Source of the DNA: Psammoneis japonica
Lineage: Eukaryota
Length of the DNA: 64,000 bases
Direction of reading: 5' to 3'
Assembly: GCA_008632985.1 (NCBI GenBank)
Contig: QPGO01000002.1
Span: forward strand, 248,001 to 312,000
Shown piece by piece: positions 1 through 64,000 of this stretch. Positions within the stretch are counted from its first letter, which is position 1, and each line of letters opens with the position of its first letter. The notes under the pieces are model-generated. The model did no database searches and was not told the origin of the DNA. It worked only from the letters and a program-made list of their open reading frames with translations. The translations under genes and the position numbers were made by a program.

Positions 1-1395
1 GTATGGTCGCTTCCTCCCTCCGAAGTTGGATCGCATTATTTGCGACGATTGATAAGTTGCCGAGCGAACTACTAGTATGACTAAGATCTACTTCACAGGA
101 TGGAAGTGAACTTTATCTAGTTCAACGCAGCTGTTAGTAATGTCGGTACATTGAATTTGTTTTGATGGAATCTGAAGGCACTTTGTATTACAGCATTGAT
201 TGCCCAAAGGCGGTGCTACTATGTTTTCCGTATATTAATAGAAGCGCGTCACAAGACAAAAAAACACCACAACAGCAGAGTCCCGTCCACGCAGCTTCAT
301 CCGTCATTCATTGTTTCATTCAATCGGAGTCCGAATACGAGAGGACTGCAATAAGGCACTCCTCGGAGCCGCTTGGTGGTACGGCAGAGCCTATTCAAAC
401 TTCTGTCTGCAATTTTGGAGGTTGTTACTTCACCGGGAATCTGACGAAGCACTGGGGCTGCAGTTGTGCCATCCGACTCTCTCGTCACGTTTTCTTGTTT
501 CATGTCAGTGTCTTATGGTAGCGGGGTCCGAAGGTCGAGACGAATCGTACCAGAGCCATCCGATTCCGCTTTGGAAACATTTGTGATTTGGCATGGCCGG
601 ATTTATTAAAAGTGGAGTCGACTTGCTGAACAGAGAGCGAGTCATCTGCCTCAAACATTGTCGCTTCAGTCACGTTTGCCAAGTCTGAGCTTTCACTGTC
701 GACGCCAGATTCATTCGACGGTTCAAGAGCGGTTGTCGTAGCGGCAGGCATAGAAACGTTTGGAATAGTTCTTGGCTTGCTACTATCATCGTTCTGGTTA
801 CTTCGATCTTCTAGGAGTGTATCGTAAAAGTAGCGCTTGTCAATCATTGGTCGCTGCCGTTTTTCGTTCGCATATCCGCCACAACCAAATGAAAGTAGGC
901 GGCTAAGAGTCTCGTCACGTTCCACTAACGAATTCTTCTTCTCGCCCGACATTACAGCGGGCGTATCCGCAGATTCTGCCCCATTTTCCTTGCTGTCAAC
1001 GTTTTTAGCAAAATGTAGCATACCAGGCTTGCGGCTCCTCCGCGTCGCAAGTGGAGCTCGCCTTCACAAGCATTCTTCCTTTTCGCTGTCACTAGCATCT
1101 GCGCCAAACGCCCTGTCAGTCTTAGGAATACATGGCTCATTTTATATACATACTGTTCTCCTCTGAATCGCTGAGTAGGTCAATCAAGGGGATATTGGTA
1201 GGAGTACCACTACTATCGAGGGTCTGGTATTTGTGGGCCATCTGGCCCGTTCAGTCTTCACTTCAGCAATTTCACTGGGTTGTGCGACGGCTGCTGCACA
1301 CCGTAGGACTCTCTTTTCTGCCTTCAGCTCCATGCATCAATAAACATCCGGGACGATTGAGAACAGGTTTGAGCTTGGCATAAGCGTCCAAAAAG
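1..1395 (+). repeat. Segmental duplication, direct copy of 20878-23060 lacking ~765 bp
   Basis: 1-1072 is nearly identical to 20878-21956. 1070-1395 matches 22721-23060 at lower identity. The junction has GCA microhomology. Confidence 0.95.
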
Positions 1396-3600
1396 GGTTT
1401 GGACTTTTTGAAGCGGTTCAAGGCCCGGAAGAGAATCGTCTGCAGTTATGTTTGGCGGACGTGAATGACAGTTTGCTGCATGAACGAAAGGGCTTTTTTC
1501 AGAGCGGAATTATCACGTCGGTGCACAAAGTGCGATAATTTGTCGTGCAATACATTCGATTGCTTTTCTTGATTATGTTTGGCGATCGCAGTTGCATCAA
1601 ACGCCATTCCTTTCTTGATGGGCTTAGCAAACTCATTTTCAAAGGCCGATGATTCCTTGCCCAAACAGCCAGGGCGCACCCAAGAGGCCATGTGATAGTA
1701 CTCAAGTATGTTGTTCAGAAATGGCGTCCCGGTGAGCCGATGCAGCTCTTCATCTTGATCGCTTACAATCAGGTCCAGGAGATTGGAGCTGGAGGCGCCG
1801 ATGCATTCAGAATCGTTAGCATGAGTATATCAATTACCCCTGTACGCTTTACAATGCGACGCTGCACAAAAGCTTACCCTCCTTGACATCTTCTTCCGAT
1901 GACTGAACTATTCCCAAATAGAGCGTATTCGTCACCTGGCATGGAATAATCACATTCGTGAGAAGAACACAGACAAGAAAGGTTTCAAAGCAGACAGAGT
2001 TTGCTCACAAGAAGCACGTCACCTCTGTCGCTACAAGCTTTGAACGTTTTGCCCCGAGAAGACCTGTTCACGTCATTCAGATTGGAAGTGTTGGTGTCGG
2101 GCCGGAGAGACGCTACCCACTTTCGTAATTCGCTCTCCCAGTTAACCAACTAGAACTAAGATCGAGAGTAAGACTGTGTGTCAGAACGGAGATCGTGCGC
2201 AGCAAAGAAAGAACCCGACCCGATTGGGTGATACGTGCGGTATTGGTTGAGACAACGAGAAGTGCGGTACGAGTCAGAGGGGTATCCGACACCGTCAAAG
2301 AAGGGTGATGAAGTAAGGTGTGAAGCAACACAATCGCTTGGAGCGACTTGCCAAGTCGCATACTGTGTGCAAGGATACATCCGCCAACCGATTGGTTGGA
2401 ATGAACCTCTTCGCCCAAAGTTTCATTCCCGTCTGCCTCATTTAATTCATTGTCGGACATTGTAGAAAAGTCACAGCAAACGGTGTTCCACATGAATTTG
2501 ATCCCATCTACTTGCTTTTCGAGTGAGGCAAAATAGAACGTCAGGATATAGCAGTGCAGCGTACGATGCCAAGTTTGTTACCTCCTTCATTTGCTTGGCT
2601 AAGTCCAGGTGAACAGAAACGATTCGCTTCCCATTGGGTGGAGTCGGAAATAAATTAGACTCGCCGTCGAAAATCCCATGTTCAGTGTAAGCCAACCTCG
2701 CAGATTTTATGCAATCATTGTGGTGTACTTTATACCGGCTGAGAATGTCTCTGGTTCGATGCGCTTCTTCACACGTGCTGGAGACTTCTACTCCCACTAG
2801 ACGCAATTGGTGGAGCGGGACTGTCAGACATTGCAACTTACGCATGCTCCCCCCAACTGCCAGCCCTAGAGGATGCGCAACCATTGCGACTGACTCTCCG
2901 GCCTTACGAACTTGTGGATGTAGCAACATTTCGTCTCGTCGGACGACTCCCGAGACGCCATGTCGTTGCGATCTTTGCTTCCCGGCGGCATCAGCAGTGT
3001 CTTTTCGTTTCGGACTACAATCTTAACTTTCTTCTTGACGCGACTGTCGTGTGATTCGGGTGCCATCGCTTGGCTCCGCCAATGGTTTGGAGCCCCTCCC
3101 GCTTTGACCGCATCGAGAGATTCCTCTATAACGTACAAAGGTCTTCAACACACTTGATCGTACACATCCTGTTCATAGATGTTCGACTTCTGTTGTTTCA
3201 TGCCGGCCGGAACCTTGCCATTTTCCCGACCGAGTTCCGTGTCTCGTTCGTCCAACTCTTGATGCCTTTGCTTTCCATTCGAGCTCGTCTTCTGTACGAG
3301 CCCAGGAGAATTCCAACAAGGTCTTGTCACATTCCTCATGTAGTCGCGCAACACGAGCATGATGGTCCTACCACTCCTTGTGCAGTCGCTCCATTTCTTC
3401 ATCTACGACATCCTCCACGTCCTCGACTGGATGGTAAGGCGCGATTTCTTTTTTGATTTCTTGGCGCTTCTTGTTTTAAAATCCGGGCATGTCGCTCAAT
3501 TCACAACGTTGAAGCTCCTGTTCTACCGACTGAAGCTCAACCGAAGCAGTGGCCAACGCCTTTGACTCGTCTGTGTCTTTTTCATGTGCATCGGCCATTG
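297..3600 (-). pseudogene. ATRX/RAD54L2-like SNF2 chromatin-remodeller pseudogene, copy 1 (N-terminal ATPase part plus C-terminal tail; HELICc region deleted)
   Basis: ORF 2113-2493 has GGCILAHSMRLGKSLQ (SNF2 motif I, GxILAHxMGLGKTLQ). ORF 1446-1691 has VRPGCLG..FENEFAKPI..LHDKL..FVHRRD, typical of ATRX/ARIP4. Multiple stops and frameshifts. Confidence 0.75.
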
Positions 3601-4102
3601 CCCGCTGCGATAGTTTCGGGCCGGGCGGAACGGCGCAATGGGTACAGAAGAAACCAAAATACCCTGCTGTCATCTTGACATGATCGCTTCCCGTAGAAGT
3701 GGCGGTGTCCAGCAATAAGAAAGTGATTGCCAACAAGGCGAGCACCACAATCGAACAGATAGTTTTACGTGGCGTATTCTGAAAAAGCAGCACGTCAATA
3801 CGCCCCACTGAATAAACGCTGCCGAATTCGGATTCAAGCTTTCATTTTGCATAATCACAAAAACCCAGCCGAGCCAAAAAGCAATAGAACCCAATGACTG
3901 TAAAGGAAATGAAGAGCCCTATATGATTTCAAAGATTGCCAGAAGAAGCTGCACTAGACCACCAACAAAGATTGCAAAACTAACCACCATTTCTTCAAAT
4001 TCCGCTTCAGCCCATTCGGCATCAAGTAAATGCTTCGTACCACAGAGTGCGCTCATCTGGTAGTGCCAGCTTCCCATCTTCAAATCATACGCTTTAGCAG
4101 CG

Positions 4103-4270
4103 CCACTGCTTCAACTGAATCTTGTCAGCTTCGGTGGCAACAAGGATGTGAAAATAATGTTTAGCTGCTCGTACAAGCGGTGAATCCACTGCTTCAACAG
4201 GAGCTTGTCAGCTTCGTCAAAAACACAAGGATATGACCATGTTTAGCTGCTCGTACAAGCGGTAAATCGC
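4103..4270. repeat. Tandem duplication, ~83 bp x2
   Basis: ccactgcttcaac..cttgtcagcttcg..caaggat..tgtttagctgctcgtacaagcggt occurs twice in tandem. Confidence 0.85.
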
Positions 4271-4949
4271 CACAAACGATGCACGCTTTATTGGCATCAC
4301 TCAACAGTGATCATGGCTCCACCATGCATGCCCATGGCGGCTCCAGTACGATCAGGATGCACTCATCCAAACACCTCGATTCGTCAGCAACACATGACAG
4401 CGAAACAACCTTGGGCGCCAAATCCGCACCACGGTATTTTCATTAAAAATGTTGACGTCACCTACCATCCGTCGATGCACACACGCACTACCACATCACC
4501 ACTCCCGGCTTGGGAGGTCTGTAATTGGTACGGGAAGAAGAAGAAGAAGAGAAAGACCTCCCACGGATCCCTACATTTTTCAGTAGCCCTACTGAGCTAA
4601 TCTGGCCAGTTAGCAAAAATCAAAAAGCGGAGAACGACTTACAGACCAATTTTTTGTACCAGCCTCTACACATTTTTCTCGTAGACACCATGGCGCTGTT
4701 GCGTCGTTTGCACCGTCGTCGTCGCGTCTTTTTATGGGGTGAGTTATGCATAAGATTCATGTTCTTTGTCCACATCATGTGTAAGCGTTGGCCCAGTCTC
4801 GATAAGTGCCGTGCGTGTTGCAAAATGTGTCGTCGACTGAAGTGGTGTGATGACTCTTTTTTTTGTCATCCTTTGACTTTGTTTCTTTTATTTTACCTTC
4901 TTTTTTGGTTTGCACTCCAATGTGCAGCATTTTATTGTTATAACATAAG

Positions 4950-7140
4950 CATGAGTAATGGGTGACAGAGTGTGAGTCGAGTTGTCACCCTGGCAACATG
5001 CGTTTGTGGTCGTCACATTGTCTGGTGGTGTGTTCGTTCTTTGTTTTGTGACTCGTCGTTCCTTTGACTTCTTTCGCTCTCATGGTGTCAGCTCTTACCC
5101 CTTGTTTTGCCTTGTCTTTTGATGTGTCAACAATGTTGGATAGAGGAGTGAAATTGAAGTCTTTCAAGTTGATGCAACACTCCTCTTTGTTGCATCTGGA
5201 TTTGGGGTGCCTGGAAACGACGCTCAACCAACCCGAGCGCGCTGAGACTCGGGCTCGTTCTGGATTGATGGATAAGATGCTCCTTCATGTGCTTTTCTCA
5301 CATCCTGCCAAAGGTTTCAACAGCGTGTGTGTCCGTTCCAAGGGATGCCAGACCGACCAAATCATTGCCTGCAGGATGTTCTTGTGCCGAGTTCTTTTTA
5401 AAGGCAGCACACGAGAGGTTCTTTTCGGTGTCGAACTGGTTGTTGGAAGGGAAGTGCAACATGCTTTTCGACAAATTTCATTTGTGCTCATGTCTGCTTT
5501 TGGTGAGTGCCTTCTGGAAGCTTTTCCAAGACTCGCCTGATTTCTGATTGCACTTGGGCGATCCGTTCTTGTTGGCTCTCCAAGAATGCTCAACCATTTG
5601 TCTTGTCTGCTTCATTTTGGATTCCCAGCCTTTTGAAAACAATTGTTTGGGAGCCTTGGGCGATCGCATGATTGTGGAATCATGTCATTTCAACAAGAAT
5701 GGCGAAATGTGCCTGGCAGCCTGTTCCATTGTCACGCTCAATGAAGACGGAAAGGTGGGGATCCGCACGCAGCAAATTTGATGGCCGCTGCTTCTGCAAA
5801 GTCAGCTTGGTTTTGACACTTGACAAAGATTCTCTCCCTCAGCAGTTGCATTTTACTCCTGTGATTTGTCGCTTTCACATGAACCCCGTTGCATGGGAGT
5901 TGACTGAATCCTGTTCAGCACTGTGCAACAAACGACAATGCATCGGCGCCATGGTGAGCATCAGCGGGGAGCGATGCATCGCGAGGTGCTTTGTGCAAGT
6001 GCCAAGGCTACGTAGAATTTAACATGGCACGCAGAAATTGCGTAGAAAAATTTGCTGGCCAGACTGAAAAGTGCAACGCTCCGTGGGAGTGCCACATCAC
6101 CAAATCAAACGCCAAAAAAAGATGCCCTGAGTAAAAACAACAGACACAACTCTTGCCATTGTTGCACCATTGCCACACCGGCACGAAAGTTGGAGTCAAA
6201 AGCACTGCCACACCAGCCATTCGGTGCTGCCACACCATGCGTTGTCAACACATTGTCAGGTTCATGGCGACCCGCAAAAGCACTGGCACACCTGCCATCA
6301 GCAGCCACACAAGCTGTGCAGCTCCGCTGGCTGGCACACCATGCAGTGCAGCGCCTCCCTCGTCAGCTTCGCAGCATGCGGCGTGGCAAAAGTGCTGGGA
6401 ACCTGCCACACCAGCCATCAGCCATGCGAGCTGCAGTGCCAGCATGCCATGCATTGTTGCCTTCACAAAACAAAGAAAGAGAGTCAACGCCAAAAAGGAA
6501 TCCCTGTCCACAGTGGTTGCAACAACAGCAGCTGCAGCGACAGCAGTTTTTGCCCCACAAGAGTCGCAAGTGAAAACAGCCACAGCAGCAGTTGTGGCAG
6601 CAGCTGCGCAGAGCAGCAGTCGCAGCCACACGCCCTTCTCGTCACCCAAGAGTCAGCACAGAGAGTGCGCGCTGGATGTGCTCACCACAGAACATGAGAT
6701 GGAGATTCAGAGACAACAAGCAATGAGCTCAGTGCGTGCACAACCCAAGCTCTGCCTCTGCAAGAAGCTGCTGAGAATGAGCTGGACAAAAGGCAAGAAA
6801 CACAGCAGTGCTGGAAGAGAGAAACAGCATCAAAGACAGCACACTCACTCACCAGAACTTGTTTCATCCTGTGGCTGATCTTCAATGGCAGGGAAAAATG
6901 CTCCAAACACACCAGCCATCTAAAAGGCACAAAAAACCAGAAACTTGGGAGGTGCCAACAAACAAAGACCAACGTGGGGTGCGCTCAGCACACTTCGCTT
7001 TGACGTGTGGCAGTGCTCCCACCAACACAGCATCATCCCAGTGACATTCAATTTATGAACGGAGCCAAGTCTCCACAACACTGCAGTGCTGTTCTCAGCG
7101 AGCGATGACTTGGACGACGCTTCCAACTGCCGTGTGTGCT
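4950..7140. other. TpA-depleted hypermutated block A (degenerate TE-like sequence)
   Basis: TA almost absent apart from a few sites and an island at 6009-6045; TG/CA in excess. Confidence 0.85.
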
Positions 7141-9229
7141 GTGTACCGTGCGCTTGTGTTGCCGCACCGACCAAGCGTCTGGCCGTGGGGAGTTTGGGGC
7201 GGTCGGGAAAATTCGAGAACCTGATGGACGACAGACGTGGTGCGGATTTGGTTCGGCACTCTGTGAAAGTTCTACGTGAGAGTTGCATTATAGCTCGAAT
7301 AATTCGACTAAATATTTTTGATTTTTGCTTGTCCGTCATCCGCGTTCTCCGTGCTTTTTGTGTGGGAAAAAAAAGCCGCCGACCATGATGAATGTACTGT
7401 TCCGAGGTCGTCAATGTTGACAACTGAGGAGGAATCGGGGTGTAATAGTCTCTGTTATTCCCAATAGAAGGACACTGTGTGGCGATTCCTCCTCAAAGTT
7501 TCGATTTGAGCGATGTTTTTTGCATTTCACTGACTCACCCACATTCGCGTGTTGTCGTTGCCGCTGAGTGCGAATCTACCCAAGACCTCACCAGCAGAGG
7601 TACATGCCACCGGTAACTCCTTTATTACCATGCGTGGTCAAAAGTAATTATTATTGGTGGTTGGGATGAATAACAAAGTTTTTCAAGTGCTTGAGATGCC
7701 GGAAGCTGTTGGAATGGAGATTTTTGACGGGTCGGGCTCATCCGACCAAACTAATATAAGAAGTTCTTTAAGTGATATGGTAACCATAAGCATTCCATTA
7801 TTGATGCAACACATACCTAAGCTAGCCATATAGGGCTCTAAAGCTGGTTTATCTAAGAAAACAGTGACAACTGCTGCAAGGAGAGGGTCCTCAAACGTTT
7901 GGTTTGAGTCACGGAACGCACTCTCTAGGTTTCGCTACGCCTACGATACAGCAGGGGAACCAACACCTTGCCAAAGCATTTGAACCTATCACATAAGCCA
8001 GTAAGACAATTTGAAGCACTATGATTTCTCAGTGGGGAGCTGTCTTAATGATGGTGTTGCCCCAACACTCGTTGCGCGCTTCGATTTCTTCAGATTGGGA
8101 CTGGGCTCGATGGAGAGCTAAATGCAACCTAATGTATGGCCAATTCTACAATTTATGCTTGAGCATTTCGATATAAATCTAATGAGTGTTAAAAGAGTAT
8201 GCTTTGGAGCTTATCTGGCCTTGACGATGGACGTCTCTGTCCTGGTGTGCTTTCCAGCCACCACGCAAACATCCGAGTCTGATCCACTTCTGCGAGATGA
8301 TGGTGCCCTTTTGATCGGTTGCTTTCTATTAAAGACCTGAAAGTCTCAAAGACACAATATCGAACTCGAAAATGACTGAGTCTCTTAGAACAACAACCGC
8401 TGATGTGAAACTACCGGCCCTCGAATGACTCGCGGTTCTGAGGTGCCAAAAAATGAGAGAAAAACACTCTCTTCGGCCAGCAGAACTCTTCTGATTCTTT
8501 TTCTTTATGAAACGAGAAGCTAGAAAGCTTCACCCTAACAATGAAGAAGTCGAAAACAAAGGATTTTGTGAGGAAAACAAAAGAAAATGTTATAAAGCTT
8601 GGCCTCGAGTGCTCACCTCACAACACATGTTCCGGCATCTGACTCATGATCGGAAGCATCAAAATGGATGCTCTCGCCGTTATTTCACGACGCTTCTCTA
8701 CAGAACAATTCCTAAAGATCAATATGGTCCAAATCCATTGAAGTATTGAACTTCGGGCAACTGGAACTTCTATCTAGATGCAACTTCGACTTGTGACAAG
8801 GGGGATTTTGCACGGGTCCTCCAGGTTTGCAAGCTGTGAACAAGATGTTTTTGACAGTTTTCCACCATAAAAGTTACATGTTTCAATGAAGGAAAGAAAA
8901 TATGGCAGTTCTATAATGTACCGTCGAGAATAAACTTACTGTTTGCCGCCAGAATCGTTGCGTATTCATCATGGTCGCCCACCAAAAACTCCTTCGGCTC
9001 GTTGCGCAAAAATTTCGGAGAGTGATGACGTCACGGGACGAGGTGATTTACACAGTGTTGTGGTACAAAATATACGCGTGACGTCAACATACTAGGTCTA
9101 CGGCTATAATGCACCTCTTTCACGGGGTGTCGGCGGAACCCATAAAACAAATCAAACACATCAAAACATCCAACATCCGCACACCATGAAATACGGTACC
9201 ATAGTGAAGAGGTTTGCTCTCCGCAGTTG

Positions 9230-9340
9230 TTGGAAATAAGATGGGAATTATACCGAGGTGATTGCGACTACGACGGTTCGTGTGAATCTGGTCTTGTCTG
9301 CCACTGTCATGACGGGTCGATGCAGTGCGAGACAGAGATT
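9230..9340 (+). pseudogene. Fragment of a frustulin-type acidic Cys-rich domain
   Basis: Translation RGDCDYDGSCESGLVC resembles the diatom C(E/Q)GDCDxDxDCxxGLxC motif. No intact gene around it. Confidence 0.5.
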
Positions 9341-9649
9341 GTTGTCACAACAAAGCACGCAAATCCAGAAATTTTCTCAATTCGACGCGTTACTTGTGCC
9401 ACCTCTGGAAGGTACTGCTTTCCCAATAACTCTGTCAAACAGTCCCACACCTGTAGAAAGTCAGGCCATGGCGCCTCTCCCTACTGGTGCTGAGCGTAGC
9501 GATTGCAGTAGAGAGAGAGACGGCATCACCGACCCCACTGCTCTCCCGGCTAAGCCAATATACTGATTGACTCTAGGATGTCCCTGGGAGGACCAGCAAC
9601 CCAAAGAGCAATATCAGGAGGACCGAAGCAGCAGCTGTCCCATAAAACA

Positions 9650-10600
9650 AAGTGACGGTGGCTACAAAGTTGGAGTTTCGTTTCGTGCTAAGAAAACTCC
9701 TCATGGGCCAAAAGGACCGGCTGCTACTACTACTACTTCCGCGTCATCCAGTAATGACAGCAGTGGCAAGGAGATTGCCCGTCCCGTCAAGGGAGGACAA
9801 GAACAAGAATAGTCTATTCACAACACATCAATCCCAAGAATCTTCTGCCCAATTTGCCGTTTATGAGTTTTGGCCCGAAATGAAACGTCGCTTTGGAGAC
9901 TTTTATTTTTCTTGGAATGTCGGGTCTCGGGAAAGGCCTCGCACGTGTCACGTCATTCAAGATCCGCACGAAATGGCGAAGATTCTAAGACGGGAGGGGA
10001 ATTTTCCTTCAGGAGCAGCCGAGTTCTCGTTGGCTTATTCAAAATAGGTTGAAGATCGCAACATCAGCGTCGGAGGTATTGTGAAGAACGGGCCTAATGG
10101 AAACGAATTCGTAATTTTTATACAGACGGACCTATTGGCTCCTGCATCTGCCACCCGATACCTACCGTTGGTCATTGAAGCTGCGCCAGGGATTTCTCGT
10201 GGAGCTCCGCAATACAGCAAGAATCTCAACCACTTTGTCATGTTGGGACAAAAGACGCGCATTACAGATCCCGAACACCAGTCGGACCCGGAAGATGAAC
10301 TCTTTTGCACCAGCGTGGTGGAATCGCTCCGTATCAATAGCGAAATGATGCAAACGGCGTACCATGCCATTGTGGCCAAAGTTCGGGTATTGAAACTTGT
10401 TTGTACAAGCAGTTTGCCGCCCACTAGGGTGCAGCCCAAGCCATATGCCAACCAAGCCTTTGCTCTCAGTGAAACGGATGACAAAGTAACGAGACGAAGC
10501 AAAGACCTGGAAATTATTGCACTTGGCTACTAGTCCAAAAGCTCAAGAGAAAATCTATCAAGGATTGACGTGGAACGGTGGATAGTTTACACCGGAATCG
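9650..10600 (+). pseudogene. Cytochrome P450 pseudogene fragment (N-terminal half)
   Basis: YEFWPEMKRRFGDFY..VIQDPHEMAKILRREG.FP..IQTDLLAPASATRYLPLV resembles the P450 A-D helix region. In-frame stop at ~10047; no heme-binding motif seen. Confidence 0.55.
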
Positions 10601-10795
10601 ATGAGCGCCACTAACGCTCAGTATCTGCACGCTTGCTCGCGCGAATCCCATCGCTTTGCCAATCCCAACGTTATGATTCCCTTGAAACGCATTCCCACCG
10701 AAGTGACAAGTCTCTTGGTGAATGTACGTCCCGCACTCGATGGACACTTGGAAGCCGCTGCGGTAGTGGTTTTCAAACGACAGGCTACTACGAAG

Positions 10796-10976
10796 TAGTA
10801 GTTGTTGGGAGTCTAGTTTTTCTTTAGCTGGATCGTCTTCATCAACGCTAGCTAAAGAGATAACAGATGAATTTCGTAAAATGAATAGCTATTATTGTTT
10901 CGTGACACTATGATAGATCCGCTAGTCATCTACGATATTTTTCGCCTTCCCCACCGTGAGATAAGCTTTTCTACGG
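10796..10976 (-). repeat. Shared ~170 bp downstream module, copy 1
   Basis: Direct match to 24331-24503 and inverted match to 28283-28435. Each copy lies just 3' of a gene of this cluster. Confidence 0.85.
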
Positions 10977-10977
10977 T

Positions 10978-12035
10978 CTACTCCGCATCGCTGATAGAGC
11001 CATGGAGGAGCTCCAGATGGTAGCTTTTCTTCGTGAGCTCTGTGCCATCGCTTTTCCGCACAGTGTACGTGCCACGCCCATTCTTGCACACTATCTCTAC
11101 CACCTCGTCTTTTGCTTTTCCCTTCGTGATGCGATACTTGTCGCCAGCGTTGAACTCTTGCACATTGTTGCGGCTGCGGGAGCCACGGACAGCTGGCTTT
11201 GCTGCGGCAGTAGTGGTAGCGTTGTCATCAGCGCCAGTCGCTGTCATCAGAGTGACGCCTGTCTCAGAATGAGGTGCGGCTGCATCGCGTAGACGGTCTT
11301 CAAAAGAGACAGCGCGGTTGGTGCTTGAACGAGCCGTAGTGACAGGAACCAACGTCGCAACCGGGAGTGACAGGAGCTAACGACGCGACCGCCATGGGCG
11401 TTCTTGGCACAGCCGATGAAGCCTTCACCATGGGTGTTCCTCCTTGCATGGCCTCAATGAATAGCCTCCGTTCTGCCATTTCAAGCTCGTGTGCTTCCCT
11501 TCTACGCTCTTCTTCTTTATCACGTCGCTCTTCTTGTCGCTTTAATTCATCCTTTCGCATCTCATGTTCTTCCTGTTGCATGGTAGTGATTCGTTCAAGG
11601 GAAATCGATAAGTTGGCATTCGTTTCCGATAAGATGTCATTCGTTTCCAAGAGTTCGATGTTTTCCTTTACGGATTGTTTGAGTTTCTCCAGAGCTGTCC
11701 GGAGGGCATGCTCCACCTGCCGACGGGAAATTCCTTCATACTCTGGCGACGAATAGGCATCGTCAGAGTAGCCCTACAGCACAGCACCAAAAGGAGAACG
11801 AAATACAACACGTGAGACAAATATCGTTCCTCGACAATTTGAATGAACGCGCGATACTTACCTCCGCTATGGTTTCCGGAAGCAACCCAGGCGGAGTACT
11901 CACAACAGCAGTTTCATCCTCGAAACTGTTCGGCGATCGCAATCCCTCCGAGTCGCTCCCGTCGTTGTTCTTGTCGTTGGCTCCGCCAGTCACTACGGAG
12001 AGAATACCCTTGAGAACACCCTTGAAGAAGTTCAT
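10978..12035 (-). CDS. Coiled-coil protein with C-terminal KOW/SH3-like domain (family member 1); one intron 11861-11774 and a probable 1-bp frameshift at ~11363
   Basis: ATG at 12035. The 88-nt GTAAGT..TGTAG intron joins in frame to ORF 11300-11716. The C-terminus AGDKYRITKGKAKDEVVEIV..LE..HG....DAE is paralogous to the 26109 gene. The frameshift may be real or an assembly error. Confidence 0.7.
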
Positions 12036-13028
12036 CCTGCTAATGATGTCAATACAATGTCAAATGTTGTCAATGCTGTTGAGTTGTGACGGTGGCGATG
12101 GGATGCTTTTGATTGACGACTCGAGTTTTTGATGCATTCCGTAGAGCCTACCGGTACGTGACTTTATGTACCACAAAGTTGATTCTCCGTAGAATCAGCC
12201 ATGTTTCTACACGCCCAACGGATCTTTTTCGAATGCAGCACGTGCGCGCGTACGTGCGTCTTTCAAATTCCTGTCCCGCCAAAAACATCGCACGCGACGT
12301 CATCATCATTTCATCGGCCTGTCTACAGTGCAGTGTGACGTCTGTGGTGAATTGTTGTGACTTTGCCTTCTTTGCATTCACCACGAGAAGGCTTCACCCA
12401 TTTTGCATTGCTCCAACAAGTGAGCCAATCAGGTGCGCAATGGCTTGCCAGTGGCCACCACGGGCGGTGCTCCCCCCCAGCACACTCCAGCATTGCCACA
12501 AAACAGGAAGCAAGGGCACCCCCAGCACGGCTGTGGGCTCAGGGCAAATGTTTCCTCATCTTTGCAGGTTGTTTGCTGAGCACCTCTCAACAGCCAACCC
12601 CCAGCACATGGCACCTTCTTGATTTCATCAGCACCTCATGTGGCAGCAGCGGTCTGGTCTTTTGTTGCATCACAAGACACATCTGATGCACCCAAGGCAT
12701 CCCAAGCAAGAACACATGATCAAAGTGACCCACAGTGCCAGCAACCTGCTGAACAGATCCCAGGAAAGGGCCAGCATTGCAGTTGCTCCTGGGAGCAGCT
12801 TGTCAACCACAGCGGCCCTTTGCAAATCCCTCGCAGCGTCAAGCTTCTGATTTTCAAAGCAAACAAAGACAAGAGCCGCCCTTGGCAGCCAAGTGAGAGT
12901 CATTGGTGGCTGCTCCAAAAGGGGTGTTTGACAAGCTCCAAGCTGAAAAGAGTTGTTGGCTGCAACAACGCCAGCCAGCACTGCCAAAAAAGCAGGAGCC
13001 AGTGGTTCTCCAGTTCACAGTTGGCACC
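11931..13028. repeat. Inverted copy of 40405-41422 (gene 5' end, promoter module and adjacent hypermutated sequence)
   Basis: Reverse-complement homology over ~1.1 kb, including MNFxKG..VTGGAND..DGSDSEGLRSP and the upstream region. Confidence 0.9.
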
Positions 13029-14330
13029 TCCCTCTCATCGCATTCCTCGCACACAAAACAGCACACACCATGAGAATTAAGAATCAAAGCGAAACATCAG
13101 ACCAACTCCAATCCTTTCAACAGTGCCAATGCCATGTGCTGGTTTGAAGGCAATCAGCCAATTGCAAGATGGAAAAGAGAAATTTGTGTTGGCACCCCGA
13201 TTCGCTGCTCATCACCCCAGCTCTCTGTGGCGATCGAACCGCGCTGTGCTTTTGTTTCATTGTCTTGCTCATTTTCTTTGACACATTTGCTTCAAACACT
13301 TGCAGACAGAGGATTTTGATCATGTTCAGCAGCGAATGGATGTCTTCCCATGAAACACTGATCAAGTGTCTCAAAGCGCCTTTCATTTTGTGAAAAGAGA
13401 GTTGGTGTCTGCAGTGTGTCAGCAGTCACATGGCGAGCTTGGACGAGACAGATCAGGTCAGGGAGGAATGCAATGATGGGTCGTTTCTGTTTGGGATCCA
13501 TTTCTTGAGTGCTGTGCTGCTCAAGTGACTCCAACCTGTGATGGAGATTCTTCGGAACCCAGACATGGCGGGAAGCATGAGGCATTGGAAGCTTGGTTTG
13601 ATGCAATGGAGTCCGTTTCTGGCTGTGCTTGTGCCATTGCCGGTGACCAGGCATCGTGGAAAAACGCTCTGAGTTGTGGAGCACAGTGTGAGATTGTTCC
13701 AAATGTGGATCTGCTGCAACCACGTGGTGCTCATGTTTCCACAAATCGCAAGGGATGCGATCATTTGGCTGTGTGGCAGGAAAGGCACCTTTGCTCAACT
13801 CCAGAGGAAGAATGCGTTGCACTTCAAGGCAATCTCAGAACCTCACAGAGATGACAAGACGACTCAACTTTCTGATTTTTTTTTGCCCTGGAAACTTCGT
13901 GTGCGCTGCATGCATCATCGCCAAAAATTGGCAACATGACGATGGTGCATTGTCGCAACAACAGCAACAACAATGACGTGTCCTCCACTGTTTGGGCATT
14001 GCAGACATTTAGTTCATTAAGTTTGAGAATGTGTTCAGTCATGAAAGTCCCCGGGAGAAGCCTCCGTTTGAAAGCAAAACGTCGCCATCGTTTGATGCAT
14101 TTGAGTGTGGAACAATTGACAGTTTGCCCGGGGGACTTTCTTGATGCATGCATGTTCTTGAGAGCATTGTTGATGTGGTCATTGAGCACCAATTGCACAT
14201 CGCAAACGTGTCATCATCATCATCAGCGTTGAGCGGCAATTTGTCATGCAAATCACGAAAATGGCACGGACCGTCGTCTTCCGACATTGAGCTGCTGCGC
14301 GCAACTCCTGCGCATGCCTTGAGTGCAGTT

Positions 14331-14531
14331 GACAAGCGGCTCTGCTGTGCGGGAAGTCCCAAGCTCTCTGCTGGGCAAAATGGACAGTTCGAAGCTTTCA
14401 GGAAATGCCAGAGACGTGGCAGCCTGTGTCGACAATGAATTGCAGGCACCTCGAGACATGGGAATGACCCCAGCTGCCACTCTCCTCATGCCAGTCTTTG
14501 CCACACCAAAGCCACAAATCAAGGGTTGACA
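14331..14531 (+). repeat. ~200 bp non-coding module, hypermutated copy; inverted homologue of 46005-46203
   Basis: gggaagtc..aagctctctgctgggcaaaatggacag..tcaagggttgac is shared. TA sites of the 46 kb copy are TG/CA here (cctatat > cctgtgt). Confidence 0.85.
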
Positions 14532-16849
14532 CGTCACGAAAAAATGCAACACTGCATTGCTTTGTGGGCCTGCCAACAATTTCAAGTGGAACATTGTGTG
14601 TCGCCACAGGAGGGTGGACCACATTTTGGCAGTCTTCAGCCAATCAACAGAAGATGGTTTTGACTGCAACACATTGGGTGATGGTGCCTTGGTTGTGCAC
14701 CATTTTCCCTGGATCTCCATCAGAGTTGCTCTCTGCCAACTGCCAGCAGAGTGCAACTGTGAAGAGAGCTCTCTCTCTCAGCTGCCAGTGCTGCACTGTG
14801 CCACCTTAGATCTGCTCATGACATCAAAGCACACAACAGTGCATTGCAGCCCATTGACCCATGTGCGGAAGCAAATTGCACACAAACAAATGTTGCCATG
14901 TCATGGAATCCACTGGGGACAATGATCCACAGCACCAGATCCAGCTGTCTAAAACTGGCTGGGGTGTGCGATGTGGCAGTCATCAATGGGAACCCAGAAA
15001 TGCAAGTCTGAAGATCGGGTCTGTGGTGGGTAATTTTGCAATTAAAAACATCATGCAAGGGAACGAACAACAAACGAACGAACAAACAAACAATGTGTGT
15101 CATGTCCATCTGCCCTCCATCTTCAGCACCCTGTCTCCCCCTTCCTGGTCTGCTTTGATCCCCGTGACTTGCTTGTCAGCCAGTGCACTGGTGTCCTCTC
15201 GCTGCTTGGCTTGGAGTCCAGGCTCTGGAGAGAGCTGCCACTGGACCTGTCCTGTTCAAATCTAAGAGATGCAATTTGGGGTGCAACTTGGGGGTGCAAA
15301 AACAGGCGTCCTGAGACCAACACGCAATTTTCCTCGTGTGCACAGCAGTTTTTCATTTGAGGGTGATGTGCAGTGGGCTGAGCACCAGCAGCTGACAACC
15401 AGTGCACAGAGAGCACACCATGCCACTGCCACAATCATCAATGTGGGTGTGCACCCAAAGACAACAAATGATTGCTTGTCAGACAAAGCTTGACCATGGT
15501 GTCTTTGAGCACAATGAGAGCCATGACAGAGTCCTTTTTTTCTGTTGAGGACTTTTTGAAACAGCTTTGATTGGCTTGCAGCCTCTCTTGCAGTGGTGGT
15601 GCAACCCCTTTTCTGTTCTGCATCAGCTCATTGATGTTGATGAGCTGATTGAGAGGAAGAGCTGAGAAGAAATTGTGAGCCATGATGATGAGTTGTGTTT
15701 GCCTTCTTGTGGTCATGATGTGTTTTGGCTGCTGTCTTTGCTTTTAAGAAGAGCATCAGCAGCTTTGGCATTGCAGGGTGGGCTCTTTCTTGTTGTTTTG
15801 TTGGCTCCAGCCCTTGTGAAGCCACAGCATTGTTGTGTGAGACAGATTGGGTGACAGCTCTGGGACTCTGAGCAGCCGCAAAGCAAGGCATCACAGCTGG
15901 CAGAGCAACAAGGTTGTTTTCTGCATGTTTTCAGAGATTTTGACTTGGCCCTGTTGGTTTCTCACCACTGGGGCTGGACCAAGTGAACTGGAGGCAACCC
16001 AGCAGCACTGACAAAGTTCAGAATTGGAGCTTGCGTGTTGTCAACACTGTCAATTGTTGGCTTGCAACCTTGGGCAAAGTCTTGCAATGCACACTTTGGG
16101 CTGCAGCAGGTGCAGCAGTGCACAACAGAGTTGCTTGGAAGTGCAAGTGTGCTTCTGAAAAGCTGATGCAAGTGGGTGTGGAGGGGTGTTGTTGGTGGCT
16201 TTCCATGGCAACTTGCTTGTCAGTTGTCAGTGCTGTGGCAACTTTCTTTCTCCTCCTTTTTTTTTTGTCTGCAAGATGCAGATCACACTGCAGCCCACTC
16301 TCTGCCAAGCACTTGTTGATTGTGACACTTGTGTTGTCCAAGTTGCAACACTGGCACATTTTTTCACAGGGGAAAGCCATGCTTGTTTTGACAAATGTGG
16401 AGGTCACAGAGGCAGGTGGTTTTTCACAGGAGGGTGGCTTCAAATTAGTTTGTGAGCCCAAATTGTGCCCCAATTGCCGTGAGCATGATGGGTCTGATTC
16501 TTTCCACTGTTGTTGTAAAGGCTTGAGGTGTGTTTCAAAATGAAGTGCACACCAGCTTCAAGGTTGACCTTCACTCAGACTCCAAGGCATGCCAGAGAAG
16601 AAAAAGAGGGGTGAAATCAGACCAAGCAGCCAAACAAATTGAAGCTGAATCAGCTGCTTTTTGTCACTTTGCAGGCACTGCACATTGCCCCAATCAAATT
16701 GTGGGCCAAAAGAGAGCTGCTCAATCTTTCTCCTTGGGCAGTTTACAAGGGTGTCAGGTCACACACAGCATTCCACCATGGACAAGGAATCTGAGATCCC
16801 TCACCCAGCATGCCCCTGTTTCTGCAGTGGCCACCACCTCCCCCATGTG

Positions 16850-17770
16850 CCGCCCACTGTCTGACATCCAGCAATTGGCATCATCAGCCATCAAGCATGC
16901 TCCACAAGACATCCAGCACCCAGCATCCATGACACACCACCTGGCATCCAGAAACCTCCATCCACCAGCCACTGGCTGCTGTCTGCCAGCAATCGTCAAC
17001 CATTCTCCATCATTCATCCACCATCTGCCATCCAGTGTGATCTGCCCACCATCTGCCACACCCCACCATCCATGATCTGATGTCTGCAGCCCATGTCCCA
17101 CATCCATCATCTGACATCTTGCATGTCTGCCATCCATGACTTGCCACCTGCCATGTGACATCCACCACACACCATGATCTGCCACCCATCATCATCCAGC
17201 ATCCAGCATTTGCCATCCACCATCAAGCATCCATGATCCTGTGCCATCCACCACCCACCTTCCAGCATCCATCATTTGCCATCCACCACAAAGCATCAAC
17301 CAACAAGAGTTTGGCATGTGCCATCCACCGCGCACCCTCCAGCAGCGGCCATCCACCCTCCAGCAGCAGGAGCCAGTGGTCAGCATCCAGCACACACCGT
17401 TTGTGGAGCAGCACCCATCATCCAGAGACCAGCGTCCAACATCTGCCATCCACAACTCCATCCAACATCCAGCATCCGTCATCTGCCATCCAACATCCAC
17501 AAACCACAAACCACCACCCACCATCCAGCACCCAGCACATCTGCCATCCAGTGCCCAGCATCATCCAGCACATCCAGTGTCCATCATCCAGCACCCAGCA
17601 CCCACCAGTCTCTGCCATCCACCTTCCATCATCCAGCACTCACCACTCACCATCCAGCCCCCACCATCAGAAACCCACCATCCAGCCCCCACCATCAGAA
17701 ACCCACCATCCACCATCTGCCATCCTCCACTCTCCACCATCCAGCGCTTGCCATCTGCCACTCACCTCCA
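16850..17770. repeat. Degenerate ~7-bp period minisatellite (CCATCCA/CCAGCAT-like), strongly C/A strand-skewed
   Basis: Runs such as catccagcatccagcat and ccatccagcacccagca over ~900 bp. Confidence 0.8.
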
Positions 17771-20519
17771 TGTTTGTCCCAGAGTTGCCAACACGGCATT
17801 TGAGTGAGGTTGTTTGTTGTTTGCAGTTTTTGTTTCTGAGCACTGAGGTCACTTGCGTTCACACCTGGTTTCCCACAAAAATGCAAGAACATCAGACACC
17901 ATGATTGAAGCACAATGATGACAGCAATCTGGACATTTCTTCAACATGCTGCAGTGGCCCATCCTCAAACATTTGATGTTTGTGTGACCTTTGACACACA
18001 ACAACCACAAAACAGATGAGAGTTGACAGAAGGACCACCTCCACATCACAGACTTGTGGCTTGATGTTTTTGCTGCAGCAAAGCACAGTGAAATCAAGAA
18101 AAGCCATGCAAGTCACAAGCTGTTTGGTCAAATTCAAGCTGAGAAAAGCAGCAGCAATGACCCCCCTCAAATGTCTTGAGAATGGTGTGGGGCAGGTGAA
18201 ATTCTTGTGTGGAGCTCACACATGGCTTTCTGTGAGCCCATTGTCACATGGAATCCCACCTGGGGCTAGAATGCATCAATTGCTGCAGACTCATGCTGGT
18301 TGATTGTTCAAGTCAGAGTTGAAAGGAGACTCTCAACAAGAAGCAAATTGTGGATGGTTTTTGGTTGGCATGGGAATGTGCAGCCAGAGGAGAGAAAGCA
18401 TGCATGGTTTTGGTCATGTCTGTCAGTGATTGTGGTCATGCTCTGGCATGTCTGTGGGACATTGGCATGTTCATCATGGCTGATTTGTTGCCCTGGTGTT
18501 GTTGTAAAAGCCCCAGCCAACAATGCCAATTTCATCATGCCTTGAAACTTTGATGTTCTTCTTGGTGGCCACCAGGGAGCCATGATGAGGAGGATGACAG
18601 CATTCAACACCATCAGCTGAGCAAAGGGAGGGCAGTTCATCTGCCACAAAGAAAGGTCATGACAAGCTCAAATTGGTTTTAAAGCAGTTGGACCTTCTTC
18701 AGGCTCATGGGAGGTTCCCCTTGTTTTGCAGAGTTGTGTTGAACACTCAGCACTTTGGTGCAGCAGAAAGAATTGATGGCCTGGTCCAGCTGGGCTGACA
18801 AGGTGAACATGGCACACAATTTTTGTGAGAAGGCCACAGCAAATGTCCACACCTTGGCAACACAGAGAAACTTCACAGAGTGGGGAAGATGCAAACTCTC
18901 AATGCTCCACCAGCCTGTGATCAAAGCTGAGAATCAGGAGGATGGAGCCACAGGTTTGTCACCCAAGTCTTGCACACAATTGACTTGCTCTGGACTGGCT
19001 GCACCAAAGTCAGGTGTTGCTGCCAACAAATGGGGCTGGATGACTGTGTTGCCTGCAAGGCTCCAAAACAAGCTGATGGTGCATCAAAAAATGGGCAATG
19101 CTTCTGTTGCTTCAATGTCAGTGGAGACAATTGCCGCACTGGCAAATCATTTGTTTGTGACTTGTTGCAACACAAGGTCTCACTTCAAACAGTTTGGGCT
19201 GCTGATCTCAGCTGATCTCAGCACACATCATGCGCAGTCATGCTGTTGAGTTTGTCTCCTTTAAGAGCCCATGTGATGTGCCACCAGTGCTTTGCCATTT
19301 TATTTTCACCCATCTCAGAACACTCCCAAGCACTTTTCTGTTCATCAAACTCTTGTTGGAGCTGTCAGATGGCAGCAAGAGCTGTGCATTTGACAACTCA
19401 AAGGTTGAGGTCAGGCCCATGTGTGAAGAGAGAAAAACCACTGTCATTTGCCAAAAAGCACTCTCTCATCTCACAAGAGACAAGCCAAAACTTTCCAGGA
19501 AATGCTGACAAGTGGCATTTGATGGGCTGCAACAACCCCATTGGCAGCTGCTCAGCCAAACATTGTGCATCCACTCACCCAATCAATGAAACCTGCTGAC
19601 AGTGTGGCGGCTTTCCACATTCCAGAAATCAAAGCTTTTGAGCTGGCCCAAACAGCCTTGGCATCAGATCTGGAAAAATTCAGAGACAAACAAAAAAAAC
19701 TGAAGGATCTTAGAAAAGGTTGATTCCAAGGCATCTCCAGGGTCCCTTTTGCAACCTGCACATGATTCAAGCCTCTCCACTGACATTCAGTGGGCACATG
19801 CTCACAATGGCATTGAAGGCAACAAAAACAAAAAATGACACTGCAAATCTTTGTCATGAGCAAACAATGAGAGCCCATGCATGGCAAATTGCCACCATCT
19901 CTGCAGACAGAGACCATCGCTCATGATGGCTCTTGCTGCAGCAATGCAAAGTCAAGCTTCAAGCAGCAGCAACTTCTCCCACAATTGCCTGTCTGCCTTT
20001 TTCTAGATTGAGGTCAAATTGTCAAGAGTTCTGTGAAAATTGCGATGAAAAATGCTGTGGGTTGTTTGGCCAAACTGCTTCTGCTTGCAGTGCTGACATG
20101 GAGGCTGTGGCTCACATCTTGATGCCGGCACTTTCTGAAAATTGATGATTGCAGCAGTGCCATCCAACTCAGCAAATTTGACCTCTTGTGGATCCACCAC
20201 ACCAATCATTTTGACAAACGTCCAAGCAGCCAACAGCTTGTCGAATCCAACCTTGTCAAAGCCCTTGCCGCCTGCAAGAACAAGAAAACAAGAAATCCAC
20301 AGCAAATGGCAAATGGCTGGTTCTCTCAACCCACCAGTCTTGGACCCAGCTCACAAATGACATGGTGGAAACGGGCAAACTCACAAGCAAGAACAACTCG
20401 CCACACCTCGTCTTCTCCATCAAAAAAGCAAGACCACAAACAACCAAGTGCCAGCCAGCAGCGAGGGTGTCACAGACTCCAGCCGCGACACTGACCTGTG
20501 GGTTTGTCATTTTTAGACA

Positions 20520-20715
20520 CGGACATAGACTAAAAACCGGCCACGGTCATTGTCCAAGCATTCTGTCATGTCTGCTCTAGAGTCTGGTCTCGCAACCTGA
20601 CAAAGTTCGACCTCCATCGCTGGAAACTCATTTTGGAGAACAGTGCGACACATCCAGGTTTTTCAAAATGTTCGAGGATCCGTAAATGCCCGTCCTCACA
20701 TAGTAGATCCATCCT
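20520..20715 (-). mobile_element. Terminus of a TIR DNA transposon (AGGATGGATCTAC family)
   Basis: The reverse complement starts AGGATGGATCTAC and aligns with 58260-58445 (cagcgat..ggtcgaactttgtc..agaatgctt). The partner end was not found. Confidence 0.7.
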
Positions 20716-20877
20716 CTCTCTAGAGAGAAAGAGTAGAAGCTCTCTACTAGAGAGTAGACGAGCCATGTAGACTAGCTAGTTGACTTACAAAATCGTCGAG
20801 TACATGTCATGCGCTGATGTCGTTTCCTTGGATGCGCAGTTAAGGCTGCCTGGAAGCAGTCTCTACTCTAGGCGCAA

Positions 20878-23060
20878 GTATGGTCGCTTCCTCCCTCCGA
20901 AGTTGGATCGCATTATTTGCGACGATTGATAAGTTGCCGAGCCAACTACTAGTATGACTAAGATATACTTCACAGGATGGAAGTGAACTTTATCTAGTTC
21001 AACGCAGCTGTTAGTAATGACGGTACATTGATTTTTTTTTGGATGGAATCTGAAGGCACTTTGTATTACAGTATTGATTGCCCAAAGGCGGTGCTACTAT
21101 GTTTTCCATATATTAATAGAAGCGCATCACAAGACAAAAAAACACCACACAGCAGAGTCCCGTCCACGCAGCTTCATCCGTCATTCATTGTTTCATTCAA
21201 TCGGAGTCCGAATACGAGAGGACTGCAATAAGGCACTCCTCGGAGCCGCTTGGTGGTACGGCAGATCCTATTCAAACTTCTGTCTGCAATTTTGAAGGTT
21301 GTTACTTCACCGGGAATCTGACGAAGCACTGGGGCTGCAGTTGTGCCATCCGACTCTCTCGTCACGTTTTCTTGTTTCATGTCAGTGTCTTATGGCAGGC
21401 GGGGTCCCAAAGGTCGAGATGAATCGTACCCAGAGCCATCCGACTCCGCTTTGGAAACATTTGTGATTTTGGCATGGCCGGATTTATTAGAAGTGGAGTC
21501 GACTTGCTGAACAGAGAGCGAGTCATCTGCCTCAAACATTGTCTCTTCAGTCACGTTTGCCAAGTCTGAGCTTTCACTGTAGACGCCAGATTCATTCGAC
21601 GGTTCAAGAGCGGTTGTCGTAGCGGCAGGCATAGAAACGTTTGGAATAGATCTTGGCTTGCTACTATCATCGTTCTGGTTACCTCGATCTTCTAGGAGTG
21701 TATCGTAAAAGTAGCGCTTGTCAATCATTGGTCGCTGTCGTTTTTCGTTCGCACATCCGCCACAACCAAATGAAAGTAGGCGGCTAAGAGTCTCGTCACG
21801 TTCCACTAACGAATTCTTCTTCTCGCCCGTCATTACAGCGGGCGTATCCGCAGATTCTGCCCCATTTTCCTTGCTGTCAACGTTTCTAGCAAAATGTAGC
21901 ATACCAGGCTTGCGGTTCCTCCTCCGCGTCGCAAGTGGAGCTCGCCTTCACAAGCAAAAGCGACAAACAGGTAGTCTTAGAACAGATAAAAGGATAAACA
22001 AGACAAAGAACAAAACTCACAATTTACCTTGACCGGGTTCAAGCAACAATGCCCGCTGCATCTTATAGAGAGAGAGCATTCGCCATTTGTTGCAGTCGTC
22101 GCTACAAACCCACAGATCGCTCTGCCATTGAACATGCAGTTCTCGTTTCGATTAGCAGTTATCAGGGTCATGCTGATCAGCCCCCCCTTGCCACCAAACA
22201 ACCTTTGTTCACCGACCGTGAGTATATTTTCTCCTAAATGGAGCCTTCTGTGATGAAACGGTACACAAAAACGGGTCGAGTCCATCAATTTAGATGAGAA
22301 GAACGTTGCTGGTGCTGATCACATCATTGGAATCATTGAAGGAATCGGCAAGGGTGCCACGTTCAGTTGCATCCACGGCGCCTTTTCATCCAGACAACCA
22401 CAGTAAAACGTTAGACAAATCACAGTAGCGCAACAGAAGCTTTCGGTCGCACAACAACTTACCGTCGATTCTCAAGTATTCCTTGTTTCTCGATTCCGCC
22501 AGCCACCGTGAGTCTTTCCTCGGAATTCCCATTTATTCTGCAACACCGTATCCAGATAGTCAAGCGTTTTCAAGCACTTGCTGAAAACGGCAACCTTTTC
22601 TCCAATTTCCTCTGCATGTGACAAAATGTTCAGAAGGAGAACAACTTTGCATCAATGCTCCACTTTCAGCTTGTCTGTCCGCCCTGTTTCCGCTGCCACG
22701 TTGTCCCACCAATAAACCCCGCATTCTTCCTATTCGCTGTCACTAGCATCTGCGCCACACTCCCTGTCGGTCTTGGGAATACATAATACATGGCTCGTTC
22801 TGTAATAATGTTCTCCTCTGAATCGCTAAACAGGTCAATCACGGGGATGTTGGTGCTGTGGAGTGCCACTAGTGTCGAGGTTCTGGCGGTTGTGGGCGAT
22901 CTAGCCCGTTCAGTCTTCACTTCAGAACTTTCACTGGGCTGTGCGTCGACTGCTGCAGCCTCAGGACTCCGTTTTCTGCCTTCAGCTCCATGCATCAATA
23001 AACTGAAAACATCCGGGATGATTGAGAACAGGCTTGAGCTTGGCATAAGCGTCCAAAAAT
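20878..23060 (-). pseudogene. ATRX-like SNF2 pseudogene, copy 2 (retains HELICc region)
   Basis: Minus strand 22660-22030 encodes KVVLLLNILSHAEEIGEKVAVFSKCLKTLDY and GGLISMTLITANR, matching the ATRX C-terminal helicase (KMVLLFEILRMAEEIGDKVLVFS; GGLGINL.AANR). Disrupted. Confidence 0.75.
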
Positions 23061-23402
23061 GATTTGGTAATTTTATAGAAGAATGTTTTTCTTAGGGTCT
23101 ACCACTGCGGCTCCTCCAAAGAGTACCATAGGGCGTCGCACTTGGCGGCGGCGTTTGTTTGTAGCTCATGGTAGCCCTCTACTAGCTAGAGGTGTTTTGC
23201 GTTTGCTTCCTATCATAACCTTACCATACCGCGAGAAGCGAGCAATGACCGATCTTTGATTCAATCGACTCAATTCGATCTAACGGATGAAATGTATTAT
23301 TATCTTCGAATAAGCTTATCATATTTATCCATGTAACGCTTTTCCAACGGTTGGCGACCCAAGCTCACATTTTCATCGCCAAGCTCACTCAAAAAAAAAA
23401 GT

Positions 23403-23900
23403 GTGAAAAGCTCCCACAACAAAAACCAACCACGATATGATGAGAGACTACAACGTGCCATGTACAAAGAAACGAATAATATCAAGATATCAATTGTCCA
23501 CTGCTGTTCAAGACCATACTGCACTCGGCACGATTCTTCCATTTGCAACAACGACAAGAAACGATTTGGTTTGCTTGATGAGATTCTATTGACGCAACTA
23601 CGACGTCCGCGCGGCATACGAATTTCAACAACACAATCCATTCAAAATGTGCTCTTGATACATTTGGGGTATTGTATAAATACTACGACAGGAAACGAAC
23701 AAGTCATTGCTCGACTAGCTTGTCATTGTCTTATGCAACTGTACGAGACTGCCAATTATCAACAACAATACATGGAATTGGACGAGTACAAGGAGGTGTT
23801 GCAGATTTTGAGTATAGTACTGGAAAGTCAAGGATCTTATTCTATCAAAATGCATTGCTTACAAATTGCTTTGCTCTTGGCAAGACACGACGAAAACTGA
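23403..23900 (+). pseudogene. Unidentified helical (ARM/HEAT-like) coding fragment
   Basis: 165-aa ORF with plausible helical composition (EQVIARLACHCLMQL; IKMHCLQIALLLAR). No recognisable family. Confidence 0.25.
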
Positions 23901-24330
23901 CCCCCTTGACAATATTTTTTCCGATGACTGAACAAAGTCCCAAACTGGTGTAGAATAATCATATTCGTGAGAAGAACATAGACCGTAGAGCGGTTTCAAA
24001 GCAGGCAGAGCTTACTCACAAGAAGCACACCAACTCTGACGCGCCATTCCAAAAGGCGGTGCGGCCGACAGCACCACGTGGACCTATCCGTCACGGCAAC
24101 AGTTTTACAACACGACCATGGTAGGAGAGGACGGCAAAACGACCGTGCACTGCATTATTGTGTATTATCGCGACCGAGTCGAGGAGTCGCCGGGCAGCGT
24201 CTATAATACGGGGACTCGGCCGTGCCCCGCAAGGACGATCCGCAATCCAAGCCGTCTCTTCGACCTGCACTTGATGGACATGTTGAATTTGGAAGCCATT
24301 GGACGTGGTAGTGGTATTCTAATGATAAGC

Positions 24331-24503
24331 TAGAAGTTGTTGGGTGTCTAGTTTTTATTTAGCTCGATCGTCTTTATCAAAGCTAACTAGAGATAACAAA
24401 TGATTTTCGTAAAATAATGAAGAGCTATTATTGGGTGTGACACTATGACACATCCGAACGTCATCTACGATATTCTTATACTTATTTCGGTCTTCCCCAC
24501 CGT
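24331..24503 (-). repeat. Shared downstream module, copy 2
   Basis: Matches 10796-10960. Confidence 0.85.
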
Positions 24504-24541
24504 TTGATCTCTCCTCTCTCCCCAGTGCAACAAAAAGAAGA

Positions 24542-25645
24542 TTACTTCCTTTTGAAGAAGCGAGCCATCATGCCACCCTTGAAGTTCTCTCGACGACGAG
24601 CAGCAGCATCTGCTGCATTGCCGGCAGCATCTGCTACATCGCCAGCAGCATCTACCGTAGCATCACCATCCACGTCGTCGTCGTCACCACCGCCCCCATT
24701 GGTAGTGTCAGTTGCGCCGCCGCCGCCTGCAACAGCATTGACATCGCCAGCAGCATCTACCGTAGCATCACCATCCACGTCGTCGTCGTCACCGCCCCTA
24801 TTGGTAGTGTCAGTTGTGCCGCCGCCGCCTGCAACAGCATCTGCTACATCGCCAGCAGCATCTACCGTAGCATCACCATCCACGTCGTCGTCGTCACCAC
24901 CGCCCCCATTGGTAGTGTCAGTTGCGCCGCCGCCGCCTGCAACAGCATTGACATCGCCAGCAGCATCTACCGTAGCATCAGAAGGGAAAAGAAAGAGATG
25001 TGAGCCACCCACCTTGATGCACAATCGCAACACATACACACCACTTACACACTCCTCCAGCAGCATCGGCGCCGCCCCTGTTCGTAGCGTCATTCGCGCC
25101 GCCACCGCCGCCGCCAGCAACAGTGACACGGGCGCCAATCCTTAGACCTGCAACCACCGCGGCAACATTGTTGGCTGCATCTGGGCCTAAGAAGAGAGAG
25201 AGAGAGGCATGCACACAGAGGTGTCAGCCACCCACCTTGACAAAACAATCACAACACACGCAAACTTACCTCTTCCTCCGACATTGATGTTGCTGACTCT
25301 TACTGTGGTGTATGTGGTGTTTGCAACCGGTGGAAGCTGAGGCGCGTTTGCAGCGGCGGGAGGCGGAAGTGGGCTTGCAGCGGCTGCTCTATGATCCATC
25401 AGCCGGCCCACAACTTCGCGGTAATGCTGATAGAAAGTTTCAAACCGCATTGTCCTCCAACGATCATCCTGGTCCTGGATTGCACGTATGAAGTCATTGT
25501 TGCGATGATTCGCCGTCGTGAACTCCAATTCGCGACTCTCAGGGAAATTGAACATCCTGGTGAGGAGAACAACGTCGTCCCGTGATGACCACCTGTGCCT
25601 TCCACCGCCACCGCCGTTTCCGTTGTTGTTGTTGTTGTTGTTCAT
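24542..25645 (-). CDS. ~312-aa protein with a Myb/SANT-like N-terminus and Gly/Asp/Ala repeat tail; introns 25269-25187 and 25048-24967
   Basis: ATG at 25645 (MNNNN..RHRWSSRDDVVLL). Two GTAAGT..TAG introns (83 and 82 nt) join three ORF-track segments in frame to the stop at 24542. The Myb-like call rests on the W..DD..LL pattern only. Confidence 0.7.
24625..24980. repeat. 105-bp tandem repeat (~3.3 units) within the coding exon
   Basis: tcgccagcagcatctaccgtagcatca recurs at 24639, 24744, 24849 and 24954. Confidence 0.95.
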
Positions 25646-25745
25646 GGCTGCTGTTTGTTTTTGTTTGCGGCTGAAGATGAGAGCGCTGGCGGATTGCGGA
25701 TCTGTAATAATTCTGGAGGTCGCTGCGTGCTGCATTGTGTCGTGC

Positions 25746-25762
25746 CACGTAGAATCTACGTG
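25746..25762. promoter_or_regulatory. Palindrome CACGTAGA-A-TCTACGTG in the shared upstream region of a divergent gene pair
   Basis: Perfect 8-bp inverted repeat with 1-nt spacer between ATG 25645(-) and ATG 26109(+). The same half-site occurs upstream of other family genes. Confidence 0.5.
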
Positions 25763-26108
25763 ACATGCAGTATGTACACCCACGTCGAAGATACAGCGCG
25801 CATGGTGGATGCTGAAAAGTTGGACGTGCTGTCTCTACGAGATTTTCATACTGTAAGGGTAGGGCCCATAAAGGAATTCGATTTGTGTAGATCTTATGTA
25901 GATCTTAGTACGTTTGTTAAATCCGTTATATTCTGTAGAAGCGTACGAGTTGACAGGTAGTAGACTTTTAACGGTTCTGAGTTTCTTTTACATTCATCTG
26001 CGCTATGTTGGGGTTCGCAATAACACCGTTGGTTTATTCCGGCCACATTTTCTTCCGATTTCAGTTTTTCAGAAAACGGCAAACATCATCGCCGCCGCTG
26101 TCATCACG

Positions 26109-28247
26109 ATGGAAAGAAGACGCCCGCAAGCCGCAAGCGAGGAACAGCAGCGTATCCATAAGATCGAGAATCTAGAGCGTATTAAGTTGTTTGACGAGAG
26201 TGACACATTGCAGTTTGGGGAAGCCGAAGGACGATTGAAAACGATTGAAAACTCGAAACTGTTCGTTTCCTCTATCGTGAAATGCTTGTTGGACGTCGAT
26301 GCCGAATGCTCCATTTATCTTGTGGGAAGTCACGTAAAAGCGTTGGAAGGGCCCATGAAAGGAGACCGATTGCCTTCTTTGGATTTGATTGTGGTTGCAG
26401 GAACCCATCGTCTTGAAAACACTCTCACGGAGATTGTTAGCACGGACAACAAGGAACCTTCCGTTCGTTCTCACTCGTTTGGAGACATGGGAATCGAATG
26501 GCGTGATGCCAAAACTACATTGGAGGAATACCAAGGACGAATTAAAACACTGGTTGCGTTGGAAAACTTGGAGGACTTGCCGGCATATCGTAACGAGAGA
26601 CTGATTGACCGCAATATGAAGTTCATGCTAGCACCCAGCGTGAATCTAAATGAGAATGACGTCCTGTTCGTTTTTCGTATTCTTGACACGGACGATGATG
26701 TCAACGACAAGCAACTTCTAGAATCCTTCCTGAACGGTGAATGTCATGGCCTGTATCCAGTGAAAGGAGTGTTCTTGAGAGGTGATTTATACTGTGATCT
26801 CGGTGACTGGGACCCCGCCAACGAGCTTGCATCTCCGCGTTCGAACAATGGTGCCGAAGTGGAAATCATATCACCAAGGGGTACGGACGAAGATTGCAAA
26901 AAGGTAAGATGGTCGACACTTGAAAAATACCTGCTTGTTCCACTCGTACTCTCTTTTATTCTCGCTCATCATTGCTCGTGTCGGATTGTTTGTTTTTATG
27001 GACAGTATTCTTTCACCGCCATCTTTCCTGACGCGAACGTGCCGACCCAGGACAGGGCAAAGTGGCTTTACAAAAACTTCAAGATCCTCACCCAAGACGT
27101 CATGGATAGAGCAATCGAAGCGCTAAGCAGAAACGAAAAAATGTTCAAGTTGTACGGCAAGGAGTTTTACTTCAAGTCCAACGGTTGGAAACTACATGCT
27201 CCCAAGGACTCTCCACCGGTACTCATGTTCCATGGCGACAAATGTGAAAACGATGTCGGCAAGCGCTTTCTAGTGGTTCAAGATCCAAACGATTTGGGGC
27301 CTGTTGTTGACAAGTTGAGGCTAGAACATGTCCTTCATGACCGACGTGCGAAGTCTAAAAATCGAAAAAAGTTTGTGGCTCACCTCGCAAAGAAAGTCGC
27401 TGGATCCAATGGCAAGCTTGTGGGGTTTCTTTGGAAATTCATTCGTCCACAAGAAGAGGAGCGTGAAGAGTTCCTCAATAAGTACAGCAAGAACCAGTCC
27501 TCACCTCGTCCTACTCTCAAGTCCATCAACCCCGGCGAGGACACTTTCAAGGATGAAACTGCTGTTGTGAGTAGTCTGCCAAGGCTGCCCCCGGAAACCG
27601 TAGCGGAGGTGAGTATTACGCGTTCCTTCAAATTGCCAAGAGGAAAGATCCCATTTGTCTCAAGCATTGTATTTCGTCCTCCTTTTGGTGCTGTCCTGCA
27701 GGGCAATTCTGACGATGCCTGTTCGTCGCCAGAGCTTGCCAGAATCTTCCAAAAGCACATGTTGGACCAATCGGGATCGAATGCCAACGTAACGACTTCC
27801 TTGGATCGTATCGCTACCATTCTTGCTGAAGGAGTCAAGCTTAAAAAGGAAGACCTCCAGATGCGAAAAGAAGAAGCAAAGCGACGTGACGAAGAACTCA
27901 TGATGCGAAAGGAAGAATACAAGGCAACCATTGAAGCTTTGAAAGTAGCACTCATGCAAGCTGTCCGTGGCTCCCGCGGACACAACAATGCCACCACTAC
28001 TGCCACACCAAATGCTGTCCCTGCGACAGCTGTCCGTGGCTCCCGCAGCCGCAACAATGCGCGAAAGATGTTCAACGCAGGTGACAAATATCGTGTAACC
28101 CGTGGACAAGCAATGAATGAGGTGGTGAAGATAGTTCGTAGGACAGGGCGTGACTCTTACATGGTGCGGACGAGCGATGGCACAGAGCTCTCAAAGAGAG
28201 GCTACCATTTGGAGATATTCAATGGCGCTCTCAACGATGCCGAGTAA
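26109..28247 (+). CDS. Large family member: degenerate nucleotidyltransferase-like N-terminal motif, coiled coil, C-terminal KOW/SH3-like domain; probable introns 26904-27005 and 27609-27701
   Basis: Long ORF with ATG at 26109. Both GT..AG segments (102 and 93 nt) are homologous to clear frame-shifting introns in paralogues (41516-41606 and 11861-11774). Confidence 0.8.
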   Translation: MERRRPQAASEEQQRIHKIENLERIKLFDESDTLQFGEAEGRLKTIENSKLFVSSIVKCLLDVDAECSIYLVGSHVKALEGPMKGDRLPSLDLIVVAGTHRLENTLTEIVSTDNKEPSVRSHSFGDMGIEWRDAKTTLEEYQGRIKTLVALENLEDLPAYRNERLIDRNMKFMLAPSVNLNENDVLFVFRILDTDDDVNDKQLLESFLNGECHGLYPVKGVFLRGDLYCDLGDWDPANELASPRSNNGAEVEIISPRGTDEDCKKVRWSTLEKYLLVPLVLSFILAHHCSCRIVCFYGQYSFTAIFPDANVPTQDRAKWLYKNFKILTQDVMDRAIEALSRNEKMFKLYGKEFYFKSNGWKLHAPKDSPPVLMFHGDKCENDVGKRFLVVQDPNDLGPVVDKLRLEHVLHDRRAKSKNRKKFVAHLAKKVAGSNGKLVGFLWKFIRPQEEEREEFLNKYSKNQSSPRPTLKSINPGEDTFKDETAVVSSLPRLPPETVAEVSITRSFKLPRGKIPFVSSIVFRPPFGAVLQGNSDDACSSPELARIFQKHMLDQSGSNANVTTSLDRIATILAEGVKLKKEDLQMRKEEAKRRDEELMMRKEEYKATIEALKVALMQAVRGSRGHNNATTTATPNAVPATAVRGSRSRNNARKMFNAGDKYRVTRGQAMNEVVKIVRRTGRDSYMVRTSDGTELSKRGYHLEIFNGALNDAE

Positions 28248-28282
28248 TCTTCTTTTTGTTGCCCTGGGGGGGCGAGAGACGA

Positions 28283-28435
28283 AACGGTAGAAAGTCTTAT
28301 CTCACTGTGGGGAAGGCGAAGAATATCGTACGGTAGATGACGAGCGGATCTATCATGCTGTCACGCGCAATAATAGCTCTTTATTTTACGAAAATCCTTT
28401 GATATCTCTAGCTAGCATTGATAAAGACGGTCGAG
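28283..28435 (+). repeat. Shared downstream module, copy 3
   Basis: Reverse complement of 10830-10976. Confidence 0.8.
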
Positions 28436-31400
28436 TATGCAAAGAACAGTAAAAGTGGCAAGAAGCTTTCTGGAAAGCGTTATCGCACGTTGGATGATCC
28501 CCTTGTAAGGCGCATCATGCAATGGCGAAACCCGTTTGCAGAGCAGTAGCGAAGCTTGAGAGATGCGCTGTTGACACCATGGAATTGTTGCGACAGACCC
28601 CCGTTAAATACAATCTATCCCTTGTTTTGGAACGGCAAGTAGGAAGTCCCGCAAAACTGGAGTTACTCCACAGGATGAAGCCATTCTAGAGCACCCCAAG
28701 AGAATCGACATTGGCCTCAATCGTGGGGATCTCCCGTCAATGATGAAACCGTTGAACGCATGACAACGGACGAGCACACGTCCCTCTGGTATACGGACGA
28801 GAATGACAAGGAGACTTACTCGGAGAACAGGGCGAGGATTCGTGGTCGTGAAAAGGTCAAGGACTCGGTAGAGACGAGCCAACACACTTGCCATGAGTCC
28901 GTGCATCATCGACTTGGAACATGATCTTTGAAGATGTCAACAAAACGGTCTCAAAGGACCTCCTCAAATTGCTGCTAGCACTCGTCGTACCACTGGCACT
29001 ACTGTCTCACGAGTCAGTCAGCTGTTGATGGAATGACTGACATGATGCCCGCCATCTTCTGCTCTTGCATCGAGACAGAGCTGCGTCAAACTCTTGGGTC
29101 CAATTTCTGACATGGACAGTGCAACAAAACTGCTGTAGATGGTCTCAGCTGCAGCAACTTCTTTACATGAAGATAGACAGAAAGGATCCGTGCGAGCAGG
29201 GCACTCTTGCTGCACACAACACTCGTCACCCAGTGTCGCCTCACGCCTCTCACGTGACGCGACATGCTTGAATCCCCTGCTTCTTCCCTTACACTGTCAT
29301 TCAGAGTCGTAAGAACTTCGGGCTGCCGACGAAATAGGGGCTTCCTGAACTGAACTAAACTGTTAACCAACCAGCTTTGGTTCATCCTTTTCAGCTTTGT
29401 TGGTGTCAAGTCTTTGATTGCTTGAGCTTTTTGCTTTTGACCTTGACTGGGATGAGGCTCGACAATCAAGAACTCTTCAAGGATCTCCTCTTTGGCCCCA
29501 CTCTTCTTCAATTCTTCAATGTCAGTAGATGTCCTCCTGATCCAGTGCTGCTCAATCTTGTCAGCAACATTTTGGCTGGTTGACACAAAATCCGATCCAT
29601 GCCAACATCCTTTTCCTTCCAAAGAACTTCATGTTGACTCTGGACATGGAATCCAATGACATGTTTGGTCCACCTTCCCAGTCCAATCTTTTGGGAATCA
29701 AGTTGTCTTAAATCCCTTGGCTTGCCATTTCTTGTTGATGTGAGGATCGTGTCATTTCATTCATTGCTTGATGGACCTGGCATGAAAAAAGCTTCCCGTT
29801 GATCAGAGGACAATCCAACAAAGATTTGTTGCTTCAAATGGCATGTCTTCTGCATGACCAAGATGTGCTCAGTGGTGTGCTTTGTGTGTCTCTCATTTGC
29901 CTGCCAGATGCCAGCTTGTGTAGCCTCCTCTGTTTTGGGTTGATCTCCCATTTCAATTCATTGCTTGTTTTCTCCCGAGTGCCCCAAACATGTTTCTTTT
30001 GTGCCATGTCTCGCTTTGCATGCTCTTCTTTCTCACTCTTGACTGCAAAAAGATTCTCCTTCACAACTGCTTTCTCCATGTCAGACCAACAAATGGTTGC
30101 ATCTCTCAAGAGATCTCCCAACATCCTTGTGCAGAGAGTTCCATGCTGCACTGCCTGTGATGGCACACTCAATCAAAGGGCACTCAAGCAGCGATCCAAG
30201 AGGTTGTTTCTGAATGAATGCTTGAAATGTCTTGCAACAAGAAGGCAATCAAAAAAATGCACCTGCATTTCATTCATTGTTTGAGAGCTTTTTTTTGCTT
30301 GCTCAATCATCCAGTTGCAAGCATTTGCTGCCAACACTTCCTCTGCAAAGGCAGCCGTCATGAACCAGGGGTGCACTGCAGCAGGAGCTGCTGCTGCGGC
30401 AGCTTCAACACACATTTCCGGGATGGCAGGGTTGAAAAAGTCAAGAAGAAATGACAGATTCTTCTCAGCTGCACTTTCTCCATCTGTTCCTGTGAATTGA
30501 TCCCCAGTGAATGAGGCACAATCTTCACTTGAAAGAATTGCTTTGTTGAAATTGTTGTTCTTCCAATGGGAGGGGCCTCCAACAACAACCAATTTTCTGC
30601 AATGGCGCACAGGTTTCATTGAATCTTCATCCAACATCCTGTCCATCATCTCTGCCATGGCTCCATCTGCCAAAACGAACACAGACTCTTCTGACATTGC
30701 GACTGCCTGCTGCAAGTGCTTTCTCAAACACTTCCATTTGGGTGTCAGCTTGGCAAGTCAATGCACCAGCAACACTGTGCACAGTTCCCCTCAAGCCAAT
30801 GTCATGTTCTAAATGGGACAAGGACAAAGACAGTTCTTGCTCCATGCAGCATCAACTTCAACAACAGTGCTGACAATGTGATCTTTGTGATCATCCTCCT
30901 CACAAGAACAAAGGCTTTTGATGTCTTGAAGGAATGCGGTGGAGAGCACATGCTGTTGCACTCATCTGTTCCCCAAGGCATTGTGCCAAGGTTGTGAAGA
31001 ACAGCAGCAAAATTGGATGGCACCACTTCTCCAATGTTGTGTGTGCAGCTCTTGCTTGGCAAGAAAACTGGTGGTGCTTTGTCACATCATGTGTGCTCTG
31101 CTTCATTTGTGTTCTCCAGTCAGCGTCATTGCAAGCAAGCGGATGGTCTTGATTGCAGGGCTGCTTGCCAACTGGTGGTGCCTGCACCAACCTTGCAGTC
31201 TGTTCAGCTGAGCTGCCCTTGCCATCCTTGAAGTTGCAATTGTCTCAAGAACTCATTAGAGGCGTGTGCATTCCAAGGTCTGTGCATTGAGTTATTTCCT
31301 CTGCCACCCTCCTGGACACATCAATTGAGAGTGTGTTTTGTGAGACTTGGTCAATTGCGTCCAAAGCAAGAGATCATGTGGTTGAGTTGGTTGGCTTCCC

Positions 31401-34000
31401 TTCACTTGGAATGAGAAAATGTTTGCCATGTGTCCAACATCCTTCCTTGGGCAAACTGACCAAACCATCAAATCTTGACAAGTGGCAGCAACAAACACCC
31501 AGGGCTGGTGTCCAGCACATGTTTCAGGCTGACATTTTAAAATGGAACGTGACCTGTGCTCACAGCAATTTCCCAAGCATTTTTCATGGCAGTTTGTTGG
31601 ACATGACGGCAGTTGCCCAAGAAAGGTGCAACCACCTGAAAATCATTGTCACAAAAGTTGCAAATGTTGAGCTTGGAGACCATCTGTGGCTTGATCAAAA
31701 CGAGCTCCACCTTCGCTGCATTGTGCTGCTGGATGCAAGCAATGCCTTTCTGCCACAGGTCAAGTGCAGGAAAGTTGGCCATCATCACAGGACAGTTTCC
31801 ACCAGGAACAAATTCCACAGAGTGGGAGCAGCCTGGAGGGATGAGGAATGCCATCAGAAGAGCAGCAATGGCTGGTTGGTCATTCTGAGTGGCAGGGTTG
31901 CCAAAGCAAAGGTGTTCAAGAGACGCCGGATCTTGGCTGCCATCTGCAAGAAGCAGACCTTTGATGTCATCTGGAGGAATCTTGGCTTGAGGCAAGTTGA
32001 GTGCAACGACATCTGCACGATGCACACAATGGTCATGAAGTGTCCTCAGAAATGTTGGTGAGTGCCCAACATGGGGACAACTTCCCCAACAGAGTCAGAA
32101 AAGATCAACAAGAACTTGACTTGGTTTCCATCATTGATGAAAGAAATGAGCATTGCAACAGGATGATGCAGCCTCAGCAGAACAACAGGGCTGGTCAATC
32201 TGACCCCACAGACATGGTCAGCAAGAGCACCGCTGGAATCACAGCAAGAAAGGACCAGCTCAGACCAGTTGAGAGCAAACTCAGTCTGCATTCTCAAGTG
32301 GGGACAACAATGCTTGACAGGAGAAGCTTTGCCATGCTCAACAGCAGCAAGGATGTCAGCGGCCATGGTGGGTTGGGAGACAGAGAGAACACTTGGAAGG
32401 CAGGTGCAAAAAGGCAAAACCAAAGTTTTGTTGGAGAGAAATGAAGTTTTCAGATGAAAAATTTGGTGTGGAATGCAGTGGAAATCATGCCAGAAAACTG
32501 GAGAGGTTCAGGGAAGATTGCTTTGCATGATCGGAGTCAGGTTTGCAAGGCTCTGCAAGACCAAGAGCGGACAGAGCAGGTCAAAATTTTGACAAACAGA
32601 AAGAAATTGAAGGGAAAACAAGGGTCTGTCCTAAGAGATTTTAAATCTCAGAAAGTTGTGGTCACAATTTTTCTCACAGGACACCCCAGAATTGCTGATG
32701 ATCCACCAGCTGCATCAGGAATCAAACATTCACAGAATCCTGGATCAGAGGGATGTGTTTGAAGATGCACGTGAGTTTGTGTCAGAGCTTGTGCATTGAT
32801 TTTAGTTGAGATGGTTGTGAGGAGAATGTCCTCACTTGGACACTTGCAAAGACAAAGCATGTTCAGAACACAGTGTTGCACAGAAGTGATTCATGTGGAG
32901 CTGTTGCAACAGTGTCAGAGCACAGTCTGTTCATGAATGAATGCAAGATGGGTGTGAGATCTGAGAACCACAATGACAGAGGGAAAAAAGGAGAGAGATG
33001 TGATGCAGAGGCCAATTTTGTAGAGCAACCTGACAACTGCAGGGTGACAGACCTGGAGAGTGTTGGGCTCCTGTGTTGACAGTGTGGCCATGTTCTGATG
33101 TTTTGTGGTCTGACAAAACCAGGTGGATCAAACACAATCCTGATCAGTTGGCTTGTGAAGTCATTCATCTCACATCTTGAAGAAGTCAACAACATGAGAG
33201 AAGGTCTTGCTGCACTTGCTCTTCTTGTTCTCATGCCCTCAAATCTCATCTTTGCTTCTGCCGACAACACCGCCACTTCCAGTGTCACCTCTTCCCATTG
33301 CTGCTGACAGTGTCACCTCGACCACCAGCAGCATGGCCATCACCACTGCCGCTGCTCAAATCTGCCAAGGCTGCTGCAACGCCATTTGCCACCACATCTG
33401 AGCAGAGGAGACAACAAAAAAAAAGCAGTCAGTGACTTGGTGCAGCGGGCATGCTGGAGCACAGAAAAAGTTGCCGACATCAATGGCATCAGCATTGGCA
33501 CCACTTGGCCACAGTGGCTGAGGACCTCAGCTCTGCAGCTGGCACCACATGCCAAACCCCAGCACTCAGCTTGCTTTTGTGGGCAACAAAGTGCCGGCCA
33601 AGGGTGCAATCCTTCACTCTTTGTTGGGGCACCATGGTGTCCATGCAGGCAAGTGGGAGCAACAGCAAAGGAAAGGTCCAGCATCATTGGTTGCCACCAG
33701 AGTCTGGCCAGTCAAAGATCTCTGCCCCCCCACCACCTGTCTGTTTTTTCCTGCATGGGGTCTGGCGCCAAAAACACAGAAGATGTTGTGTGTGTGTTTC
33801 TCTTGTCCAATTGCAAGGAAAGTTGCTGCACTTGAGATCTTCTCTGGCACTGCCAGATGGTGCTTTCATTGATGTCTGTCTGTTGAGAGCTGAAAAAGCA
33901 CATGGCACCACTCTTCCTTCCTCAATGGCCAGCATTGTGGCACACCACATGTGCGCAACAATGTTTTCTGTTTTTGGGCTCCACTTTGCTTTTCTTGTTG

Positions 34001-34271
34001 TTTCTCCAACACAGCCATTGCACAGCAGAAAGAAAAAGTGGAAAAGATTGCAAACACACCACTGGCCATTGTTGTTGTTTGCTGATTGCTGAGAAAATTG
34101 AAAGTTGAGAGTTTGTGTTGAGAACATTCAATTTTGACTCTTTCTCACATCTTTCCTGTTGTTTTCTCCACCACAGCTGGTGCACAACACAAACAAAAAG
34201 TGGAAAAGAGTGCAAACATGTCATTGGCCATTGTGGTTGGTTGCTGGTTGCTGGGTTGCTGAACAAAGTGA
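34001..34271. repeat. ~100-bp direct repeat x2
   Basis: ttctcca..acagc..aaaaagtggaaaaga.tgcaaaca..tggccattgt at ~34001 and ~34164. Confidence 0.75.
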
Positions 34272-37200
34272 GCATTTCTGTTTTTGGCTGTGGGAAAAAA
34301 ATGTGCGGATGACTGCTGCCTGTCTTTGCAACAATCTTTGCATGCATTTGCAGGCACATGTGTGCGTGTGTGGTGTCAGCAGAAACACCAGAGTGGGGAA
34401 CAATTTGCCCGGGGGCAATCAAACAATTTGGGCCACCTTTGCTTTTTGGTTTGGGGCTTGGCTGCATCGCAATGAATGAAGCGACACCCACATGCTCAGT
34501 TTTCAATTTGGTGCCTTCATTGACAATGTGGGTCAACCACAGACAACCCCACCACTGCTTCAATTTTTTGTTTGCTCTCTCCCAACACATCAGTGTTCCC
34601 TGCTCTTCATTTTCAATGCAGCCATTCCATTGACTCCATTTGTTTTCAATTTTCCAATTCATTGCTGAACATTTAAACTGCTGCCTGTTGTGGTGTGTCT
34701 GCCACCCACAAATCCATGTCTTTGGTGTTCTCCTCTTCTTCATCTCCTGCTTCCAACTGTTTGCTGTTGTCATCTTGGGTCTCTTCTGTCCCATCCACTT
34801 GCTCCCAGAACTGTCTCTGCCAAACCTTGTCACACTTGTCTGTGTCTTTGCTCAATCTTTTTTGGCCAATCGCACTTCCCAATTTTTTGCATCTGTCCAG
34901 CCCCTTCTTGCTCTGACCCTGTTGACCCTTTTGTGCTTGATTCATTTGATTGCCCTGCTTCTTGCTGCTTCTTTTCCACCTTCAACTCCTCCTTTGTTTT
35001 GCCATGCATGTGCGCCCACTTGCACCAATTGTTCTCCAACACCAGCAGGCTGAATGCCTTGTTGCTTGCAGATGCCAACACCTGTTCAAGCAATGTTTTG
35101 ATTTGAGCCAGTGCTTCCACATTGTCTTTCCCACCACTGTTGGCAGGAAGTGCAGGGTGAAGCAGCTGTGGGCATCCATGTCATCTCTCCCCTTTAGCAT
35201 GTCATCCAGTGATGGCATCTCTGCACTTGCATTTGCTCGTGCATTTCTCTTGTCATGTCAATGCACCCTTCTCACTCACACAACACAAAGCAATGATGTG
35301 CGAGCATTGTTCTCCATTGTCCCGCAACCTCTGCAATCAGTTTTGATGCAGCACTTGCAGAAGAACTCTTTCTTGAGTTCCAAACATGCATTGTTCCTCT
35401 TTCTTGTCATCTGCCTTCACACCTTGTCCTTTGACAATTTCCAGAACCAAGCTCTTGTTTCTTGGGGCACATTGATCTCAGAGAGCACAGTGTCAAATGC
35501 TCCGCCATTGCAATTTTTTGTGGCCTTTCTGTTCAGGAATTTGTGCTGTTGGAACAACACATTCTTGCAGCAGTTCTCCAAAACAAGCTTGGCCCTGTCG
35601 ACAATTTGTTTGTTGCATCACTTCTTCCTTCTTTTCTTGCTGGTCATGTCATCTTCCATGCTGGACAAGGCCAGAGCCCCACCTGTCACAACTGATCCAC
35701 CTTCACCCATTTGCATCATCCTGTGTTGTGGCCAACCCATCCTGCCCCTGTTCTTGGCAAGTCCTCCACAATTGCCACTTGCATTGCTCTGACATCTCTC
35801 ACCTCATTTTGCTGTGGGCTTTGGAGCAGTGCTGTTGCTTCCCTCAGGCTTGGCATGGTGGAGCACACATTTTGACTGGTTTGTTAAAAGTGACTTTGTT
35901 CACACACTGTGCTGCAAATCATCCAGTGCTGGGCCCCACGACGGCCTGCTGACATGCCTGCCCTGCATGTGCCTGTTGCCACACATTCCCACATGCGCCT
36001 TCTCTGTTCACGTCTCATTGGTCAGATTCATCTAAATGCAGGAATGCATGTGTGACACATGTGGTTTGTGCGATGCAGTGCAGGCAGCCACAAAATGGTG
36101 TGGCTGTGAAACTGCAACTCCCCAAGTGCGCAAAAAAGGGAAATGGTGGCAAGGAAGGACAGTGAGTGCATCTGAACCAACTCATCAAGAACAACATTGA
36201 TTGATGAGAGCAAATGGCCAAATGGATCAAGGTTGCACTTCATCTTTAGAGCGTCAAAGCCGGGGATGCAATCATCAGTCAATGGGCCACTTCTTGTGTG
36301 GTCCAAGCCAACAGATTTGCGTGGCTCTGGCAATGAGTTGAAAATGGACCAGACCTTGTCAATGTGTGGTGAGTGAATGGTTTTGGCTGGATGCCACCTG
36401 TTGGTCATGTTCACTGCACATGCATCCTGTCGCAGCTGTTTGTTGTGGCTCACCTGCATTGCTGAAGGCTGCCTCAGAGAGAGACACAACAGGTGCTTTG
36501 GTTGTCTGAAGGCTGTTGTGGCTGTTGAGGTGGCAATCCAAAAGCCCACTGAGTTTTGTGTTGGCCAAACGCAGGGAAGGAACACAACAACCATCAGCAA
36601 TTTTGTTGCCTTTCTTTGCGTTGATGTCCAACGGGTCATTGTGGTTAAACAGAACTTGTCCGGGGGCAAACCAAGGGACATTGCCAACTTGCTTGATGTG
36701 TTTGGAAACAGCAACAAACCCAGATGTCATGACAGGATCTCATTGACAGGCCAGACATGGCCAACTGGCACGTTGTTGTGCAAATTCTTCCTTCCCGTGC
36801 ATTGACTGGATGCAGAGCCACAGCCCATGAACATGCCAAGCATCTGGCGAACAGCGCAAGAGGAGGAAGAGCTGGCAGCAGGAGTTTTGCCAGCTTTCTT
36901 GGAGAGGGCCTTGAAATCCATTAGATCAAGGATGGGGTGACCCTCATTGACGATGTGAAAGCAGTTGTTGTGGTGGCTCTGGTTTGGAGGACAGACTTCA
37001 AATTGGATGGTGCCCTTGCAACGGAGCTGTGCAATGGCCAGGTGCATGTCTGAGTGTGCCATCATGTGATGACAGTGCTTCCCATTAGCACAAGCAGATG
37101 CCCAACCCCTGTCTAGATTGTGCAGCACAAAGTGAGCGCAAGTGATGTGTGTCCAATGAGCGCAGCTGGCCTGCCCTGGCTTGCAAAGTGTGAAAACTCT

Positions 37201-37797
37201 CTTCCAATGGGATTGTTTGGGCTCCACTCAGTCAGACCATGCTGGTGTCCTTGAGTTCTCTCCATTGTCTGGGAACAGAGCATGGGACAGTGGATGACTG
37301 TCAAGTGTTGACAGGAGGGGATGGCACCACATCGTCCGGAAGTGCCGGGCCATGCCCACTCCATTCATTTGTGTTTGCGCATCAGCTGAGGGAGTGCTTG
37401 TCAACAACACATCTGGCGGTGCAGCAGCAGGAGGCAAAGATGCTGCTGCAATGTCAGGGGGGGGACCGGGCTCAACATGCGGAACATTTGCCAAAGACCA
37501 GGGGGAAGTGGCAGGAGAAGAACCTGTGTGTTGGTCAACAGAGTCAACAAAACCAAGATTGACACCTTTGCAAATGCCACATGAGGTGGCGTCATGACAA
37601 TTGACCACACCCAGAGTGGGGCAGCCTCCAAAAGCTGCACCCCTGCAAAAGGCAAGGGCCATGGGATGAACCTTGGCAGCACACTCTCCGGCTTGCAAAG
37701 TGAGGAGGGAGCTGGGGACACAAGCTGACAAAGTCAGCGCAGGGAGCATCCGCTGACATTGCTGCACCCCCAATTGGAGTGGGGGGCATGGGCCATG

Positions 37798-38250
37798 TGC
37801 AACACACAGCTGCCAACAAGAGTCAACGCATCACGGCGACGTGTTGCAGCCTTTAAATGTCACAATGGGCGTGACAAAAACAACCTTTTGTCTGCATGCA
37901 CACTACATTGTGAATTCACAGCGGAGTGGTTCAATGCGCAACCATTGGGCAGGAGGCCAGGGGTTCGAAACCCTGAGTGGGAGTTGTCTGCAGCAACGTT
38001 GATCACTGTCGAACGCGCAAAACTCTGTGCAGTTCTGCACGTTCCTTCGCACGCACCCACACTGTTCCGCCAAAAACGTGCAGTGTCAGTGCACGTTAGT
38101 AAAGAGCCGCATGGACGCGTGACACATGGGGAGGAGTGCAACATGCAGCTGCCAATGAGAGTTGGTGCATCACGGCGACGTGTTGCAGCCTTTAAATGTC
38201 ACAATGGGCGTGACAAAAACAACCTTTTGTCTGCATGCATGCTGCACATG
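37798..38250 (+). repeat. ~110-bp direct repeats (37798-37910, 38138-38250) enclosing a tRNA-like segment
   Basis: Identical core gcatcacggcgacgtgttgcagcctttaaatgtcacaatgggcgtgacaaaaacaaccttttgtctgcatgca. Confidence 0.9.
37912..37983 (+). pseudogene. tRNA-derived sequence (pseudo-tRNA or SINE head) with Pol III A- and B-box
   Basis: A-box-like cagcggagtggttcaatgcg (TAGC.GAGTGGT.TAA.GCG before TA loss) and B-box GGTTCGAAACC in a caggg/ccctg stem. Anticodon arm not intact. Confidence 0.55.
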
Positions 38251-40404
38251 GGATGAACCCTGACAGCAACATCAGATGAGCTGCCAAACAAAACAGGACA
38301 TCCGGCTGCACTCCCAACAATGAAGGGGGCCATGGGATGAACCCTGGCAGCATGGCGGACATCTCTGGTGCCATCCAAGCAAGGTGGCATTGCACAAATC
38401 TGAGTGGATGAAGACCCGCAGTTCTTGATCTGGCGACTTTGCTTCCCAATCCTGGGCTGCACTGTTGCAGTGCTTCTTTGATGGACGAGAGTGGTGGGTG
38501 CCCCTCCTTGCCTTTGAGGAGCCAGATTGGGAAGAGCCGCAGCTGATGGCGCTGGTGAGGATGTGTTGTTTGCATGGCAAAATGACAAAAAATTTTGAAC
38601 AAAAATTTCGTGGCAGGACACAAGTGGGCAAACAAAAATTTCAGAGCAAACAAACTTGCAGGTTGAACAGAACTTCAACACAATCAAAGGCTGAAGGTTG
38701 AAATTTTTGTGGTCATTGGAAGACAGCTTCACCATGAAAAAAAAAAGAGGTGACACATTGCACAAAAAACAAGAGCATCAGTTTGAAAGAGAAGAAGAAT
38801 TTTGTGTGGGCAGTCCATGCAGAGAACATGCAGAAAGGAAGCCCTCCGGGAAACATGAGGGGTGGTGTGAAAATGATGAAAGCTTGTTAAATTTTAAATG
38901 AACTTGGCCCCTCATTTGAGGAACCAAAACTTGATGGAACAATTTGATCCCCTGCTCATCAAACCTGCCTCTGATGAAGTGTGGTGTGGAGTCACCACTG
39001 AATGAGTTTGAGAGGTGACAGACTTTTGCTGGTGCACAATCTGTGTGGCCCACAGGGAGCATGAGTTTGTGTGTGTTCCTGAGGAGGCCTGCACACATCA
39101 TTGAAGTTTCTGATGCTTCAAATGCACACCACACACACATGCCCAAAAATCTTGCAGAACACCCAAAGCAAACAGGGCGGTGTTGTAAAACACTTCTCAA
39201 AATGCCTTTCAAGTGAGTGCAGCAAGCAAAACAATCACTGTGGCCAAAAAACAGAGCCGCCATCAACAAAACAGACTCTGTCTCTTTTGCACTCTCCAAC
39301 AGCAGCACAACAATGCCCGGCAATGTTGTGGCAAGCAACCCAAGCAGCGCTCACTGATCTGTTGAGACAAGAAGATTGAAGTGACTGTGGACAACATTTG
39401 TGTGCTTCATTCCTTGGCCAAGTTGGGTTTGTGCTCATTGTTTTTGCAGTCACTTCATCTCACAACATTTTGACCCTCTCACTGCATTTGGGTGCAATGC
39501 ATTTCTTCTCATGTGCACTCACCCATCTGGTGCCAATCAGCTTTTGGCTTCCCCTGCAGGGTGTGGCCAGTTAGAGACATTGACAATGAAGCCAAATGTG
39601 TGTGGCCAACTGGTCAGCACTCCGGCACTCATTTTTTTGCAGAGGACTCTTGCCAAGTCCATCTCATTTTTTCACACAGATGACAGACACACCACTCTGT
39701 GGCTCATCAAAACTCAGCCAGCATGACCAGCGCTGTGCCTCCTGCTCTTGTTCTGGCGCTGCAGACTTGCACACAGTGTGCACCACAAGCAAACAAGGCA
39801 AGCCAATGAGCAGTCAATGGAGGGGCATTTGCACATTCAGCGCAAGTGCCCACATGCAGGCATTGTCTCAAGAGGTCAATCACAAACTGATGCCAGCACA
39901 GTTGACCTTTGCAGGTGCGCATGCTTCAAAGAATGACTCCTCCTCCTTGCACAAATCCTTGGCACCCAAATGCAAACTCGACATGCCATGTGTCAGCTGT
40001 TTGGCTTCTTTTGTGCTGTGGGGCCAGACAAAAAAAAAAGCAGCACTTTTTACAAAAAAAAAGAAGAGCTTTGTGTGGGTCACTTGCTGCCCCATCACCT
40101 TGTGTTGCTGTCCCAAGAGTCAAGATGACAAGAGGAAGTTTCTGAGCAGCACAAGTCTCTTTAAAACAAGTCACCAGTGCAGCAGATCATGGTGTTGGCA
40201 TTTGGCAAGGGACATTGATTGTGCACTCCACTCTTGCAACAGGGAAATGTTGCCCTCCTTGGCCACCAGGTTGCAAGAATTGCCAAATGAAAAACCAAGC
40301 CAAGACACCATGCACTGGCCAAAGCGTCTGGTGGTGAGGTCTTTTTCAGCACTCTTGCCCTCTCATGGTTGCATGAAGCACTCCTTTTTTGGAATGGTGG
40401 GTTG

Positions 40405-41422
40405 TGGTGCACACAACATGGGGAACCACTTGTTCCTGTTTTTTGAGCAGCACTGGTCAGCTTTGTTGCAGCCAACAACTTTTTTCAGCCTGGAGCTTGT
40501 CAAACACCCCTTTTGGAGCAGCAGCCAACAATGACTCTCACTCGGCTGCCAAGAGGGGGTGGCTCATTGTTTGTTTTTAATCAGCTTGACATTTCAGCAC
40601 ATTTGCAAAGGGCTGATGTGGTTGACAAGCTCCATTGAGCAGCTGCAACACCACCCCCTTTTGGGGATCTTGTCAGCAAGTTGCTGGTGCTGTGGGTCAC
40701 TTTTTGATGTGTTCTTGCTTGAGGTGCCTTGGGTGCATCAGATGTGTCTTGTGATGCAACAACAGACCAGACTGCTGCTGCCACATGAGGTGCTGATGAA
40801 GTCAAGAAGGTGTGCTGTGTGCCAGCAAAGATGAGGAAAAATTTGCCCTGAGCTCACACCAGCGGAGCTGGGTGCTCTTGCTCCCTGTTTTGTGGCAGCA
40901 GCGCTGGAGTGTGGGGTGTGGGGGAGTGCCTGGGTCCACCAGTGAGCTGGCTGCGTGCCTCAGTAGTTCCGAGTGAAGCCTGCCTTCTCGTGGTGGAATG
41001 TGCTGCATGTAAAGAAGGCAAATTCCAAAATTCATAAAAGATAAGTCAGCACCACAGACAGGCCGATGAAATGATGACGTCGCGTGAGATGTTTTTGGCG
41101 GGACAGGAATTTGAAAAACGCGCGTACGCGCGCACGCGCCGAATTCGAAAAAGATCCGTTGGGCGTGTAGAAACAATACATGATTCTACGGAGAATCCAC
41201 TTTGTGGTACATAAAGTCACGTAGGTTCTACGGAATGCATCAAAAATCGAGTCAAAAGCATCACATCGCCATGCGTCACAACTCAACAGCATTGACAACA
41301 TTTGACGTTGCATTGATATCATTAACAGGATGAACTTCTCCAAAGGCGCTCTCTCCGCAGTGACTGGCGGAGCCAACGACAATAACAACGACGGGAGCGA
41401 CTCGGAGGGATTGCGATCGCCG
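40405..41422. repeat. Inverted copy of 11931-13028
   Basis: Reverse-complement homology. Confidence 0.9.
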
Positions 41423-42449
41423 CATTCTTCCGTCGACGAGTTGTTCTCACCGCGTTCCAACAACACCGCCGACGAGCTTGCATCTCTGCGTTCGAATGGC
41501 ACCGAGGAAAGAAAGGTGAGATTGTTTAACTCAGTACCGTTAGTACGCGTTCGCTTGTCTTCTCGCTCATCATCACTCGTGTCGCATTGTTTGTTCTTAT
41601 GGACAGCATTCTTTCACTGCCGTTTTTCCTGACGAGGACGTTCCAACGGATGAGGCTCTCTTCACGCAACCAACTGCCAACCGGCACCAAGACAGTCCCG
41701 CCGCCATGATGACTCCCGGACAAGCCCCTTCTCGTTTTGCAAGGACGTTCACTCCAGAAGTGTACAAGGAGATTGGAGAGTTGTTGAAGACTCAGGTACG
41801 AGACGAAGACCAGGTGATTGACTTTCATGTGAAACAGCAAAAACTCATGGAGACCAATCAGAATCAGATGAACACTTCTCTCGTAAAGGTTGAGGAACAC
41901 AACCGACAGCGCCAGCGGTTCAAGGAGCAGCAACTTGATTATCTGATGAACGCAAGCACTACACCAACTCCCAACAAGCGTTTCAAGTCGAATCATCCGT
42001 CGTCTGGATTCACGTCGAACGAGTTCAATGCAACCTTACCTTCGGCAAAGTCGGATGGTCCAGCTCCATTCAGGCAGAACGTGTCTCCCGTCTTCAATGC
42101 AAATAATGATTCTATGAAGAAGAATGTCAACTTTGGACAATATCACACTAGGAATCTTGATTCCCACCACACGTTTCGCATGGATGACTACGGTGTTGAT
42201 ACGGTCCAGAAGGAGAAGGAAAATGAACCGAATGAGGAGGCCGGCGTTGCCACTCTGGGTTCCAAGCATGTGGTTGCATTTGCCAAGGGTGATATTGTGT
42301 ACTGCACAAAAGATGGCAAGAAATATAAGGCGGAGATTCTCGATACTTACAAGGATGACAAGCTCGATCCATATTACTTTGTTCGTGTCTTCAAGCCCAC
42401 CAGACCCGTTGACAAGGACACGGAATCTAAATACCTTACCGCCTCTTAG
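41330..42449 (+). CDS. ~342-aa chimeric family member with C-terminal Tudor-like domain; intron 41516-41606
   Basis: Exon 1 (41330-41515) splices GTGAG..ACAG in frame to ORF 41706-42449. The C-terminus FAKGDIVYCTKDGKKYKAEILD..DPYYFVRVF fits the Tudor/royal-family pattern. Confidence 0.75.
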
Positions 42450-45400
42450 ATACGAGACAGAATTGAAACATGATCAATAGACGGATACGAAACGGAGTAG
42501 CGCGTATAATGCATTGATTATAATAAGGCACAGTTTTCATAATGGACCTTACTAGTTATCTGGCTCGTTTTGTTCGTAGCATAGTATACCGGTACCGTTT
42601 TTTCGTGGAGCGTCGCCAGATGATAAGGGTTTTGCGTATTCAGCTGCTCTTATCTTTCGTCTTGGACATCTTGATCACTCCCACGCTCGTCTTGTGGATA
42701 CTTTTATCGATAAGTCTAGACAAATAATTCTTACATCTTTCATAGCTTGTTCTTGAATGATAATCTTGTTCCCAGATTCGGGAATGAGATGATCGGTAAG
42801 ACTCAGAAAATTGAATATCGCTAGCAGCATCCAAGATCCTTCACCTTGGAGTCGCGTATTCAAAGAGTCACTATATCCCTTTCGCTAACCGAAGCGAAGT
42901 CGGCGTGCGATTTGTCTTTGGATTTACACAGTGCTCGTGAACACGCACCAAATCACAGCGAGGAGCAGTTTCTAAAGAAATCATGGACATAGCACAATGG
43001 TGAGAGACAGCTATACGATTAGCTTCCCTTTGATAAGTTCCACTCACCATAACGAAATCCCGATCCGATTTGCGCAGCGGCAAACGGCATTTGTTGAATA
43101 TTTGCGTCCGAGAGACTTTAAATTTACATAATGACCCTGTGCAATTTCCGGCCTCAAATAGCAAACGCTCGAACCTTCGGGTCCGACGCTGGTCTTGATA
43201 TAAGGCTCTTCAGAAAAAGGATTTGCCTGCGTCATGGAGCCGAGTGTGTCACACATTCCCATCCTCAAGAACTGGACGACGCAATGCTTTTCTTTCTCCC
43301 CTCAAGCGCGCGTAGTGTACATTACTAAGAATCTTTGACGAAGAATCTTTGACCTTATTGAACAGCGGGTTGATAAAGATGCCATACTTTGTCCGAGCTA
43401 CTGCAAAGCTGTCGATTCGATTAAAACTCACCGAGACGATCACCCCTAGACAGCAGAGCCCTCTCTCTAGATTGCAACTCTAAACTTTCTATTCTGCCTA
43501 CCAGCTTTTACCTTTCACGATTCGATAATGGCAGACGCTCTCTGGTTCCAGATTGGAGTTTCTGGTCTTGAAAACTCGCCGTGCTTGCGCAACAGCATAG
43601 TATGTCGCAACACCCCATCGGTCTTTGCTGGCCTCCAGTACGAACACGTACAGTCGTATGCTCAAAATCGTGGTTGCAACCATAGAAAGATAGGATTGAA
43701 TAGCCACATCATATTCAAAGTAGATATTGGACCCATTTTTTGGAACACACCTTTGTTGACAAGATTGCCTGGTGCCTGTTTCTGTTTCGAAAGCGCCTCT
43801 AATCCGATCACAAATGCCTTACGCTCTGAAAAGAGATGCCAACCATGCATTTTCCAGTCATTCTGCGGTTTCGGTCCCTTTTTTTCGGTACACAATGACT
43901 CAATCGCAGGGCTTCATTGTACGCAATTCTAAGAGCCGCGCCGGTAACAACTTCTGACGCCGTTGATTGCAATAGGAAACCTGCCCATTTCTTTTTCATT
44001 CCATACGAGATCTACCGTTTTGCTTACAGGAATAGCCGACTGGGCAAGTAAAGTTCAGAAAGCTGCTCCTGTGGAGACAAGAACAAAACGGCGTTGAAGC
44101 AACAGGCTTCGCACACGGCGTGTTAAAGTTCTGGATGCTCTACTCAGCAGCGTATTGCTTACAATACCATTCAGTATCAATACAACTACAAAGAATGAAA
44201 CGAAGCGATACATCCAAGCGGAGAATGTGCTTCAGCGAGAGGCTACCGGTATTTCTGTTTCTTGAAATCCTTATGTCGTTCAGATCCTCTAATTTTTTTT
44301 AACTTCAAAAATTGAAATTTTGATCACAACGGATGCCGCCTTATAATCGAATGCTTAAAACCTGAATATCCAATTGAAGATTTGACCGTTAGCTTTACAT
44401 TGAATATGAGGCTTGCCCGTTAACTTGTATTATATATATATATATATTTTTAAATTTTCAATCAATTTTAATTGAAGGTCTGCTGCCGGAACGAGCGAAG
44501 TTGACGCCGAACAAAATGACACAACAACTTGAAACTACGCTGCACCGCAAACCACGACACTTCCACCGGCACTGTAGTAGAGAGTAGAGGCATAACGCTT
44601 GACCTCGATGACATGCCATAGAGGCAACAAACTTTCAACAGCAAATCGCAGCACACAGTCTGACGTCGTCTCAGGTCATTGCAGCAGCAAAACGGTTTTC
44701 TCTCCGGTCCGGTCGGTGTAGCGCTCACCGCATTTTCTTCACTCTAGCGCGGAACTGCGGCTTTACATTGAAGAAATATGGACTTGAATGCGTCTCTTCT
44801 CACGGCCATTAGAATTGGCACTGCAGACGATGTTCGCAGCGTTCTTCAAGGTGGAGCAAACCCCAACGCAACTGTGACTCTCCGCCCACCCGCGGACGAA
44901 GACGATGATCCGCTTGTTGTCAAACCAGTCTTTTTTGTTATCATCTGTGATGATGCAGCCGATCGAGACGCCAAACTTCAGGTCTTGCTGGATGCTGGAG
45001 CAAGTCCGACGGATGAGCTGGAAGGTTACACACCACTGGGTTCTGCATGTTTGGCCGGTCGTCCGTCCCTGGTGCAAATTCTGTTGTCTCATGGAGTGGA
45101 TGTAAACAACCAATGCTCTCCTCATGGGACACCATTGCATGAAGCTGCATTCCATGAAAATGCTGAAATTTGTCTGCTGTTGTTGCAGAATGGTGCTGAT
45201 GCAAATTCAAAGGATCCCGACGGTTTGTCGCCGCTTCACGCTGCAACGCACCGTGGAGCCGTAGACGTGGCGCGAGTGCTCCTGGCGAACGGAGCTCGTA
45301 TTAATGACGCCACAAATGATTTTTCTCTAACGCCTTTGCACTTTGCCGGTGTTGCAGACATGGCAAGATTGCTCGTGGAACACGGAGCTGATTTGAGCGT

Positions 45401-45753
45401 TACTTGCGTCCGAGGACAAACGGCGTTGCAGCGCGCACTTAGGAAGGGCAAACATGCGGTGGTCTCTGTCTTGATGGAGGCGCATGGGCAGAAACTATTG
45501 AAGTGTGATCATCTTCATCCGATGTTATGGGCCCATGTCTTGGCCAAAGTGGGAGAGAGGAGCACGGACATGTCTAGAGTGGGCATCAATTACGCCTTAC
45601 TTCGCGAAAAACCGGATCTGTTTGGCTACAAGAATGCCGGCAGAAAAAGAAAGCAACCCGATCGTTCTGTTCCAGAAGGGTAAAACAACACAGTATGGCA
45701 GTATTTGTTGTAGCTGATACTCTTTATATATAGACATGCTATGGGGAGTGTAC
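41655..45753 (+). repeat. Segmental duplication copy 1 (copy 2 at 55443-60437)
   Basis: Collinear high identity over ~4.1 kb. Copy 2 carries two extra TIR insertions. Confidence 0.95.
44778..45683 (+). CDS. Ankyrin-repeat protein (301 aa)
   Basis: Repeated G.TPLH.AA..G...V..LL..GAD.N motifs. C-terminal LWAHVL..YALLREKPDLF motif of a kind common in diatom proteins. Confidence 0.92.
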   Translation: MDLNASLLTAIRIGTADDVRSVLQGGANPNATVTLRPPADEDDDPLVVKPVFFVIICDDAADRDAKLQVLLDAGASPTDELEGYTPLGSACLAGRPSLVQILLSHGVDVNNQCSPHGTPLHEAAFHENAEICLLLLQNGADANSKDPDGLSPLHAATHRGAVDVARVLLANGARINDATNDFSLTPLHFAGVADMARLLVEHGADLSVTCVRGQTALQRALRKGKHAVVSVLMEAHGQKLLKCDHLHPMLWAHVLAKVGERSTDMSRVGINYALLREKPDLFGYKNAGRKRKQPDRSVPEG

Positions 45754-46004
45754 CTTTTGTGGTTGTTACTGCTTATGTTTCCGCGCAGCGCTCTGGGGTT
45801 GCCACCTGCACCGAATTTCATCCGCATTGACTGCTTTTGCTCTTGCTTCTTGTCGATCACTATTAGAAGGAGAGAGACTCGCAAACCATGGCGAATAGTC
45901 TAGTGATCCTACTATTATATATGCTACAAATCAAAAAGTCAAACCATTACTCTCTGGCTTAGAGTAGAAACACGTTTGAAATATTTCGCTCCGGAGCTGC
46001 AATT

Positions 46005-46203
46005 TGTCAACCCTTGATTCGTGGTTCTGGTGCGACAGAAACGAGCATGCGGAGAGTGGCAGCGAAGCGGGAAACATTCCCATCTCTCGAGGTGCCCGCA
46101 ATTCATTGATAATATAGGCTGCCACGACTCGAACATTTCCTGAAAGCTTCGATCTGTCCATTTTGCCCAGCAGAGAGCTTAAGACTTCCCGTAGAGCCGA
46201 GTC
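46005..46203 (-). repeat. ~200 bp non-coding module, unmutated copy, between ~55-bp direct repeats (45912-45966, 46264-46322)
   Basis: Homologue of 14331-14531. Flanks share aaaccattactctct.gcttagagta. Confidence 0.8.
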
Positions 46204-46339
46204 AATCTCGTCTCCACCAATGCTCAGCTTTTCAGCTGAACTTCTTGTGATAGCCTACAGTTGCTATTAATATGCTACGTAACAAATTATAAAGCCAAAC
46301 CATTACTCTCTAGCTTAGAGTACCATTATTATCTGTATA

Positions 46340-47390
46340 CTATGCTACGAGAGAAGCATTGTGCTTGTTTTCTTTTCCACTCTCGGCCAGCGGTCCTAGT
46401 TCGACATCACCACCGCTTGGATGATCCGTATACGGTTCATCGGGAAGCATCTTTTCCATTTCTTCATCCTCCGGTGGCGGTGGTGCTTGTTGTTGGTGAT
46501 GTCCGCCGCCTCCCTTTTTTCCAAAAAAGTTGAGAACCATGGCAGATACACTCACGACGAGTCCGGTAAATTGGATACCATTCAGCGAATGTCCATAAAA
46601 GTAAATGGACGCCACCAGTGTCGTAACCTTGCGTGCCAATCCGATAATGGAACACGTCAATGCCCCAAATTTGGCGATTGTGACAAAAATAAAAACCTGT
46701 CCGAGTGCACCACTCAAACCGAGTGCCACCAATAAGAATCCCATTTCTTGAAACATTTGTAAAAGGACTTGAACTTGATTGTGAGTACAAGGAGTGATAC
46801 TCCCGCCAAGATGGTTTTGCCCATTTGAATAGCATACATTAAACCAAAGGGTCCCGCCGGATGGACGCGAGACTGATAAAAAAGAGTAGAATACCAAACA
46901 TCTCCATTGTAGAATACACACATGGTTGGAACAAGCATAGCGTTAGAAAACAGCCATAACAACAACACCGATCCGACGGATAGTCTAGTTGAGACTGATA
47001 AACAAGAGTAAAATACCAAACATTTGAAATGACACGCCACCGACATCTTCGTCGGCACTGCTTTTTTTTACTCCACTTGGAGTCTCCACTGTAGAAAAGA
47101 TACATGGTTGGAACGAGAGCAGGTAGTGTTAGAAAACAGCTATAACAACAACAAAACGGAGCCGACGATAGGTATTTGTTTGTTCCATACTATACACACT
47201 CACCCTCCCATAAAGAGCGCCACACCACCAACAATCATGACGACCTTGATATATTTCTTGAGCGGATATTTCTTTCCCATGAGAGCTCCCATAATCATGA
47301 CGGGTACAGGCTTGCAACTCTTGGCCAATACTTGAATGGGATAAATGACATAACGGAGCGACCGGACCGAACAAAAGGTACTGCTCATAG
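46340..47390 (-). pseudogene. UDP-galactose/UAA-family nucleotide-sugar transporter (SLC35B1/HUT1-like), 5'-truncated and rearranged
   Basis: [25 protein letters not shown] and GALGQVFIFVTIAKFGALTCSIIGLARKV are hallmark UAA motifs. The middle exon is partly duplicated and broken. Confidence 0.85.
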
Positions 47391-47889
47391 TAAAACGTGG
47401 TGTATAAATTCAGGTGAATGAGAGCCCGTAGTCAGACTTTCAAAACACCGAATCGACTCCAGCCTTGTTCGACGCCTGTGTCCAGGCCACGCAGGCCACC
47501 TGAAAGTGCTGACAACGGAAGGTGACATTGTCGAGTTTAAATCAATGGCAAAAATGGATATGACTCGGGCCGTGACTACAGGCGAGATTGTTTCCATGAC
47601 ACCAGCTTACGGTTCGTCTACATCCATTTGAATGAGCATGTCCTTGGCATAAAATAATCCCATCTTCATTTCCACACTAAAATAATAAACTGCGGAGACG
47701 ATGTTGTCTGGTTTCTGGTGGATGCTGAAAAGTTGGACGTGCTGTCTCCACGAGATTTGCCTACTGATAATAGGTACAGTACAGCAATACATACCGGTAC
47801 ACTCCGTTCCACTCCGTAGAAGCGTACGATGTTGTCCCGGTACTGACGAGAGTATGATATTCGGGGACATTTAACAATAATACAAAATT

Positions 47890-48890
47890 TCGAAATCACA
47901 AATTCTCCCTCCGGTGCGGTGGGTGTGCAATGTCTTTATTGTTTGTTGTGGTGGATGGATCTAAAGGCGTGTGGAATGCCCGAACCAGGCAACAACAGCT
48001 TGCCCACACAAGCAAGGTCAAATTGGTTGGAACACTGGAAGAAGCCTGTTTCCAGCCACGCGTCAAACGGATTGGTGCCGTGGAATGTTCTGTCAAATCA
48101 AGGCAACCCGACACGACCAACTGATGCAAAAAACCTTGTGCCATGTTTGACATTCACACCCAACATTCTTTGTCACATGCAGCGCGTGTCTGGGGCTTCA
48201 CTCTGCCTTGTTCAATCTACAACATCGCTGGAGCGCCCCTTCCAATTGAAGCATGTTTTCTGTGCACACGGCATCCAACAAATCCATCTGCACAGAATGG
48301 AACTTTGCACAACAAAGCCAAGCCTCTTTTGGATTCCTTGCACAATTTCCATTGACGACGAAACAAGAGTCGCAAAAATCGGCCCAAGGGATGTTGAGAT
48401 GTCACCGCCGCCAAATGTTGGGCATGAATTCCAGCGGCAGCTCAGCTTTGGTTGTTCAACGACAAGCTCCGAAGAGAAAGTCAGGGCTGAAAAACCCAAG
48501 CCCTGTGGACGACACTTTGTGGCACATGCGTCAAAATGATGACAAGAAGTGAGAAACAACACCAAAGCTGCAATGGCGCATCACAAAAATCCATCATGTT
48601 GGTGCTGCATTCTCACAATTTTTGCGCCGTGCCTTCAGCCACAAACCCGCCTCGATGGAATGAACTCAATGCCAGCACCACTGGACCATCATGTTGCTTG
48701 TGTAAAAGCTCCAAATGCTGCAAAAAGAAACGGGAAAATGCGGCAAAAATGGACACAGATGTCAGCGATGCAAAGTGGGCCATTGTCGCGATGGTTTTCT
48801 TTTTTGGTTGTCTTCGCCGCGCGCCTTGGAGGGTGCCATGCTGCAGGTTGATGCATGCAGCGGAAGTCGGTGTCTGTGCTTTCCTGGTGA
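47890..48890. other. Small TpA-depleted block D
   Basis: Only about four TA in 1 kb, flanked by TA-normal sequence. Confidence 0.8.
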
Positions 48891-49307
48891 CCCTGTACCC
48901 GGTAGAAGAAGTGCTAGACCCTACGCAGTTGCACCCAGCGTTGCATTCTTTCCGTTTACCTCCACAGCACCTGCCGGCAGCAGTCATCGCTCGGCTGAGA
49001 CGCACGACGCACGTACAACCATTGTTTGTGCAGGGCGGGCGCGCGCGCGCGGACTGACTTCCGCTGCGGTCTTGCCGTCACAAGTCTACACGATCATGGT
49101 ACTGTTTCTACGCTGGTACTAAAAATGTCGCTCTATCTACAGACTCAAATCTGTGTTGCTTTCTTTTTGTGACGTGTGCCATTATTAACGACCCGATGCA
49201 TTGAACCAAAATTACTTATGCTCGCATGGGCCTGCTACCGCCCCAGCACGACTTCGGCAATAAAAAATGATTGCGTCATCCACATCAACGATTCAAAAAT
49301 TTGACGG

Positions 49308-51320
49308 TTGGACTACGACTGGGGGGAGTTTCCCAGTCTCTCCATAAAGCAGCAACCATGGACACGCCATCACCGGAACTGCTCACCGATGCTCTTGTGG
49401 CGAGCCATGGTGGCCATCCACAAGCGGCTTTGGAATGTTTGGCTCGCCCCTCCATTGTTGATTTGTGCCCTGCCTCTCTTTGCACAAGCGTTTGATACGC
49501 TTCTCAACTTCTTTACGCCAAACCACGGAATTGTCACGATCGTCGTTACGGTGGCATTGTACGTTTCGTGTTGGTCGATGATTCAACGATGCGCCCCCTC
49601 CCCTCAAGAAATGGATATAGTGTGGAATCGAGATAGACTCGTTTGGCTTGTGGGGTGTGGTGCCGTCAGCATCTTTCTGACTCGGTACATCGCTTCTCCC
49701 GTTCTTGTCTTCGTGTTTGGAGAAATCGACTGCAGGGCCGTCCCATACATTCCTTTTGCAGCCGCCTTTCGGTTCTCGATGACCGCGTTGATTCTGGGCC
49801 TCGTTGTTTTGCTGCGGTTTGTTGGATGGGCCTCGGTTGGTGCGTTGCCCTTTGAGTGTGCTGCTTCTTTCACTTTGTGCTCTGAATTCATTTTCTCACT
49901 CTTTTTGCACTGTTACTCCGTTTGCATAGTCCGGTGTTCTTCTTCTCCCATCACATCAAAACCCACGGTGTCAATGCTTTTATCATTTGGGGCAAGATTG
50001 ACGACACTCACATGCCAGGAACTCGCACAGCTTGTCTTCGCTAGTCTTTGTGGAATGGTTGTAGTGTTGTTGACGGGACCAACTCATGACGAGTTGCTCA
50101 AGACCGCGTTGTTTGTCACGAGCGTCTCCACCTGCGTCGTTCATCTTTTAGTCACGACTCTCGACGGTGTGTCACATGAACTCGACCCCACACCGCACTA
50201 CAACAACAATTTCAAGTACATGGTAAAACGGGGTGTATGCACGCTGGTCAAAACCGTCTTTCTCACGATGATCGCGTCCAATGTGGGCTTTTGGCTTGCA
50301 CCGAGTGCAGCAATCTATGATTCATTTTTGTATCATTCTTGGGGCGAGGTCCCACGTTTCGGATGGACTTGCTTTGTTGCTTCGGCACTTGTAACATGCT
50401 ACTTGACCGCTATAGATGAAGCCTACCGCATGAAACTTTGTGGCCGCGGTTTGAGTTTGCGAAACCTCGTCTACGACGTTCATCACCATGTTGCGCCGCA
50501 CCTCTGCATTGATGTGTTGATCTCTTCGATTCTGCACGGAAACAAGGAATGCATTCGTTCTATTGTCGGGTCTTCTCAAGTGCAAGGAAGCGAGAAAAAG
50601 GCTGAATGGGAATTGGTGAAGAGCTGTGCAAGGCTACTGAAAAACTCGCTGGTGCACAACGGACGCAAAGCTCGGCGCATGAATGTCAGAGCGGCCTTTG
50701 AGTTTCGTTTGGAGCAAGACACACTGCGAATGCTCCTCCTCGAGTCCCTTGGCGGGACCATTGCACCTTTTTCTGACCCTGGGTTGGATTACCACTGCTA
50801 CAATGTACAGTACTGGGTGAACTGTGAGGATGAGCTTGAAGGTGAACGCATGTCGGTTGCATTAGTACGGGCGCTTTGTGCCCACATTTGCGGAGTGGCT
50901 CAGACTTTGGCTCATGTTGATGAGTATTCTGCTCCCAATGGCCAACATTCATCGTTCTCCACACGGGCATTGCCACCAGGAGCCTTGGTTTGTGTTGGAC
51001 ATGCAGTGCAAAGTGCTACCCGACTGGTAGCCAAGGACTTTTCGTCCCTTTCAAAGATGGCTCCTGCTGTGTTGCTGTCTCTCTCTCAGCTTCACGAGGG
51101 AATCACCGAGTGCCTGCGTTACACTCAAGTTATCTACCACCCTGAATTAGACTCTCTCCTTGAAGATTGTAACGAATGTAGTGCCTGGATTCGGAGCCTG
51201 CTCGGGGAACGAGGAGACGACTTCCATGATTGGTTTACGCAGCTTGAGCCCAACTGGCAGATTGGCAACCATTTCACTAATGCAGAGGCTTCAACCATGC
51301 TATCCTCTAGTCTGCTCTAG
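49308..51320 (+). CDS. Multi-pass membrane protein with soluble C-terminal domain (tentatively Ndc1 nucleoporin-like); true start probably ATG 49389
   Basis: 670-codon ORF with several N-terminal hydrophobic segments and a helical C-terminus. The Ndc1 resemblance is architectural only. Confidence 0.7.
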   Translation: MDYDWGEFPSLSIKQQPWTRHHRNCSPMLLWRAMVAIHKRLWNVWLAPPLLICALPLFAQAFDTLLNFFTPNHGIVTIVVTVALYVSCWSMIQRCAPSPQEMDIVWNRDRLVWLVGCGAVSIFLTRYIASPVLVFVFGEIDCRAVPYIPFAAAFRFSMTALILGLVVLLRFVGWASVGALPFECAASFTLCSEFIFSLFLHCYSVCIVRCSSSPITSKPTVSMLLSFGARLTTLTCQELAQLVFASLCGMVVVLLTGPTHDELLKTALFVTSVSTCVVHLLVTTLDGVSHELDPTPHYNNNFKYMVKRGVCTLVKTVFLTMIASNVGFWLAPSAAIYDSFLYHSWGEVPRFGWTCFVASALVTCYLTAIDEAYRMKLCGRGLSLRNLVYDVHHHVAPHLCIDVLISSILHGNKECIRSIVGSSQVQGSEKKAEWELVKSCARLLKNSLVHNGRKARRMNVRAAFEFRLEQDTLRMLLLESLGGTIAPFSDPGLDYHCYNVQYWVNCEDELEGERMSVALVRALCAHICGVAQTLAHVDEYSAPNGQHSSFSTRALPPGALVCVGHAVQSATRLVAKDFSSLSKMAPAVLLSLSQLHEGITECLRYTQVIYHPELDSLLEDCNECSAWIRSLLGERGDDFHDWFTQLEPNWQIGNHFTNAEASTMLSSSLL

Positions 51321-53149
51321 ACTGCAGTGAGGAGCCTTGCGTTGGATACTTTTGTGCAATTGAACAAATTGTGAGTTACTTGTTTCTTACTTCCTTGAAA
51401 ATGCGTCCATTCTTCTTTTCGGGTGTAACTTTGTAACTCTGTGCCATTTCGGAAGACCATCGGATAGTGGTAGGCCGTTGGCTGTAATTAGCAAAAGTTT
51501 TTAGCCGTCTGCACCTCTCAAAGGCATTACGATCTCGTCGTACAAACCATGGTTTAGTACCTTTTCAAATTATCCATCGTGTCCCCACTTTTCCCCTTGG
51601 ATGACAATGCCTTGTCGTAAACTTGTTTCAACATTTAGCAGGTCCCCACGAGGATGCGACAGCCAACAAGCATCATCCCTACCAACGAAAGAAACCGACT
51701 TCAATCACAAGTTGGTTGGAAGACGTGCTATCTCAGCCCCCCCCCCCCCCCCAAGAACACAACCCGACCGTTTATCAAGGAGCGCAGAAATTCTTGATTA
51801 TCAGCCACGACTTTCGAGTCGAGGTCACCGAGTATGCGTTGGGTGTATTGGACGGCGCGTCTCTTGTCTTGAACTCGGAAACAAACCGTCAAAACCAATT
51901 GGTTGTTGTACCCGTCTTGAGGGATGCGATTCAGAATGTATCCTTGGCCTCCATCCTTGATCTCATGAGCACACATGCCGTTGTACTTCCAGAACAAGCT
52001 AACGACGGGGATCGCGCCCTCAAACACAGTCCAAAGCTAAAGCCCTTCAGTGGCGTTGTGTATCAAATTACGGGGTTATCGCAAGAGCGATTTGTTGAAG
52101 CCTCGTCGAACATTTTGCGACCCAGCCTTCTGAGTACTACAGTAGTCTTTTTCAAACAGCATAGGTCCTGATGAAACTCTCAGTCCCGAACTGCAAACAC
52201 CTCTCTCAGCTATGGTACAACACCGTATGGTATCACCTCCAACGAACGTGATTGCGGCGACTCTATGGTTTTGAGGACCGACCCTAAACGCCAGGTCGGA
52301 GCAAAGATAGTTCTGAATGAGATCCCCCGTTTTCCTCCCGGTGATAATCCAAACCAGTAACTTGCATAAGACACAATACGACGCTCATTGGGATACTCTC
52401 GTTTCAGTTCTTCTGACTCGTGTATGGCGTTATACAATATAGCAGCAATGCCACCGCTCGTGCTAATGTGTGTGGGACGACCCATTCAAATTCATTGCCG
52501 ATGCCTGAATCATCGAGCATGTCGAATCACCCGCAAAAATGACGCACAGTGGTTGCAACGAGTGCACTTGGACATCAGCGTCCTTTTGCTCCAAAAAGTA
52601 ACCCAGGTCGCTTGTTATGGAATGATCTTTCCATGCAGCCTGTGGCCAGAACGCACGACCGTCAACAAAGTCGTACTGATAGTCGCGAAAAGTTTGTCTT
52701 TACTAGAAAGAATCCCATTTGGTCACTCAAATACAACTCACGAGCAAACAGAGGTTTCTCCAGATACCGGATTCAGAGAATAACGGACTTAATTGAAGTC
52801 ACTCTGCAACCAGGCACGCCATGAAATAACAGTATCGATTGTATTGTTCTACATCCGTCGCCATTGTTTCCTTCAAATCATCCCACCAAATTGCCTGTGG
52901 ATTCGTCAAACAAGAAGACCGAAAAGGAGCTGCGAAGGACGTGTACGGGGTTTTTGTTTGTTGTGGAGGGAATTCGTAAGCGCCACGTTTGGACTCAGAT
53001 CCAGTGACATCATCTTACCTTCTTAATACCAAGACGACGTCTTTATCCATCATGTCTGTTTGAGTCATAGCATTTTCTCGACCAGAACGCGTATCGAGCC
53101 ATCAAATTGATCACCTTCATTGCGCTAGTCTTGTGATAGTCCGTCAAAG

Positions 53150-53545
53150 CAAAGACTGTTAAACAAGAGTAGAATACCAAACATTTGAGACGATACGCCA
53201 ACGACATCTTCGTCGGCACCGCTCTTTTTGCTCGACTTGGAGTCTCCACTATACAATAAATACATGGTTGGAATGAGCATATATTGTTAGAAAACAGTCA
53301 TAACAACAACGGCGTGATGACGATAGGTAATTGTTTGTTCCATACTATATACACTTACCCTCCCATAAAGAGCGCCACACCTCCGACAATCATGACGACA
53401 TTGATATATTTCTTGAGCGGATATTTCTTTCCCATGAGAGCCCACATAATCATGACGGGTACAGGCTTGCAACTCTCGGCCAATCGTTGAATGGGATACA
53501 TGACATAACAGAGCGACCGTACCAAACAAAAGGTACTACCCATGG
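53150..53545 (-). pseudogene. Second UAA-family transporter fragment (paralogue of 46990-47385)
   Basis: [40 protein letters not shown] aligns with 46990-47385. Confidence 0.85.
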
Positions 53546-53991
53546 AGTGATGAGTCCCAAAATGGCAAACCGCGCCGGTGAAACGATGGTGGGCGTCCTG
53601 CGGCGTCATGGTGTACAGCGACGATGTCACAAACAAGAAGGATAACTCGTGCAACTTGCGTCCACCCGATGTGCAGTATCTATACCCCTTGACCCTGCGG
53701 CCACGACAAATCCAGGTACTTTTTGAAATCGTGTGCGCTCAAAGCGCACCAGTCCTTCTTGACAATGCGCATTCGATGCTCAATGCCAAATACATTGCCC
53801 GTTTATGATGCACTCCTGACAACTGATTGCTAGGGCCCTACTGGCTGACTCCAGTCTTGAAACATTGTCGAGATTGTCTGAGTCTTTCTCTATGACTGCA
53901 GTCGCTGTACCGGAGGGCAGAGGTGGGTGCCATAGACTTAGCAGCTGCAGGTGTGGGGTGTTGCTGCTGATTGGCCCCTCCAATTACAGAG

Positions 53992-54154
53992 CTCGATACG
54001 GCACATTCCCAGTGGCGTGCAACAATCTCTCAGACAAGAGAGAAACTCGTACCACACACAATGTTCCGCTTATGCACTCGATACGGTGTGTTCTCAGTTG
54101 CCTGCAACAATCTCTCAGACAAGAGAGAGGAGAGAATCTCGTACTGCACAATGT
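53992..54154. repeat. Tandem duplication, ~85 bp x2
   Basis: ctcgatacgg..tgcaacaatctctcagacaagagaga..ctcgtac occurs twice. Confidence 0.8.
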
Positions 54155-55124
54155 ATGGAGCAATCCACTTGATGAAATTGCAACTCTGCACGGAGCAGCA
54201 AAGCCGATCATGCTTCAGAGACTTCGCGAAGTTGCAGCTTTTAAAAACTAACAAAACCTTGCTTTTCCAGGCAGTCTGCGACGTCCACCCCGAAACACTC
54301 GGGTCGGCTCTCTCTCTCTCTCTTTCGATGCCGCATCATAATTCTACCCCGCAATTTTCTCATGGTTCTCTTACAAAACATTGTCACGGCGGAGAATTTA
54401 TCTTTTACATTGAATCTGTGTGTGCAATCGTAGAGCCCTGCGATCATGCCGGTATGACTTGAGAGATTTTGTATCCCGCCTCGCTCTCGTTGCGATTTCA
54501 GCAAAATGATGAGACTCCTGGCCTCCATTGGGCGTGCTGGGTTACAATGTACGTGAATCATGAATGATGATGGCGACACCAACCCATGACGATTGTAAAT
54601 ACAGTGCCAAAAGACACTCTTCTATTAGCTGGTAGTCTCTCTACTCTCTAGTTAGAGGATGCAGGATGCAGGTGGTGTCTGGTGTCTTCTGACACAGAGC
54701 TGAGAGTGACTTACCATGGCCTTCCACCTCACTACTCTGCGCGCGCGCAACGGTCGACGCATAGACTCACGATGGAGAGTGCTTCGACGCGACGCGACGC
54801 ACCTACGTACCGGTACCAATCGAGCCTCCACGATACGACGGACTGACACCGTGTTGGTGTCGCTGGATGGCGCCTACCTATGGCGCACGGATTTTATATT
54901 TGACACAGAGCAGGATAGATCAATTATATTTAGTATCTAGATAAATTTTATTATATAAAGGATATGTTTTTCGAAGGCAATGAAGATAAAATAAGACCAA
55001 CGGACTCACAATTCTTACGTGAGTTTCTACGTGACGAGGTCAGCGTGATGTACATTTAACGGTTACACAATCAGATTTTGTTTGTTTTCAGTTTGAAACT
55101 CTCACACATAGTTCGTCGTTGTCA

Positions 55125-56261
55125 ATGGACGAGTCCGACAAGGAGAGCAACGCATCGCAAGGACAATCTTCCTTGGAAAGGAAGAGAGAGCAGAGCCGCA
55201 AGAGTTCGACCAAGCATCGAGAGAAGAAGAAACGAGAGAAGAAAGAAGCCGAGGAGAAGAAGAAGGCGGAGGAGGAGGAGAAAAAGGCCAAGAGTCGCGA
55301 ATCTAGCCGTAGACACCGCGAGAAAAAGAAGCTGGAAGCGCTACAGAAAAAACAGCACGAAATGGACAGGTTGAAGAAGATTTTCTTAAGTCAGGACTCC
55401 CAGCAAGCCCACCCTCAGGAAGAGGCCCGTCATGAGTCGGGCGCTCTCTTCACGCAACCGACTCCCAACCGTTACCATCAAGGCAGTCCCGCCGCCATGA
55501 TGACTCCTCGACAAGCCCCTTCTCCCTTTGCAAGGACGTTCACTCCAGAAGTATTCAGTCAGATTGACGAGTCTTTCAAGAGCTCGAAACGGAACGATGA
55601 GAGGGCAACCCAGATTTTGGATCAGCATCAGCAACAGATGTATCAGCATCAGCAACAGATGTATCAGCATCAGCAACAGATGTATTCTTCGCGCCAAAAG
55701 TTTGAGGAACACAACCGAAAGCGCCAAGGTACCGAAGAACAGCATCGTGAGTTCCTGATGAACGCAAGCACTATACCAACTCCCAACAAGCGTTTCAAGT
55801 CGAGTCATCCGTCGTCTGAATTCACGTCGAACGAGTTCAATGCAACCTTACATTCGGCAAAGTCGGATGGTCCAGCCCCATTCAAGCCAAACGTGTCTCC
55901 CGTCTTCAATGCGAATCTTGATTCTACGAAGAAGAATATCAACTTTGGACAATATCACACTAGGAATCTTGATTCCCACCACAAGTTTCGCATGGATGAC
56001 TACGGTGTTGATACGGTCCAGAAGGCGAAGGAAAATGAACCGAATGAGAAGGCCGGCGTTGCCACTCTGGGTTCCAAGCATGTGGTTGCATTTGCGAAGG
56101 GTGATATTGTGTACTACACCAAGGATGGCGAGAAATATAAGGCGGAGATTCTCGATACTTACAAGGATGACAAGCTCGATCCGTATTACTTTGTTCGTGT
56201 CTTCAAGCCCACCGGGTCCGTCGACAAGGACACGGAATCCAAATACCTCTCCGCCTTTTAG
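55125..56261 (+). CDS. 378-aa protein: two bZIP-basic-like segments, (QHQQQMY)x3, C-terminal Tudor-like domain
   Basis: Intact ORF with RKREQSRKSSTKHREKKK and KAKSRESSRRHREKKK. 21-bp repeat x3 at 55621-55684. The C-terminal ~270 aa are paralogous to the 41330 gene. Confidence 0.8.
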   Translation: MDESDKESNASQGQSSLERKREQSRKSSTKHREKKKREKKEAEEKKKAEEEEKKAKSRESSRRHREKKKLEALQKKQHEMDRLKKIFLSQDSQQAHPQEEARHESGALFTQPTPNRYHQGSPAAMMTPRQAPSPFARTFTPEVFSQIDESFKSSKRNDERATQILDQHQQQMYQHQQQMYQHQQQMYSSRQKFEEHNRKRQGTEEQHREFLMNASTIPTPNKRFKSSHPSSEFTSNEFNATLHSAKSDGPAPFKPNVSPVFNANLDSTKKNINFGQYHTRNLDSHHKFRMDDYGVDTVQKAKENEPNEKAGVATLGSKHVVAFAKGDIVYYTKDGEKYKAEILDTYKDDKLDPYYFVRVFKPTGSVDKDTESKYLSAF

Positions 56262-58260
56262 ACATGAGACAGAATTGAAACACTGTCAACCGCAGACGGA
56301 TACGAAACGGAGTAGCGCGTAGAATGCATTGATTACAATAAGTTTGTACTAGGCAGAGTTTTCATAATGGACCTTTACTAGTTATCTGGCTCGTTTTGTT
56401 CGTAGCATAGTATACCGGTACCGTTTTTTCGTGGAGCGTCGCCGGATGATAAGGGTTTTGCGTATTCAGCTGCTCTTATCTTTCGTCTTGGACATCTTGA
56501 TCACTCCCACGCTCGTCTTGTGGACACTTTTATCGATAAGCCCAGATAAATAATTCTTACATCTTTCATAGCTCGTTCTTGAATGATAATCTCGTTCCCT
56601 GATTCGGGAATGAGATGATCGGTAAGATTCAAAAACTGAATATCGCTAGCAGCATCCAAGATCCTTCACCTTGGAGTCGCGTATTCGAAGAGTCACTATA
56701 TCCCTTTCGCTAACCGAAGCAAAGTCGGCGTGCGATTTGGCTTTGGATTTACACAGTGCTCGTGAACACGCACCAAACCACAGCGAGGAGCAGTTTCTAA
56801 AGAAATCATGAGCATAGCACAATGGTGAGAGACAGCTATACGATCAGCTTCCCTTTGGCAAGTTCCACTTGCCATCACGAAATCCCGATCCGATTTGAGA
56901 AGCGGCAAACGGAATCTGTTGAGCATTTGTGTCCAAGAGACGTTTCAAATTGACAAAAAGACCCTGTGCGTTTTCCGGCCTCAAATATCAAACGCTCGAA
57001 CCTTGGGGTCCGATGCTGGTCTTGAACATGAGGCTAAAAGGCTCTCCAGAAAAAGGTTTTGCCTGCGTCATAGAGCCGAGTGTGTCACACATTCCCATAA
57101 TCAAGAACTGGACGACGCGATGCTTTTTCCATCTCCCCTCAAGCGCGCGTAGTGTACACTACAAAGAATCCTTGACGTTATGGAACAGCGGGTTGACAAA
57201 GATGTCATACTTTGTCCGAGCTACTGCAAAGCTGTCGATTCGATCAGAACTCACCGCGACGATCACCCATAGACAGCGGAGCCCAGATTGCAACTCTAAT
57301 CTTTCTATCCTGCCTAATGGCAGACGCTCTCTGGTTCCAGATTGGAGTTTCTGGTCTTGAAAACTCACAGTGCTGGCGCAACAGCATCGTCTCTCGCAAC
57401 ACCCCATTGGTCTTTGCTGGCCTCCAGTACGAACACGTACAGTCGTTTGCTCAAAATCGTGGTTGCAACCATAGAAAGATAGAAATATAGGATTGAATAG
57501 CCACATCATATTCAAAGTAGATATTGGACCCATTTTTTGGAACACACCTTTGTTGACAAGATTGCCTGGTGCCTGTTTCTGTTTCGAAAGCGCCTCTAAT
57601 CCGATCACAAATGCCTTACGCTCTGAAAAGAGATGCCAACCATGCATTTTCCAGTCATTCTGCGGTTTTGGTCCCTTTTTTTCGGTACACAATGACTCAA
57701 TCGCAGGGCTTCATTGTACGCAATTCTAAGAGCCGCGCCGTAACAACTTCTGACGCCGTTGATTGCAATAGGAAACCTGCCCATTTCTTTTTCATTCCAT
57801 ACGAGATCTACCGTTTTGCTTACAGGAATAGCCGACTGGGCAAGTAAAGTTCAGAAAGCTGCTCCAGTGGAGACAAGAACAAAACGGCGTTGAAGCAACA
57901 GGCTTCGCACACGGCGTGTCAAAGTTCTGGATGCTCTACTCAGCAGCGTATTGCTTACAATACCATTCAGTGTCAATGCAACTACAAAGAATGAAACGAA
58001 GCGATACATCCAAGCGGAGAATGTGCTTCAGCGACAGGCTACCGGCGGTACAAGTATTTCTGCTTCTCTTGAAAGCCTTCGTCGCGTTCTAGAGGTACGT
58101 ACTATCATCCTCCTCCTCTTTTTTTTTTACTTCAAAAATTGAAATTTTGATCACAACGGATACCGCCTTAATCCAATGCTTAAAATCTTCATATATAATT
58201 TTAGGCTTGCCCGTTAACTTGCATTATCGATATATCCATTATTAATTTAATCAACATTAA

Positions 58261-58771
58261 GGATGGATCTACGTGCTGCGGTCAGTTTTTTGGGAGCTCG
58301 TAATTTTTATAAAAATAACCCGGATGCATCGTAGTAAATGCGCGCGCGTTCGCAAAAAAAATTTCAGCGATCGGTCGAACTTTGTCCGTTCGCCAGACAC
58401 CCTAGAATGCTTAAACAACAGGTGTGACCATGCGCGCGTTTTACCTTAACGACTATGGATATGTCTGTAGCCAGTCAAATGCCACTTGTCGGCATTTCCC
58501 GGAAAGTCACCGCCAATCTCCCACAAGAAGCCCGATTTTAGCGAAAACCAGCGGTTTTTTCAACCTGACAACAGGGCACAGGTCGACAAGTGGCATTTGA
58601 AGCGCCAAATGTGCAGCTCACAGCCCTCTCACAGCCCCCCATGAGGGTTTGACATGAGGGTTTGACGAACGCACAAGTGTTCGGGGGTGTTCCGAGGCAG
58701 GTCAAAACAACACGGTGAAGTGCGGGAAATGCGAGCCATTTTAAATTAGACTGCAGCACGTAGATCCATCC
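58261..58771. mobile_element. Non-autonomous TIR element (~510 bp) inserted at TTAA (Kolobok-like GG..CC ends; a TA-TSD reading is equally possible)
   Basis: TIRs GGATGGATCTACGTGCTGC.GTC / GAC.GCAGCACGTAGATCCATCC. Absent from the paralogous site at 44468 (ttttaattgaagg). Flanks are ttaa and tcaa. Confidence 0.9.
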
Positions 58772-58869
58772 TCAACTGAAGGTCTTGCCGGAACCAAGCG
58801 AAGTTGACGATGAACACAATGACACACTGCGCTGCACCGCAAACACTTCCACCGGCACTTCAGCAGAGA

Positions 58870-59259
58870 GACGGGCTTCAGTCCTGGGCGGGACTCTGTG
58901 TGACATTGGGCCAGCAGAATTCTGCGTGCAAGCTCCGCAGTGCGAGAATTTGGTCAATGGATGCATTTGTCTTCAACATCAAATGAACGGCCAAGTTTGT
59001 GGTGCAATTGTGCCTCTTGCCACTCGACGTTTTTGCAAGTGCGCCTGCCCTGCACGATTCTCAAGACATTGTAGAATCGCACTGCAACAAAAAATGTCAA
59101 AAGTTGTTGGATGGATCGCTCAATGAGTGTGCCGTAAAATGACACAAAACATCGAAAAAATCACGCAGAAATCTGCGCGCGCTACATGCGATGTAATTCA
59201 AAAAACTGTCTGTGTCACAGTTCAGCAGTGCGAGGTCCCACCTAGACCTGGAGCTCGTC
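58870..59259. mobile_element. Non-autonomous TIR element (390 bp) with 4-bp TSD GAGA
   Basis: Ends GACGGGCTTCAGTCCTGGGCGGGAC / GTCCCACCTAGACCTGGAGCTCGTC. The empty site gtagagagtag is at 44578. Confidence 0.85.
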
Positions 59260-59457
59260 GAGAGCAGAGGCACAACACTTGACCTCGATGACATGCCACA
59301 GAGGCAACAAACTTTCAACAGCAAATCGCAGCACACAGTCTGACATCGCCTCAGGTCATTGCAGCAGCAAAACGGTTTTCTCCCCGGTCCGGTTGGCGCA
59401 GCGCTCACTGCATTTTCTTCACTTTAGCGCGGAACTGCGGCTTTGCATTGAAGAAAT

Positions 59458-60366
59458 GTGGATTTGAACGCGTCTCTTCTCACAGCCATTGGACGTGGCA
59501 CTGCAGACGATGTTCGCATCATTCTTCGAGGTGGAGCAAACCCCAGCGCAGCTGTGACTCTCCGCCCACCCGCGGACAAAGACAATGATCCGCTTGTTGT
59601 CAAGCAGCCTTTTGTGTCATCATTTGTGACAATGCAGCTGATCCAGAAGCCAAACTTCAGCTCTTGCTGGATGCTGGAGCAAGTCCGACGGATGAGCTGG
59701 AAGGTTGCACACTGCTGGGTTCTGCATGTCATGAAGGTCGTCCATCCCTGGTGCAAATTCTTTTGTCTCATCATGGAGTGGATGCAAACGACCAAAGCTC
59801 TCCTCATGGGACACCATTGCATGAAGCTGCACTCCATGAAAATGCTGAAATTTGTCTGCTGTTGTTGCGGAATTGCGCTGATGCAAATTCAAAGGATCCC
59901 AACGGTTTGTCGCTGCTTCATGCTGCAACACACCGTGGAGCCGTAGTTGTGGCGCGAGTGCTCCTGGCAAACAGAGCTTGCATCAATGACGCCACAAATG
60001 AATGTTCTCTAACGCCTTTGCACATTGCTGGTGTTGCAGACATGGCAAGATTGCTCGTGGAACACGGAGCTGATTTGAGCGTCACTTGCATCCGAGGACC
60101 AACGGCATTGCAGTGCGCACTTGGGAGGGGCAAACATGCGGTGGTCTCTGTCTTGATGGAGGCGCATGGACAGAAACTGTTGAAGTGTGATCATGTTCAT
60201 CCGATGTCATGGGCCCATGTCTTGGCCAAAGTGGGGGAGAGGAGCACGGACATGTCTGGAGTGGGCATCAATTGCCCCTTGCTTCGCGAAGAACCGGAGG
60301 ATCTGTTTGGCCACAAGAATGCCGGCAGAAAAAGAAGCAACCCGATCGTTCTGTTCCAGAAGGGTC
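59458..60366 (+). pseudogene. Hypermutated, frameshifted copy of the ankyrin gene
   Basis: Aligns to 44778-45683. ATG>GTG, Tyr>Cys/His changes and indels. Confidence 0.92.
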
Positions 60367-60499
60367 AAACAACACAGCATGGCAGCATTTGTTGTGGCTG
60401 ACACTCTCTCTACACAGACATGCCATGGGGAGTGTGCTGCCCAAAGTTTGCAACTGCAAAACAACATCCATGGTCTGCATGTCGAATTTGTGTCACTGC

Positions 60500-62700
60500 A
60501 AGGGTGTCCCAATCAGCGCAACAGATGAATTGCTGAGAACTGTGCTGGATGAATTCTCCAGTGGTGGGTTGTCTGTCACCCGACAAGTGCCCTCTTCTTG
60601 AACTTTCATGTCCAAGCTCAAGTCAATGTTGAATGGCATTGTGGCCCCGGCACTGCAACAAGTTCCCCTTGAGTCTGTTTTCATCATCAACCAATTCAAG
60701 AGCAACCCGCTGCAGGAGCTCTCTCCTGGCATCCCTGTGTGTGACTTTTCCCTCCAACTGCAGGACCTTTTTGACGATCCCCTTTTTGCCGATCTTTCAA
60801 ATCTCGATGTTCCTCCTTGTTCACATTGGTCTCAGGTGCTCTCCAGTGAACCCATGTCAGACAAGAGTGGCAATTGGAAACTTTGTGATGATGCCAAAAT
60901 GAAGAATGGAGAAACTCACAGCACCTGTTTTCGTGGCAATGACGTTCCCCGCTGTCCGCAGATCCTTTCATGTTTTGGGTTTGTGCTGCACCAACAAAAC
61001 TGGGAAAGGACAGGTTGCACCTCATTTGATGGAGCCATTCGTTTCCTCTGCAACTCTCATCAAGGCATCTGCCTGTCATTGTTTTGAAGCATGGCATCCT
61101 CTTGGATTCATTCCGAAACACACAGGTTGCAAAACAAAGAACCCCGTTTTTGGGTTGAATGTCAGCAGAAATTGTCGCCGCATTTTGTCTGTCCTTCTTG
61201 CATCTGTTGCCTCCTGTCTGCCGCATCTGACTTGGCAACCAGCATTGTTGCAAGCGCATTGTTGCCGCAAAAAATCCTGCCACATCTGTCATGCCTGTCA
61301 CACCTCCCGGACATGCAGCAATGAACCGCTGCATTGCGGCAGGCATTTTTCTCAGGAAGTGATGGAGCGTTTGACTGCTGCAGCTCTTGGACCACCACCT
61401 GGTTCAATGGACAGTCCGTGGCATCTGTTTGTTGAACCACAAATGGCCACAGTGATGTCCAAGGCCAAAGCTGAGTCAATCCATTCCAAGGGACACAGTG
61501 CAGTTTTCCGGTGCACGAACATTTGTTCCTCCATGCTTCACAAGGTGTTCGGCCAACACACGGTTGACAACTCAACATTTCCTCTTCGAACAGGAGACAA
61601 TCATCAGGGCATGTTTGGGTTTGCGTCCCCTGACCCAATGCACATGTTCCAAGGTGGCACACCAGTCCCTCAGATGCTCTCCGCCATTGTCAATGATTTG
61701 CCCGACTCCGCCAAAGGCCACTTGAATGATTTGGCAAACCGCACGTTTGGATCTCAGTGGTGCAGACCCAGTCAGAGAACAATGTTTCCACCAGTTGTCT
61801 TGCAAAATGGCTTTTGCACCTTGTGTGGTTTGACCTGTGGCCAAAAGATGGGGAAGCTGTTTGCGACAGTGCCAGCGGGTCAGACTGCAGAGGGATGGGG
61901 CATGCTCCATCTTTGTTGCCATCCAGATTTTGACAAGACAAAGAAAAACAAGCCTCAATGGATGCAAACCAGAAATGTCAACCTGGATCAACACACAACT
62001 CTGTGTCCCCAGCAACAATGATTCCTCTGTTTCCAACATTTTCAGATGCTGTGCAGACCGTCGCCAGCCACTGCACTCACAGGCAACTTCTCATGACCAG
62101 CCGTTGGTCTGCTCAGAAATTGAAAAGGAGTTGCCTCTTACATTCCGCCAAAGCCTAAAGAGCCTCGACCCAGAGCTGGCCAGTCATTCAGCGGACTGTG
62201 ATGATGTGGATCATCTGTTGCTTTTGCTCAACAAATTGTTGTTGCTCCACTCCTTTCACAGCTGTGGTTCTTCCCTGCACTCACAAACCAATTGCGTCAA
62301 TGATGTTGAATGTTGCCTTGTTCTTTTGATGTTGGTGAAGGCACACATGGATGGAAAACATCAAAAGTTCCACAATTTGCTTCACTTGACAGCTGCTCTT
62401 TGTTGACTGGGCACATTTTCTGGATGGACCTGCCAAGCCTCACAAGGTGAAGAAGAGTTCACCAGTCAGCTTGCAACCCAACTGCATGAGCAAAGTCTGT
62501 TGGAGAGAGCAAACAACTTGATTGTCCGCCCCCTTGCCCCTGATGATTTGCCACCCAGCACAACATTGCACCACAACCTGGGGCACACTGTGTCCACAGT
62601 TGACCGTGTTGACAAAACATTTAGAGGAAAGCACCAAGGCAACCAACTTGTCTCTTTCCGGCTCCATGTCTGATCAAGAGCTCTCGGATGACAAGATGTT
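60500..62700 (+). mobile_element. Degenerate Plavaka/CACTA-like transposase
   Basis: Motifs across frames: PVCDFSLQLQDLFDDP, TNKT..EPF, AWHPLGFIP, DPMHMFQGG, RPSQRTMFPPV..NGFCTL, KFHNLLHL. These match Plavaka-type transposases once Cys/His are read back as Tyr. Confidence 0.65.
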
Positions 62701-64000
62701 GTTTGTCCTTGACATGAAGGATGAGTGGCCAGAAATCTTTTTAAATGGTGACATGCACTCAGGAGGCAGGGGTGCACATGAAGTGAGACAAATCGTCAAA
62801 ACAAAGTTTTTTTCCTCACATGATTTTCCTGAATTCCATCAACGTTCTTTGGCAGAATGCTGCAAGGTTGGAACATGACCGCACACTCTCTGGGTCAGTT
62901 GTGTGATCGCATTTAGCAACAAATTCCTCTGGACCATGCCATTTGTTGACTGCGAAGAACTTGATCCTGTGTTTGAATCCATGTTTCTTTGTGGCAGCAG
63001 GGCACAACTCCTTGCATCGCATTGGCAAGAAGACTGTGCCGTTGTCATGCAGGAAAATAAAGTCCCATTTCAAACCATGCTTCTTTAGACAGTGCAGGTG
63101 GCAAGAGAGCTGGTCCATGCACACCATGGTCACTGACATTTTGTTGTTGCGCATCAGTCTCCGTGCAGCTTCACACATCTTCCATGCCTCCTCCAACTCA
63201 ATTCCACCGGAATCAACAACAAGATGGCTTTCCAACGAGGTGCCAACAGAATCCGTTTTCATCATCATCATTCAAAGTGGCGCTGGCAGCATTCTCAGCA
63301 GGACAATTCCCCAGGTGGGCACCTGATTGGATGTGCAAAGTGCCTCTTGCACTTCCCAGCTGGACTGCTTTCCGCGTTCTTTCTGGCGTGCCCATTTCCC
63401 TTTTGTTTCTTTCCGTCTGTTGTCAACTGACAAGCTGTGTCCTTTTCTTGTTCTGCAGAGTTTGGGTTGCGCAGCACTCTGTCTTGCTCCTCCAAAAAAC
63501 AAACAAACCAAGATGGACAATCCTGGGCTTTTGCTGATGTTCTGCCCACCTTGGATGGGAGGAACAGTGAACCTTGCCAAGGGCACCACTGCATTGTGCC
63601 TCTTGCACCAGGCGCGCACAATGCACTTGAACAGCTCACCTCTTGGTTGAGACAGAGCAAGGAGAACTCTGTCCCGGGATGGCAAGGAGACAGCAATTGA
63701 CACAGACCAAGCTGGCAGCGGTGCTCCGTTGTGCTCCCTGCAAACCAACCCCTTGCACTCTGCAACGTGTTGGAGACAAACAGCTCCGTTGCAGCAACTG
63801 CAAAACAAAATCCAAAGCCACGCAATGCACCCAAGCATTGTTGTTTGAGTCTTGTCCTCCTTCATGATCTTGGTGCACCTTCCGTCACTGCGATCAGATG
63901 TTGCACGCATTTCTGCCAAAGACAGAATTTTTTCTGTTGCCTCAGCCATTTCCTCTTGGTTGCTGAGTGGGTGGAGGTTGATTGCATCCAAGCATTCCTG

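Follow-up and report, generated by a model that had tools for sequence, protein, structure and literature searches.

Locus-restricted TpA hypermutation with accompanying CpG decay as a probable origin of five TA-depleted blocks in a 64-kb window

Context-specific hypermutation of DNA is familiar from repeat-induced point mutation (RIP) of fungi, in which C is changed to T at CpA, creating TpA-rich, AT-rich DNA; the process requires duplication and mutates both copies. Deaminases of the TadA/ADAT family have U33-A34 as their natural tRNA substrate, the target A coming directly after U or T.

TpA hypermutation of integrated viral DNA has been described in Bigelowiella natans (Mettrop et al. 2026, bioRxiv 10.64898/2026.01.13.699255). 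According to the main text of that preprint, 231 of the 302 new mutations in mutation-accumulation lines fell in two integrated viral regions, and of these 231, 230 were A>G or T>C changes, every one at TpA, arising de novo at ∼1e-7 to 1e-6 per site per generation. The process is tied there to NCLDV and virophage inserts, and 124 clusters are reported for a genome of ∼95 Mb. One protein with ADAT2 motifs is described and an ADAT2-type deaminase is proposed as the enzyme, natural deamination of DNA adenine by the TadA/ADAT family being reported, as cited in the same preprint, for amphioxus only. The words CpG, context, flanking, trinucleotide and boundary do not occur in the main text, supplements apart, and a literature search for B. 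natans methylomes yielded one unrelated review.

The window analysed here, by which we mean the whole 64-kb stretch of DNA, contains five blocks in which the dinucleotide TA is nearly absent. They were delimited by a two-state HMM on P(A|T) applied to the whole window:

4959..7271: block 1, 2.3 kb, TA o/e 0.09, CG o/e 0.62 (HMM and 100-bp edge counts)
12255..20513: block 2, 8.3 kb, TA o/e 0.04, CG o/e 0.23
29376..40960: block 3, 11.6 kb, TA o/e 0.04, CG o/e 0.20
47970..48894: block 4, 0.9 kb, TA o/e 0.03, CG o/e 0.68
58765..64000: block 5, at least 5.2 kb, continuing past the end of the window, TA o/e 0.05, CG o/e 0.49

Together the blocks sum to 28,317 bp, or 44% of the window, in good agreement with the first-pass annotation, which had placed five such blocks at close coordinates over about 45% of it. 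Pooled, they hold 83 TA (o/e 0.05), against 1495 TA (o/e 0.61) in the 35,650 bp of normal DNA; some 95% of TpA has been removed. TG and CA are correspondingly enriched (o/e 1.77 and 1.78, against 1.16 and 1.17 in normal DNA), and their counts in the blocks, 3040 TG and 3235 CA, indicate that the two strands are about equally affected. CG is depleted as well (o/e 0.32 versus 1.01), and G+C is nearly equal at 49.4% in blocks and 47.5% in normal DNA. The AT dinucleotide stays at o/e 0.84 inside the blocks and 0.93 outside, so that strong depletion is confined to TpA and CpG; AA is not depleted. In 200-bp windows the histogram of TA o/e, for which a unimodal shape had been named beforehand as evidence against discrete blocks, is bimodal across the window: a sharp peak occupies 0-0.1 and a broad one 0.3-0.9. 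TA-free runs of at least 400 bp number 27, the longest of them 1728 bp; 100 first-order Markov simulations gave a mean of 0.07 such runs (maximum 1) and a longest TA-free run averaging 308 bp (maximum 574).

Most block edges are sharp, as first noted; in 100-bp counts they are no wider than 100 bp. At 4957, 7272, 20513, 40962, 47966 and 48895 the count changes between 0-1 and 4-7 TA per 100 bp inside one bin, and at 12253/12325 the transition spans about 100 bp. The left edge of block 5 lies somewhere within 58540-58765. Block 3 is preceded by a partly depleted shoulder of about 400 bp (about 28870-29370, before the edge at 29370); the block itself was thus correctly recognised in the first pass, but its start had been set at about 29010, and 29010-29376 belongs to this shoulder. 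The co-occurrence of CpG decay with TA loss is likewise borne out, since CpG counts per 100 bp shift at the same edges as TA. Around 40962, for instance, they read 0, 1, 0, 1, 0, 0, 0, 3 inside block 3 and 2, 16, 5, 5, 14, 10 beyond it. CpG is near zero across 15.5-19.5 kb of block 2, which also contains C-rich tandem repeats (17180-17771), and in the final ∼300 bp of block 1 TA is still depleted while CpG is back to normal.

Segmental duplications are abundant in the window and homology between paralogues continues across block edges. Among the copies of normal composition are the following two:

44577..45751, + strand: unmutated ankyrin-repeat paralogue, ORF 44772-45680, the reference giving the direction of mutation
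55443..58220: normal-composition copy of 41655-44395, adjoining block 5

The ankyrin-repeat segment is 92% identical to depleted DNA in block 5 (59257-60435). At the 31 TA of the normal copy the depleted copy has 4 TA, 10 TG and 17 CA (27/31 changed), and nowhere does a TG or CA of the normal copy align with TA in the depleted one. Of 66 CG, 44 are kept and 22 lost (9 to TG, 13 to CA), with 6 changes in reverse. The 99 differences among 1173 aligned bases thus comprise 27 at TA, 22 at CG, 6 reverse CG changes and a remainder that by subtraction amounts to ∼3.8% divergence. Loss of CG to TG or CA exceeds this other divergence about tenfold and is raised in the depleted copy only; between two normal copies, 23 of 148 CpG differ, summed over both lineages. 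A wider ankyrin alignment shows 36 of 52 TA changed to CA or TG, 6 kept and 10 otherwise changed or gapped, and in block 2 (14340-14531) the 4 TA of a normal copy (46201-46005) are likewise TG or CA. With the direction read from asymmetry between paralogues and no outgroup, these comparisons support the view that the blocks are products of directional hypermutation rather than of native composition. Judged from the aligned copies, the mutations are A:T to G:C changes at TpA, the reverse of what RIP does. Just one of the two ankyrin paralogues was mutated, so the process follows the locus rather than the sequence and is not RIP-like; the collinear segment adjoining this pair is normal in both copies.

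At the protein level the damage is plain. The genetic code dictates that TAY tyrosine codons become His or Cys and that TAA and TAG stops vanish. In the hypermutated ankyrin paralogue of block 5 (ORF 59589-60398) all 3 aligned tyrosines have become Cys or His, and the 372-aa ORF at 60903-62018, also in block 5, has no tyrosine at all. TATA-type and AATAAA-type signals within blocks would be destroyed too, and with tyrosine codons, stops and signals lost, block DNA would be permanently inactivated. The first-pass statement that all intact genes lie outside the blocks holds for pieces recognisable by Pfam, but block 5 does contain this mutated paralogue of a resident ankyrin gene. The accompanying statement that TE remnants lie inside found no support: among the block ORFs of at least 120 aa (136 ORFs searched over the whole window) Pfam gave no TE or viral domain and only the ankyrin match, and no reverse-transcriptase domain was found in block ORFs. 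In the 70-119 aa class, where the size limit left out 8 of 158 block ORFs, the sole match among the 150 searched was to VitD-bind_III, below threshold and at chance level. The searched block ORFs yielded no homologues, and the 314-aa ORF at 39590-40531 in block 3 had 0 matches among 1.84 billion representative proteins. Hypermutation in itself erases protein similarity. The ankyrin ORF, searched against a public protein collection, is at most 41% identical to the best of 416 matches. The 64-kb window contains no deaminase gene.

Whether a TA is lost depends on its neighbours. Survival of each tetranucleotide was expressed as its frequency in blocks relative to normal DNA, the latter standing in for the composition that the blocks had before they were mutated. 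It is highest for TTAA (0.51), intermediate for CTAA (0.27), GTAA (0.10), CTAC (0.07) and CTAG (0.07), and lowest for ATAA (0.026), GTAC (0.011), ATAG (0.008), ATAC (0) and ATAT (0). TA in ATAT, ATAC, ATAG and GTAC is thus erased and in TTAA about half spared (Fisher p = 1.5e-11 for TTAA and 7.6e-6 for ATAC). An additive per-strand model fits the ten values. At sites with a further A after the A on one strand only, it was the opposite strand that had been edited in 9 of 12 cases counted by hand; these strand-resolved outcomes discriminate only weakly between a +1 rule and a -2 rule. Some of the TAs surviving in blocks may be new mutations. For CpG, survival ranges from 0.20 in ACGA to 0.69 in GCGC, with A/T-flanked CpG lost most. 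Beside block 5, within the copy at 55443-58220, the stretch 56240-57250 holds a one-strand cluster in which 13 of 64 TpA carry T>C and 0 of the 64 carry A>G (binomial p = 2.4e-4, in a post hoc test); away from TpA the corresponding numbers are 12 and 10.

We think it likely that resident nuclear DNA gave rise to the blocks through locus-restricted, context-specific hypermutation, in which two processes are superimposed. The fast one would convert TpA to TpG or CpA, by A:T to G:C change at the A of either strand, to near exhaustion; the slower one would convert CpG to TpG or CpA inside the same boundaries, and the two offset each other so that G+C stays at ∼49%. In the fast step, a deaminase of the TadA/ADAT2 type may convert adenine in DNA to inosine. 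The slow step may be deamination of 5-methylcytosine, in which case the blocks would be CG-methylated and silenced, a suggestion drawn from CpG decay alone; in principle the same deaminase could instead cause the CpG loss through a second activity. CpG decay in the depleted copy, with edges common to TA, is what methylated, silenced DNA would show. The idea of the first-pass annotation that the mutagen follows a chromatin domain, probably methylated heterochromatin, is plausible, and the state of the chromatin around repeats or foreign DNA may define the domain, some present edges being junctions copied or created by rearrangement.

The last point leads to a different reading of the edges in general, namely that insertion, duplication or ectopic recombination has brought DNA mutated in one piece, either an inserted element or a segment mutated elsewhere, up against unmutated DNA. 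The wealth of segmental duplications in the window favours such structural junctions, as do the following features at edges:

11944..13012: left arm of an inverted duplication, pairing with 41419-40419, running from normal DNA across the left edge of block 2
40419..41419: right arm of the inverted duplication, running from normal DNA across the right edge of block 3
58261..58771: MITE at the left edge of block 5, 511 bp, ending in perfect 19-bp terminal inverted repeats

Both arms carry the transition from normal to depleted DNA. They are 92% identical in the normal flank and 83% in the depleted part, where 85 CA/TG pairs are concordant and 5 discordant. Since mutation outcomes are mostly common to both arms, this edge was copied and not independently set; as far as the two arms tell, at least one edge is inherited by duplication of already mutated DNA, and sharp edges need not all be chromatin boundaries. 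The start of depletion nevertheless differs by ∼90 bp between the arms, copy B retaining TAs where copy A has TG, so that mutation went on in place, which counts against a purely structural origin. The MITE, over which summed word depth runs from 1099 to 39173, has TTAA next to its left end and TCAA next to its right, and its empty site in paralogous copy 1 is a single TTAA. TA density is normal in its left half, and 58539-58742 lacks TA. The DNA on its two sides is contiguous in the paralogous copy, so the mutated side of this edge is not an insertion. The terminal motif GGATGGATCTA recurs at 47953, immediately at the start of block 4, and again outside block 2, ∼190 bp beyond its right edge, which brings the edges with the MITE or its motif at or near them to 3 of 9. 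The other edges showed neither terminal repeats nor target-site duplications. It is possible that junctions explain the sharp edges as a rule, though on balance we doubt it.

Other explanations concern the mutated DNA itself. Retro-copies, or DNA derived from virus or dsRNA, might have been hyper-edited as RNA by an ADAR-like or ADAT-like enzyme before they were inserted; a UA preference is ADAR-like, a likeness also raised in the discussion of the preprint (10.64898/2026.01.13.699255), and the 13 T>C at TpA with no A>G beside block 5 would suit editing of a single strand. This is improbable, as a collinear resident paralogue was mutated in place together with its upstream DNA, TG and CA counts in blocks are about equal, removal is ∼95% complete, block ORFs carry no Pfam reverse-transcriptase or other TE domain, and the B. 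natans mutations, according to the preprint's main text (10.64898/2026.01.13.699255), arise de novo in integrated DNA. A RIP-like defence recognising repeats by homology could draw on the duplication of several blocks and flanks within the window, and on summed word depth, which at ∼490-550 over block 4, against 90-210 on either side, and with a rise over the start of block 5, gives a weak hint of repetition. It is nonetheless very improbable: besides the ankyrin pair, with one copy mutated and the other not, the duplicates 41655-44395 / 55443-58220 (2.7 kb) and 1-1072 / 20878-21956 (97% identical) are of normal composition in both copies, and the chemistry is opposite, TpA being destroyed and not created and the product not AT-rich. 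Equally remote, in our estimate, is a TET/JBP-type oxidation of the T in TpA to 5hmU or 5fU, which mispairs with G and gives T to C. A change of T on one strand does equal a change of A on the other in sequence data, and one pyrimidine-C5-directed system might mark TpA and CpG, both palindromic pyrimidine-purine steps; no feature of the window bears on the thymine reading, however, and the TadA/ADAT family already offers a precedent for TA specificity, to which the preprint's main text (10.64898/2026.01.13.699255) points as well. Hardly credible at all is an origin of the blocks from foreign DNA, contamination or faulty assembly, with a composition intrinsically poor in TA and CG. Their ORFs lack homologues, as foreign DNA might, but the paralogues indicate that the depleted state is derived, homology crosses the edges and the window is without any N. 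In addition, contigs from public runs reproduce block sequence: one, from a run that may be the assembly's own data, equals 40164-40520 in block 3 with 0 mismatches, and differences at a single depth value (41.9) at 40864 and 41010-41125 appear to come from one contig spanning the edge at 40962. Contig joins or contaminant reads, which the first pass had raised as a possible source of the edges, are contradicted by the same observations.

Returning to locus-restricted hypermutation of resident DNA, one may speculate further on how it is aimed. According to this tentative model, which we hold to be possible rather than probable, what directs the TpA eraser would be neither homology nor the foreign nature of the DNA but its place on the chromosome, within a silent, CG-methylated domain that was seeded by transposons there or close by. 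The eraser would be a DNA adenine deaminase of TadA type, recognising T-A-pyrimidine, sparing T-TA-A and working processively in bursts along one strand. If so, ordinary host genes within such a domain would also be destroyed.

Compared with known systems, the locus shares with RIP a defence-like, context-specific transition hypermutation, kb-scale inactivation and sharp compositional islands, but here TpA is nearly absent, CpA is enriched 1.78-fold, G+C is 49.4% and unmutated duplicates lie beside mutated ones. It resembles methylation-driven CpG decay in that CG goes to TG or CA above background (22/66 versus 6 reverse), with the difference that this decay is coupled to a much faster TpA-specific process inside the same borders. 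ADAR hyper-editing of repeat-derived dsRNA likewise changes A to G with a 5' U preference in clustered one-strand events; ADAR, however, acts on RNA and does not reach ∼95% loss of one dinucleotide on both strands, and in place of the footprint of a retro-copy we find a resident collinear paralogue and its flank mutated in place. With TadA/ADAT2-ADAT3 and the base editors derived from them the process shares a target A after U or T, and the native UAC loop would agree with the weak preference seen here for a pyrimidine following the A.

The closest likeness is to B. natans, as far as the main text of the preprint (10.64898/2026.01.13.699255) describes it. Common to both are the change of TpA to TpG or CpA (here 27/31 TA, with 0 reverse), confinement at kb scale (here five blocks of 0.9-11.6 kb), TpA-depleted clusters enriched in CpA and TpG, most of whose predicted proteins are unannotated, and a roughly similar contrast in rate with the remaining genome. 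The co-located CpG decay, the flanking-base rule and the one-strand burst are not found in that main text, supplements apart. If the window is not from B. natans, such a defence would be more widespread than the single species reported. The two cases differ in extent, with 44% of the window depleted here against 124 clusters in ∼95 Mb there, and perhaps in target: viral inserts in B. natans, and here DNA in whose ORFs Pfam showed no viral or TE domain, including a mutated paralogue of a resident ankyrin gene.

The TpA-depleted blocks are a real and striking feature of this DNA. In 500-bp windows, the observed/expected ratio (o/e) of TpA is 0-0.1 in five stretches and 0.3-1.0 elsewhere, and the 64,000 bases include no N. 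A two-state HMM delimited the depleted blocks as follows:

Depleted blocks in the window (two-state HMM)
4959-7271, block 1
12255-20513, block 2
29376-40960, block 3
47970-48894, block 4
58765-63999, block 5

These blocks add up to 28,317 bp (44% of the window) and contain 83 TA (o/e 0.05), with an o/e of 0.32 for CG, 1.77 for TG and 1.78 for CA at a G+C content of 49.4%. The remaining 35,650 bp hold 1495 TA (o/e 0.61), with CG at 1.01, TG and CA at 1.16-1.17 and a G+C content of 47.5%. TA-free runs of at least 400 bp number 27 in the window and reach 1728 bp; first-order Markov sequences, simulated 100 times, had 0.07 such runs on average and never more than one, with a mean length of 308 bp for their longest run. 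The first-pass annotation had placed the same five blocks correctly and put them at 45% of the window. The unimodal TpA o/e distribution that it had set against its own reading is not what we find within the window, where the 200-bp histogram of TA o/e is bimodal.

Paralogous segments, located by self-comparison of the window, reveal the direction of change. An ankyrin gene is present both in normal DNA (44577-45751) and in block 5 (59257-60435), and the two copies align over 1173 bases. Where 31 TA of the normal copy stand opposite pyrimidine-purine dinucleotides, the depleted copy carries TA in 4 cases, TG in 10 and CA in 17, with no case of the reverse change; in a wider alignment of the same pair, 36 of 52 TA have become CA or TG, 6 are retained and 10 are otherwise changed or gapped. 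CG of the normal copy is retained 44 times and has changed to TG 9 times and to CA 13 times, with 6 changes in reverse. The TA and CG changes and these 6 account for 55 of the 99 differences, and the remainder (~3.8%, by subtraction) is ordinary divergence. A collinear neighbouring pair in which both copies are normal (41655-44395 and 55443-58220) has diverged by 8.2%, with 23 of 148 CpG differing, both lineages pooled. The direction is the same in a short stretch of block 2 (14340-14531) compared with its normal paralogue (46201-46005). The paired alignments thus indicate that the blocks are derived states, reached through the change of TA to TG/CA together with a slower change of CG to TG/CA. 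TA o/e is at its floor in all five blocks (0.03-0.09) and CpG o/e ranges from 0.20 to 0.68, which fits rapid loss of TpA and a slower, clock-like decay of CpG; dated in this way, blocks 2 and 3 come out as the oldest.

The survival of TA follows a rule of flanking bases:

TA survival per NTAN class (density in blocks divided by density in normal DNA)
TTAA, 0.51
CTAA/TTAG, 0.27
GTAA/TTAC, 0.10
CTAC, 0.07
CTAG, 0.07
ATAA, 0.026
GTAC, 0.011
ATAG, 0.008
ATAC, 0
ATAT, 0

A 5' T or a 3' A accompanies 64 of the 83 surviving TAs; in normal DNA the figure is 590 of 1490 (p = 2e-11). By our arithmetic, these survival values are fitted by an additive per-strand model, in which the rate is set either by the base at position -2 relative to the A (A>G>C>T) or, as an equivalent reading, by the base that follows the A (T>C>G>A). 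At sites with an A after the A on one strand alone, a hand count in the paired alignments found the other strand to be edited in 9 of 12, and such strand-resolved outcomes are suggestive of the base-after-A reading. For CpG, survival by context is highest in GCGC (0.69) and lowest in ACGA (0.20).

Strand patterns may offer a glimpse of how the process begins. When the normal-looking copy adjoining block 5 (56240-57250) is compared with its paralogue at 42428-43424, T>C is seen at 13 of 64 TpA and no A>G at all (0 of 64), and outside TpA there are 12 T>C and 10 A>G. A one-strand cluster test gives p = 2.4e-4, post hoc and with polarity assigned without an outgroup, and the cluster looks like an early, partial, strand-coordinated episode. 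Within the blocks, strand runs of CA versus TG are clustered in blocks 1 and 2 (z = -2.6 and -3.5) and not in blocks 3, 4 and 5 (z = -0.85, -0.27 and +0.22); since normal segments reach z = -1.9, this clustering is not decisive. The ankyrin pair has 11 strand runs by hand count, with ~13.6 expected. Surviving CpG gave no clear signal of nucleosome-scale periodicity, the weak block-2 peaks at 162-180 bp being unconvincing.

The blocks end abruptly. At six of nine edges the switch in TA is confined to one 100-bp bin; of the other three, one is ~100 bp wide, one has a ~400-bp shoulder (28.9-29.4 kb) and one lies within 58540-58765. In 100-bp counts, CpG changes at the same edges, and this decay within the same borders would tie the TpA process to methylation. 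At the end of block 1 (6973-7272), CpG has recovered its normal density (100-bp counts of 5, 9 and 9) where TA is still nearly absent, so that the two depletions are not perfectly co-extensive at that edge. A CpG-rich promoter, considered as a general boundary, was dropped, being present at some edges and absent at others. Several structures coincide with edges:

Structures at or near block edges
58261-58771, MITE of 511 bp at the block-5 left edge, terminal inverted repeats perfect over 19 bp
58261 (+) and 58771 (-), terminal motif GGATGGATCTA at the MITE ends
47953-47963 (+), GGATGGATCTA, exactly at the block-4 left edge
20704-20714 (-), GGATGGATCTA, ~190 bp outside the block-2 right edge
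11944-13012 and 41419-40419, inverted duplication, its arms forming the block-2 left edge and the block-3 right edge

The MITE was inserted at a TTAA, the left duplicate being TTAA and the right one TCAA, and at the paralogous empty site TTAA occurs just once. TA is abundant in the DNA left of the MITE, and right of it depletion sets in at the first informative site; the MITE's own right half has 203 bp without TA apart from three terminal TAs, two of them in process-resistant contexts. The block-5 domain starts at or within the MITE. Its mutated side is not an insertion, because in the other copy the two MITE flanks directly adjoin each other. The 11-mer GGATGGATCTA occurs 4 times in the window, where we estimate ~0.03 expected, in element-terminus orientation in all four cases and at or near block edges in three, and it may tag an element family that has only its tips in common. 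At the edges of block 4 we saw no terminal repeats or target-site duplications. Searches with the MITE terminus yielded 29 matches in metagenomes, all single chance matches without likeness past the pattern, and none in viral contigs. The summed word depth of the MITE in a public run is very high (1099 to 39173), a measure that comes from fragmentary Logan contigs and is not equal to copy number.

The arms of the inverted duplication are 92% identical in their normal flanks and 83% in their depleted parts, and their CA/TG outcomes are concordant at 85 sites and discordant at 5. As most outcomes are common to both arms, the edge transition was duplicated only once most of the mutation was in place. 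One arm is depleted ~90 bp farther out, with TG where the other retains TA, which indicates that mutation went on after the duplication. No support was found for the 29.5-kb unit 11944-41419 as a single TIR-bounded element: mutation is absent from its centre and from the outer ends of its arms, and rearranged gene fragments lie inside. Together with the block-5 edge, the inverted duplication implies that the sharp edges are a mix of in-place borders and inherited junctions.

What the process hits appears to be a matter of place. The block-5 copy of a resident ankyrin gene has been destroyed, and the paralogue 14 kb from it, 92% identical, remains intact; this is evidence that location, not sequence, decides the target. 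The pair rules out homology targeting, whether RIP-like or by simple RNA guidance, and favours targeting by position. We infer both the methylation of the blocks and the enzyme. The chromatin-domain reading in the first-pass annotation is supported in part: the discrete blocks hold up and the targeting depends on position, and the sharp edges turn out to be partly inherited junctions. Its claim of TE remnants inside the blocks found no support: among the block ORFs of at least 120 aa Pfam recognises only the ankyrin paralogue, and among 150 of the 158 short ones (70-119 aa, standard code) there is only one below-threshold, chance-level VitD-bind_III match; block ORFs lack homologues, a 372-aa ORF having no match in a homology search and a 314-aa ORF none among 1.84 billion representatives. 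Outside the blocks, Pfam matches pieces of an SNF2 helicase, a Gpr1/Fun34 protein, UAA transporters (in two places) and an ankyrin protein, and gives a weak DUF5755 match. Homologues of the ankyrin ORF are generic ankyrin proteins alone (identity at most 41%), with no near-identical protein in the public collection. Tyr is missing from block proteins because TAY codons are lost: the 372-aa ORF has none, and all three aligned Tyr of the ankyrin copy have become Cys or His. Without Tyr codons and TAA/TAG stops, the blocks will lead gene finders to call long spurious ORFs and cause homology searches to fail.

The normal DNA has been reshuffled as well.

25902-28244 (+), 781-aa ORF with only a weak sub-threshold DUF5755 match

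A homology search with this ORF gave no match, IMG/VR scans found no relatives of it or of a 671-aa ORF, and its atlas scores are all 0.80 or lower. Partial paralogous pieces of it lie at 10981-11930 (-) and 41435-41648 (+), next to the outer borders of blocks 2 and 3, and its region with these fragments forms a patchwork of rearranged gene pieces. The SNF2 region is segmentally duplicated (1-1072 and 20878-21956, 97%; 1070-1402 and 22721-23067, 83%), with normal composition in both copies; in the atlas, the few labelled members of the cluster closest to the SNF2 piece are Basidiomycota, which is unusable for taxonomy. Fragments of a UAA-family nucleotide-sugar transporter (46343-47388 and 53153-53738; 88% identity over 391 aligned bases) are ordered differently with respect to the ankyrin copies, suggesting rearrangement after duplication. 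Tandem repeats occur at 24636-24980 (105-bp unit, 3.3 copies, 93% matches) and 55621-55685 (perfect 21-bp unit, 3.1 copies) in normal DNA, and in block 2 at 17180-17771 (degenerate and C-rich, unit 28-38 bp, C up to 41%), where one frame is His/Pro/Ser-rich and of low complexity. No tRNA or Rfam family was found in searches of the window.

In Bigelowiella natans, according to the main text of a preprint (bioRxiv 10.64898/2026.01.13.699255), two integrated viral regions received 231 of the 302 new mutations in mutation-accumulation lines; of these 231, 230 were A>G or T>C, all at TpA, at a rate of ~6e-7 per site per generation; an ADAT2-like deaminase was proposed as the enzyme. The window carries the same signature as described there. 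Full-text literature searches found TpA-specific hypermutation described in this preprint alone, and the feature is of a kind whose first description dates from 2026. The preprint's main text does not use the terms CpG, context, flanking, trinucleotide or boundary; relative to that text, the CpG decay within the blocks, the rule of flanking bases, the edge anatomy and the evidence for position dependence appear to be new. The mutated and unmutated ankyrin copies fix direction and relative rates, and the flanking-base rule is a pattern that any candidate enzyme must reproduce. A natural system that rewrites TpA would be a possible natural DNA adenine editor. RIP was rejected as its identity, since the chemistry runs the other way, the mutated DNA is not AT-rich and some duplicates have escaped mutation. 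Domain-directed A:T to G:C rewriting at one dinucleotide would be an opposite-chemistry counterpart to RIP and APOBEC.

Follow-up and report, generated by a model that had tools for sequence, protein, structure and literature searches.

The question raised by this locus is what process could deplete discrete regions of a genome of the TpA dinucleotide (TA) almost completely, and why the few TAs that persist there should be so unevenly distributed among flanking contexts (NTAN, where R denotes a purine and Y a pyrimidine). Delimitation from TA positions throughout the window (the whole 64-kb stretch of DNA analysed) revealed five sharp-edged blocks totalling 28.3 kb (28,335 bp) and ranging in size from 0.9 to 11.6 kb or more, the third of which is the block described in the original prediction:

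B1, 4960..7140, no strand: converted block that retains 13% of the background TA density and 65% of that for CG.
B2, 12330..20510, no strand: converted block with TA at 3–6% of background, CG dropping from 54% in its initial 2.2 kb to 12.5% thereafter.
B3, 29370..40960, no strand: converted block with CG at 20% of background, in which 32 TAs survive in 11.6 kb.
B4, 47965..48890, no strand: short converted block in which 5% of the background TA density remains, but 75% of that for CG.
B5, 58545..64000, no strand: converted block that continues past the window end.

TA density within these blocks was approximately 5% and CG density 12–95% of background, and a rise in TG plus CA offset both losses. 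Across the five blocks the observed/expected (O/E) ratio of TA was approximately 0.03–0.1; block interiors exhibited ratios of 0.00–0.11 for TA and 1.4–2.4 for TG and CA, with abrupt borders, while the sum of TA, CG, TG and CA stood at 0.240–0.257 per bp inside the blocks compared with 0.2447 outside; the corresponding G+C contents were 0.493 and 0.475. B5 comprised a first part, 58545-59430, in which 24% of background TA and 95% of background CG remained, and a second, 59431-64000, in which these values were 5% and 46%, while 29010-29370 constituted a half-converted edge of B3 that retained eight TAs, with RTAY absent among them. At the block edges, neither a target-site duplication nor a terminal structure was evident. 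B1 contained a small island of five TAs at 6009-6132, and B2 a degenerate CA-rich tandem array at approximately 16800-17780.

Conversion could be observed directly in a pair of ankyrin-repeat paralogues, one of which is located within B5:

44577..45751, plus strand: unconverted paralogue with an ankyrin-repeat frame at 44772-45683, against which the converted copy is compared.
59257..60435, plus strand: converted paralogue in B5, which shares 90.9% identity with its unconverted counterpart and is still matched by ankyrin Pfam models.

Identity between the two copies rose to 97.2% when only purine versus pyrimidine was scored. The fate of 34 TAs in the converted copy was CA at 17 sites, TG at 10, TC at three and TA at four, whereas that of 70 CGs was CG at 44 sites, CA at 13, TG at nine (CG to TG or CA, 22/70) and other outcomes at four. 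Scored per strand, A>G changes were recorded at 27/68 As preceded by T, the counts for a preceding A, C or G being 7/161, 8/193 and 4/153 respectively (2.6–4.3%), such that A:T to G:C transitions were essentially restricted to TpA. C>T changes occurred at 22/140 CG sites as against 6/448 elsewhere. In the reverse direction, 83 of the 88 CAs of the unconverted copy were unchanged in its block counterpart, and TA had arisen at none of them. The differences between the paralogues also took in ordinary substitutions. A second pair, 41655-44395 and 55443-58220, cannot be polarised and served only as a control outside the blocks, in which 96/128 TAs were retained. A purine/pyrimidine-only self-comparison of the window yielded no additional converted/unconverted pair, and paralogue-derived rates per context consequently rest on approximately 1.4 kb. 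A protein search with the ankyrin frame returned no close relative, the best match exhibiting 41% identity.

The 84 TAs surviving in the blocks comprised 51 YTAR, 33 YTAY or RTAR and no RTAY, compared with 241, 826 and 432 (29%) respectively among the 1499 TAs outside, a three-class difference (chi-square 113.8, p = 1.9e-25) confirming that survivor tetramer frequencies are clearly unlike background. The original prediction that residual TAs would be mostly YTAR was sound, all 14 sites that it named as examples belonging to that class (two of them lying one base off, at 15263 and 20004), as was its report that ATAT, GTAC and ATAC/GTAT leave no survivors, each being represented by zero among the 84. 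The remaining survivors were distributed as TTAA 22, CTAA/TTAG 25, CTAG 4, GTAA/TTAC 14, CTAC/GTAG 13, ATAA/TTAT 5 and ATAG/CTAT 1. B3 alone contributed 24 YTAR, eight mixed and no RTAY sites, and the longer interval 29010-40960 a total of 40 (26, 14 and none), while the same hierarchy was seen again in B2, B3 and B5 when each was analysed separately. In strict interiors amounting to 26,081 bp, obtained by trimming the block edges and omitting a small island and a half-converted zone, 68 TAs remained (46 YTAR, 22 mixed and no RTAY); when 68 background TAs were drawn at random 20,000 times, no draw gave either zero RTAY or a YTAR count as high.

Relative to expectation, survivors ranged from TTAA (22/41) and CTAA (25/91) through GTAA (14/143), CTAC (13/191) and CTAG (4/60) to ATAA (5/195), ATAG (1/127) and the pooled RTAY tetramers ATAC, GTAC and ATAT (0/343). 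A uniform-rate model was rejected (deviance 150.5 on 9 df), and a four-parameter flank model (deviance 8.5 on 6 df) gave loss rates per flank that depended on the base 3' of A in the order T (3.6) > C (2.0) > G (1.1) > A (0.29). The flank effect extended one base further out, the most resistant context being TTTAAA, which occurred 10 times compared with 3.7 predicted from background density, an excess for which survival alone is an insufficient explanation. These data support the interpretation of the hierarchy as a mutational fingerprint rather than a product of chance, ancestral composition or selection. To that extent the proposal of a fingerprint was supported; its companion claim, that the target is a duplex step rather than a one-strand motif, was not.

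The original prediction had preferred a duplex TpA step modulated by both flanks to a one-strand motif. Because strand symmetry is built into the survivor counts, and additive and multiplicative flank models fitted them equally well (deviance 8.5 and 8.7, or 8.52 and 8.73 to two places), survivors cannot choose between the two, and the deciding evidence is which base changed at asymmetric sites. Products there were polar, as befits a strand-wise motif. The excess of RCAR over background exceeded that of RTGR in each of the three blocks with least CpG loss (+51 versus +8, +15 versus +2 and +162 versus +29), in B1, B4 and B5 combined (+228 versus +39) and in all blocks together (+803 versus +317), the RCAR:RTGR counts being 1998:1335 in blocks and 1505:1283 outside. 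ATAA and GTAA were converted almost wholly to ACAA and GCAA, with the TG form accounting for 1–2% in low-CpG-loss blocks. Direct A>G outcomes in the paralogues agreed in direction, albeit with small counts, at 17/35 for TAY versus 10/33 for TAR (TAC 10/17, TAT 7/18, TAG 6/17, TAA 4/16). Taken together, these products point to A before a pyrimidine as the base preferentially hit, and hence to a strand-wise 5'-T-A-Y preference, a polarity that is drawn mainly from block composition relative to 35.7 kb of same-window background, with CpG conversion feeding identical product classes.

An enzyme that bound double-stranded TpA, and for which both flanks set one rate while either strand was changed equally, would be in keeping with the fit of the multiplicative model, with the intermixing of TG and CA products without long strand-biased tracts, and with the outcome at plus-strand YTAY sites of the ankyrin pair, where the equal resolution described in the original prediction is true as worded (five TG and five CA). 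The RTAR sites that are their complement gave six CA and one TG, or 11:6 when pooled on one orientation. Similarly, TAAA/TTTA runs seem protective even where TAC lies on the opposite strand, TGTAAA being represented by six survivors, while direct paralogue outcomes at ATAA/TTAT opposed the polarity (1 versus 2) and ATAC became ATGC at least as frequently as ACAC. The ATAC outcome and the survival of TGTAAA indicate that the base two positions 5' of A, or a property of the duplex, also matters, and a duplex contribution is possible in that the outer-flank TAAA/TTTA protection may act on both strands. Nevertheless, equal treatment of the two strands is a rather unlikely account of the excess of RCAR over RTGR across all blocks, its departure from the ratio outside, and the near absence of TG forms from ATAA and GTAA where CpG loss is low.

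TA loss precedes CG loss, the conversion of CpG being the slower process. Survival of CG across the blocks ranged from 0.125 to 0.95; in the first part of B5 (58545-59430) TA was down 76% and CG 5%, in B4 the equivalent values were 95% and 25%, and in the oldest blocks TA levelled off near 6% with CG reduced to 12–20% of background.

Three further features bear on what the blocks contain and where they were converted:

60903..62018, plus strand: relic of a Plavaka/KDZ-type DNA transposase in B5, a 372-codon frame with a profile match to homologues.
11914..13012, plus strand: left arm of a 1.1-kb inverted repeat, with conversion starting approximately 400 bp into the arm.
40419..41439, minus strand: right arm of the inverted repeat, with conversion stopping at approximately the equivalent position.

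An Atlas look-up of the B5 frame gave weak transposase leads that were later supported by a profile search, which yielded 110 homologues; Plavaka was recognised by Pfam in 27 of the 46 scanned (16 above cut-off), and residues 120-350 of the relic matched the region directly past the Plavaka domain of these homologues. By way of contrast, B1–B4 gave no credible Pfam family match among 150 block frames of at least 90 codons and 82 long window frames, Pfam analysis of block frames recognised no foreign gene in B2 or B3, and an Atlas look-up of a 314-codon B3 frame returned no usable match. A 781-codon frame at 25902-28247 had no relatives in a word-indexed protein search or in viral contigs; it gave a below-threshold match to DUF5755.

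Nine TG/CA swaps separate the arms of the inverted repeat, most TG/CA choices being common to both, while duplicates of 97% and 88% identity outside the blocks were unconverted and six metagenomic relatives of the transposase exhibited TA O/E ratios of 0.48–0.77. Since only one ankyrin paralogue was converted, the arms differ by these swaps and the relatives are normal in TA, comparison of the copies demonstrates conversion in place rather than a family trait. Contigs from a public run also carry B3 in the TA-poor state (~98.6% identity over 4.2 kb, among the 16 pieces listed of about 2375). Relative to the window, the five long near-identical B3 pieces among those listed showed 57 differences in 4169 bp, a sixth (89 differences in 509 bp) having been excluded as a paralogue, and the pieces listed from outside the blocks 2 differences in 1084 bp. 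Both CA/TG swaps and sites with CA in one sequence and TA in the other are represented among the 40 differences listed of about 2000; strain, allele and paralogue are indistinguishable as the source, and the counts give only a hint of a present-day mutation excess.

Survivors might alternatively be retained stops or functional motifs, or the blocks might have arrived already TA-poor as a trait of an element family. Every non-RTAY tetramer does carry TAA or TAG on one strand, the median frame upstream of a surviving TAR is 29 codons compared with 23 for TGA (p = 0.03), TTTAAA exceeds its background density, and the inverted-repeat arms agree in all but a few of their TG/CA choices. However, frames of at least 150 codons were closed by 6/135 surviving TARs compared with 43/1305 TGAs, TAA survivors (88) outnumbered TAG (47) even though conversion of TAA to TGA would preserve the stop, and ATAA/ATAG were almost absent (6 versus 322 expected) despite their stop content; together with the unconverted paralogue and the normal TA of the six family relatives, these counts largely refute selection and ancestry, leaving both very improbable. 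Still more improbable is sequencing or assembly error, such as systematic miscalls of modified bases: the blocks are probably modified and modified DNA can give context-specific miscalls, but the public-run contigs, which may be source-related, are TA-poor over the same 4.2 kb of B3, TA loss is matched base for base by TG/CA gain, and ordinary substitutions also separate the paralogues. A chemically distinct proposal places the reaction on thymine: a dioxygenase, perhaps of the TET/JBP type, would oxidise the T of TpA, and the resulting hydroxymethyl- or formyluracil would mispair with G, thereby promoting T to C changes under a purine-T-A flank rule. In sequence, A>G is the same as T>C on the opposite strand, and the letters by themselves assign an A:T to G:C change to neither base; moreover, formyluracil mispairs with G, dinoflagellate hydroxymethyluracil is concentrated at TpA and TpC, and Plavaka/KDZ-type transposons, of which converted B5 holds a relic, travel in fungi with TET/JBP genes. 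T>C changes were, however, not in excess at TpC (TC to CC at 3/73 sites in the paralogue pair), and the authors of a preprint on Bigelowiella natans favour, without a test, adenine deamination (10.64898/2026.01.13.699255). This thymine-side route is unlikely.

That preprint describes the closest known system, namely the hypermutation of TpA in giant-virus and virophage DNA that has integrated into the B. natans genome, with the TpA to TpG/CpA spectrum measured live in mutation-accumulation lines, and 124 TpA-poor, CpA+TpG-rich clusters as its long-term trace (Mettrop et al., bioRxiv 10.64898/2026.01.13.699255). The core process acting on integrated foreign DNA is accordingly already known from this one 2026 report. 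Common to both cases are T:A to C:G changes at TpA only, giving TpG and CpA in regions of a nuclear genome, and here too the TpA-poor, CpA+TpG-rich state is restricted to discrete regions, the five blocks. The authors of the preprint likewise propose that an adenine deaminase is responsible. The differences are that the host is diatom-like here rather than a chlorarachniophyte; that the present blocks are near saturation (TA ~5% of background) whereas the active Bigelowiella virus region keeps 3.3% TpA; that CpG decay, of which the text of the preprint makes no mention, joins TpA loss here; and that its main text is silent on flanking context and hence on the flank rule reported above, for which its table of 231 new mutations (Table S2) may nevertheless contain the data. 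The Bigelowiella clusters are enriched in transposon and viral sequences; in the present window B5 holds the Plavaka-like relic, and B1–B4 gave no family match. A literature search for the signature in diatoms or other algae found it in no source other than this preprint.

Repeat-induced point mutation (RIP) of fungi resembles the present process in that its transitions are regional and dinucleotide-specific, inactivate repeats and transposons, and have sharp borders with some leakage into adjacent DNA. RIP, however, converts CpA to TpA and enriches TpA, the opposite of its destruction here; it marks both copies of a duplicate, whereas conversion here affected a single member of the ankyrin pair; and its duplication trigger does not apply, repeats outside the blocks being untouched. 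It was rejected on the grounds that TpA is removed and not made (0/88 CA to TA) and that one copy of a pair was mutated. Decay of CpG driven by 5-methylcytosine resembles the CG to TG/CA changes within the same blocks and accounts for the CpG half only; diatoms are reported to methylate transposons via DNMT5 (PMC9998398).

With regard to candidate deaminases, TadA reads U33-A34-C35-G36, i.e. U(-1) A(0) C(+1) G(+2) (PMC10586758), which resembles in specificity alone the present requirement for T at -1 and preference for C or T at +1; as between the latter two, direct outcomes were TAC 10/17 and TAT 7/18 (small n), survivor rates gave T > C, and product shares C at least equal to T. Amphioxus ADAT2 deaminates both A and C in DNA, with a cytidine motif of TCG and an adenosine motif of GAA (PMC10354150). 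A TCG cytidine activity of this type would also yield CpG to TpG, while GAA differs from the TA target here. ADAR hyper-editing of double-stranded RNA likewise gives A>G changes, and according to the Discussion of the Bigelowiella preprint the enzyme prefers a U immediately 5' of its target (10.64898/2026.01.13.699255). Such editing followed by re-integration was rejected because, with RNA as the substrate, each copy would be expected to carry either A>G or T>C, whereas 17 CA and 10 TG products are interleaved in one 1.2-kb copy. The second-best 5' neighbour for ADAR is A, a context that was not raised here (AA 7/161 versus CA 8/193).

On balance, the blocks are probably silenced chromatin domains of a diatom-like nuclear genome, derived at least in part from transposons, in which two transition processes would operate in place: a fast, enzyme-like T:A to C:G change exclusively at the TpA step, and a C:G to T:A change at CpG that proceeds more slowly and may arise from 5-methylcytosine deamination within the same domains. 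Both end in TpG or CpA, so that G+C is nearly unmoved. The TpA process would treat each strand separately, requiring T 5' of A (equivalent to A 3' of a mutated T), at a rate set by the base 3' of A (pyrimidine > G > A) with added protection from a TAAA/TTTA run. RTAY, which would present a good motif on both strands, would be the first to vanish and YTAR, with a poor motif on both, would persist or re-form, which accounts for the symmetric hierarchy originally described. The most likely agent would be an adenine deaminase acting on polynucleotides, of the TadA/ADAT2 type (which reads U-A-C in tRNA) and directed to silenced DNA.

The flank rule offers a testable enzyme specification (T at -1, Y > G > A at +1, TAAA protection) that allows candidate deaminases or thymine-modifying enzymes to be assayed, and the TA-before-CG series combined with the mass balance constitutes a clock with which to date silenced insertions. 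For annotation, G+C content does not reveal such blocks and transposons inside them are hidden from homology searches, while the loss of TAA and TAG results in long false reading frames in all six frames. If the host is a diatom, TpA hypermutation would not be the curiosity of one chlorarachniophyte, and would extend to a second, ecologically dominant algal lineage. More tentatively, diatoms and chlorarachniophytes may share a chromatin-guided DNA base-editing defence, a 'reverse RIP' that would strip silenced transposons and viruses of TpA and possibly of CpG, perhaps by means of one dual A/C ADAT2-type deaminase whose specificity is the T-A-Y rule; were this so, the system would either be old in the stramenopile-alveolate-rhizarian group or have spread among its members.

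A dinucleotide table compiled per 500 bp revealed five stretches with TA counts of 0–5, against 9–38 elsewhere, in which CG was likewise down and TG and CA were up to 1.4–2.4 times expectation. The limits of these blocks, set from TA positions and covering 28,335 bp in total, were as follows:

4960–7140, block B1
12330–20510, block B2
29370–40960, block B3, which carries the finding
47965–48890, block B4
58545–64000, block B5

The borders are sharp: TA is absent between 20004 and 20514, for example, after which three follow within 18 bp. The four pyrimidine–purine steps (TA, CG, TG and CA) summed to 0.240–0.257 per bp in the blocks versus 0.2447 outside, a near-constancy indicating that the gained TG and CA account for the lost TA and CG. 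The G+C profile is flat (0.493 in blocks versus 0.475 outside) because the two conversions shift G+C in opposite directions. In all blocks, as at 33300–35800, TAA and TAG are gone and TGA is the only stop left, so that long overlapping open frames occur in every one of the six frames, a trap for gene callers.

The TAs still present within the blocks confirmed the predicted context hierarchy in which YTAR is most resistant and RTAY eliminated: the 84 sites comprised 51 YTAR, 33 YTAY/RTAR and no RTAY, compared with 241, 826 and 432 respectively among the 1499 background TAs outside (chi-square 113.8, p 1.9e-25). All 14 survivor positions quoted in the original prediction were verified, and its interval, 29010–40960, contained 40 TAs (26 YTAR, 14 YTAY/RTAR, 0 RTAY). 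Strict block interiors contained 68 (46 YTAR, 22 mixed, 0 RTAY), neither extreme being matched in 20,000 random draws of background sites. Present separately in B2, B3 and B5, the hierarchy is a real and strong observation.

Surviving TAs by tetramer class (survivors/expected; expected counts from background density)
TTAA: 22/41
CTAA/TTAG: 25/91
GTAA/TTAC: 14/143
CTAC/GTAG: 13/191
CTAG: 4/60
ATAA/TTAT: 5/195
ATAG/CTAT: 1/127
ATAC/GTAT: 0/168
GTAC: 0/95
ATAT: 0/80

Tetramer survival is graded, not simply divided by Y and R, and was little altered when normalised by flank-matched pyrimidine–purine steps. A model assigning each flank a single rate, according to which base follows the A on its own strand (T 3.59, C 2.01, G 1.07, A 0.29), reproduced all ten classes, with a deviance of 8.5 on 6 df compared with 150.5 on 9 df for a single uniform rate. 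The second flanking position was T in 61% of survivors versus 29% of background, showing that the context effect extends one base further out, and TAAA occurred on one strand in 37 of the 68 strict-interior survivors. The hexamer TTTAAA was seen 10 times versus 3.7 predicted by background density, an excess that survival by itself does not fully explain; ordinary transitions might re-create TA from the abundant CA and TG, such new TAs lasting in resistant contexts only.

Direct proof of conversion was provided by a pair of ankyrin paralogues:

44577–45751, unconverted duplicate copy, in normal DNA
59257–60435, converted duplicate copy, inside B5

The two copies are 90.9% identical, rising to 97.2% when scored purine versus pyrimidine only. 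The 34 TAs of the normal copy read CA (17), TG (10), TC (3) or TA (4) in the block copy, all four of whose TAs are also TA in the normal copy, while the 70 normal-copy CGs became CA (13), TG (9) or other (4), or stayed CG (44). Counted per strand, A>G changes affected 27/68 adenines preceded by T, 7/161 by A, 8/193 by C and 4/153 by G, and C>T changes affected 22/140 cytosines before G versus 6/448 other cytosines. A control pair outside the blocks kept 96 of 128 TAs. A segmental duplication of ~4–5 kb (41655–45751 and 55443–60435) has a second copy running from normal DNA into B5, so that a conversion border falls within duplicated sequence.

The further proposal that the target is a duplex TpA step rather than a one-strand motif could not be upheld on the survivors, since symmetry is built into their counts, and multiplicative and additive flank models describe these equally well (deviance 8.73 and 8.52, respectively); the informative quantity is the base changed at asymmetric sites. 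In composition, far more purine-flanked sites had become RCAR than RTGR: the RCAR/RTGR excess over background was +51/+8 in B1, +221/+166 in B2 (which contains a CA-rich repeat), +354/+112 in B3, +15/+2 in B4 and +162/+29 in B5. The B2 repeat is a degenerate tandem array at 16800–17780 with 7/14-nt periodicity, units like CCATCCAGCA and a GC skew to -0.47, and it distorts strand-specific tetramer counts in B2.

TG-form share of products in the three blocks that lost the least CpG (observed; predicted from the 3' neighbour alone)
ATAA: 0.02; 0.07
GTAA: 0.01; 0.13
ATAG: 0.29; 0.23
CTAA: 0.35; 0.21
CTAC: 0.78; 0.65
ATAC: 0.57; 0.36

Observed and predicted shares were both above or both below one half for five of the six tetramers; the exception, ATAC, suggests an additional influence of the second base upstream of the A. 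The paralogue pair's asymmetric sites, when pooled, pointed in the same direction with few counts (11:6), as did A>G changes, again in small numbers, at TAC 10/17, TAT 7/18, TAG 6/17 and TAA 4/16. In the same pair RCGR yielded RCAR eight times and RTGR once; CpG conversion feeds the product classes that TpA does and shares its polarity there, rendering the compositional argument suggestive, not decisive. On the sequence evidence, a strand-wise motif, 5'-T-A-Y > T-A-G > T-A-A with an outer-flank effect, appears likelier than a duplex target.

Comparison of the blocks established that TA loss precedes CG loss, TA reaching a plateau near 5% with CG still dropping.

Survival of TA and CG by block (TA; CG)
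B5 left part: 0.24; 0.95
B4: 0.05; 0.75
B1: 0.13; 0.65
B5 right part: 0.05; 0.46
B3: 0.066; 0.20
B2 main part: 0.063; 0.125

The YTAR share of survivors rises with block age (B1 3/12, B5 10/19, B2 and B3 together 38/51). CpG survival in the blocks varied with the nucleotide preceding the C (T 0.25, A 0.27, C 0.35, G 0.47), the best-surviving context being GCGC (65/95 expected).

Selection for retained stops was rejected: frames closed by surviving TAA/TAG were hardly longer than those closed by TGA (median 29 versus 23 codons), with 6/135 versus 43/1305 reaching at least 150 codons; moreover, 88 survivors were TAA and 47 TAG, though TAA to TGA would keep the stop. Inheritance from a TA-poor element family was considered through the B5 frame 60903–62018, which has 110 homologues in a representative library (best E 6e-72). 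In 27 of 46 homologues scanned, a Plavaka transposase model was matched immediately before the aligned segment, in 16 cases above Pfam's cut-off, identifying a DNA-transposon relic. Six metagenomic loci coding for relatives of this transposase have ordinary TA (O/E 0.48–0.77), so TA poverty is not a trait of the family. An assembly artefact is countered by contigs from a public run, possibly related to the source sample, in which B3 is equally TA-poor. Among the listed pieces these differ from the window at 57/4169 positions in B3 (five of six pieces, the sixth, paralogue-like with 89 differences in 509 bp, being excluded) versus 2/1084 outside blocks, and among the listed differences are three CA/TG swaps, one CA versus TA, and two TG or CA versus CG.

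Duplication as the trigger was likewise rejected: one ankyrin copy is converted and the other not, and conversion has spared several repeats outside the blocks. In B5 the converted copy is flanked on one side by the transposase relic and on the other by a fragment shared with B2 (19277–19532 versus 58465–58733), a position that would fit a silenced domain spreading over adjoining DNA. An inverted repeat of 1.1 kb (arms 11914–13012 and 40419–41439) encloses B2, B3 and the 8.9 kb of normal DNA that separates them. Both arms turn converted at about the same relative position, with 9 TG/CA swaps between them, and may represent either an inverted segmental duplication or the two ends of a single 29.5 kb element. 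The outer ~400 bp of each arm is unconverted, with 8 shared TAs kept. The stretch 20510–29370, of normal composition between two converted blocks, may have been inserted later and so escaped conversion; it includes a 97% copy of window 1–1072 (20878–21956), other repeats shared with 1–2031 and 10727–11929, and a 105-nt-period tandem repeat at 24625–24980 whose first and third copies are identical. A 781-codon open frame therein (25902–28247, plus strand) found no relatives in a protein search or viral contigs, its sole match being a sub-threshold DUF5755 (E 4.6e-4). Host-type gene fragments lie between blocks:

2113–2577, minus strand, start of an SNF2-related domain
46340–46942, minus strand, exon-like frame matching SLC35B1-type sugar-nucleotide transporters

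The latter showed identities up to 85% among listed matches, none near-identical, and all 16 listed matches with an organism name belong to what we take to be diatom genera. This one gene points to a diatom host with proteins outside the collection searched.

Mutation-accumulation lines of Bigelowiella natans are reported to show the same spectrum: an integrated giant virus and a virophage acquired 231 new mutations, 230 of them A>G or T>C and in every case at TpA. The same preprint reports 124 TpA-poor clusters genome-wide and proposes an ADAT2-like deaminase (10.64898/2026.01.13.699255). Its main text mentions neither flanking context nor CpG, and its Table S2 may contain data for the same rule; no comparable case in diatoms or other algae emerged from a literature search. 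TadA enzymes are described as recognising U-A-C-G in the anticodon loop, which fits the T-A-Y rule of the blocks (PMC10586758). Amphioxus ADAT2, reported to deaminate DNA at TCG and GAA, illustrates that one such enzyme can target both A and CpG cytosine, although its adenine motif is unlike that of the blocks (PMC10354150).

The hierarchy records how the rate of a TpA-specific transition process varies with sequence context; that process has acted in place, alongside CpG decay, on partly transposon-derived DNA that we infer to be silenced. For the core phenomenon a single precedent exists, reported very recently from another lineage, to which the present blocks add the host lineage, the flank rule, the coupling to CpG and the timing series.

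Follow-up and report, generated by a model that had tools for sequence, protein, structure and literature searches.

TA loss in a diatom contig is not triggered by duplication alone and may spread from transposon-bearing domains

A mutational process that strips TA dinucleotides from long blocks of Psammoneis japonica DNA is not set off by duplication alone: an ankyrin-bearing segment is present in three direct copies, and TA has been stripped only from the part of one copy that adjoins two MITEs and a transposase relic. That duplication is not the trigger is well supported; that the process spreads from transposon (TE) chromatin is plausible and needs a barrier. The stretch of DNA analysed here (the window) spans 64,000 nucleotides, G000:C3:248001-312000, C3 being the contig that carries it, and coordinates are window positions unless prefixed. 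Throughout the window, normal DNA alternates with blocks that are nearly without TA and poor in CG (2.7 TA/kb inside blocks vs 42/kb outside, 144 kb counted). Two-state segmentation of 744 kb (C3:8001-752000), with TA outside the YTAR context as signal, yielded 44 domains covering 381,041 bases, or 51%, and the TA remaining in domains stand mostly in YTAR (retention 0.54 for TTAA, 0.00 for ATAT).

At the ankyrin locus the segment occurs in three direct copies rather than two: copy A (41655-46868) and copy B (55091-60435) lie in the window, and copy C (70518-76095 in window numbering) lies outside it. The features of this locus and of the elements around copy B are as follows.

41655..44395, + strand: proximal part of copy A, TA kept
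44577..45751, + strand: distal part of copy A, TA kept, 98.6% identical to copy C
44772-45683: open ankyrin frame in the distal part of A, 303 aa
55091..58256, + strand: proximal part of copy B, TA kept
55035-56261: open frame in the proximal part of B, 408 aa
58257..58775: MITE1, TTAA target, 27-nt inverted arms, right target copy reading TCAA
58776..58869, + strand: host piece between MITE1 and MITE2, matching 44470-44580, TA changed to CA/TG
58870..59259: MITE2, about 390 bp, TA-poor, very high copy
59257..60435, + strand: distal part of copy B, a frameshifted ankyrin pseudogene
60437..61943, + strand: probable Plavaka-like transposase relic, a degraded, 5'-truncated dispersed element
58469..64000: TA- and CG-depleted domain, continuing to 67716 beyond the window
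70518-76095 in window numbering (G000:C3:318518-324095): copy C, beyond the window

The proximal parts of A and B are both TA-rich, as an earlier reading of the sequence alone had stated for the pair 41655-44470/55443-58260: over 41655-44395 vs 55443-58220 (87.7% identity by BLAST), 96 TA are common to both copies, and transitions have left another 15 in A alone and 8 in B alone. A slight loss near 56900-57400 that the same reading had attributed to B proved not to be specific to it, since C has the same state. All 12 differences within 42400-43650 read CA and none TG, and 5 of the 12 lie in the spared YTAR context; they are therefore unlike the work of the mutator and more likely represent ordinary C>T change in A. 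The distal parts behave differently. Between 44577-45751 and 59257-60435, 27 TA on the A side read TG or CA in B, none do so in reverse, and 4 are shared. Polarity is given by the third copy, TA common to A and C being taken as ancestral: by this measure 26 of 30 TA were changed in distal B and 4 kept, compared to 1 of 97 lost in proximal B (Fisher p=9e-22), and distal A and C lost none of the TA that B shares with either partner. Over the 1173 columns of the distal ankyrin part, A differs from C at 16, and the private differences of B number 91. The claim that the distal part is saturated only in the TE-adjoining copy thus holds in that B alone is affected, but the loss is near-saturated (87%) and not complete. 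Distal B has also lost CG, an observation absent from the earlier description (21 of 65 CG shared by A and C changed to TG/CA).

The anatomy given by the earlier reading is correct. Both MITEs beside the hit copy were confirmed as real dispersed repeats (71 matches for MITE1; 1530 candidate matches for MITE2, 40 of them scored), and the transposase reported there is a truncated member of a dispersed family with 74 matches, which cuts copy B at 60435. Other copies of its element reach ~630 bp farther upstream, and TA o/e is <0.1 at 13 of 14 other loci examined. The relic aligns to an unnamed protein, P0010 (E=3.8e-104), whose Atlas features place it in Plavaka clusters in 22 of 30 matches (best 0.95); Pfam, including Plavaka PF18759, gave no match for the relic or for P0010, and by its alignment to P0010 the relic appears to be Plavaka-like. 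Pfam searches of stop-to-stop frames from TA-poor domains returned 0 matches among 133 and one weak match in 72. A further 21 frames, taken from the element copy with the fewest mutations, from the DNA around it and from the duplicated stretches, gave a single weak match. Homologs of two element frames were sought by word index without result, and Atlas gave no usable match for one frame. A copia-like frame 2 kb upstream on contig C312 is part of a different element.

The change itself is highly specific. Counted from normal to depleted copy in 14 pairs of at least 85% identity, A>G occurred at 230 of 590 sites after T (39%), 25 of 1010 after A (2.5%) and 12 of 801 after G (1.5%), while the 5.4% seen after C is matched by 8.6% in the reverse direction. 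CA>TA was found at only 36 of 919 sites, and TA to TG/CA is the dominant change. The following base matters as well (56% of TAC and 48% of TAT changed; 23% each for TAA and TAG). Error-prone polymerase eta has a WA motif; it was considered as the mutator and rejected because AA barely changed. Over 50 domain edges, CG density, a signal not used in the segmentation, is 55/kb outside and drops inward through 40 and 24 to 16-22/kb. This inward-deepening loss would fit a slower decay of methylated CG; the genome holds 27 matches, at domain level, to C5 methyltransferase domains.

The statement that duplication alone is no trigger was supported at the scale of the contig, the 744 kb examined being 0.8% of the assembly. 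Columns of 248 self-matches of at least 250 bp were classed by domain state, and 18 low-copy pairs passed the filter (≥400 bp, ≥80% identity, ≥400 normal-normal columns). These pairs, 0.5-5.3 kb long, 82-99% identical, tandem and distant, direct and inverted, retain TA in both copies: 2502 TA are kept and 182 differ, both directions counted, in a set that includes two triplets, so that not all pairs are independent, and in which selection may act. Among them are a 2-kb tandem pair 360 bp apart (95.6% identity) and a 4.7-kb pair at 88.6%. Where one copy of a pair lies in a domain, 504 TA are confined to the normal copy and 10 to the depleted one, an asymmetry that, like the sharpness of the edges, is partly circular because domains were defined by TA scarcity. 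Their normal partners hold 590 TA in 14,315 columns, or 41/kb compared to 42/kb in normal DNA, which bears out, for low-copy duplicates, the view that position rather than pairing is what counts. Furthermore, TG-versus-CA columns make up 1760 of 97,047 within domains (18/kb) and 230 of 86,288 outside (2.7/kb); copies inside domains were therefore hit independently after duplication.

Clean copies could instead be younger than the process, reset by gene conversion or kept by selection, a reading we consider very improbable overall and, for the A/B pair, largely refuted. Recent exchange among the copies is real, because B and C are near-identical in their proximal parts (99.9% over 55443-57442 of B; 2 transversions among 2000 columns) and all three copies have a mosaic structure, and both A and C carry an open ankyrin frame on which selection could act. 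The case named beforehand as refuting, that unmutated copies simply post-date the process, accordingly applies to proximal B and C. It does not extend to A and B: the apparently non-coding, indel-rich stretch 42450-43650 is untouched, and its 2.6% transversions make it no younger than the distal pair that was hit (2.13%). Likewise, B-specific diverged sequence beside MITE1 still has its TA, A keeps 15 TA for which a silent transition is available plus 16 outside the ankyrin frame, and haplotypes still differ in TA changes (see below). The mosaic structure suggests that copies meet and exchange sequence without being mutated.

A second duplication, pair 1, had also been described as keeping TA in both copies. 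Its parts are as follows.

1..1402, + strand: first copy, TA kept
14833..20682, + strand: leftward continuation of pair 1, low-copy, pairing with DNA just left of the window
20878..21956, + strand: main part of the second copy, TA kept
21957-22720: insertion in the second copy, 764 bp
22721..23067, + strand: second copy beyond the insertion, 7 of 13 TA lost

The description is accurate for 1-1072 vs 20878-21956, where 48 TA are common and 2 and 1 are one-sided, but not for 22721-23067, where 7 TA were lost by transition and 6 kept (2 in reverse); this loss beside an insertion fits the idea of TE position and not the description itself. Nor is TA kept throughout pair 1, as both paralogs of its leftward continuation are TA-free. 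They were hit independently (50 TG-versus-CA columns over four aligned pieces), and because a MITE1-family relic is present near 19300-19530, this is not a double hit of TE-free duplicates.

Proximity to a TE does not account for the pattern in any simple way. The edges of domains fall 210-640 bp within TE ends: edge 58469 falls 212 bp inside MITE1, whose left 214 bp retain 15 TA and right 305 bp retain 4, and edge 5142 falls 640 bp inside a repeat starting at 4500. With edges inside TE ends and 25 TA retained in the 300 bp of proximal host DNA of B that abut MITE1, plain TE distance fails. Along distal B the loss per 300 bp (7/8, 3/3, 3/5 and 13/14) has no gradient, and paralogs up to 500 bp outside a domain lost 11 of 151 TA (7.3%) compared to 139 of 2043 (6.8%) far from one. 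The proposal of spreading from TEs by distance is thus only partly supported, in view of the missing gradient and the untouched host DNA at MITE1. A 1-kb domain at 47938-48895 with normal flanks matches a high-depth repeat (loose ends at 47944 and 48897), depth being a rough value from short contigs of two DNA runs on one sample that lends no independent support. For 3 of 5 homologous pairs spanning an edge, the edge positions in the two homologs correspond to within 90-270 bp. Among other MITE1 copies, three with a normal left flank keep 12-15 of 16 left sites and four with a depleted left flank keep 5-7 of 16; the mirror case, L011, shows little protection (8 of 20 right sites). For MITE2 in the 744 kb, 12 of 15 other matches lie wholly in domains, a count biased by the mutated query.

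Over the 30 kb retrieved, contig C223 aligns collinearly to window positions -5000 to 31700 with 97-99.5% identity; it is probably the second haplotype, being taken as allelic from collinear identity alone. TA differences between the two amount to 19 of 118 within 500 bp outside domains and 9 of 288 farther away (p=1.2e-5), and they are grouped at two of five edges.

4744..4940: edge zone within the terminal part of the repeat starting at 4500; C223 has lost 6 TA present in the window, with 1 in reverse
28919..29382: edge zone, low-copy; 11 TA retained by C223 were lost in the window, with 1 in reverse

These edge clusters are the most direct sign of local advance: fronts therefore move, and the differences between haplotypes imply that the process is recent. 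Another 6 TA (1 in reverse) were lost together at 26972-27484, more than 1.5 kb from any domain, and were counted as far.

Every domain core that was identified is a multi-copy repeat, and TE identity and high copy number are therefore not separated; low-copy DNA is hit as well, always within or beside repeat-bearing domains. One alternative is accordingly a homology trigger that acts above a copy-number threshold, through pairing or small RNA, and then leaks, the ankyrin piece being reached by way of MITE2 and the relic. Positional effects do not exclude such a RIP-like trigger, because RIP is reported to spread by leakage over at least 930 bp of single-copy DNA (PMC2973834) and the DIM-2 route to mutate the linker of direct repeats (10.1101/344036); no base of distal B lies more than 600 bp from a repeat, and MITE1 copies L002 and L010 are partly hit with mostly normal flanks. 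Multi-copy DNA can nonetheless be TA-normal, as are 2 of 8 rDNA loci checked, a tandem array at C3:169-174 kb and three intact silicon-transporter genes (95-96% identity) from a family with 24 matches in the genome, although selection may contribute to TA retention in the rDNA and transporter genes. The A-B linker is also mostly normal, which disfavours a Neurospora-type linker model, TE ends are spared, and of 11 further MITE1 copies 3 remain intact, including one whose flanks are depleted, as would be expected of young insertions. With the target of TpA hypermutation in Bigelowiella natans also given as single-copy (bioRxiv 10.64898/2026.01.13.699255, main text), we judge a copy-number threshold unlikely.

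Less probable still is that mutation is the default for silent DNA and that active genes and promoters shield islands, TEs mattering solely through their own silence and through the two MITEs having cut the ankyrin piece off from its upstream region. Edges that stop inside TE ends facing host DNA agree with this, as do the silicon-transporter gene L044, a TA-normal island between TA-free flanks, and the broken copies L132 and L133, which lie inside domains and are almost without TA. However, the apparently non-coding A/B stretch retains its TA, and 34 of 87 edges lie within 500 bp of a long open frame compared to 45% of random normal positions in what is a crude test.

On balance we regard it as probable that an A-to-G activity specific for TAY is recruited by silent chromatin that TEs have seeded, with a host-side barrier setting the edge. 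Transposons would seed a silenced, CG-methylated domain, and an activity tied to the silent state would then convert the A of 5'-TA to G, mostly at TAY, in either strand and at few sites each time; adenine deamination would be the simplest chemistry for the observed specificity, and a lesion at the opposite-strand T would give the same pattern. Everything inside the domain is rewritten, as seen in the ankyrin piece hit between MITE2 and the relic, with its homologs outside intact. Domains end sharply, often a few hundred bases inside the TE end that faces normal host DNA, and the edges of two haplotypes can lie ~0.4 kb apart. From this behaviour of the edges, it would be a host-side barrier, and not TE distance, that sets the limit.

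Among known systems, the silencing of TEs in Phaeodactylum tricornutum, where they are the main CG-methylated targets in a DNMT5-dependent manner (PMC9998398), offers a counterpart for the chromatin. It shares TE-centred domains, and the CG loss seen here would fit decay of 5mCG; the difference is that silencing is described there, with TpA loss going unmentioned in the available text of that source. A search of the literature, in which coverage of subscription journals was thin, found no report of TpA hypermutation in diatoms. It is a real possibility, though one we advance tentatively, that diatoms possess a homology-free, chromatin-guided 5'-TAY DNA adenine editor that has rewritten about half of the contig behind an advancing front that differs between the two haplotypes of one cell line.

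RIP, as described in Neurospora and Leptosphaeria, resembles the present process in its dinucleotide-specific transitions on both strands, which saturate repeats and can reach adjoining non-TE DNA, but it changes C to T, mainly at CpA, where A:T to G:C was found here. It also depends on RID or DIM-2 and has premeiotic timing. In RIP, homology is termed 'absolutely necessary' and gene-sized repeats are recognised, according to the portions available of 10.1101/344036 and PMC2973834. Here multi-kb tandem duplicates of 88-98% identity are clean, one-sided pairs are common, and A and C stayed clean while B was hit. As for leakage, enclosed host DNA is hit, paralogs up to 500 bp outside edges show no excess loss, and the A-B linker is mostly normal. 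Fungi with RIP are largely unable to keep gene duplications. The mutator described here apparently does not count copies, we would argue, and the organism can therefore keep gene duplications while erasing transposons.

The closest parallel is the TpA hypermutation that affects integrated NCLDV and virophage DNA in B. natans, whose main target is single-copy and where the process is ongoing at a ~1000-fold raised rate in mutation-accumulation lines (bioRxiv 10.64898/2026.01.13.699255, main text). Both processes turn TpA into TpG/CpA regionally, apparently with no need for duplication of the target, and TE-related domains are reported as enriched in the TA-poor coding sequences of B. natans, for which RNA- or epigenetically guided A-deamination has been proposed. 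The TpA-restricted A>G/T>C change is found here too (39% after T), as is clustering in foreign or mobile DNA (44 domains in 744 kb, the tested cores being dispersed repeats). The differences are those of a rhizarian with 124 clusters vs a diatom with 51% of 744 kb affected, and of near-complete loss (2.7 vs 42 TA/kb), TAY preference and joint CG loss on the diatom side; the rate was measured there and is deduced here, and tests on duplicates and edges are particular to this study relative to the main text of that one. How a TpA mutator is targeted was left open in the available text of that paper, the one we found on the subject. Edges that differ between haplotypes offer sites for catching the process and for examining methylation, histone marks and candidate deaminases, and a natural TpA-specific DNA adenine editor would matter to base-editing biochemistry. 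If our reading is correct, this would be a genome defence with a logic unlike that of RIP, shared with a rhizarian alga and possibly old within SAR. The process is not RIP, since it differs in chemistry and duplication does not suffice to start it; it works like the TpA hypermutation of B. natans.

In general, CGCG density was maximal immediately outside the edges of the TA- and CG-depleted domains (4.0/kb versus about 1.8). Two homologous blocks of the window, 11931–13012 and 40419–41422, which lie in inverted orientation and share 77% identity, each cross a domain edge at a nearly equal position. Both TA and CG are retained in the outer 400–460 bp of these blocks, where a CGCG-rich, A/T-tract motif is also present.

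TA-normal DNA was additionally observed enclosed by TA-free DNA. At locus L006 (G000:C60:128510-129019), a copy of the dispersed repeat MITE1 has full TA content while both of its flanks are TA-free; this copy is probably a young insertion in an old domain and can be used for dating. At locus L044 (G000:C264, about 9500–12000), a silicon-transporter gene stands out as a TA-normal island of 2.5 kb, bordered at both ends by TA-free DNA. A single 1511-aa frame with three tandem silicon-transporter domains was found at G000:C38:226311-230342. One further transporter sequence lies in the window:

46343–46942 (-), UAA/EamA transporter piece, inside the duplicated block, TA-normal

Mixed TA states also occur within repeated families. 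Two copies of one element with 433-bp terminal repeats (G000:C3:63079-68296 and 358209-365203) were both hit independently, and one of them retains a TA-normal internal stretch, with 31 TA present in a single copy. Within a gene-like tandem family (G000:C3:659919-705000), saturated and clean members are adjacent, the saturated ones sitting within repeat-bearing domains.

Within the second copy of pair 1, a 764-bp insertion (21957–22720) with an apparent 3-bp target repeat, in which no terminal inverted repeats were found, has a TA-poor right end adjoining the partly hit 22721–23067. Remote from every domain, six TA are gone at 26972–27484 relative to C223, the collinear contig; this cluster, which falls within a 781-aa frame (25902–28247), could mark either a newly arisen focus or a mosaic of paralogs. 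Genome-wide, C5 DNA methyltransferase gave 27 matches, at least five being near full-length with open frames.

Follow-up and report, generated by a model that had tools for sequence, protein, structure and literature searches.

The window, the whole 64-kb stretch of DNA analyzed here, contains two copies of an ankyrin-repeat gene, one in DNA of normal composition and the other inside a domain strongly depleted in the dinucleotide TpA. Their alignable block (44577-45751 versus 59257-60435) comprises 1181 columns, with 99 mismatches and 8 gap columns (90.9% identity). It belongs to a segmental duplication, 41655-45751 versus 55443-60435, that extends past the part described by the sequence-only reading that we followed up. 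The features concerned, with those of a second paralogous pair, are listed below.

44577..45751, + strand: copy 1, the intact ankyrin-repeat gene and its flanks, in normal-composition DNA; the reference state
44778-45683: open reading frame (ORF) of copy 1, 301 aa
59257..60435, + strand: copy 2, a hypermutated ankyrin pseudogene, inside depleted domain 5
55443..58220, + strand, partner 41655-44395: control part of the same segmental duplication, both copies in normal DNA
58257..58775: MITE-like insertion in copy 2, spanning a domain boundary, bounded by 27-nt terminal inverted repeats and flanked by TTAA / TCAA
58774..58870, + strand: short piece homologous to the copy 1 upstream region (44470-44584), already in the depleted domain
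58871..59256: another insertion in copy 2, absent from copy 1, consisting of a repeat of very high copy number
14340-14531 versus 46201-46005: second paralogous pair, the first member in depleted domain 2 and the second in normal DNA

Copy 1 carries 34 TpA in 1175 bp and an intact gene (Pfam Ank_2, E = 3.4e-43); contigs of one sequencing run, X1, differ from it at 0 and 2 positions across 574 and 513 bp. In copy 2 the start codon has changed from ATG to GTG and the stop codon also differs. The copy contains frameshifts, with two 1-bp deletions and two 3-bp insertions, and has lost ankyrin consensus residues. Its Ank_2 score is 90.6 bits, whereas the part of copy 1 that aligns with it reaches 128.7. 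Judged by these sequence features, copy 2 is the derived copy, as had been proposed, and copy 1 is the intact one, with the window's ordinary TpA level. A search for an outgroup to the ankyrin protein returned generic ankyrin proteins only, at no more than 43% identity among the 120 matches listed of 3485, so that polarity rests on gene integrity, on profile scores and on the extreme composition of the domain.

Across the full block, the 34 TpA sites of copy 1 read CA at 17 positions in copy 2, TG at 10 and TC at 3, and 4 are unchanged. The earlier claim that copy 2 gains no TpA is borne out over the full alignment: new TpA number zero, and all 4 TpA of copy 2 are common to copy 1. Conversions of TpA to TG or CA number 27, against 0 in the reverse direction (binomial p = 1.5e-8). 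Of the 30 TpA sites that changed, 27 did so by transition and 3 by transversion. When we recounted the shorter span first aligned by hand (44761-45720), we obtained exactly the numbers reported there, that is, 20 of 23 TpA sites reading TG or CA, one reading TC and two kept. The examples cited are also present: the ATG>GTG start codon, TAC>TGC, GTA>GCA, CTAGAG>CTGGAG, CTAC>CCAC and GTATGGCAGTAT>GCATGGCAGCAT.

Other contexts were compared in the same block. AA has become AG or GA at 8 of 82 sites, versus 27 of 34 for TA to TG or CA. Outside TpA and CpG contexts (955 sites), we counted 13 AT>GC and 6 GC>AT transitions, a ratio that resembles the 36 versus 26 of the control part, which argues that the effect is specific to TpA. 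CpG sites are affected as well: 22 of 70 read TG or CA in copy 2, whereas the control part has 8 such changes among 142 (p = 1.2e-6). TpA is lost in copy 2 about 5-6 times faster than CpG (27/34 versus 22/70). Copy 2 also carries 42 other substitutions in addition to its indels. In the short upstream piece (58774-58870), TpA has been converted to TG or CA at 3 of 3 sites and CpG at 2 of 9.

The base following the mutated A is C at 10 of 14 informative sites (hand count), a trend that is not significant alone, and the largest trinucleotide gain is in TGC/GCA. This weak trend is compatible with the UAC-type preference of a deaminase. Strand-coordinated clustering of TG versus CA outcomes was not significant along the block (11 runs versus 13.6 expected, hand calculation).

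The remainder of the duplication provides an internal control. The control part aligns over 2831 columns at 87.7% identity; of its 129 TpA sites, 96 are kept and 15 have become TG or CA, with 8 changes in the reverse direction, and 125 of 142 CpG are kept. The difference in TpA conversion between the ankyrin block (27/34) and the control part (15/129) is highly significant (Fisher p = 4.7e-14). Since these 2.8 kb of duplicated DNA are unaffected in both copies, the process is positional, not homology-triggered as RIP is. The position of the domain boundary, inside one MITE-like element, further supports positional targeting. This element, whose inverted repeat is 93% complementary, has the TTAA and TCAA flanks that had been read as its target duplication; its TpA sites are closely spaced between 58258 and 58468, beyond which they are confined to 58539, 58742, 58747 and 58761, with the boundary placed by a hidden Markov model (HMM) at 58469. 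The second insertion, at 58871-59256, shows partial TpA depletion, with 5 TpA left.

Independent replicates come from other repeats in the window. In the second paralogous pair, all 5 TpA of the normal copy correspond to TG, CA or CG in 14340-14531, which contains no TpA. Four repeat pairs in which both members are depleted display 21 double mismatches of CA against TG in a total of 1010 columns, versus 1 in the 3733 columns of two normal pairs. Such double mismatches indicate that an ancestral palindromic step was converted independently in each copy. The sequence-only reading had proposed a locus-targeted conversion of A:T to G:C at TpA on both strands. Direction and context specificity support this proposal, as do the internal control, the second paralogous pair and the double mismatches.

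The HMM delimits five sharply bounded domains, which cover 28.6 of the 64 kb, nearly half of the window. Observed/expected (O/E) ratios for each are as follows.

Domain 1, 4957..7272 (2.3 kb): TpA O/E 0.09, CpG O/E 0.62
Domain 2, 12252..20513 (8.3 kb): TpA O/E 0.04, CpG O/E 0.23
Domain 3, 29365..40963 (11.6 kb): TpA O/E 0.04, CpG O/E 0.20, TG 1.77, CA 1.84
Domain 4, 47963..48895 (933 bp): TpA O/E 0.03, CpG O/E 0.69
Domain 5, 58469..64000, containing copy 2 and continuing past the window end: TpA O/E 0.06, CpG O/E 0.50, TG 1.67, CA 1.66

Pooled over the five domains, TpA O/E is 0.05, CpG O/E 0.32 and TpG/CpA O/E about 1.77. TG and CA counts are near equal in 4 of the 5, which fits a process acting on duplex DNA. 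In domain 4, only 2 TpA are left between sharp edges (47962/48218 and 48703/48896) and TpA-rich flanks; no terminal inverted repeat or target site duplication was recognized around it. The domains retain 87 TpA in this window, and no periodicity of residual CpG or TpA was seen within them. When we applied the cluster thresholds given in the Results of a recent preprint on Bigelowiella natans (Mettrop et al., bioRxiv 10.64898/2026.01.13.699255), 27 of 64 1-kb windows passed, the longest run comprising 12 consecutive windows. The idea of a locus-targeted process therefore needs qualification: targeting is positional, but it is not restricted to this locus and involves kb-scale domains in which CpG decays as well.

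Repeat content was assessed at 44-64 kb, where the label 'repeat' denotes contig depth alone, using 3 runs from one sample in the form of assembled contigs. Summed depth reaches about 98,000 in the bin over the high-copy insertion (58675-59341), versus about 100-250 in single-copy bins; a 26-base pattern of this repeat gave 0 matches in metagenomes. Depth is about 1200-1800 over domain 4 and 255-1242 over the domain 5 bins from 60009 to 64000, which indicates repeated DNA. The exception among the bins of these two domains is the one over the ankyrin pseudogene (59342-60008), where depth is a thin 42.6. Other bins mostly lie at about 100-250, with two lower and some higher. Coverage by run X2 is 0 to 1.35 over 48670-49336, 50671-51337 and 59342-64000. 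Some of the repeats could already have been TpA-poor on arrival.

We then considered the coding content of the window. Pfam was searched with 22 ATG ORFs, with every stop-to-stop ORF of 110 aa or longer (173, many of them in the depleted domains, the copy 1 ankyrin frame being scanned as an ATG ORF) and, for the depleted domains, with 150 of 177 shorter ORFs of 65-109 aa. Among these ORFs, no family other than that of the ankyrin pseudogene was found in the depleted domains, and no recognizable transposon or viral protein; the ORFs of domain 3 matched no Pfam family. No homologue was found for a 712-aa ORF at 26109-28247, and Rfam and tRNA scans of the window returned nothing. The named relatives of an adjoining UAA-transporter exon are all diatoms. 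Erasure of TAA and TAG fills the depleted domains with long spurious ORFs, which is a warning for annotation.

An undescribed genome-defense system had been suggested at this locus. The word 'undescribed' no longer applies: the same hypermutation, restricted to A>G and T>C at TpA, is reported in the 2026 B. natans preprint. According to this preprint, 230 of 231 mutations found in two viral insertions of mutation-accumulation lines are A>G or T>C, the GC-biased mutations all lie on TpA, as seen in Illumina data, and the de novo rate is approximately 1e-7 to 1e-6 per site per generation. The targets there are integrated NCLDV and virophage DNA, clusters are enriched for transposon-type domains, and an ADAT2-like deaminase is proposed as the enzyme (bioRxiv 10.64898/2026.01.13.699255). 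The process in the diatom is of the same kind as the TpA hypermutation of integrated viruses in B. natans. Both show near-exclusive A>G or T>C change at TpA, producing TpG or CpA depending on the strand; both are limited to particular regions, outside which mutation follows an ordinary spectrum (here 15/129 in the control part); and both leave clusters of 1-kb windows depleted in TpA and enriched in CpA and TpG.

There are also differences from the published case. B. natans is a chlorarachniophyte (Rhizaria), whereas the host here is a diatom (Stramenopila). Depletion is more severe, with a TpA O/E of 0.05 compared to a rho of 0.45 in the NCLDV region of the preprint. CpG decay accompanies TpA loss here, whereas the preprint text contains 0 occurrences of 'CpG'. 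Viral genes are affected in the preprint, whereas here we find repeats without a recognizable family and an adjoining host pseudogene; and its Results describe de novo events, whereas our evidence, drawn from one 64-kb window, is an evolutionary footprint. What appears to be new is the occurrence in a diatom, the concomitant decay of CpG and the almost total loss of TpA. Our literature search yielded no account of TpA-specific hypermutation in diatoms, and the phenomenon itself only in the B. natans preprint; a match to 'TpA' in PMC4504042 proved to be 'Tpase'.

Two better known processes are worth comparing. RIP, in Neurospora and other fungi, changes C to T at CpA and thereby creates TpA and stop codons, with both duplicates mutated by homology. 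The diatom domains share with RIP dinucleotide-specific transitions in repeated or foreign DNA, reach into adjoining unique DNA, irreversible gene inactivation and a compositional footprint. They are nevertheless its mirror image, since TpA is destroyed and TAA and TAG are removed, and, unlike in RIP, neither copy 1 nor the 2.8 kb of duplicated control DNA has been affected. With 27 changes from TpA to TG or CA and none from TG or CA to TpA in copy 2, RIP does not explain the footprint, as had been argued. Both PMC9998398 and the B. natans preprint mention RIP. Deamination of 5-methylcytosine (5mC), the second process, accounts for the decay of CpG to TpG or CpA in methylated transposons, and such decay is present in the domains (CpG O/E 0.32). 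It is insufficient here, again in agreement with the earlier argument, as it cannot explain TpA loss, which is the stronger effect and outpaces the loss of CpG about 5-6 times within one sequence.

Direction, TpA specificity, strand symmetry, positional targeting, co-occurrence with CpG decay and the faster loss of TpA than of CpG are direct observations in the window. In our interpretation, this is probably nuclear diatom DNA in which repeat-rich, bounded domains have been mutated in place from TpA to TpG or CpA, alongside CpG decay. The mutation would occur at the DNA level, as an A:T-to-G:C transition at TpA on either strand, while ordinary CpG-to-TpG/CpA decay would proceed in the same domains. 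The ankyrin pseudogene would have been struck through its location, with a MITE-like element, a high-copy repeat and a cluster of repeats around it; its being a duplicate would not be the cause. The domains may correspond to silenced, cytosine-methylated chromatin, like diatom transposons, which are CpG-methylated via DNMT5a (PMC9998398). An enzyme recruited there would modify one base of the TpA step. As an outcome, TA-containing signals such as TATA-like elements, Tyr codons and TAA/TAG stops would be permanently erased.

As for the chemistry, we tentatively prefer deamination of adenine to inosine at 5'-TA by an ADAT2/TadA-like enzyme, followed by replication. TadA and ADAT2 act at U33-A34 of tRNA, and TadA-derived adenine base editors exist. 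We know of no natural enzyme that edits duplex genomic DNA across kb-scale chromatin domains. The changes observed are like those expected from TadA, ADAT2 or ADAR, with A>I read as G and a preference for a 5' T/U, and the weak 3'-C trend recalls the UAC of TadA. DNA editing by ADAT2 is cited in the Results of the B. natans preprint (bioRxiv 10.64898/2026.01.13.699255).

An alternative chemistry, which we consider unlikely, places the modification on thymine. A TET/JBP-type dioxygenase would oxidize T at TpA, together with 5mC at CpG; ionized 5-hydroxymethyl- or 5-formyluracil then mispairs with G and yields T>C on either strand. The counts fit this scheme equally, because a T>C change at the first base of TpA is an A>G change at the second base seen from the opposite strand. 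Furthermore, 5mCpG resembles TpA in being a 5-methylpyrimidine-purine palindrome, and this likeness would account for the decay of TpA and CpG in the same domains. In dinoflagellates, 5-hydroxymethyluracil favors TpA and TpC, and base J is located in the TpA of trypanosome telomere repeats. On the other hand, a search for literature pairing diatoms with 5-hydroxymethyluracil yielded dinoflagellate work only among the papers listed, and 5-formyluracil, although it mainly causes A:T>G:C changes in DNA (PMC7051996), gives transversions too, which represent 3 of 30 TpA changes here.

It is more doubtful still that error-prone patch repair is at work, in which T:G mismatches from 5mC deamination would enter non-canonical mismatch repair and a Pol-eta-like polymerase would introduce A>G at WA. 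TpA loss and CpG decay do share the same domains, and according to the somatic-hypermutation literature Pol-eta most often makes A:T>G:C errors at WA. Yet this mutagenesis would strike A:T pairs in AA as well as in TA and produce many transversions, whereas here the AA half of WA is spared (8/82 versus 27/34), transversions at TpA are rare (3/30), and the CpG sites needed as a trigger decay about 5-6 times more slowly than TpA.

There is only a slim chance that the TG and CA states are not in the DNA at all but result from sequencing or assembly, a modified base at TpA (and 5mC at CpG) having been miscalled. Contig cover over copy 2 is thin, the best run contains a fraction of 0.56 of the sampled 31-mers from 54001-64000, and the effect is limited to domains that are plausibly modified. 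However, strand-wise miscalls should produce conflicting TG and CA reads and a consensus that includes TA and CG too. While about a quarter of sites would be expected to read CG, not one of the 34 TpA sites does so, and the domains are poor in CpG; with 31 sites reading TA, TG or CA in copy 2, the chance of seeing no CG under symmetric miscalling is 0.75^31 = 1.3e-4. None of the 40 contig-versus-window differences listed (there are 1327 others) falls within 58438-60204, which includes most of copy 2. Changes between contigs and window are spread evenly across types (A>G 219, T>C 231, G>A 218, C>T 262), copy 2 has indels and 42 other substitutions as well, and Illumina reads gave the same signature in B. 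natans (bioRxiv 10.64898/2026.01.13.699255). A base-calling artefact is thus unlikely to be the cause of the TG/CA states.

It is scarcely credible that no mutation occurred in place, even though the search for an orthologous outgroup found none and the Discussion of the B. natans preprint notes that ADAR prefers a 5' U: reversed polarity, with RIP-like C>T at CpA, conflicts with an intact copy 1 of ordinary TpA content, a broken copy 2 with lower ankyrin profile scores and an anomalous state that is that of the domain (TpA O/E 0.05); GC-biased conversion would not be restricted to TpA; a pseudogene is under no compositional selection; and a retrocopy of A-to-I-edited RNA, which in ADAR hyperediting would be changed on the transcribed strand only, is at odds with the presence of both product types (10 TG and 17 CA) and with a duplication that carries about 3 kb of upstream DNA.

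Returning to mutation in place at TpA, a real footprint would mean that TpA-directed hypermutation extends beyond a single chlorarachniophyte and shapes nearly half of this diatom region. Compared to the sole prior report, the diatom window adds a host-gene duplicate with an internal control, which shows that targeting is positional and not homology-based, a quantitative link to CpG decay, and boundaries sharp enough for chromatin-mark mapping. The search for the enzyme also becomes concrete, as candidates can be tested by their presence or absence in diatoms with and without such domains. Diatoms perform a large share of ocean photosynthesis, and some species are genetically tractable. A natural A:T-to-G:C enzyme acting on duplex DNA would be of interest to the base-editing field.

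We may also speculate, with rather less than even confidence, that diatoms and chlorarachniophytes share a chromatin-guided DNA base-editing defense, a 'reverse RIP' in which the TpA step is edited in methylated, silenced domains. TpA editing, whether by adenine deamination or by thymine oxidation, would then combine with 5mC decay to push both palindromic pyrimidine-purine steps to TpG/CpA. If this were true, a natural duplex-DNA A:T-to-G:C editor would be widespread in the SAR supergroup, and transposons, integrated viruses and the DNA lying between them would be permanently disarmed.

The ankyrin locus is one instance of a domain-scale pattern. We modeled TpA occurrence with a two-state HMM whose parameters we set ourselves (0.042 versus 0.003 per base, switch rate 1/3000); it delimits five TpA-poor blocks:

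TpA-depleted domains called by the HMM (window positions)
4957-7272, depleted domain 1
12252-20513, depleted domain 2
29365-40963, depleted domain 3
47963-48895, depleted domain 4
58469-64000, depleted domain 5

In 1-kb dinucleotide profiles, the depleted blocks have a TpA O/E of 0.00-0.12, a CpG O/E of 0.00-0.79 and a TpG/CpA O/E of 1.4-2.3, while the remainder of the window shows a TpA O/E of 0.37-0.84 and a CpG O/E near 1. Together the five domains cover 28.6 kb (TpA O/E 0.05, CpG O/E 0.32, TG 1.76, CA 1.78), with a G+C content of 0.494 versus 0.475 outside. TpA depletion exceeds CpG depletion in every domain, TG and CA counts are about equal in four of the five, and the edges are sharp: TpA occurs each 10-20 bp, then disappears within tens of bases. 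Cluster thresholds used for Bigelowiella natans, a chlorarachniophyte with TpA hypermutation of integrated viruses, are passed by 27 of the 64 1-kb windows.

Domain 2 is the sole domain with a clear excess of CA over TG (1044 versus 850). It includes a kilobase of strong C-over-G skew (17001-18000, GC skew -0.47) and diverged direct repeats (17186-17488 versus 17458-17760, 68%). Its left edge (11931-13012) is homologous, in inverted orientation, to the right edge of domain 3 (41422-40419, 77%), and in both copies the transition into depleted DNA lies within ~140 bp of a corresponding position; either a duplicated boundary or one dictated by the local sequence would account for this.

The sequence-only reading had proposed a locus-targeted conversion of A:T to G:C at TpA, with the second ankyrin copy as the derived one. 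Its site list was recovered from the alignment: over 44761-45720, 20 of 23 TpA in the intact gene (copy 1) are TG or CA in the pseudogene (copy 2), one is TC and two are kept. The full alignable block extends beyond this span (44577-45751 versus 59257-60435, 90.9% identity) and contains 34 copy 1 TpA, which became CA (17), TG (10) or TC (3) or were kept (4). No TpA is private to copy 2, giving a direction of 27 to 0 (binomial p = 1.5e-8), and in an upstream-region piece of 97 bp (58774-58870) all three TpA are converted. At CpG, 22 of 70 sites changed to TG/CA in copy 2, with only 6 changes the opposite way; by hand arithmetic on these counts, TpA loss (-ln 4/34 = 2.1) is ~5-6x CpG loss (-ln 48/70 = 0.38). 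TG and CA outcomes follow each other along copy 2 in 11 runs versus 13.6 expected (hand calculation), and no strand-coordinated runs are seen in this site order. Together with the near-equal TG and CA counts, this fits a process acting on duplex DNA.

Copy 2 is probably the derived member, judging from gene integrity, lost consensus residues, profile scores and TpA level. Copy 1 is an intact ORF of 301 aa (Ank_2 E = 3.4e-43), and its TpA level is ordinary for the window, the domain state being the anomaly. In copy 2 the ATG has become GTG, the stop codon is altered, and there are two deletions of 1 bp and two insertions of 3 bp; also lost from the ankyrin consensus are two TPLH-type motif prolines and two hairpin glycines. 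Over the same aligned segment, Ank_2 scores 128.7 bits in copy 1 and 90.6 bits in copy 2 (Ank, 93.9 and 68.4). No orthologue of the protein was found; the closest among the matches listed are generic ankyrin proteins (<=43% identity).

The true extent of the duplication, 41655-45751 versus 55443-60435, supplies an internal control, as both members of its first 2.8 kb lie in normal DNA. This control part keeps 96 of 129 TpA, with 15 changed to TG/CA and 8 changes in the reverse direction, and 125 of 142 CpG; the depleted part differs from it at Fisher p = 4.7e-14 (TpA) and 1.2e-6 (CpG). A single duplication is thus normal outside the domain and converted inside it, with copy 1 untouched, which rules out a RIP-like homology trigger and points to position. 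Outside TpA and CpG contexts, copy 2 shows 13 AT>GC and 6 GC>AT transitions (955 sites), close to the control part (36 versus 26); a general GC drive is therefore absent.

A single MITE-like element, which spans 58257-58775 and has terminal inverted repeats of 27 nt, contains the boundary of domain 5 (58468/58539): TpA is plentiful in the element's left half and sparse in its right half. Compared with the left flank and arm, those on the right carry one TA>TG and one CG>CA. The other neighbors of copy 2 are a very high-copy repeat (58871-59256) and, from 60436 onward, a cluster of repeats. Summed contig depth is ~98,000 in the bin of the high-copy repeat versus ~100-250 in single-copy bins, 255-1242 in the cluster and 42.6 in the pseudogene, which is low-copy. 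All pieces of one small run (X3) map to the high-copy repeat, an exact 26-mer of which had no match in JGI metagenome contigs.

Other repeats behave likewise. In a second pair, 14340-14531 (in a domain) versus 46201-46005 (outside), all five TpA of the normal copy are TG, CA or CG in the depleted copy, which retains no TpA. Between repeats both inside domains, CA opposite TG is the commonest double mismatch (8, 3, 2 and 8 in four pairs, or 21 in 1010 columns, versus 1 in 3733 columns in two normal pairs). This is the pattern expected from one ancestral TA or CG converted independently in each copy, and thus of conversion in place, after duplication, repeats included. In normal DNA, a young, 97%-identical duplication adjoining the SNF2-helicase gene (1-1072 versus 20878-21956) has an ordinary spectrum and keeps 48 of 50 TpA; a short tandem duplication at 24625-24980 has identical segments (24625-24770 and 24835-24980) and is 93% identical between 24636-24875 and 24741-24980.

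The process operates in place and depends on position; it is strand-symmetric, TpA-specific for A:T>G:C and co-located with CpG decay. The core of the original proposal is supported by the direction of change, the TpA specificity, the control part, the second pair and the CA/TG double mismatches between repeats inside the domains. CpG methylation of diatom transposons is carried out by DNMT5a, and DNMT4 genes related to RID are widespread in this group (PMC9998398). The depleted domains may be methylated, silenced chromatin, to which an enzyme would be recruited that modifies the TpA step.

As to chemistry, our tentative first choice is adenine deamination at 5'-TA, which fits the TadA/ADAT2 context, an invariant U33-A34, and a weak 3'-C trend. 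In the ankyrin pair, C follows the mutated A at 10 of the 14 informative sites (hand count), and TGC/GCA shows the largest gain in depleted versus normal DNA (+14.6 per kb; TGA/TCA the smallest, +4.3), a trend that serves only as a lead, since the repeats may have differed in composition to begin with. Oxidation of thymine to 5hmU/5fU at TpA matches the counts as well as adenine deamination does, since the two are one event viewed from opposite strands. The principal 5-formyluracil mutation is A:T>G:C (PMC7051996), and oxidation would place TpA and 5mCpG in one class, that of 5-methylpyrimidine-purine steps; we nevertheless consider it unlikely, and distinctly less probable than deamination. 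Patch repair by a Pol-eta-like enzyme is more doubtful still, as AA is spared (8 of 82 changed to AG/GA in copy 2) and transversions are scarce, making up 3 of the 30 TpA changes.

Very improbable, in our estimate, is a modified base miscalled in copy 2 and the domains. Miscalls on each strand would yield TG and CA, and the consensus would then hold TA and CG too; yet none of the 34 TpA sites reads CG (0.75^31 = 1.3e-4, for the 31 sites reading TA, TG or CA), and the domains are poor in CpG. Over 574 and 513 bp of copy 1, Logan contigs from three runs of one sample show 0 and 2 differences, so normal DNA was assembled accurately. Contig cover over copy 2 is thin; 58438-60204 has no difference among the 40 rows listed (1327 further rows), and contig-window changes are balanced by kind (A>G 219, T>C 231, G>A 218, C>T 262). 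The comparison does not contradict the window sequence, without being decisive.

Recognizable genes lie outside the domains:

Genes outside the depleted domains
1449-2577, minus strand, SNF2 helicase
3479-3841, minus strand, Gpr1/Fun34/YaaH protein
44778-45683, plus strand, ankyrin gene (ORF of copy 1)
46343-47388 and 53153-53738, minus strand, UAA/SLC35B1-type nucleotide-sugar transporter, two copies

Every named relative of the transporter exon at 46343-46942 is a diatom (best identity 67%). The two transporter copies are 87.7% identical over 397 bp, and run contigs join across them, skipping ~6.3-6.4 kb. Apart from the ankyrin pseudogene, Pfam scans of domain ORFs found no family, including in ORFs of 290-371 aa such as 60906-62021, 39596-40534 and 33922-34794. 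These long frames are spurious, as TAA and TAG are erased and TGA is the one stop left, and they constitute a trap for gene prediction. In normal-composition DNA, a 712-aa ORF (26109-28247, plus strand) has no homologue in a search of 5.8 billion proteins, and its sole match, to DUF5755, is sub-threshold (E = 4e-4); its pieces recur at 10727-11929, 24261-24546, 27541-28435 and 41551-41647, which suggests a lineage-specific gene family. The duplicated block also contains an ORF (41706-42449, plus strand; duplicate around 55035-56258) whose match to Tudor-knot (chromodomain-like) is weak and below threshold (E = 0.007).

The process can no longer be called undescribed, as the sequence-only reading had suggested it might be: one of the same kind is reported in a preprint on another lineage, our one direct precedent, and we found no report of a TpA footprint in diatoms in the literature. 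In Illumina-sequenced mutation-accumulation lines of B. natans, an integrated NCLDV (186 kb) and virophage (25 kb) account for 231 of the 302 nuclear mutations; 230 of these 231 are A>G or T>C, stated to be all on TpA, at a rate of ~6e-7, roughly 1000x background, and an ADAT2-like DNA adenine deaminase is the proposed agent (bioRxiv 10.64898/2026.01.13.699255). That preprint mentions neither CpG nor diatoms. Notable additions of the present case are the diatom host, the co-decay of CpG, the near-total erasure of TpA and the clean positional control. The finding makes the responsible enzyme searchable.
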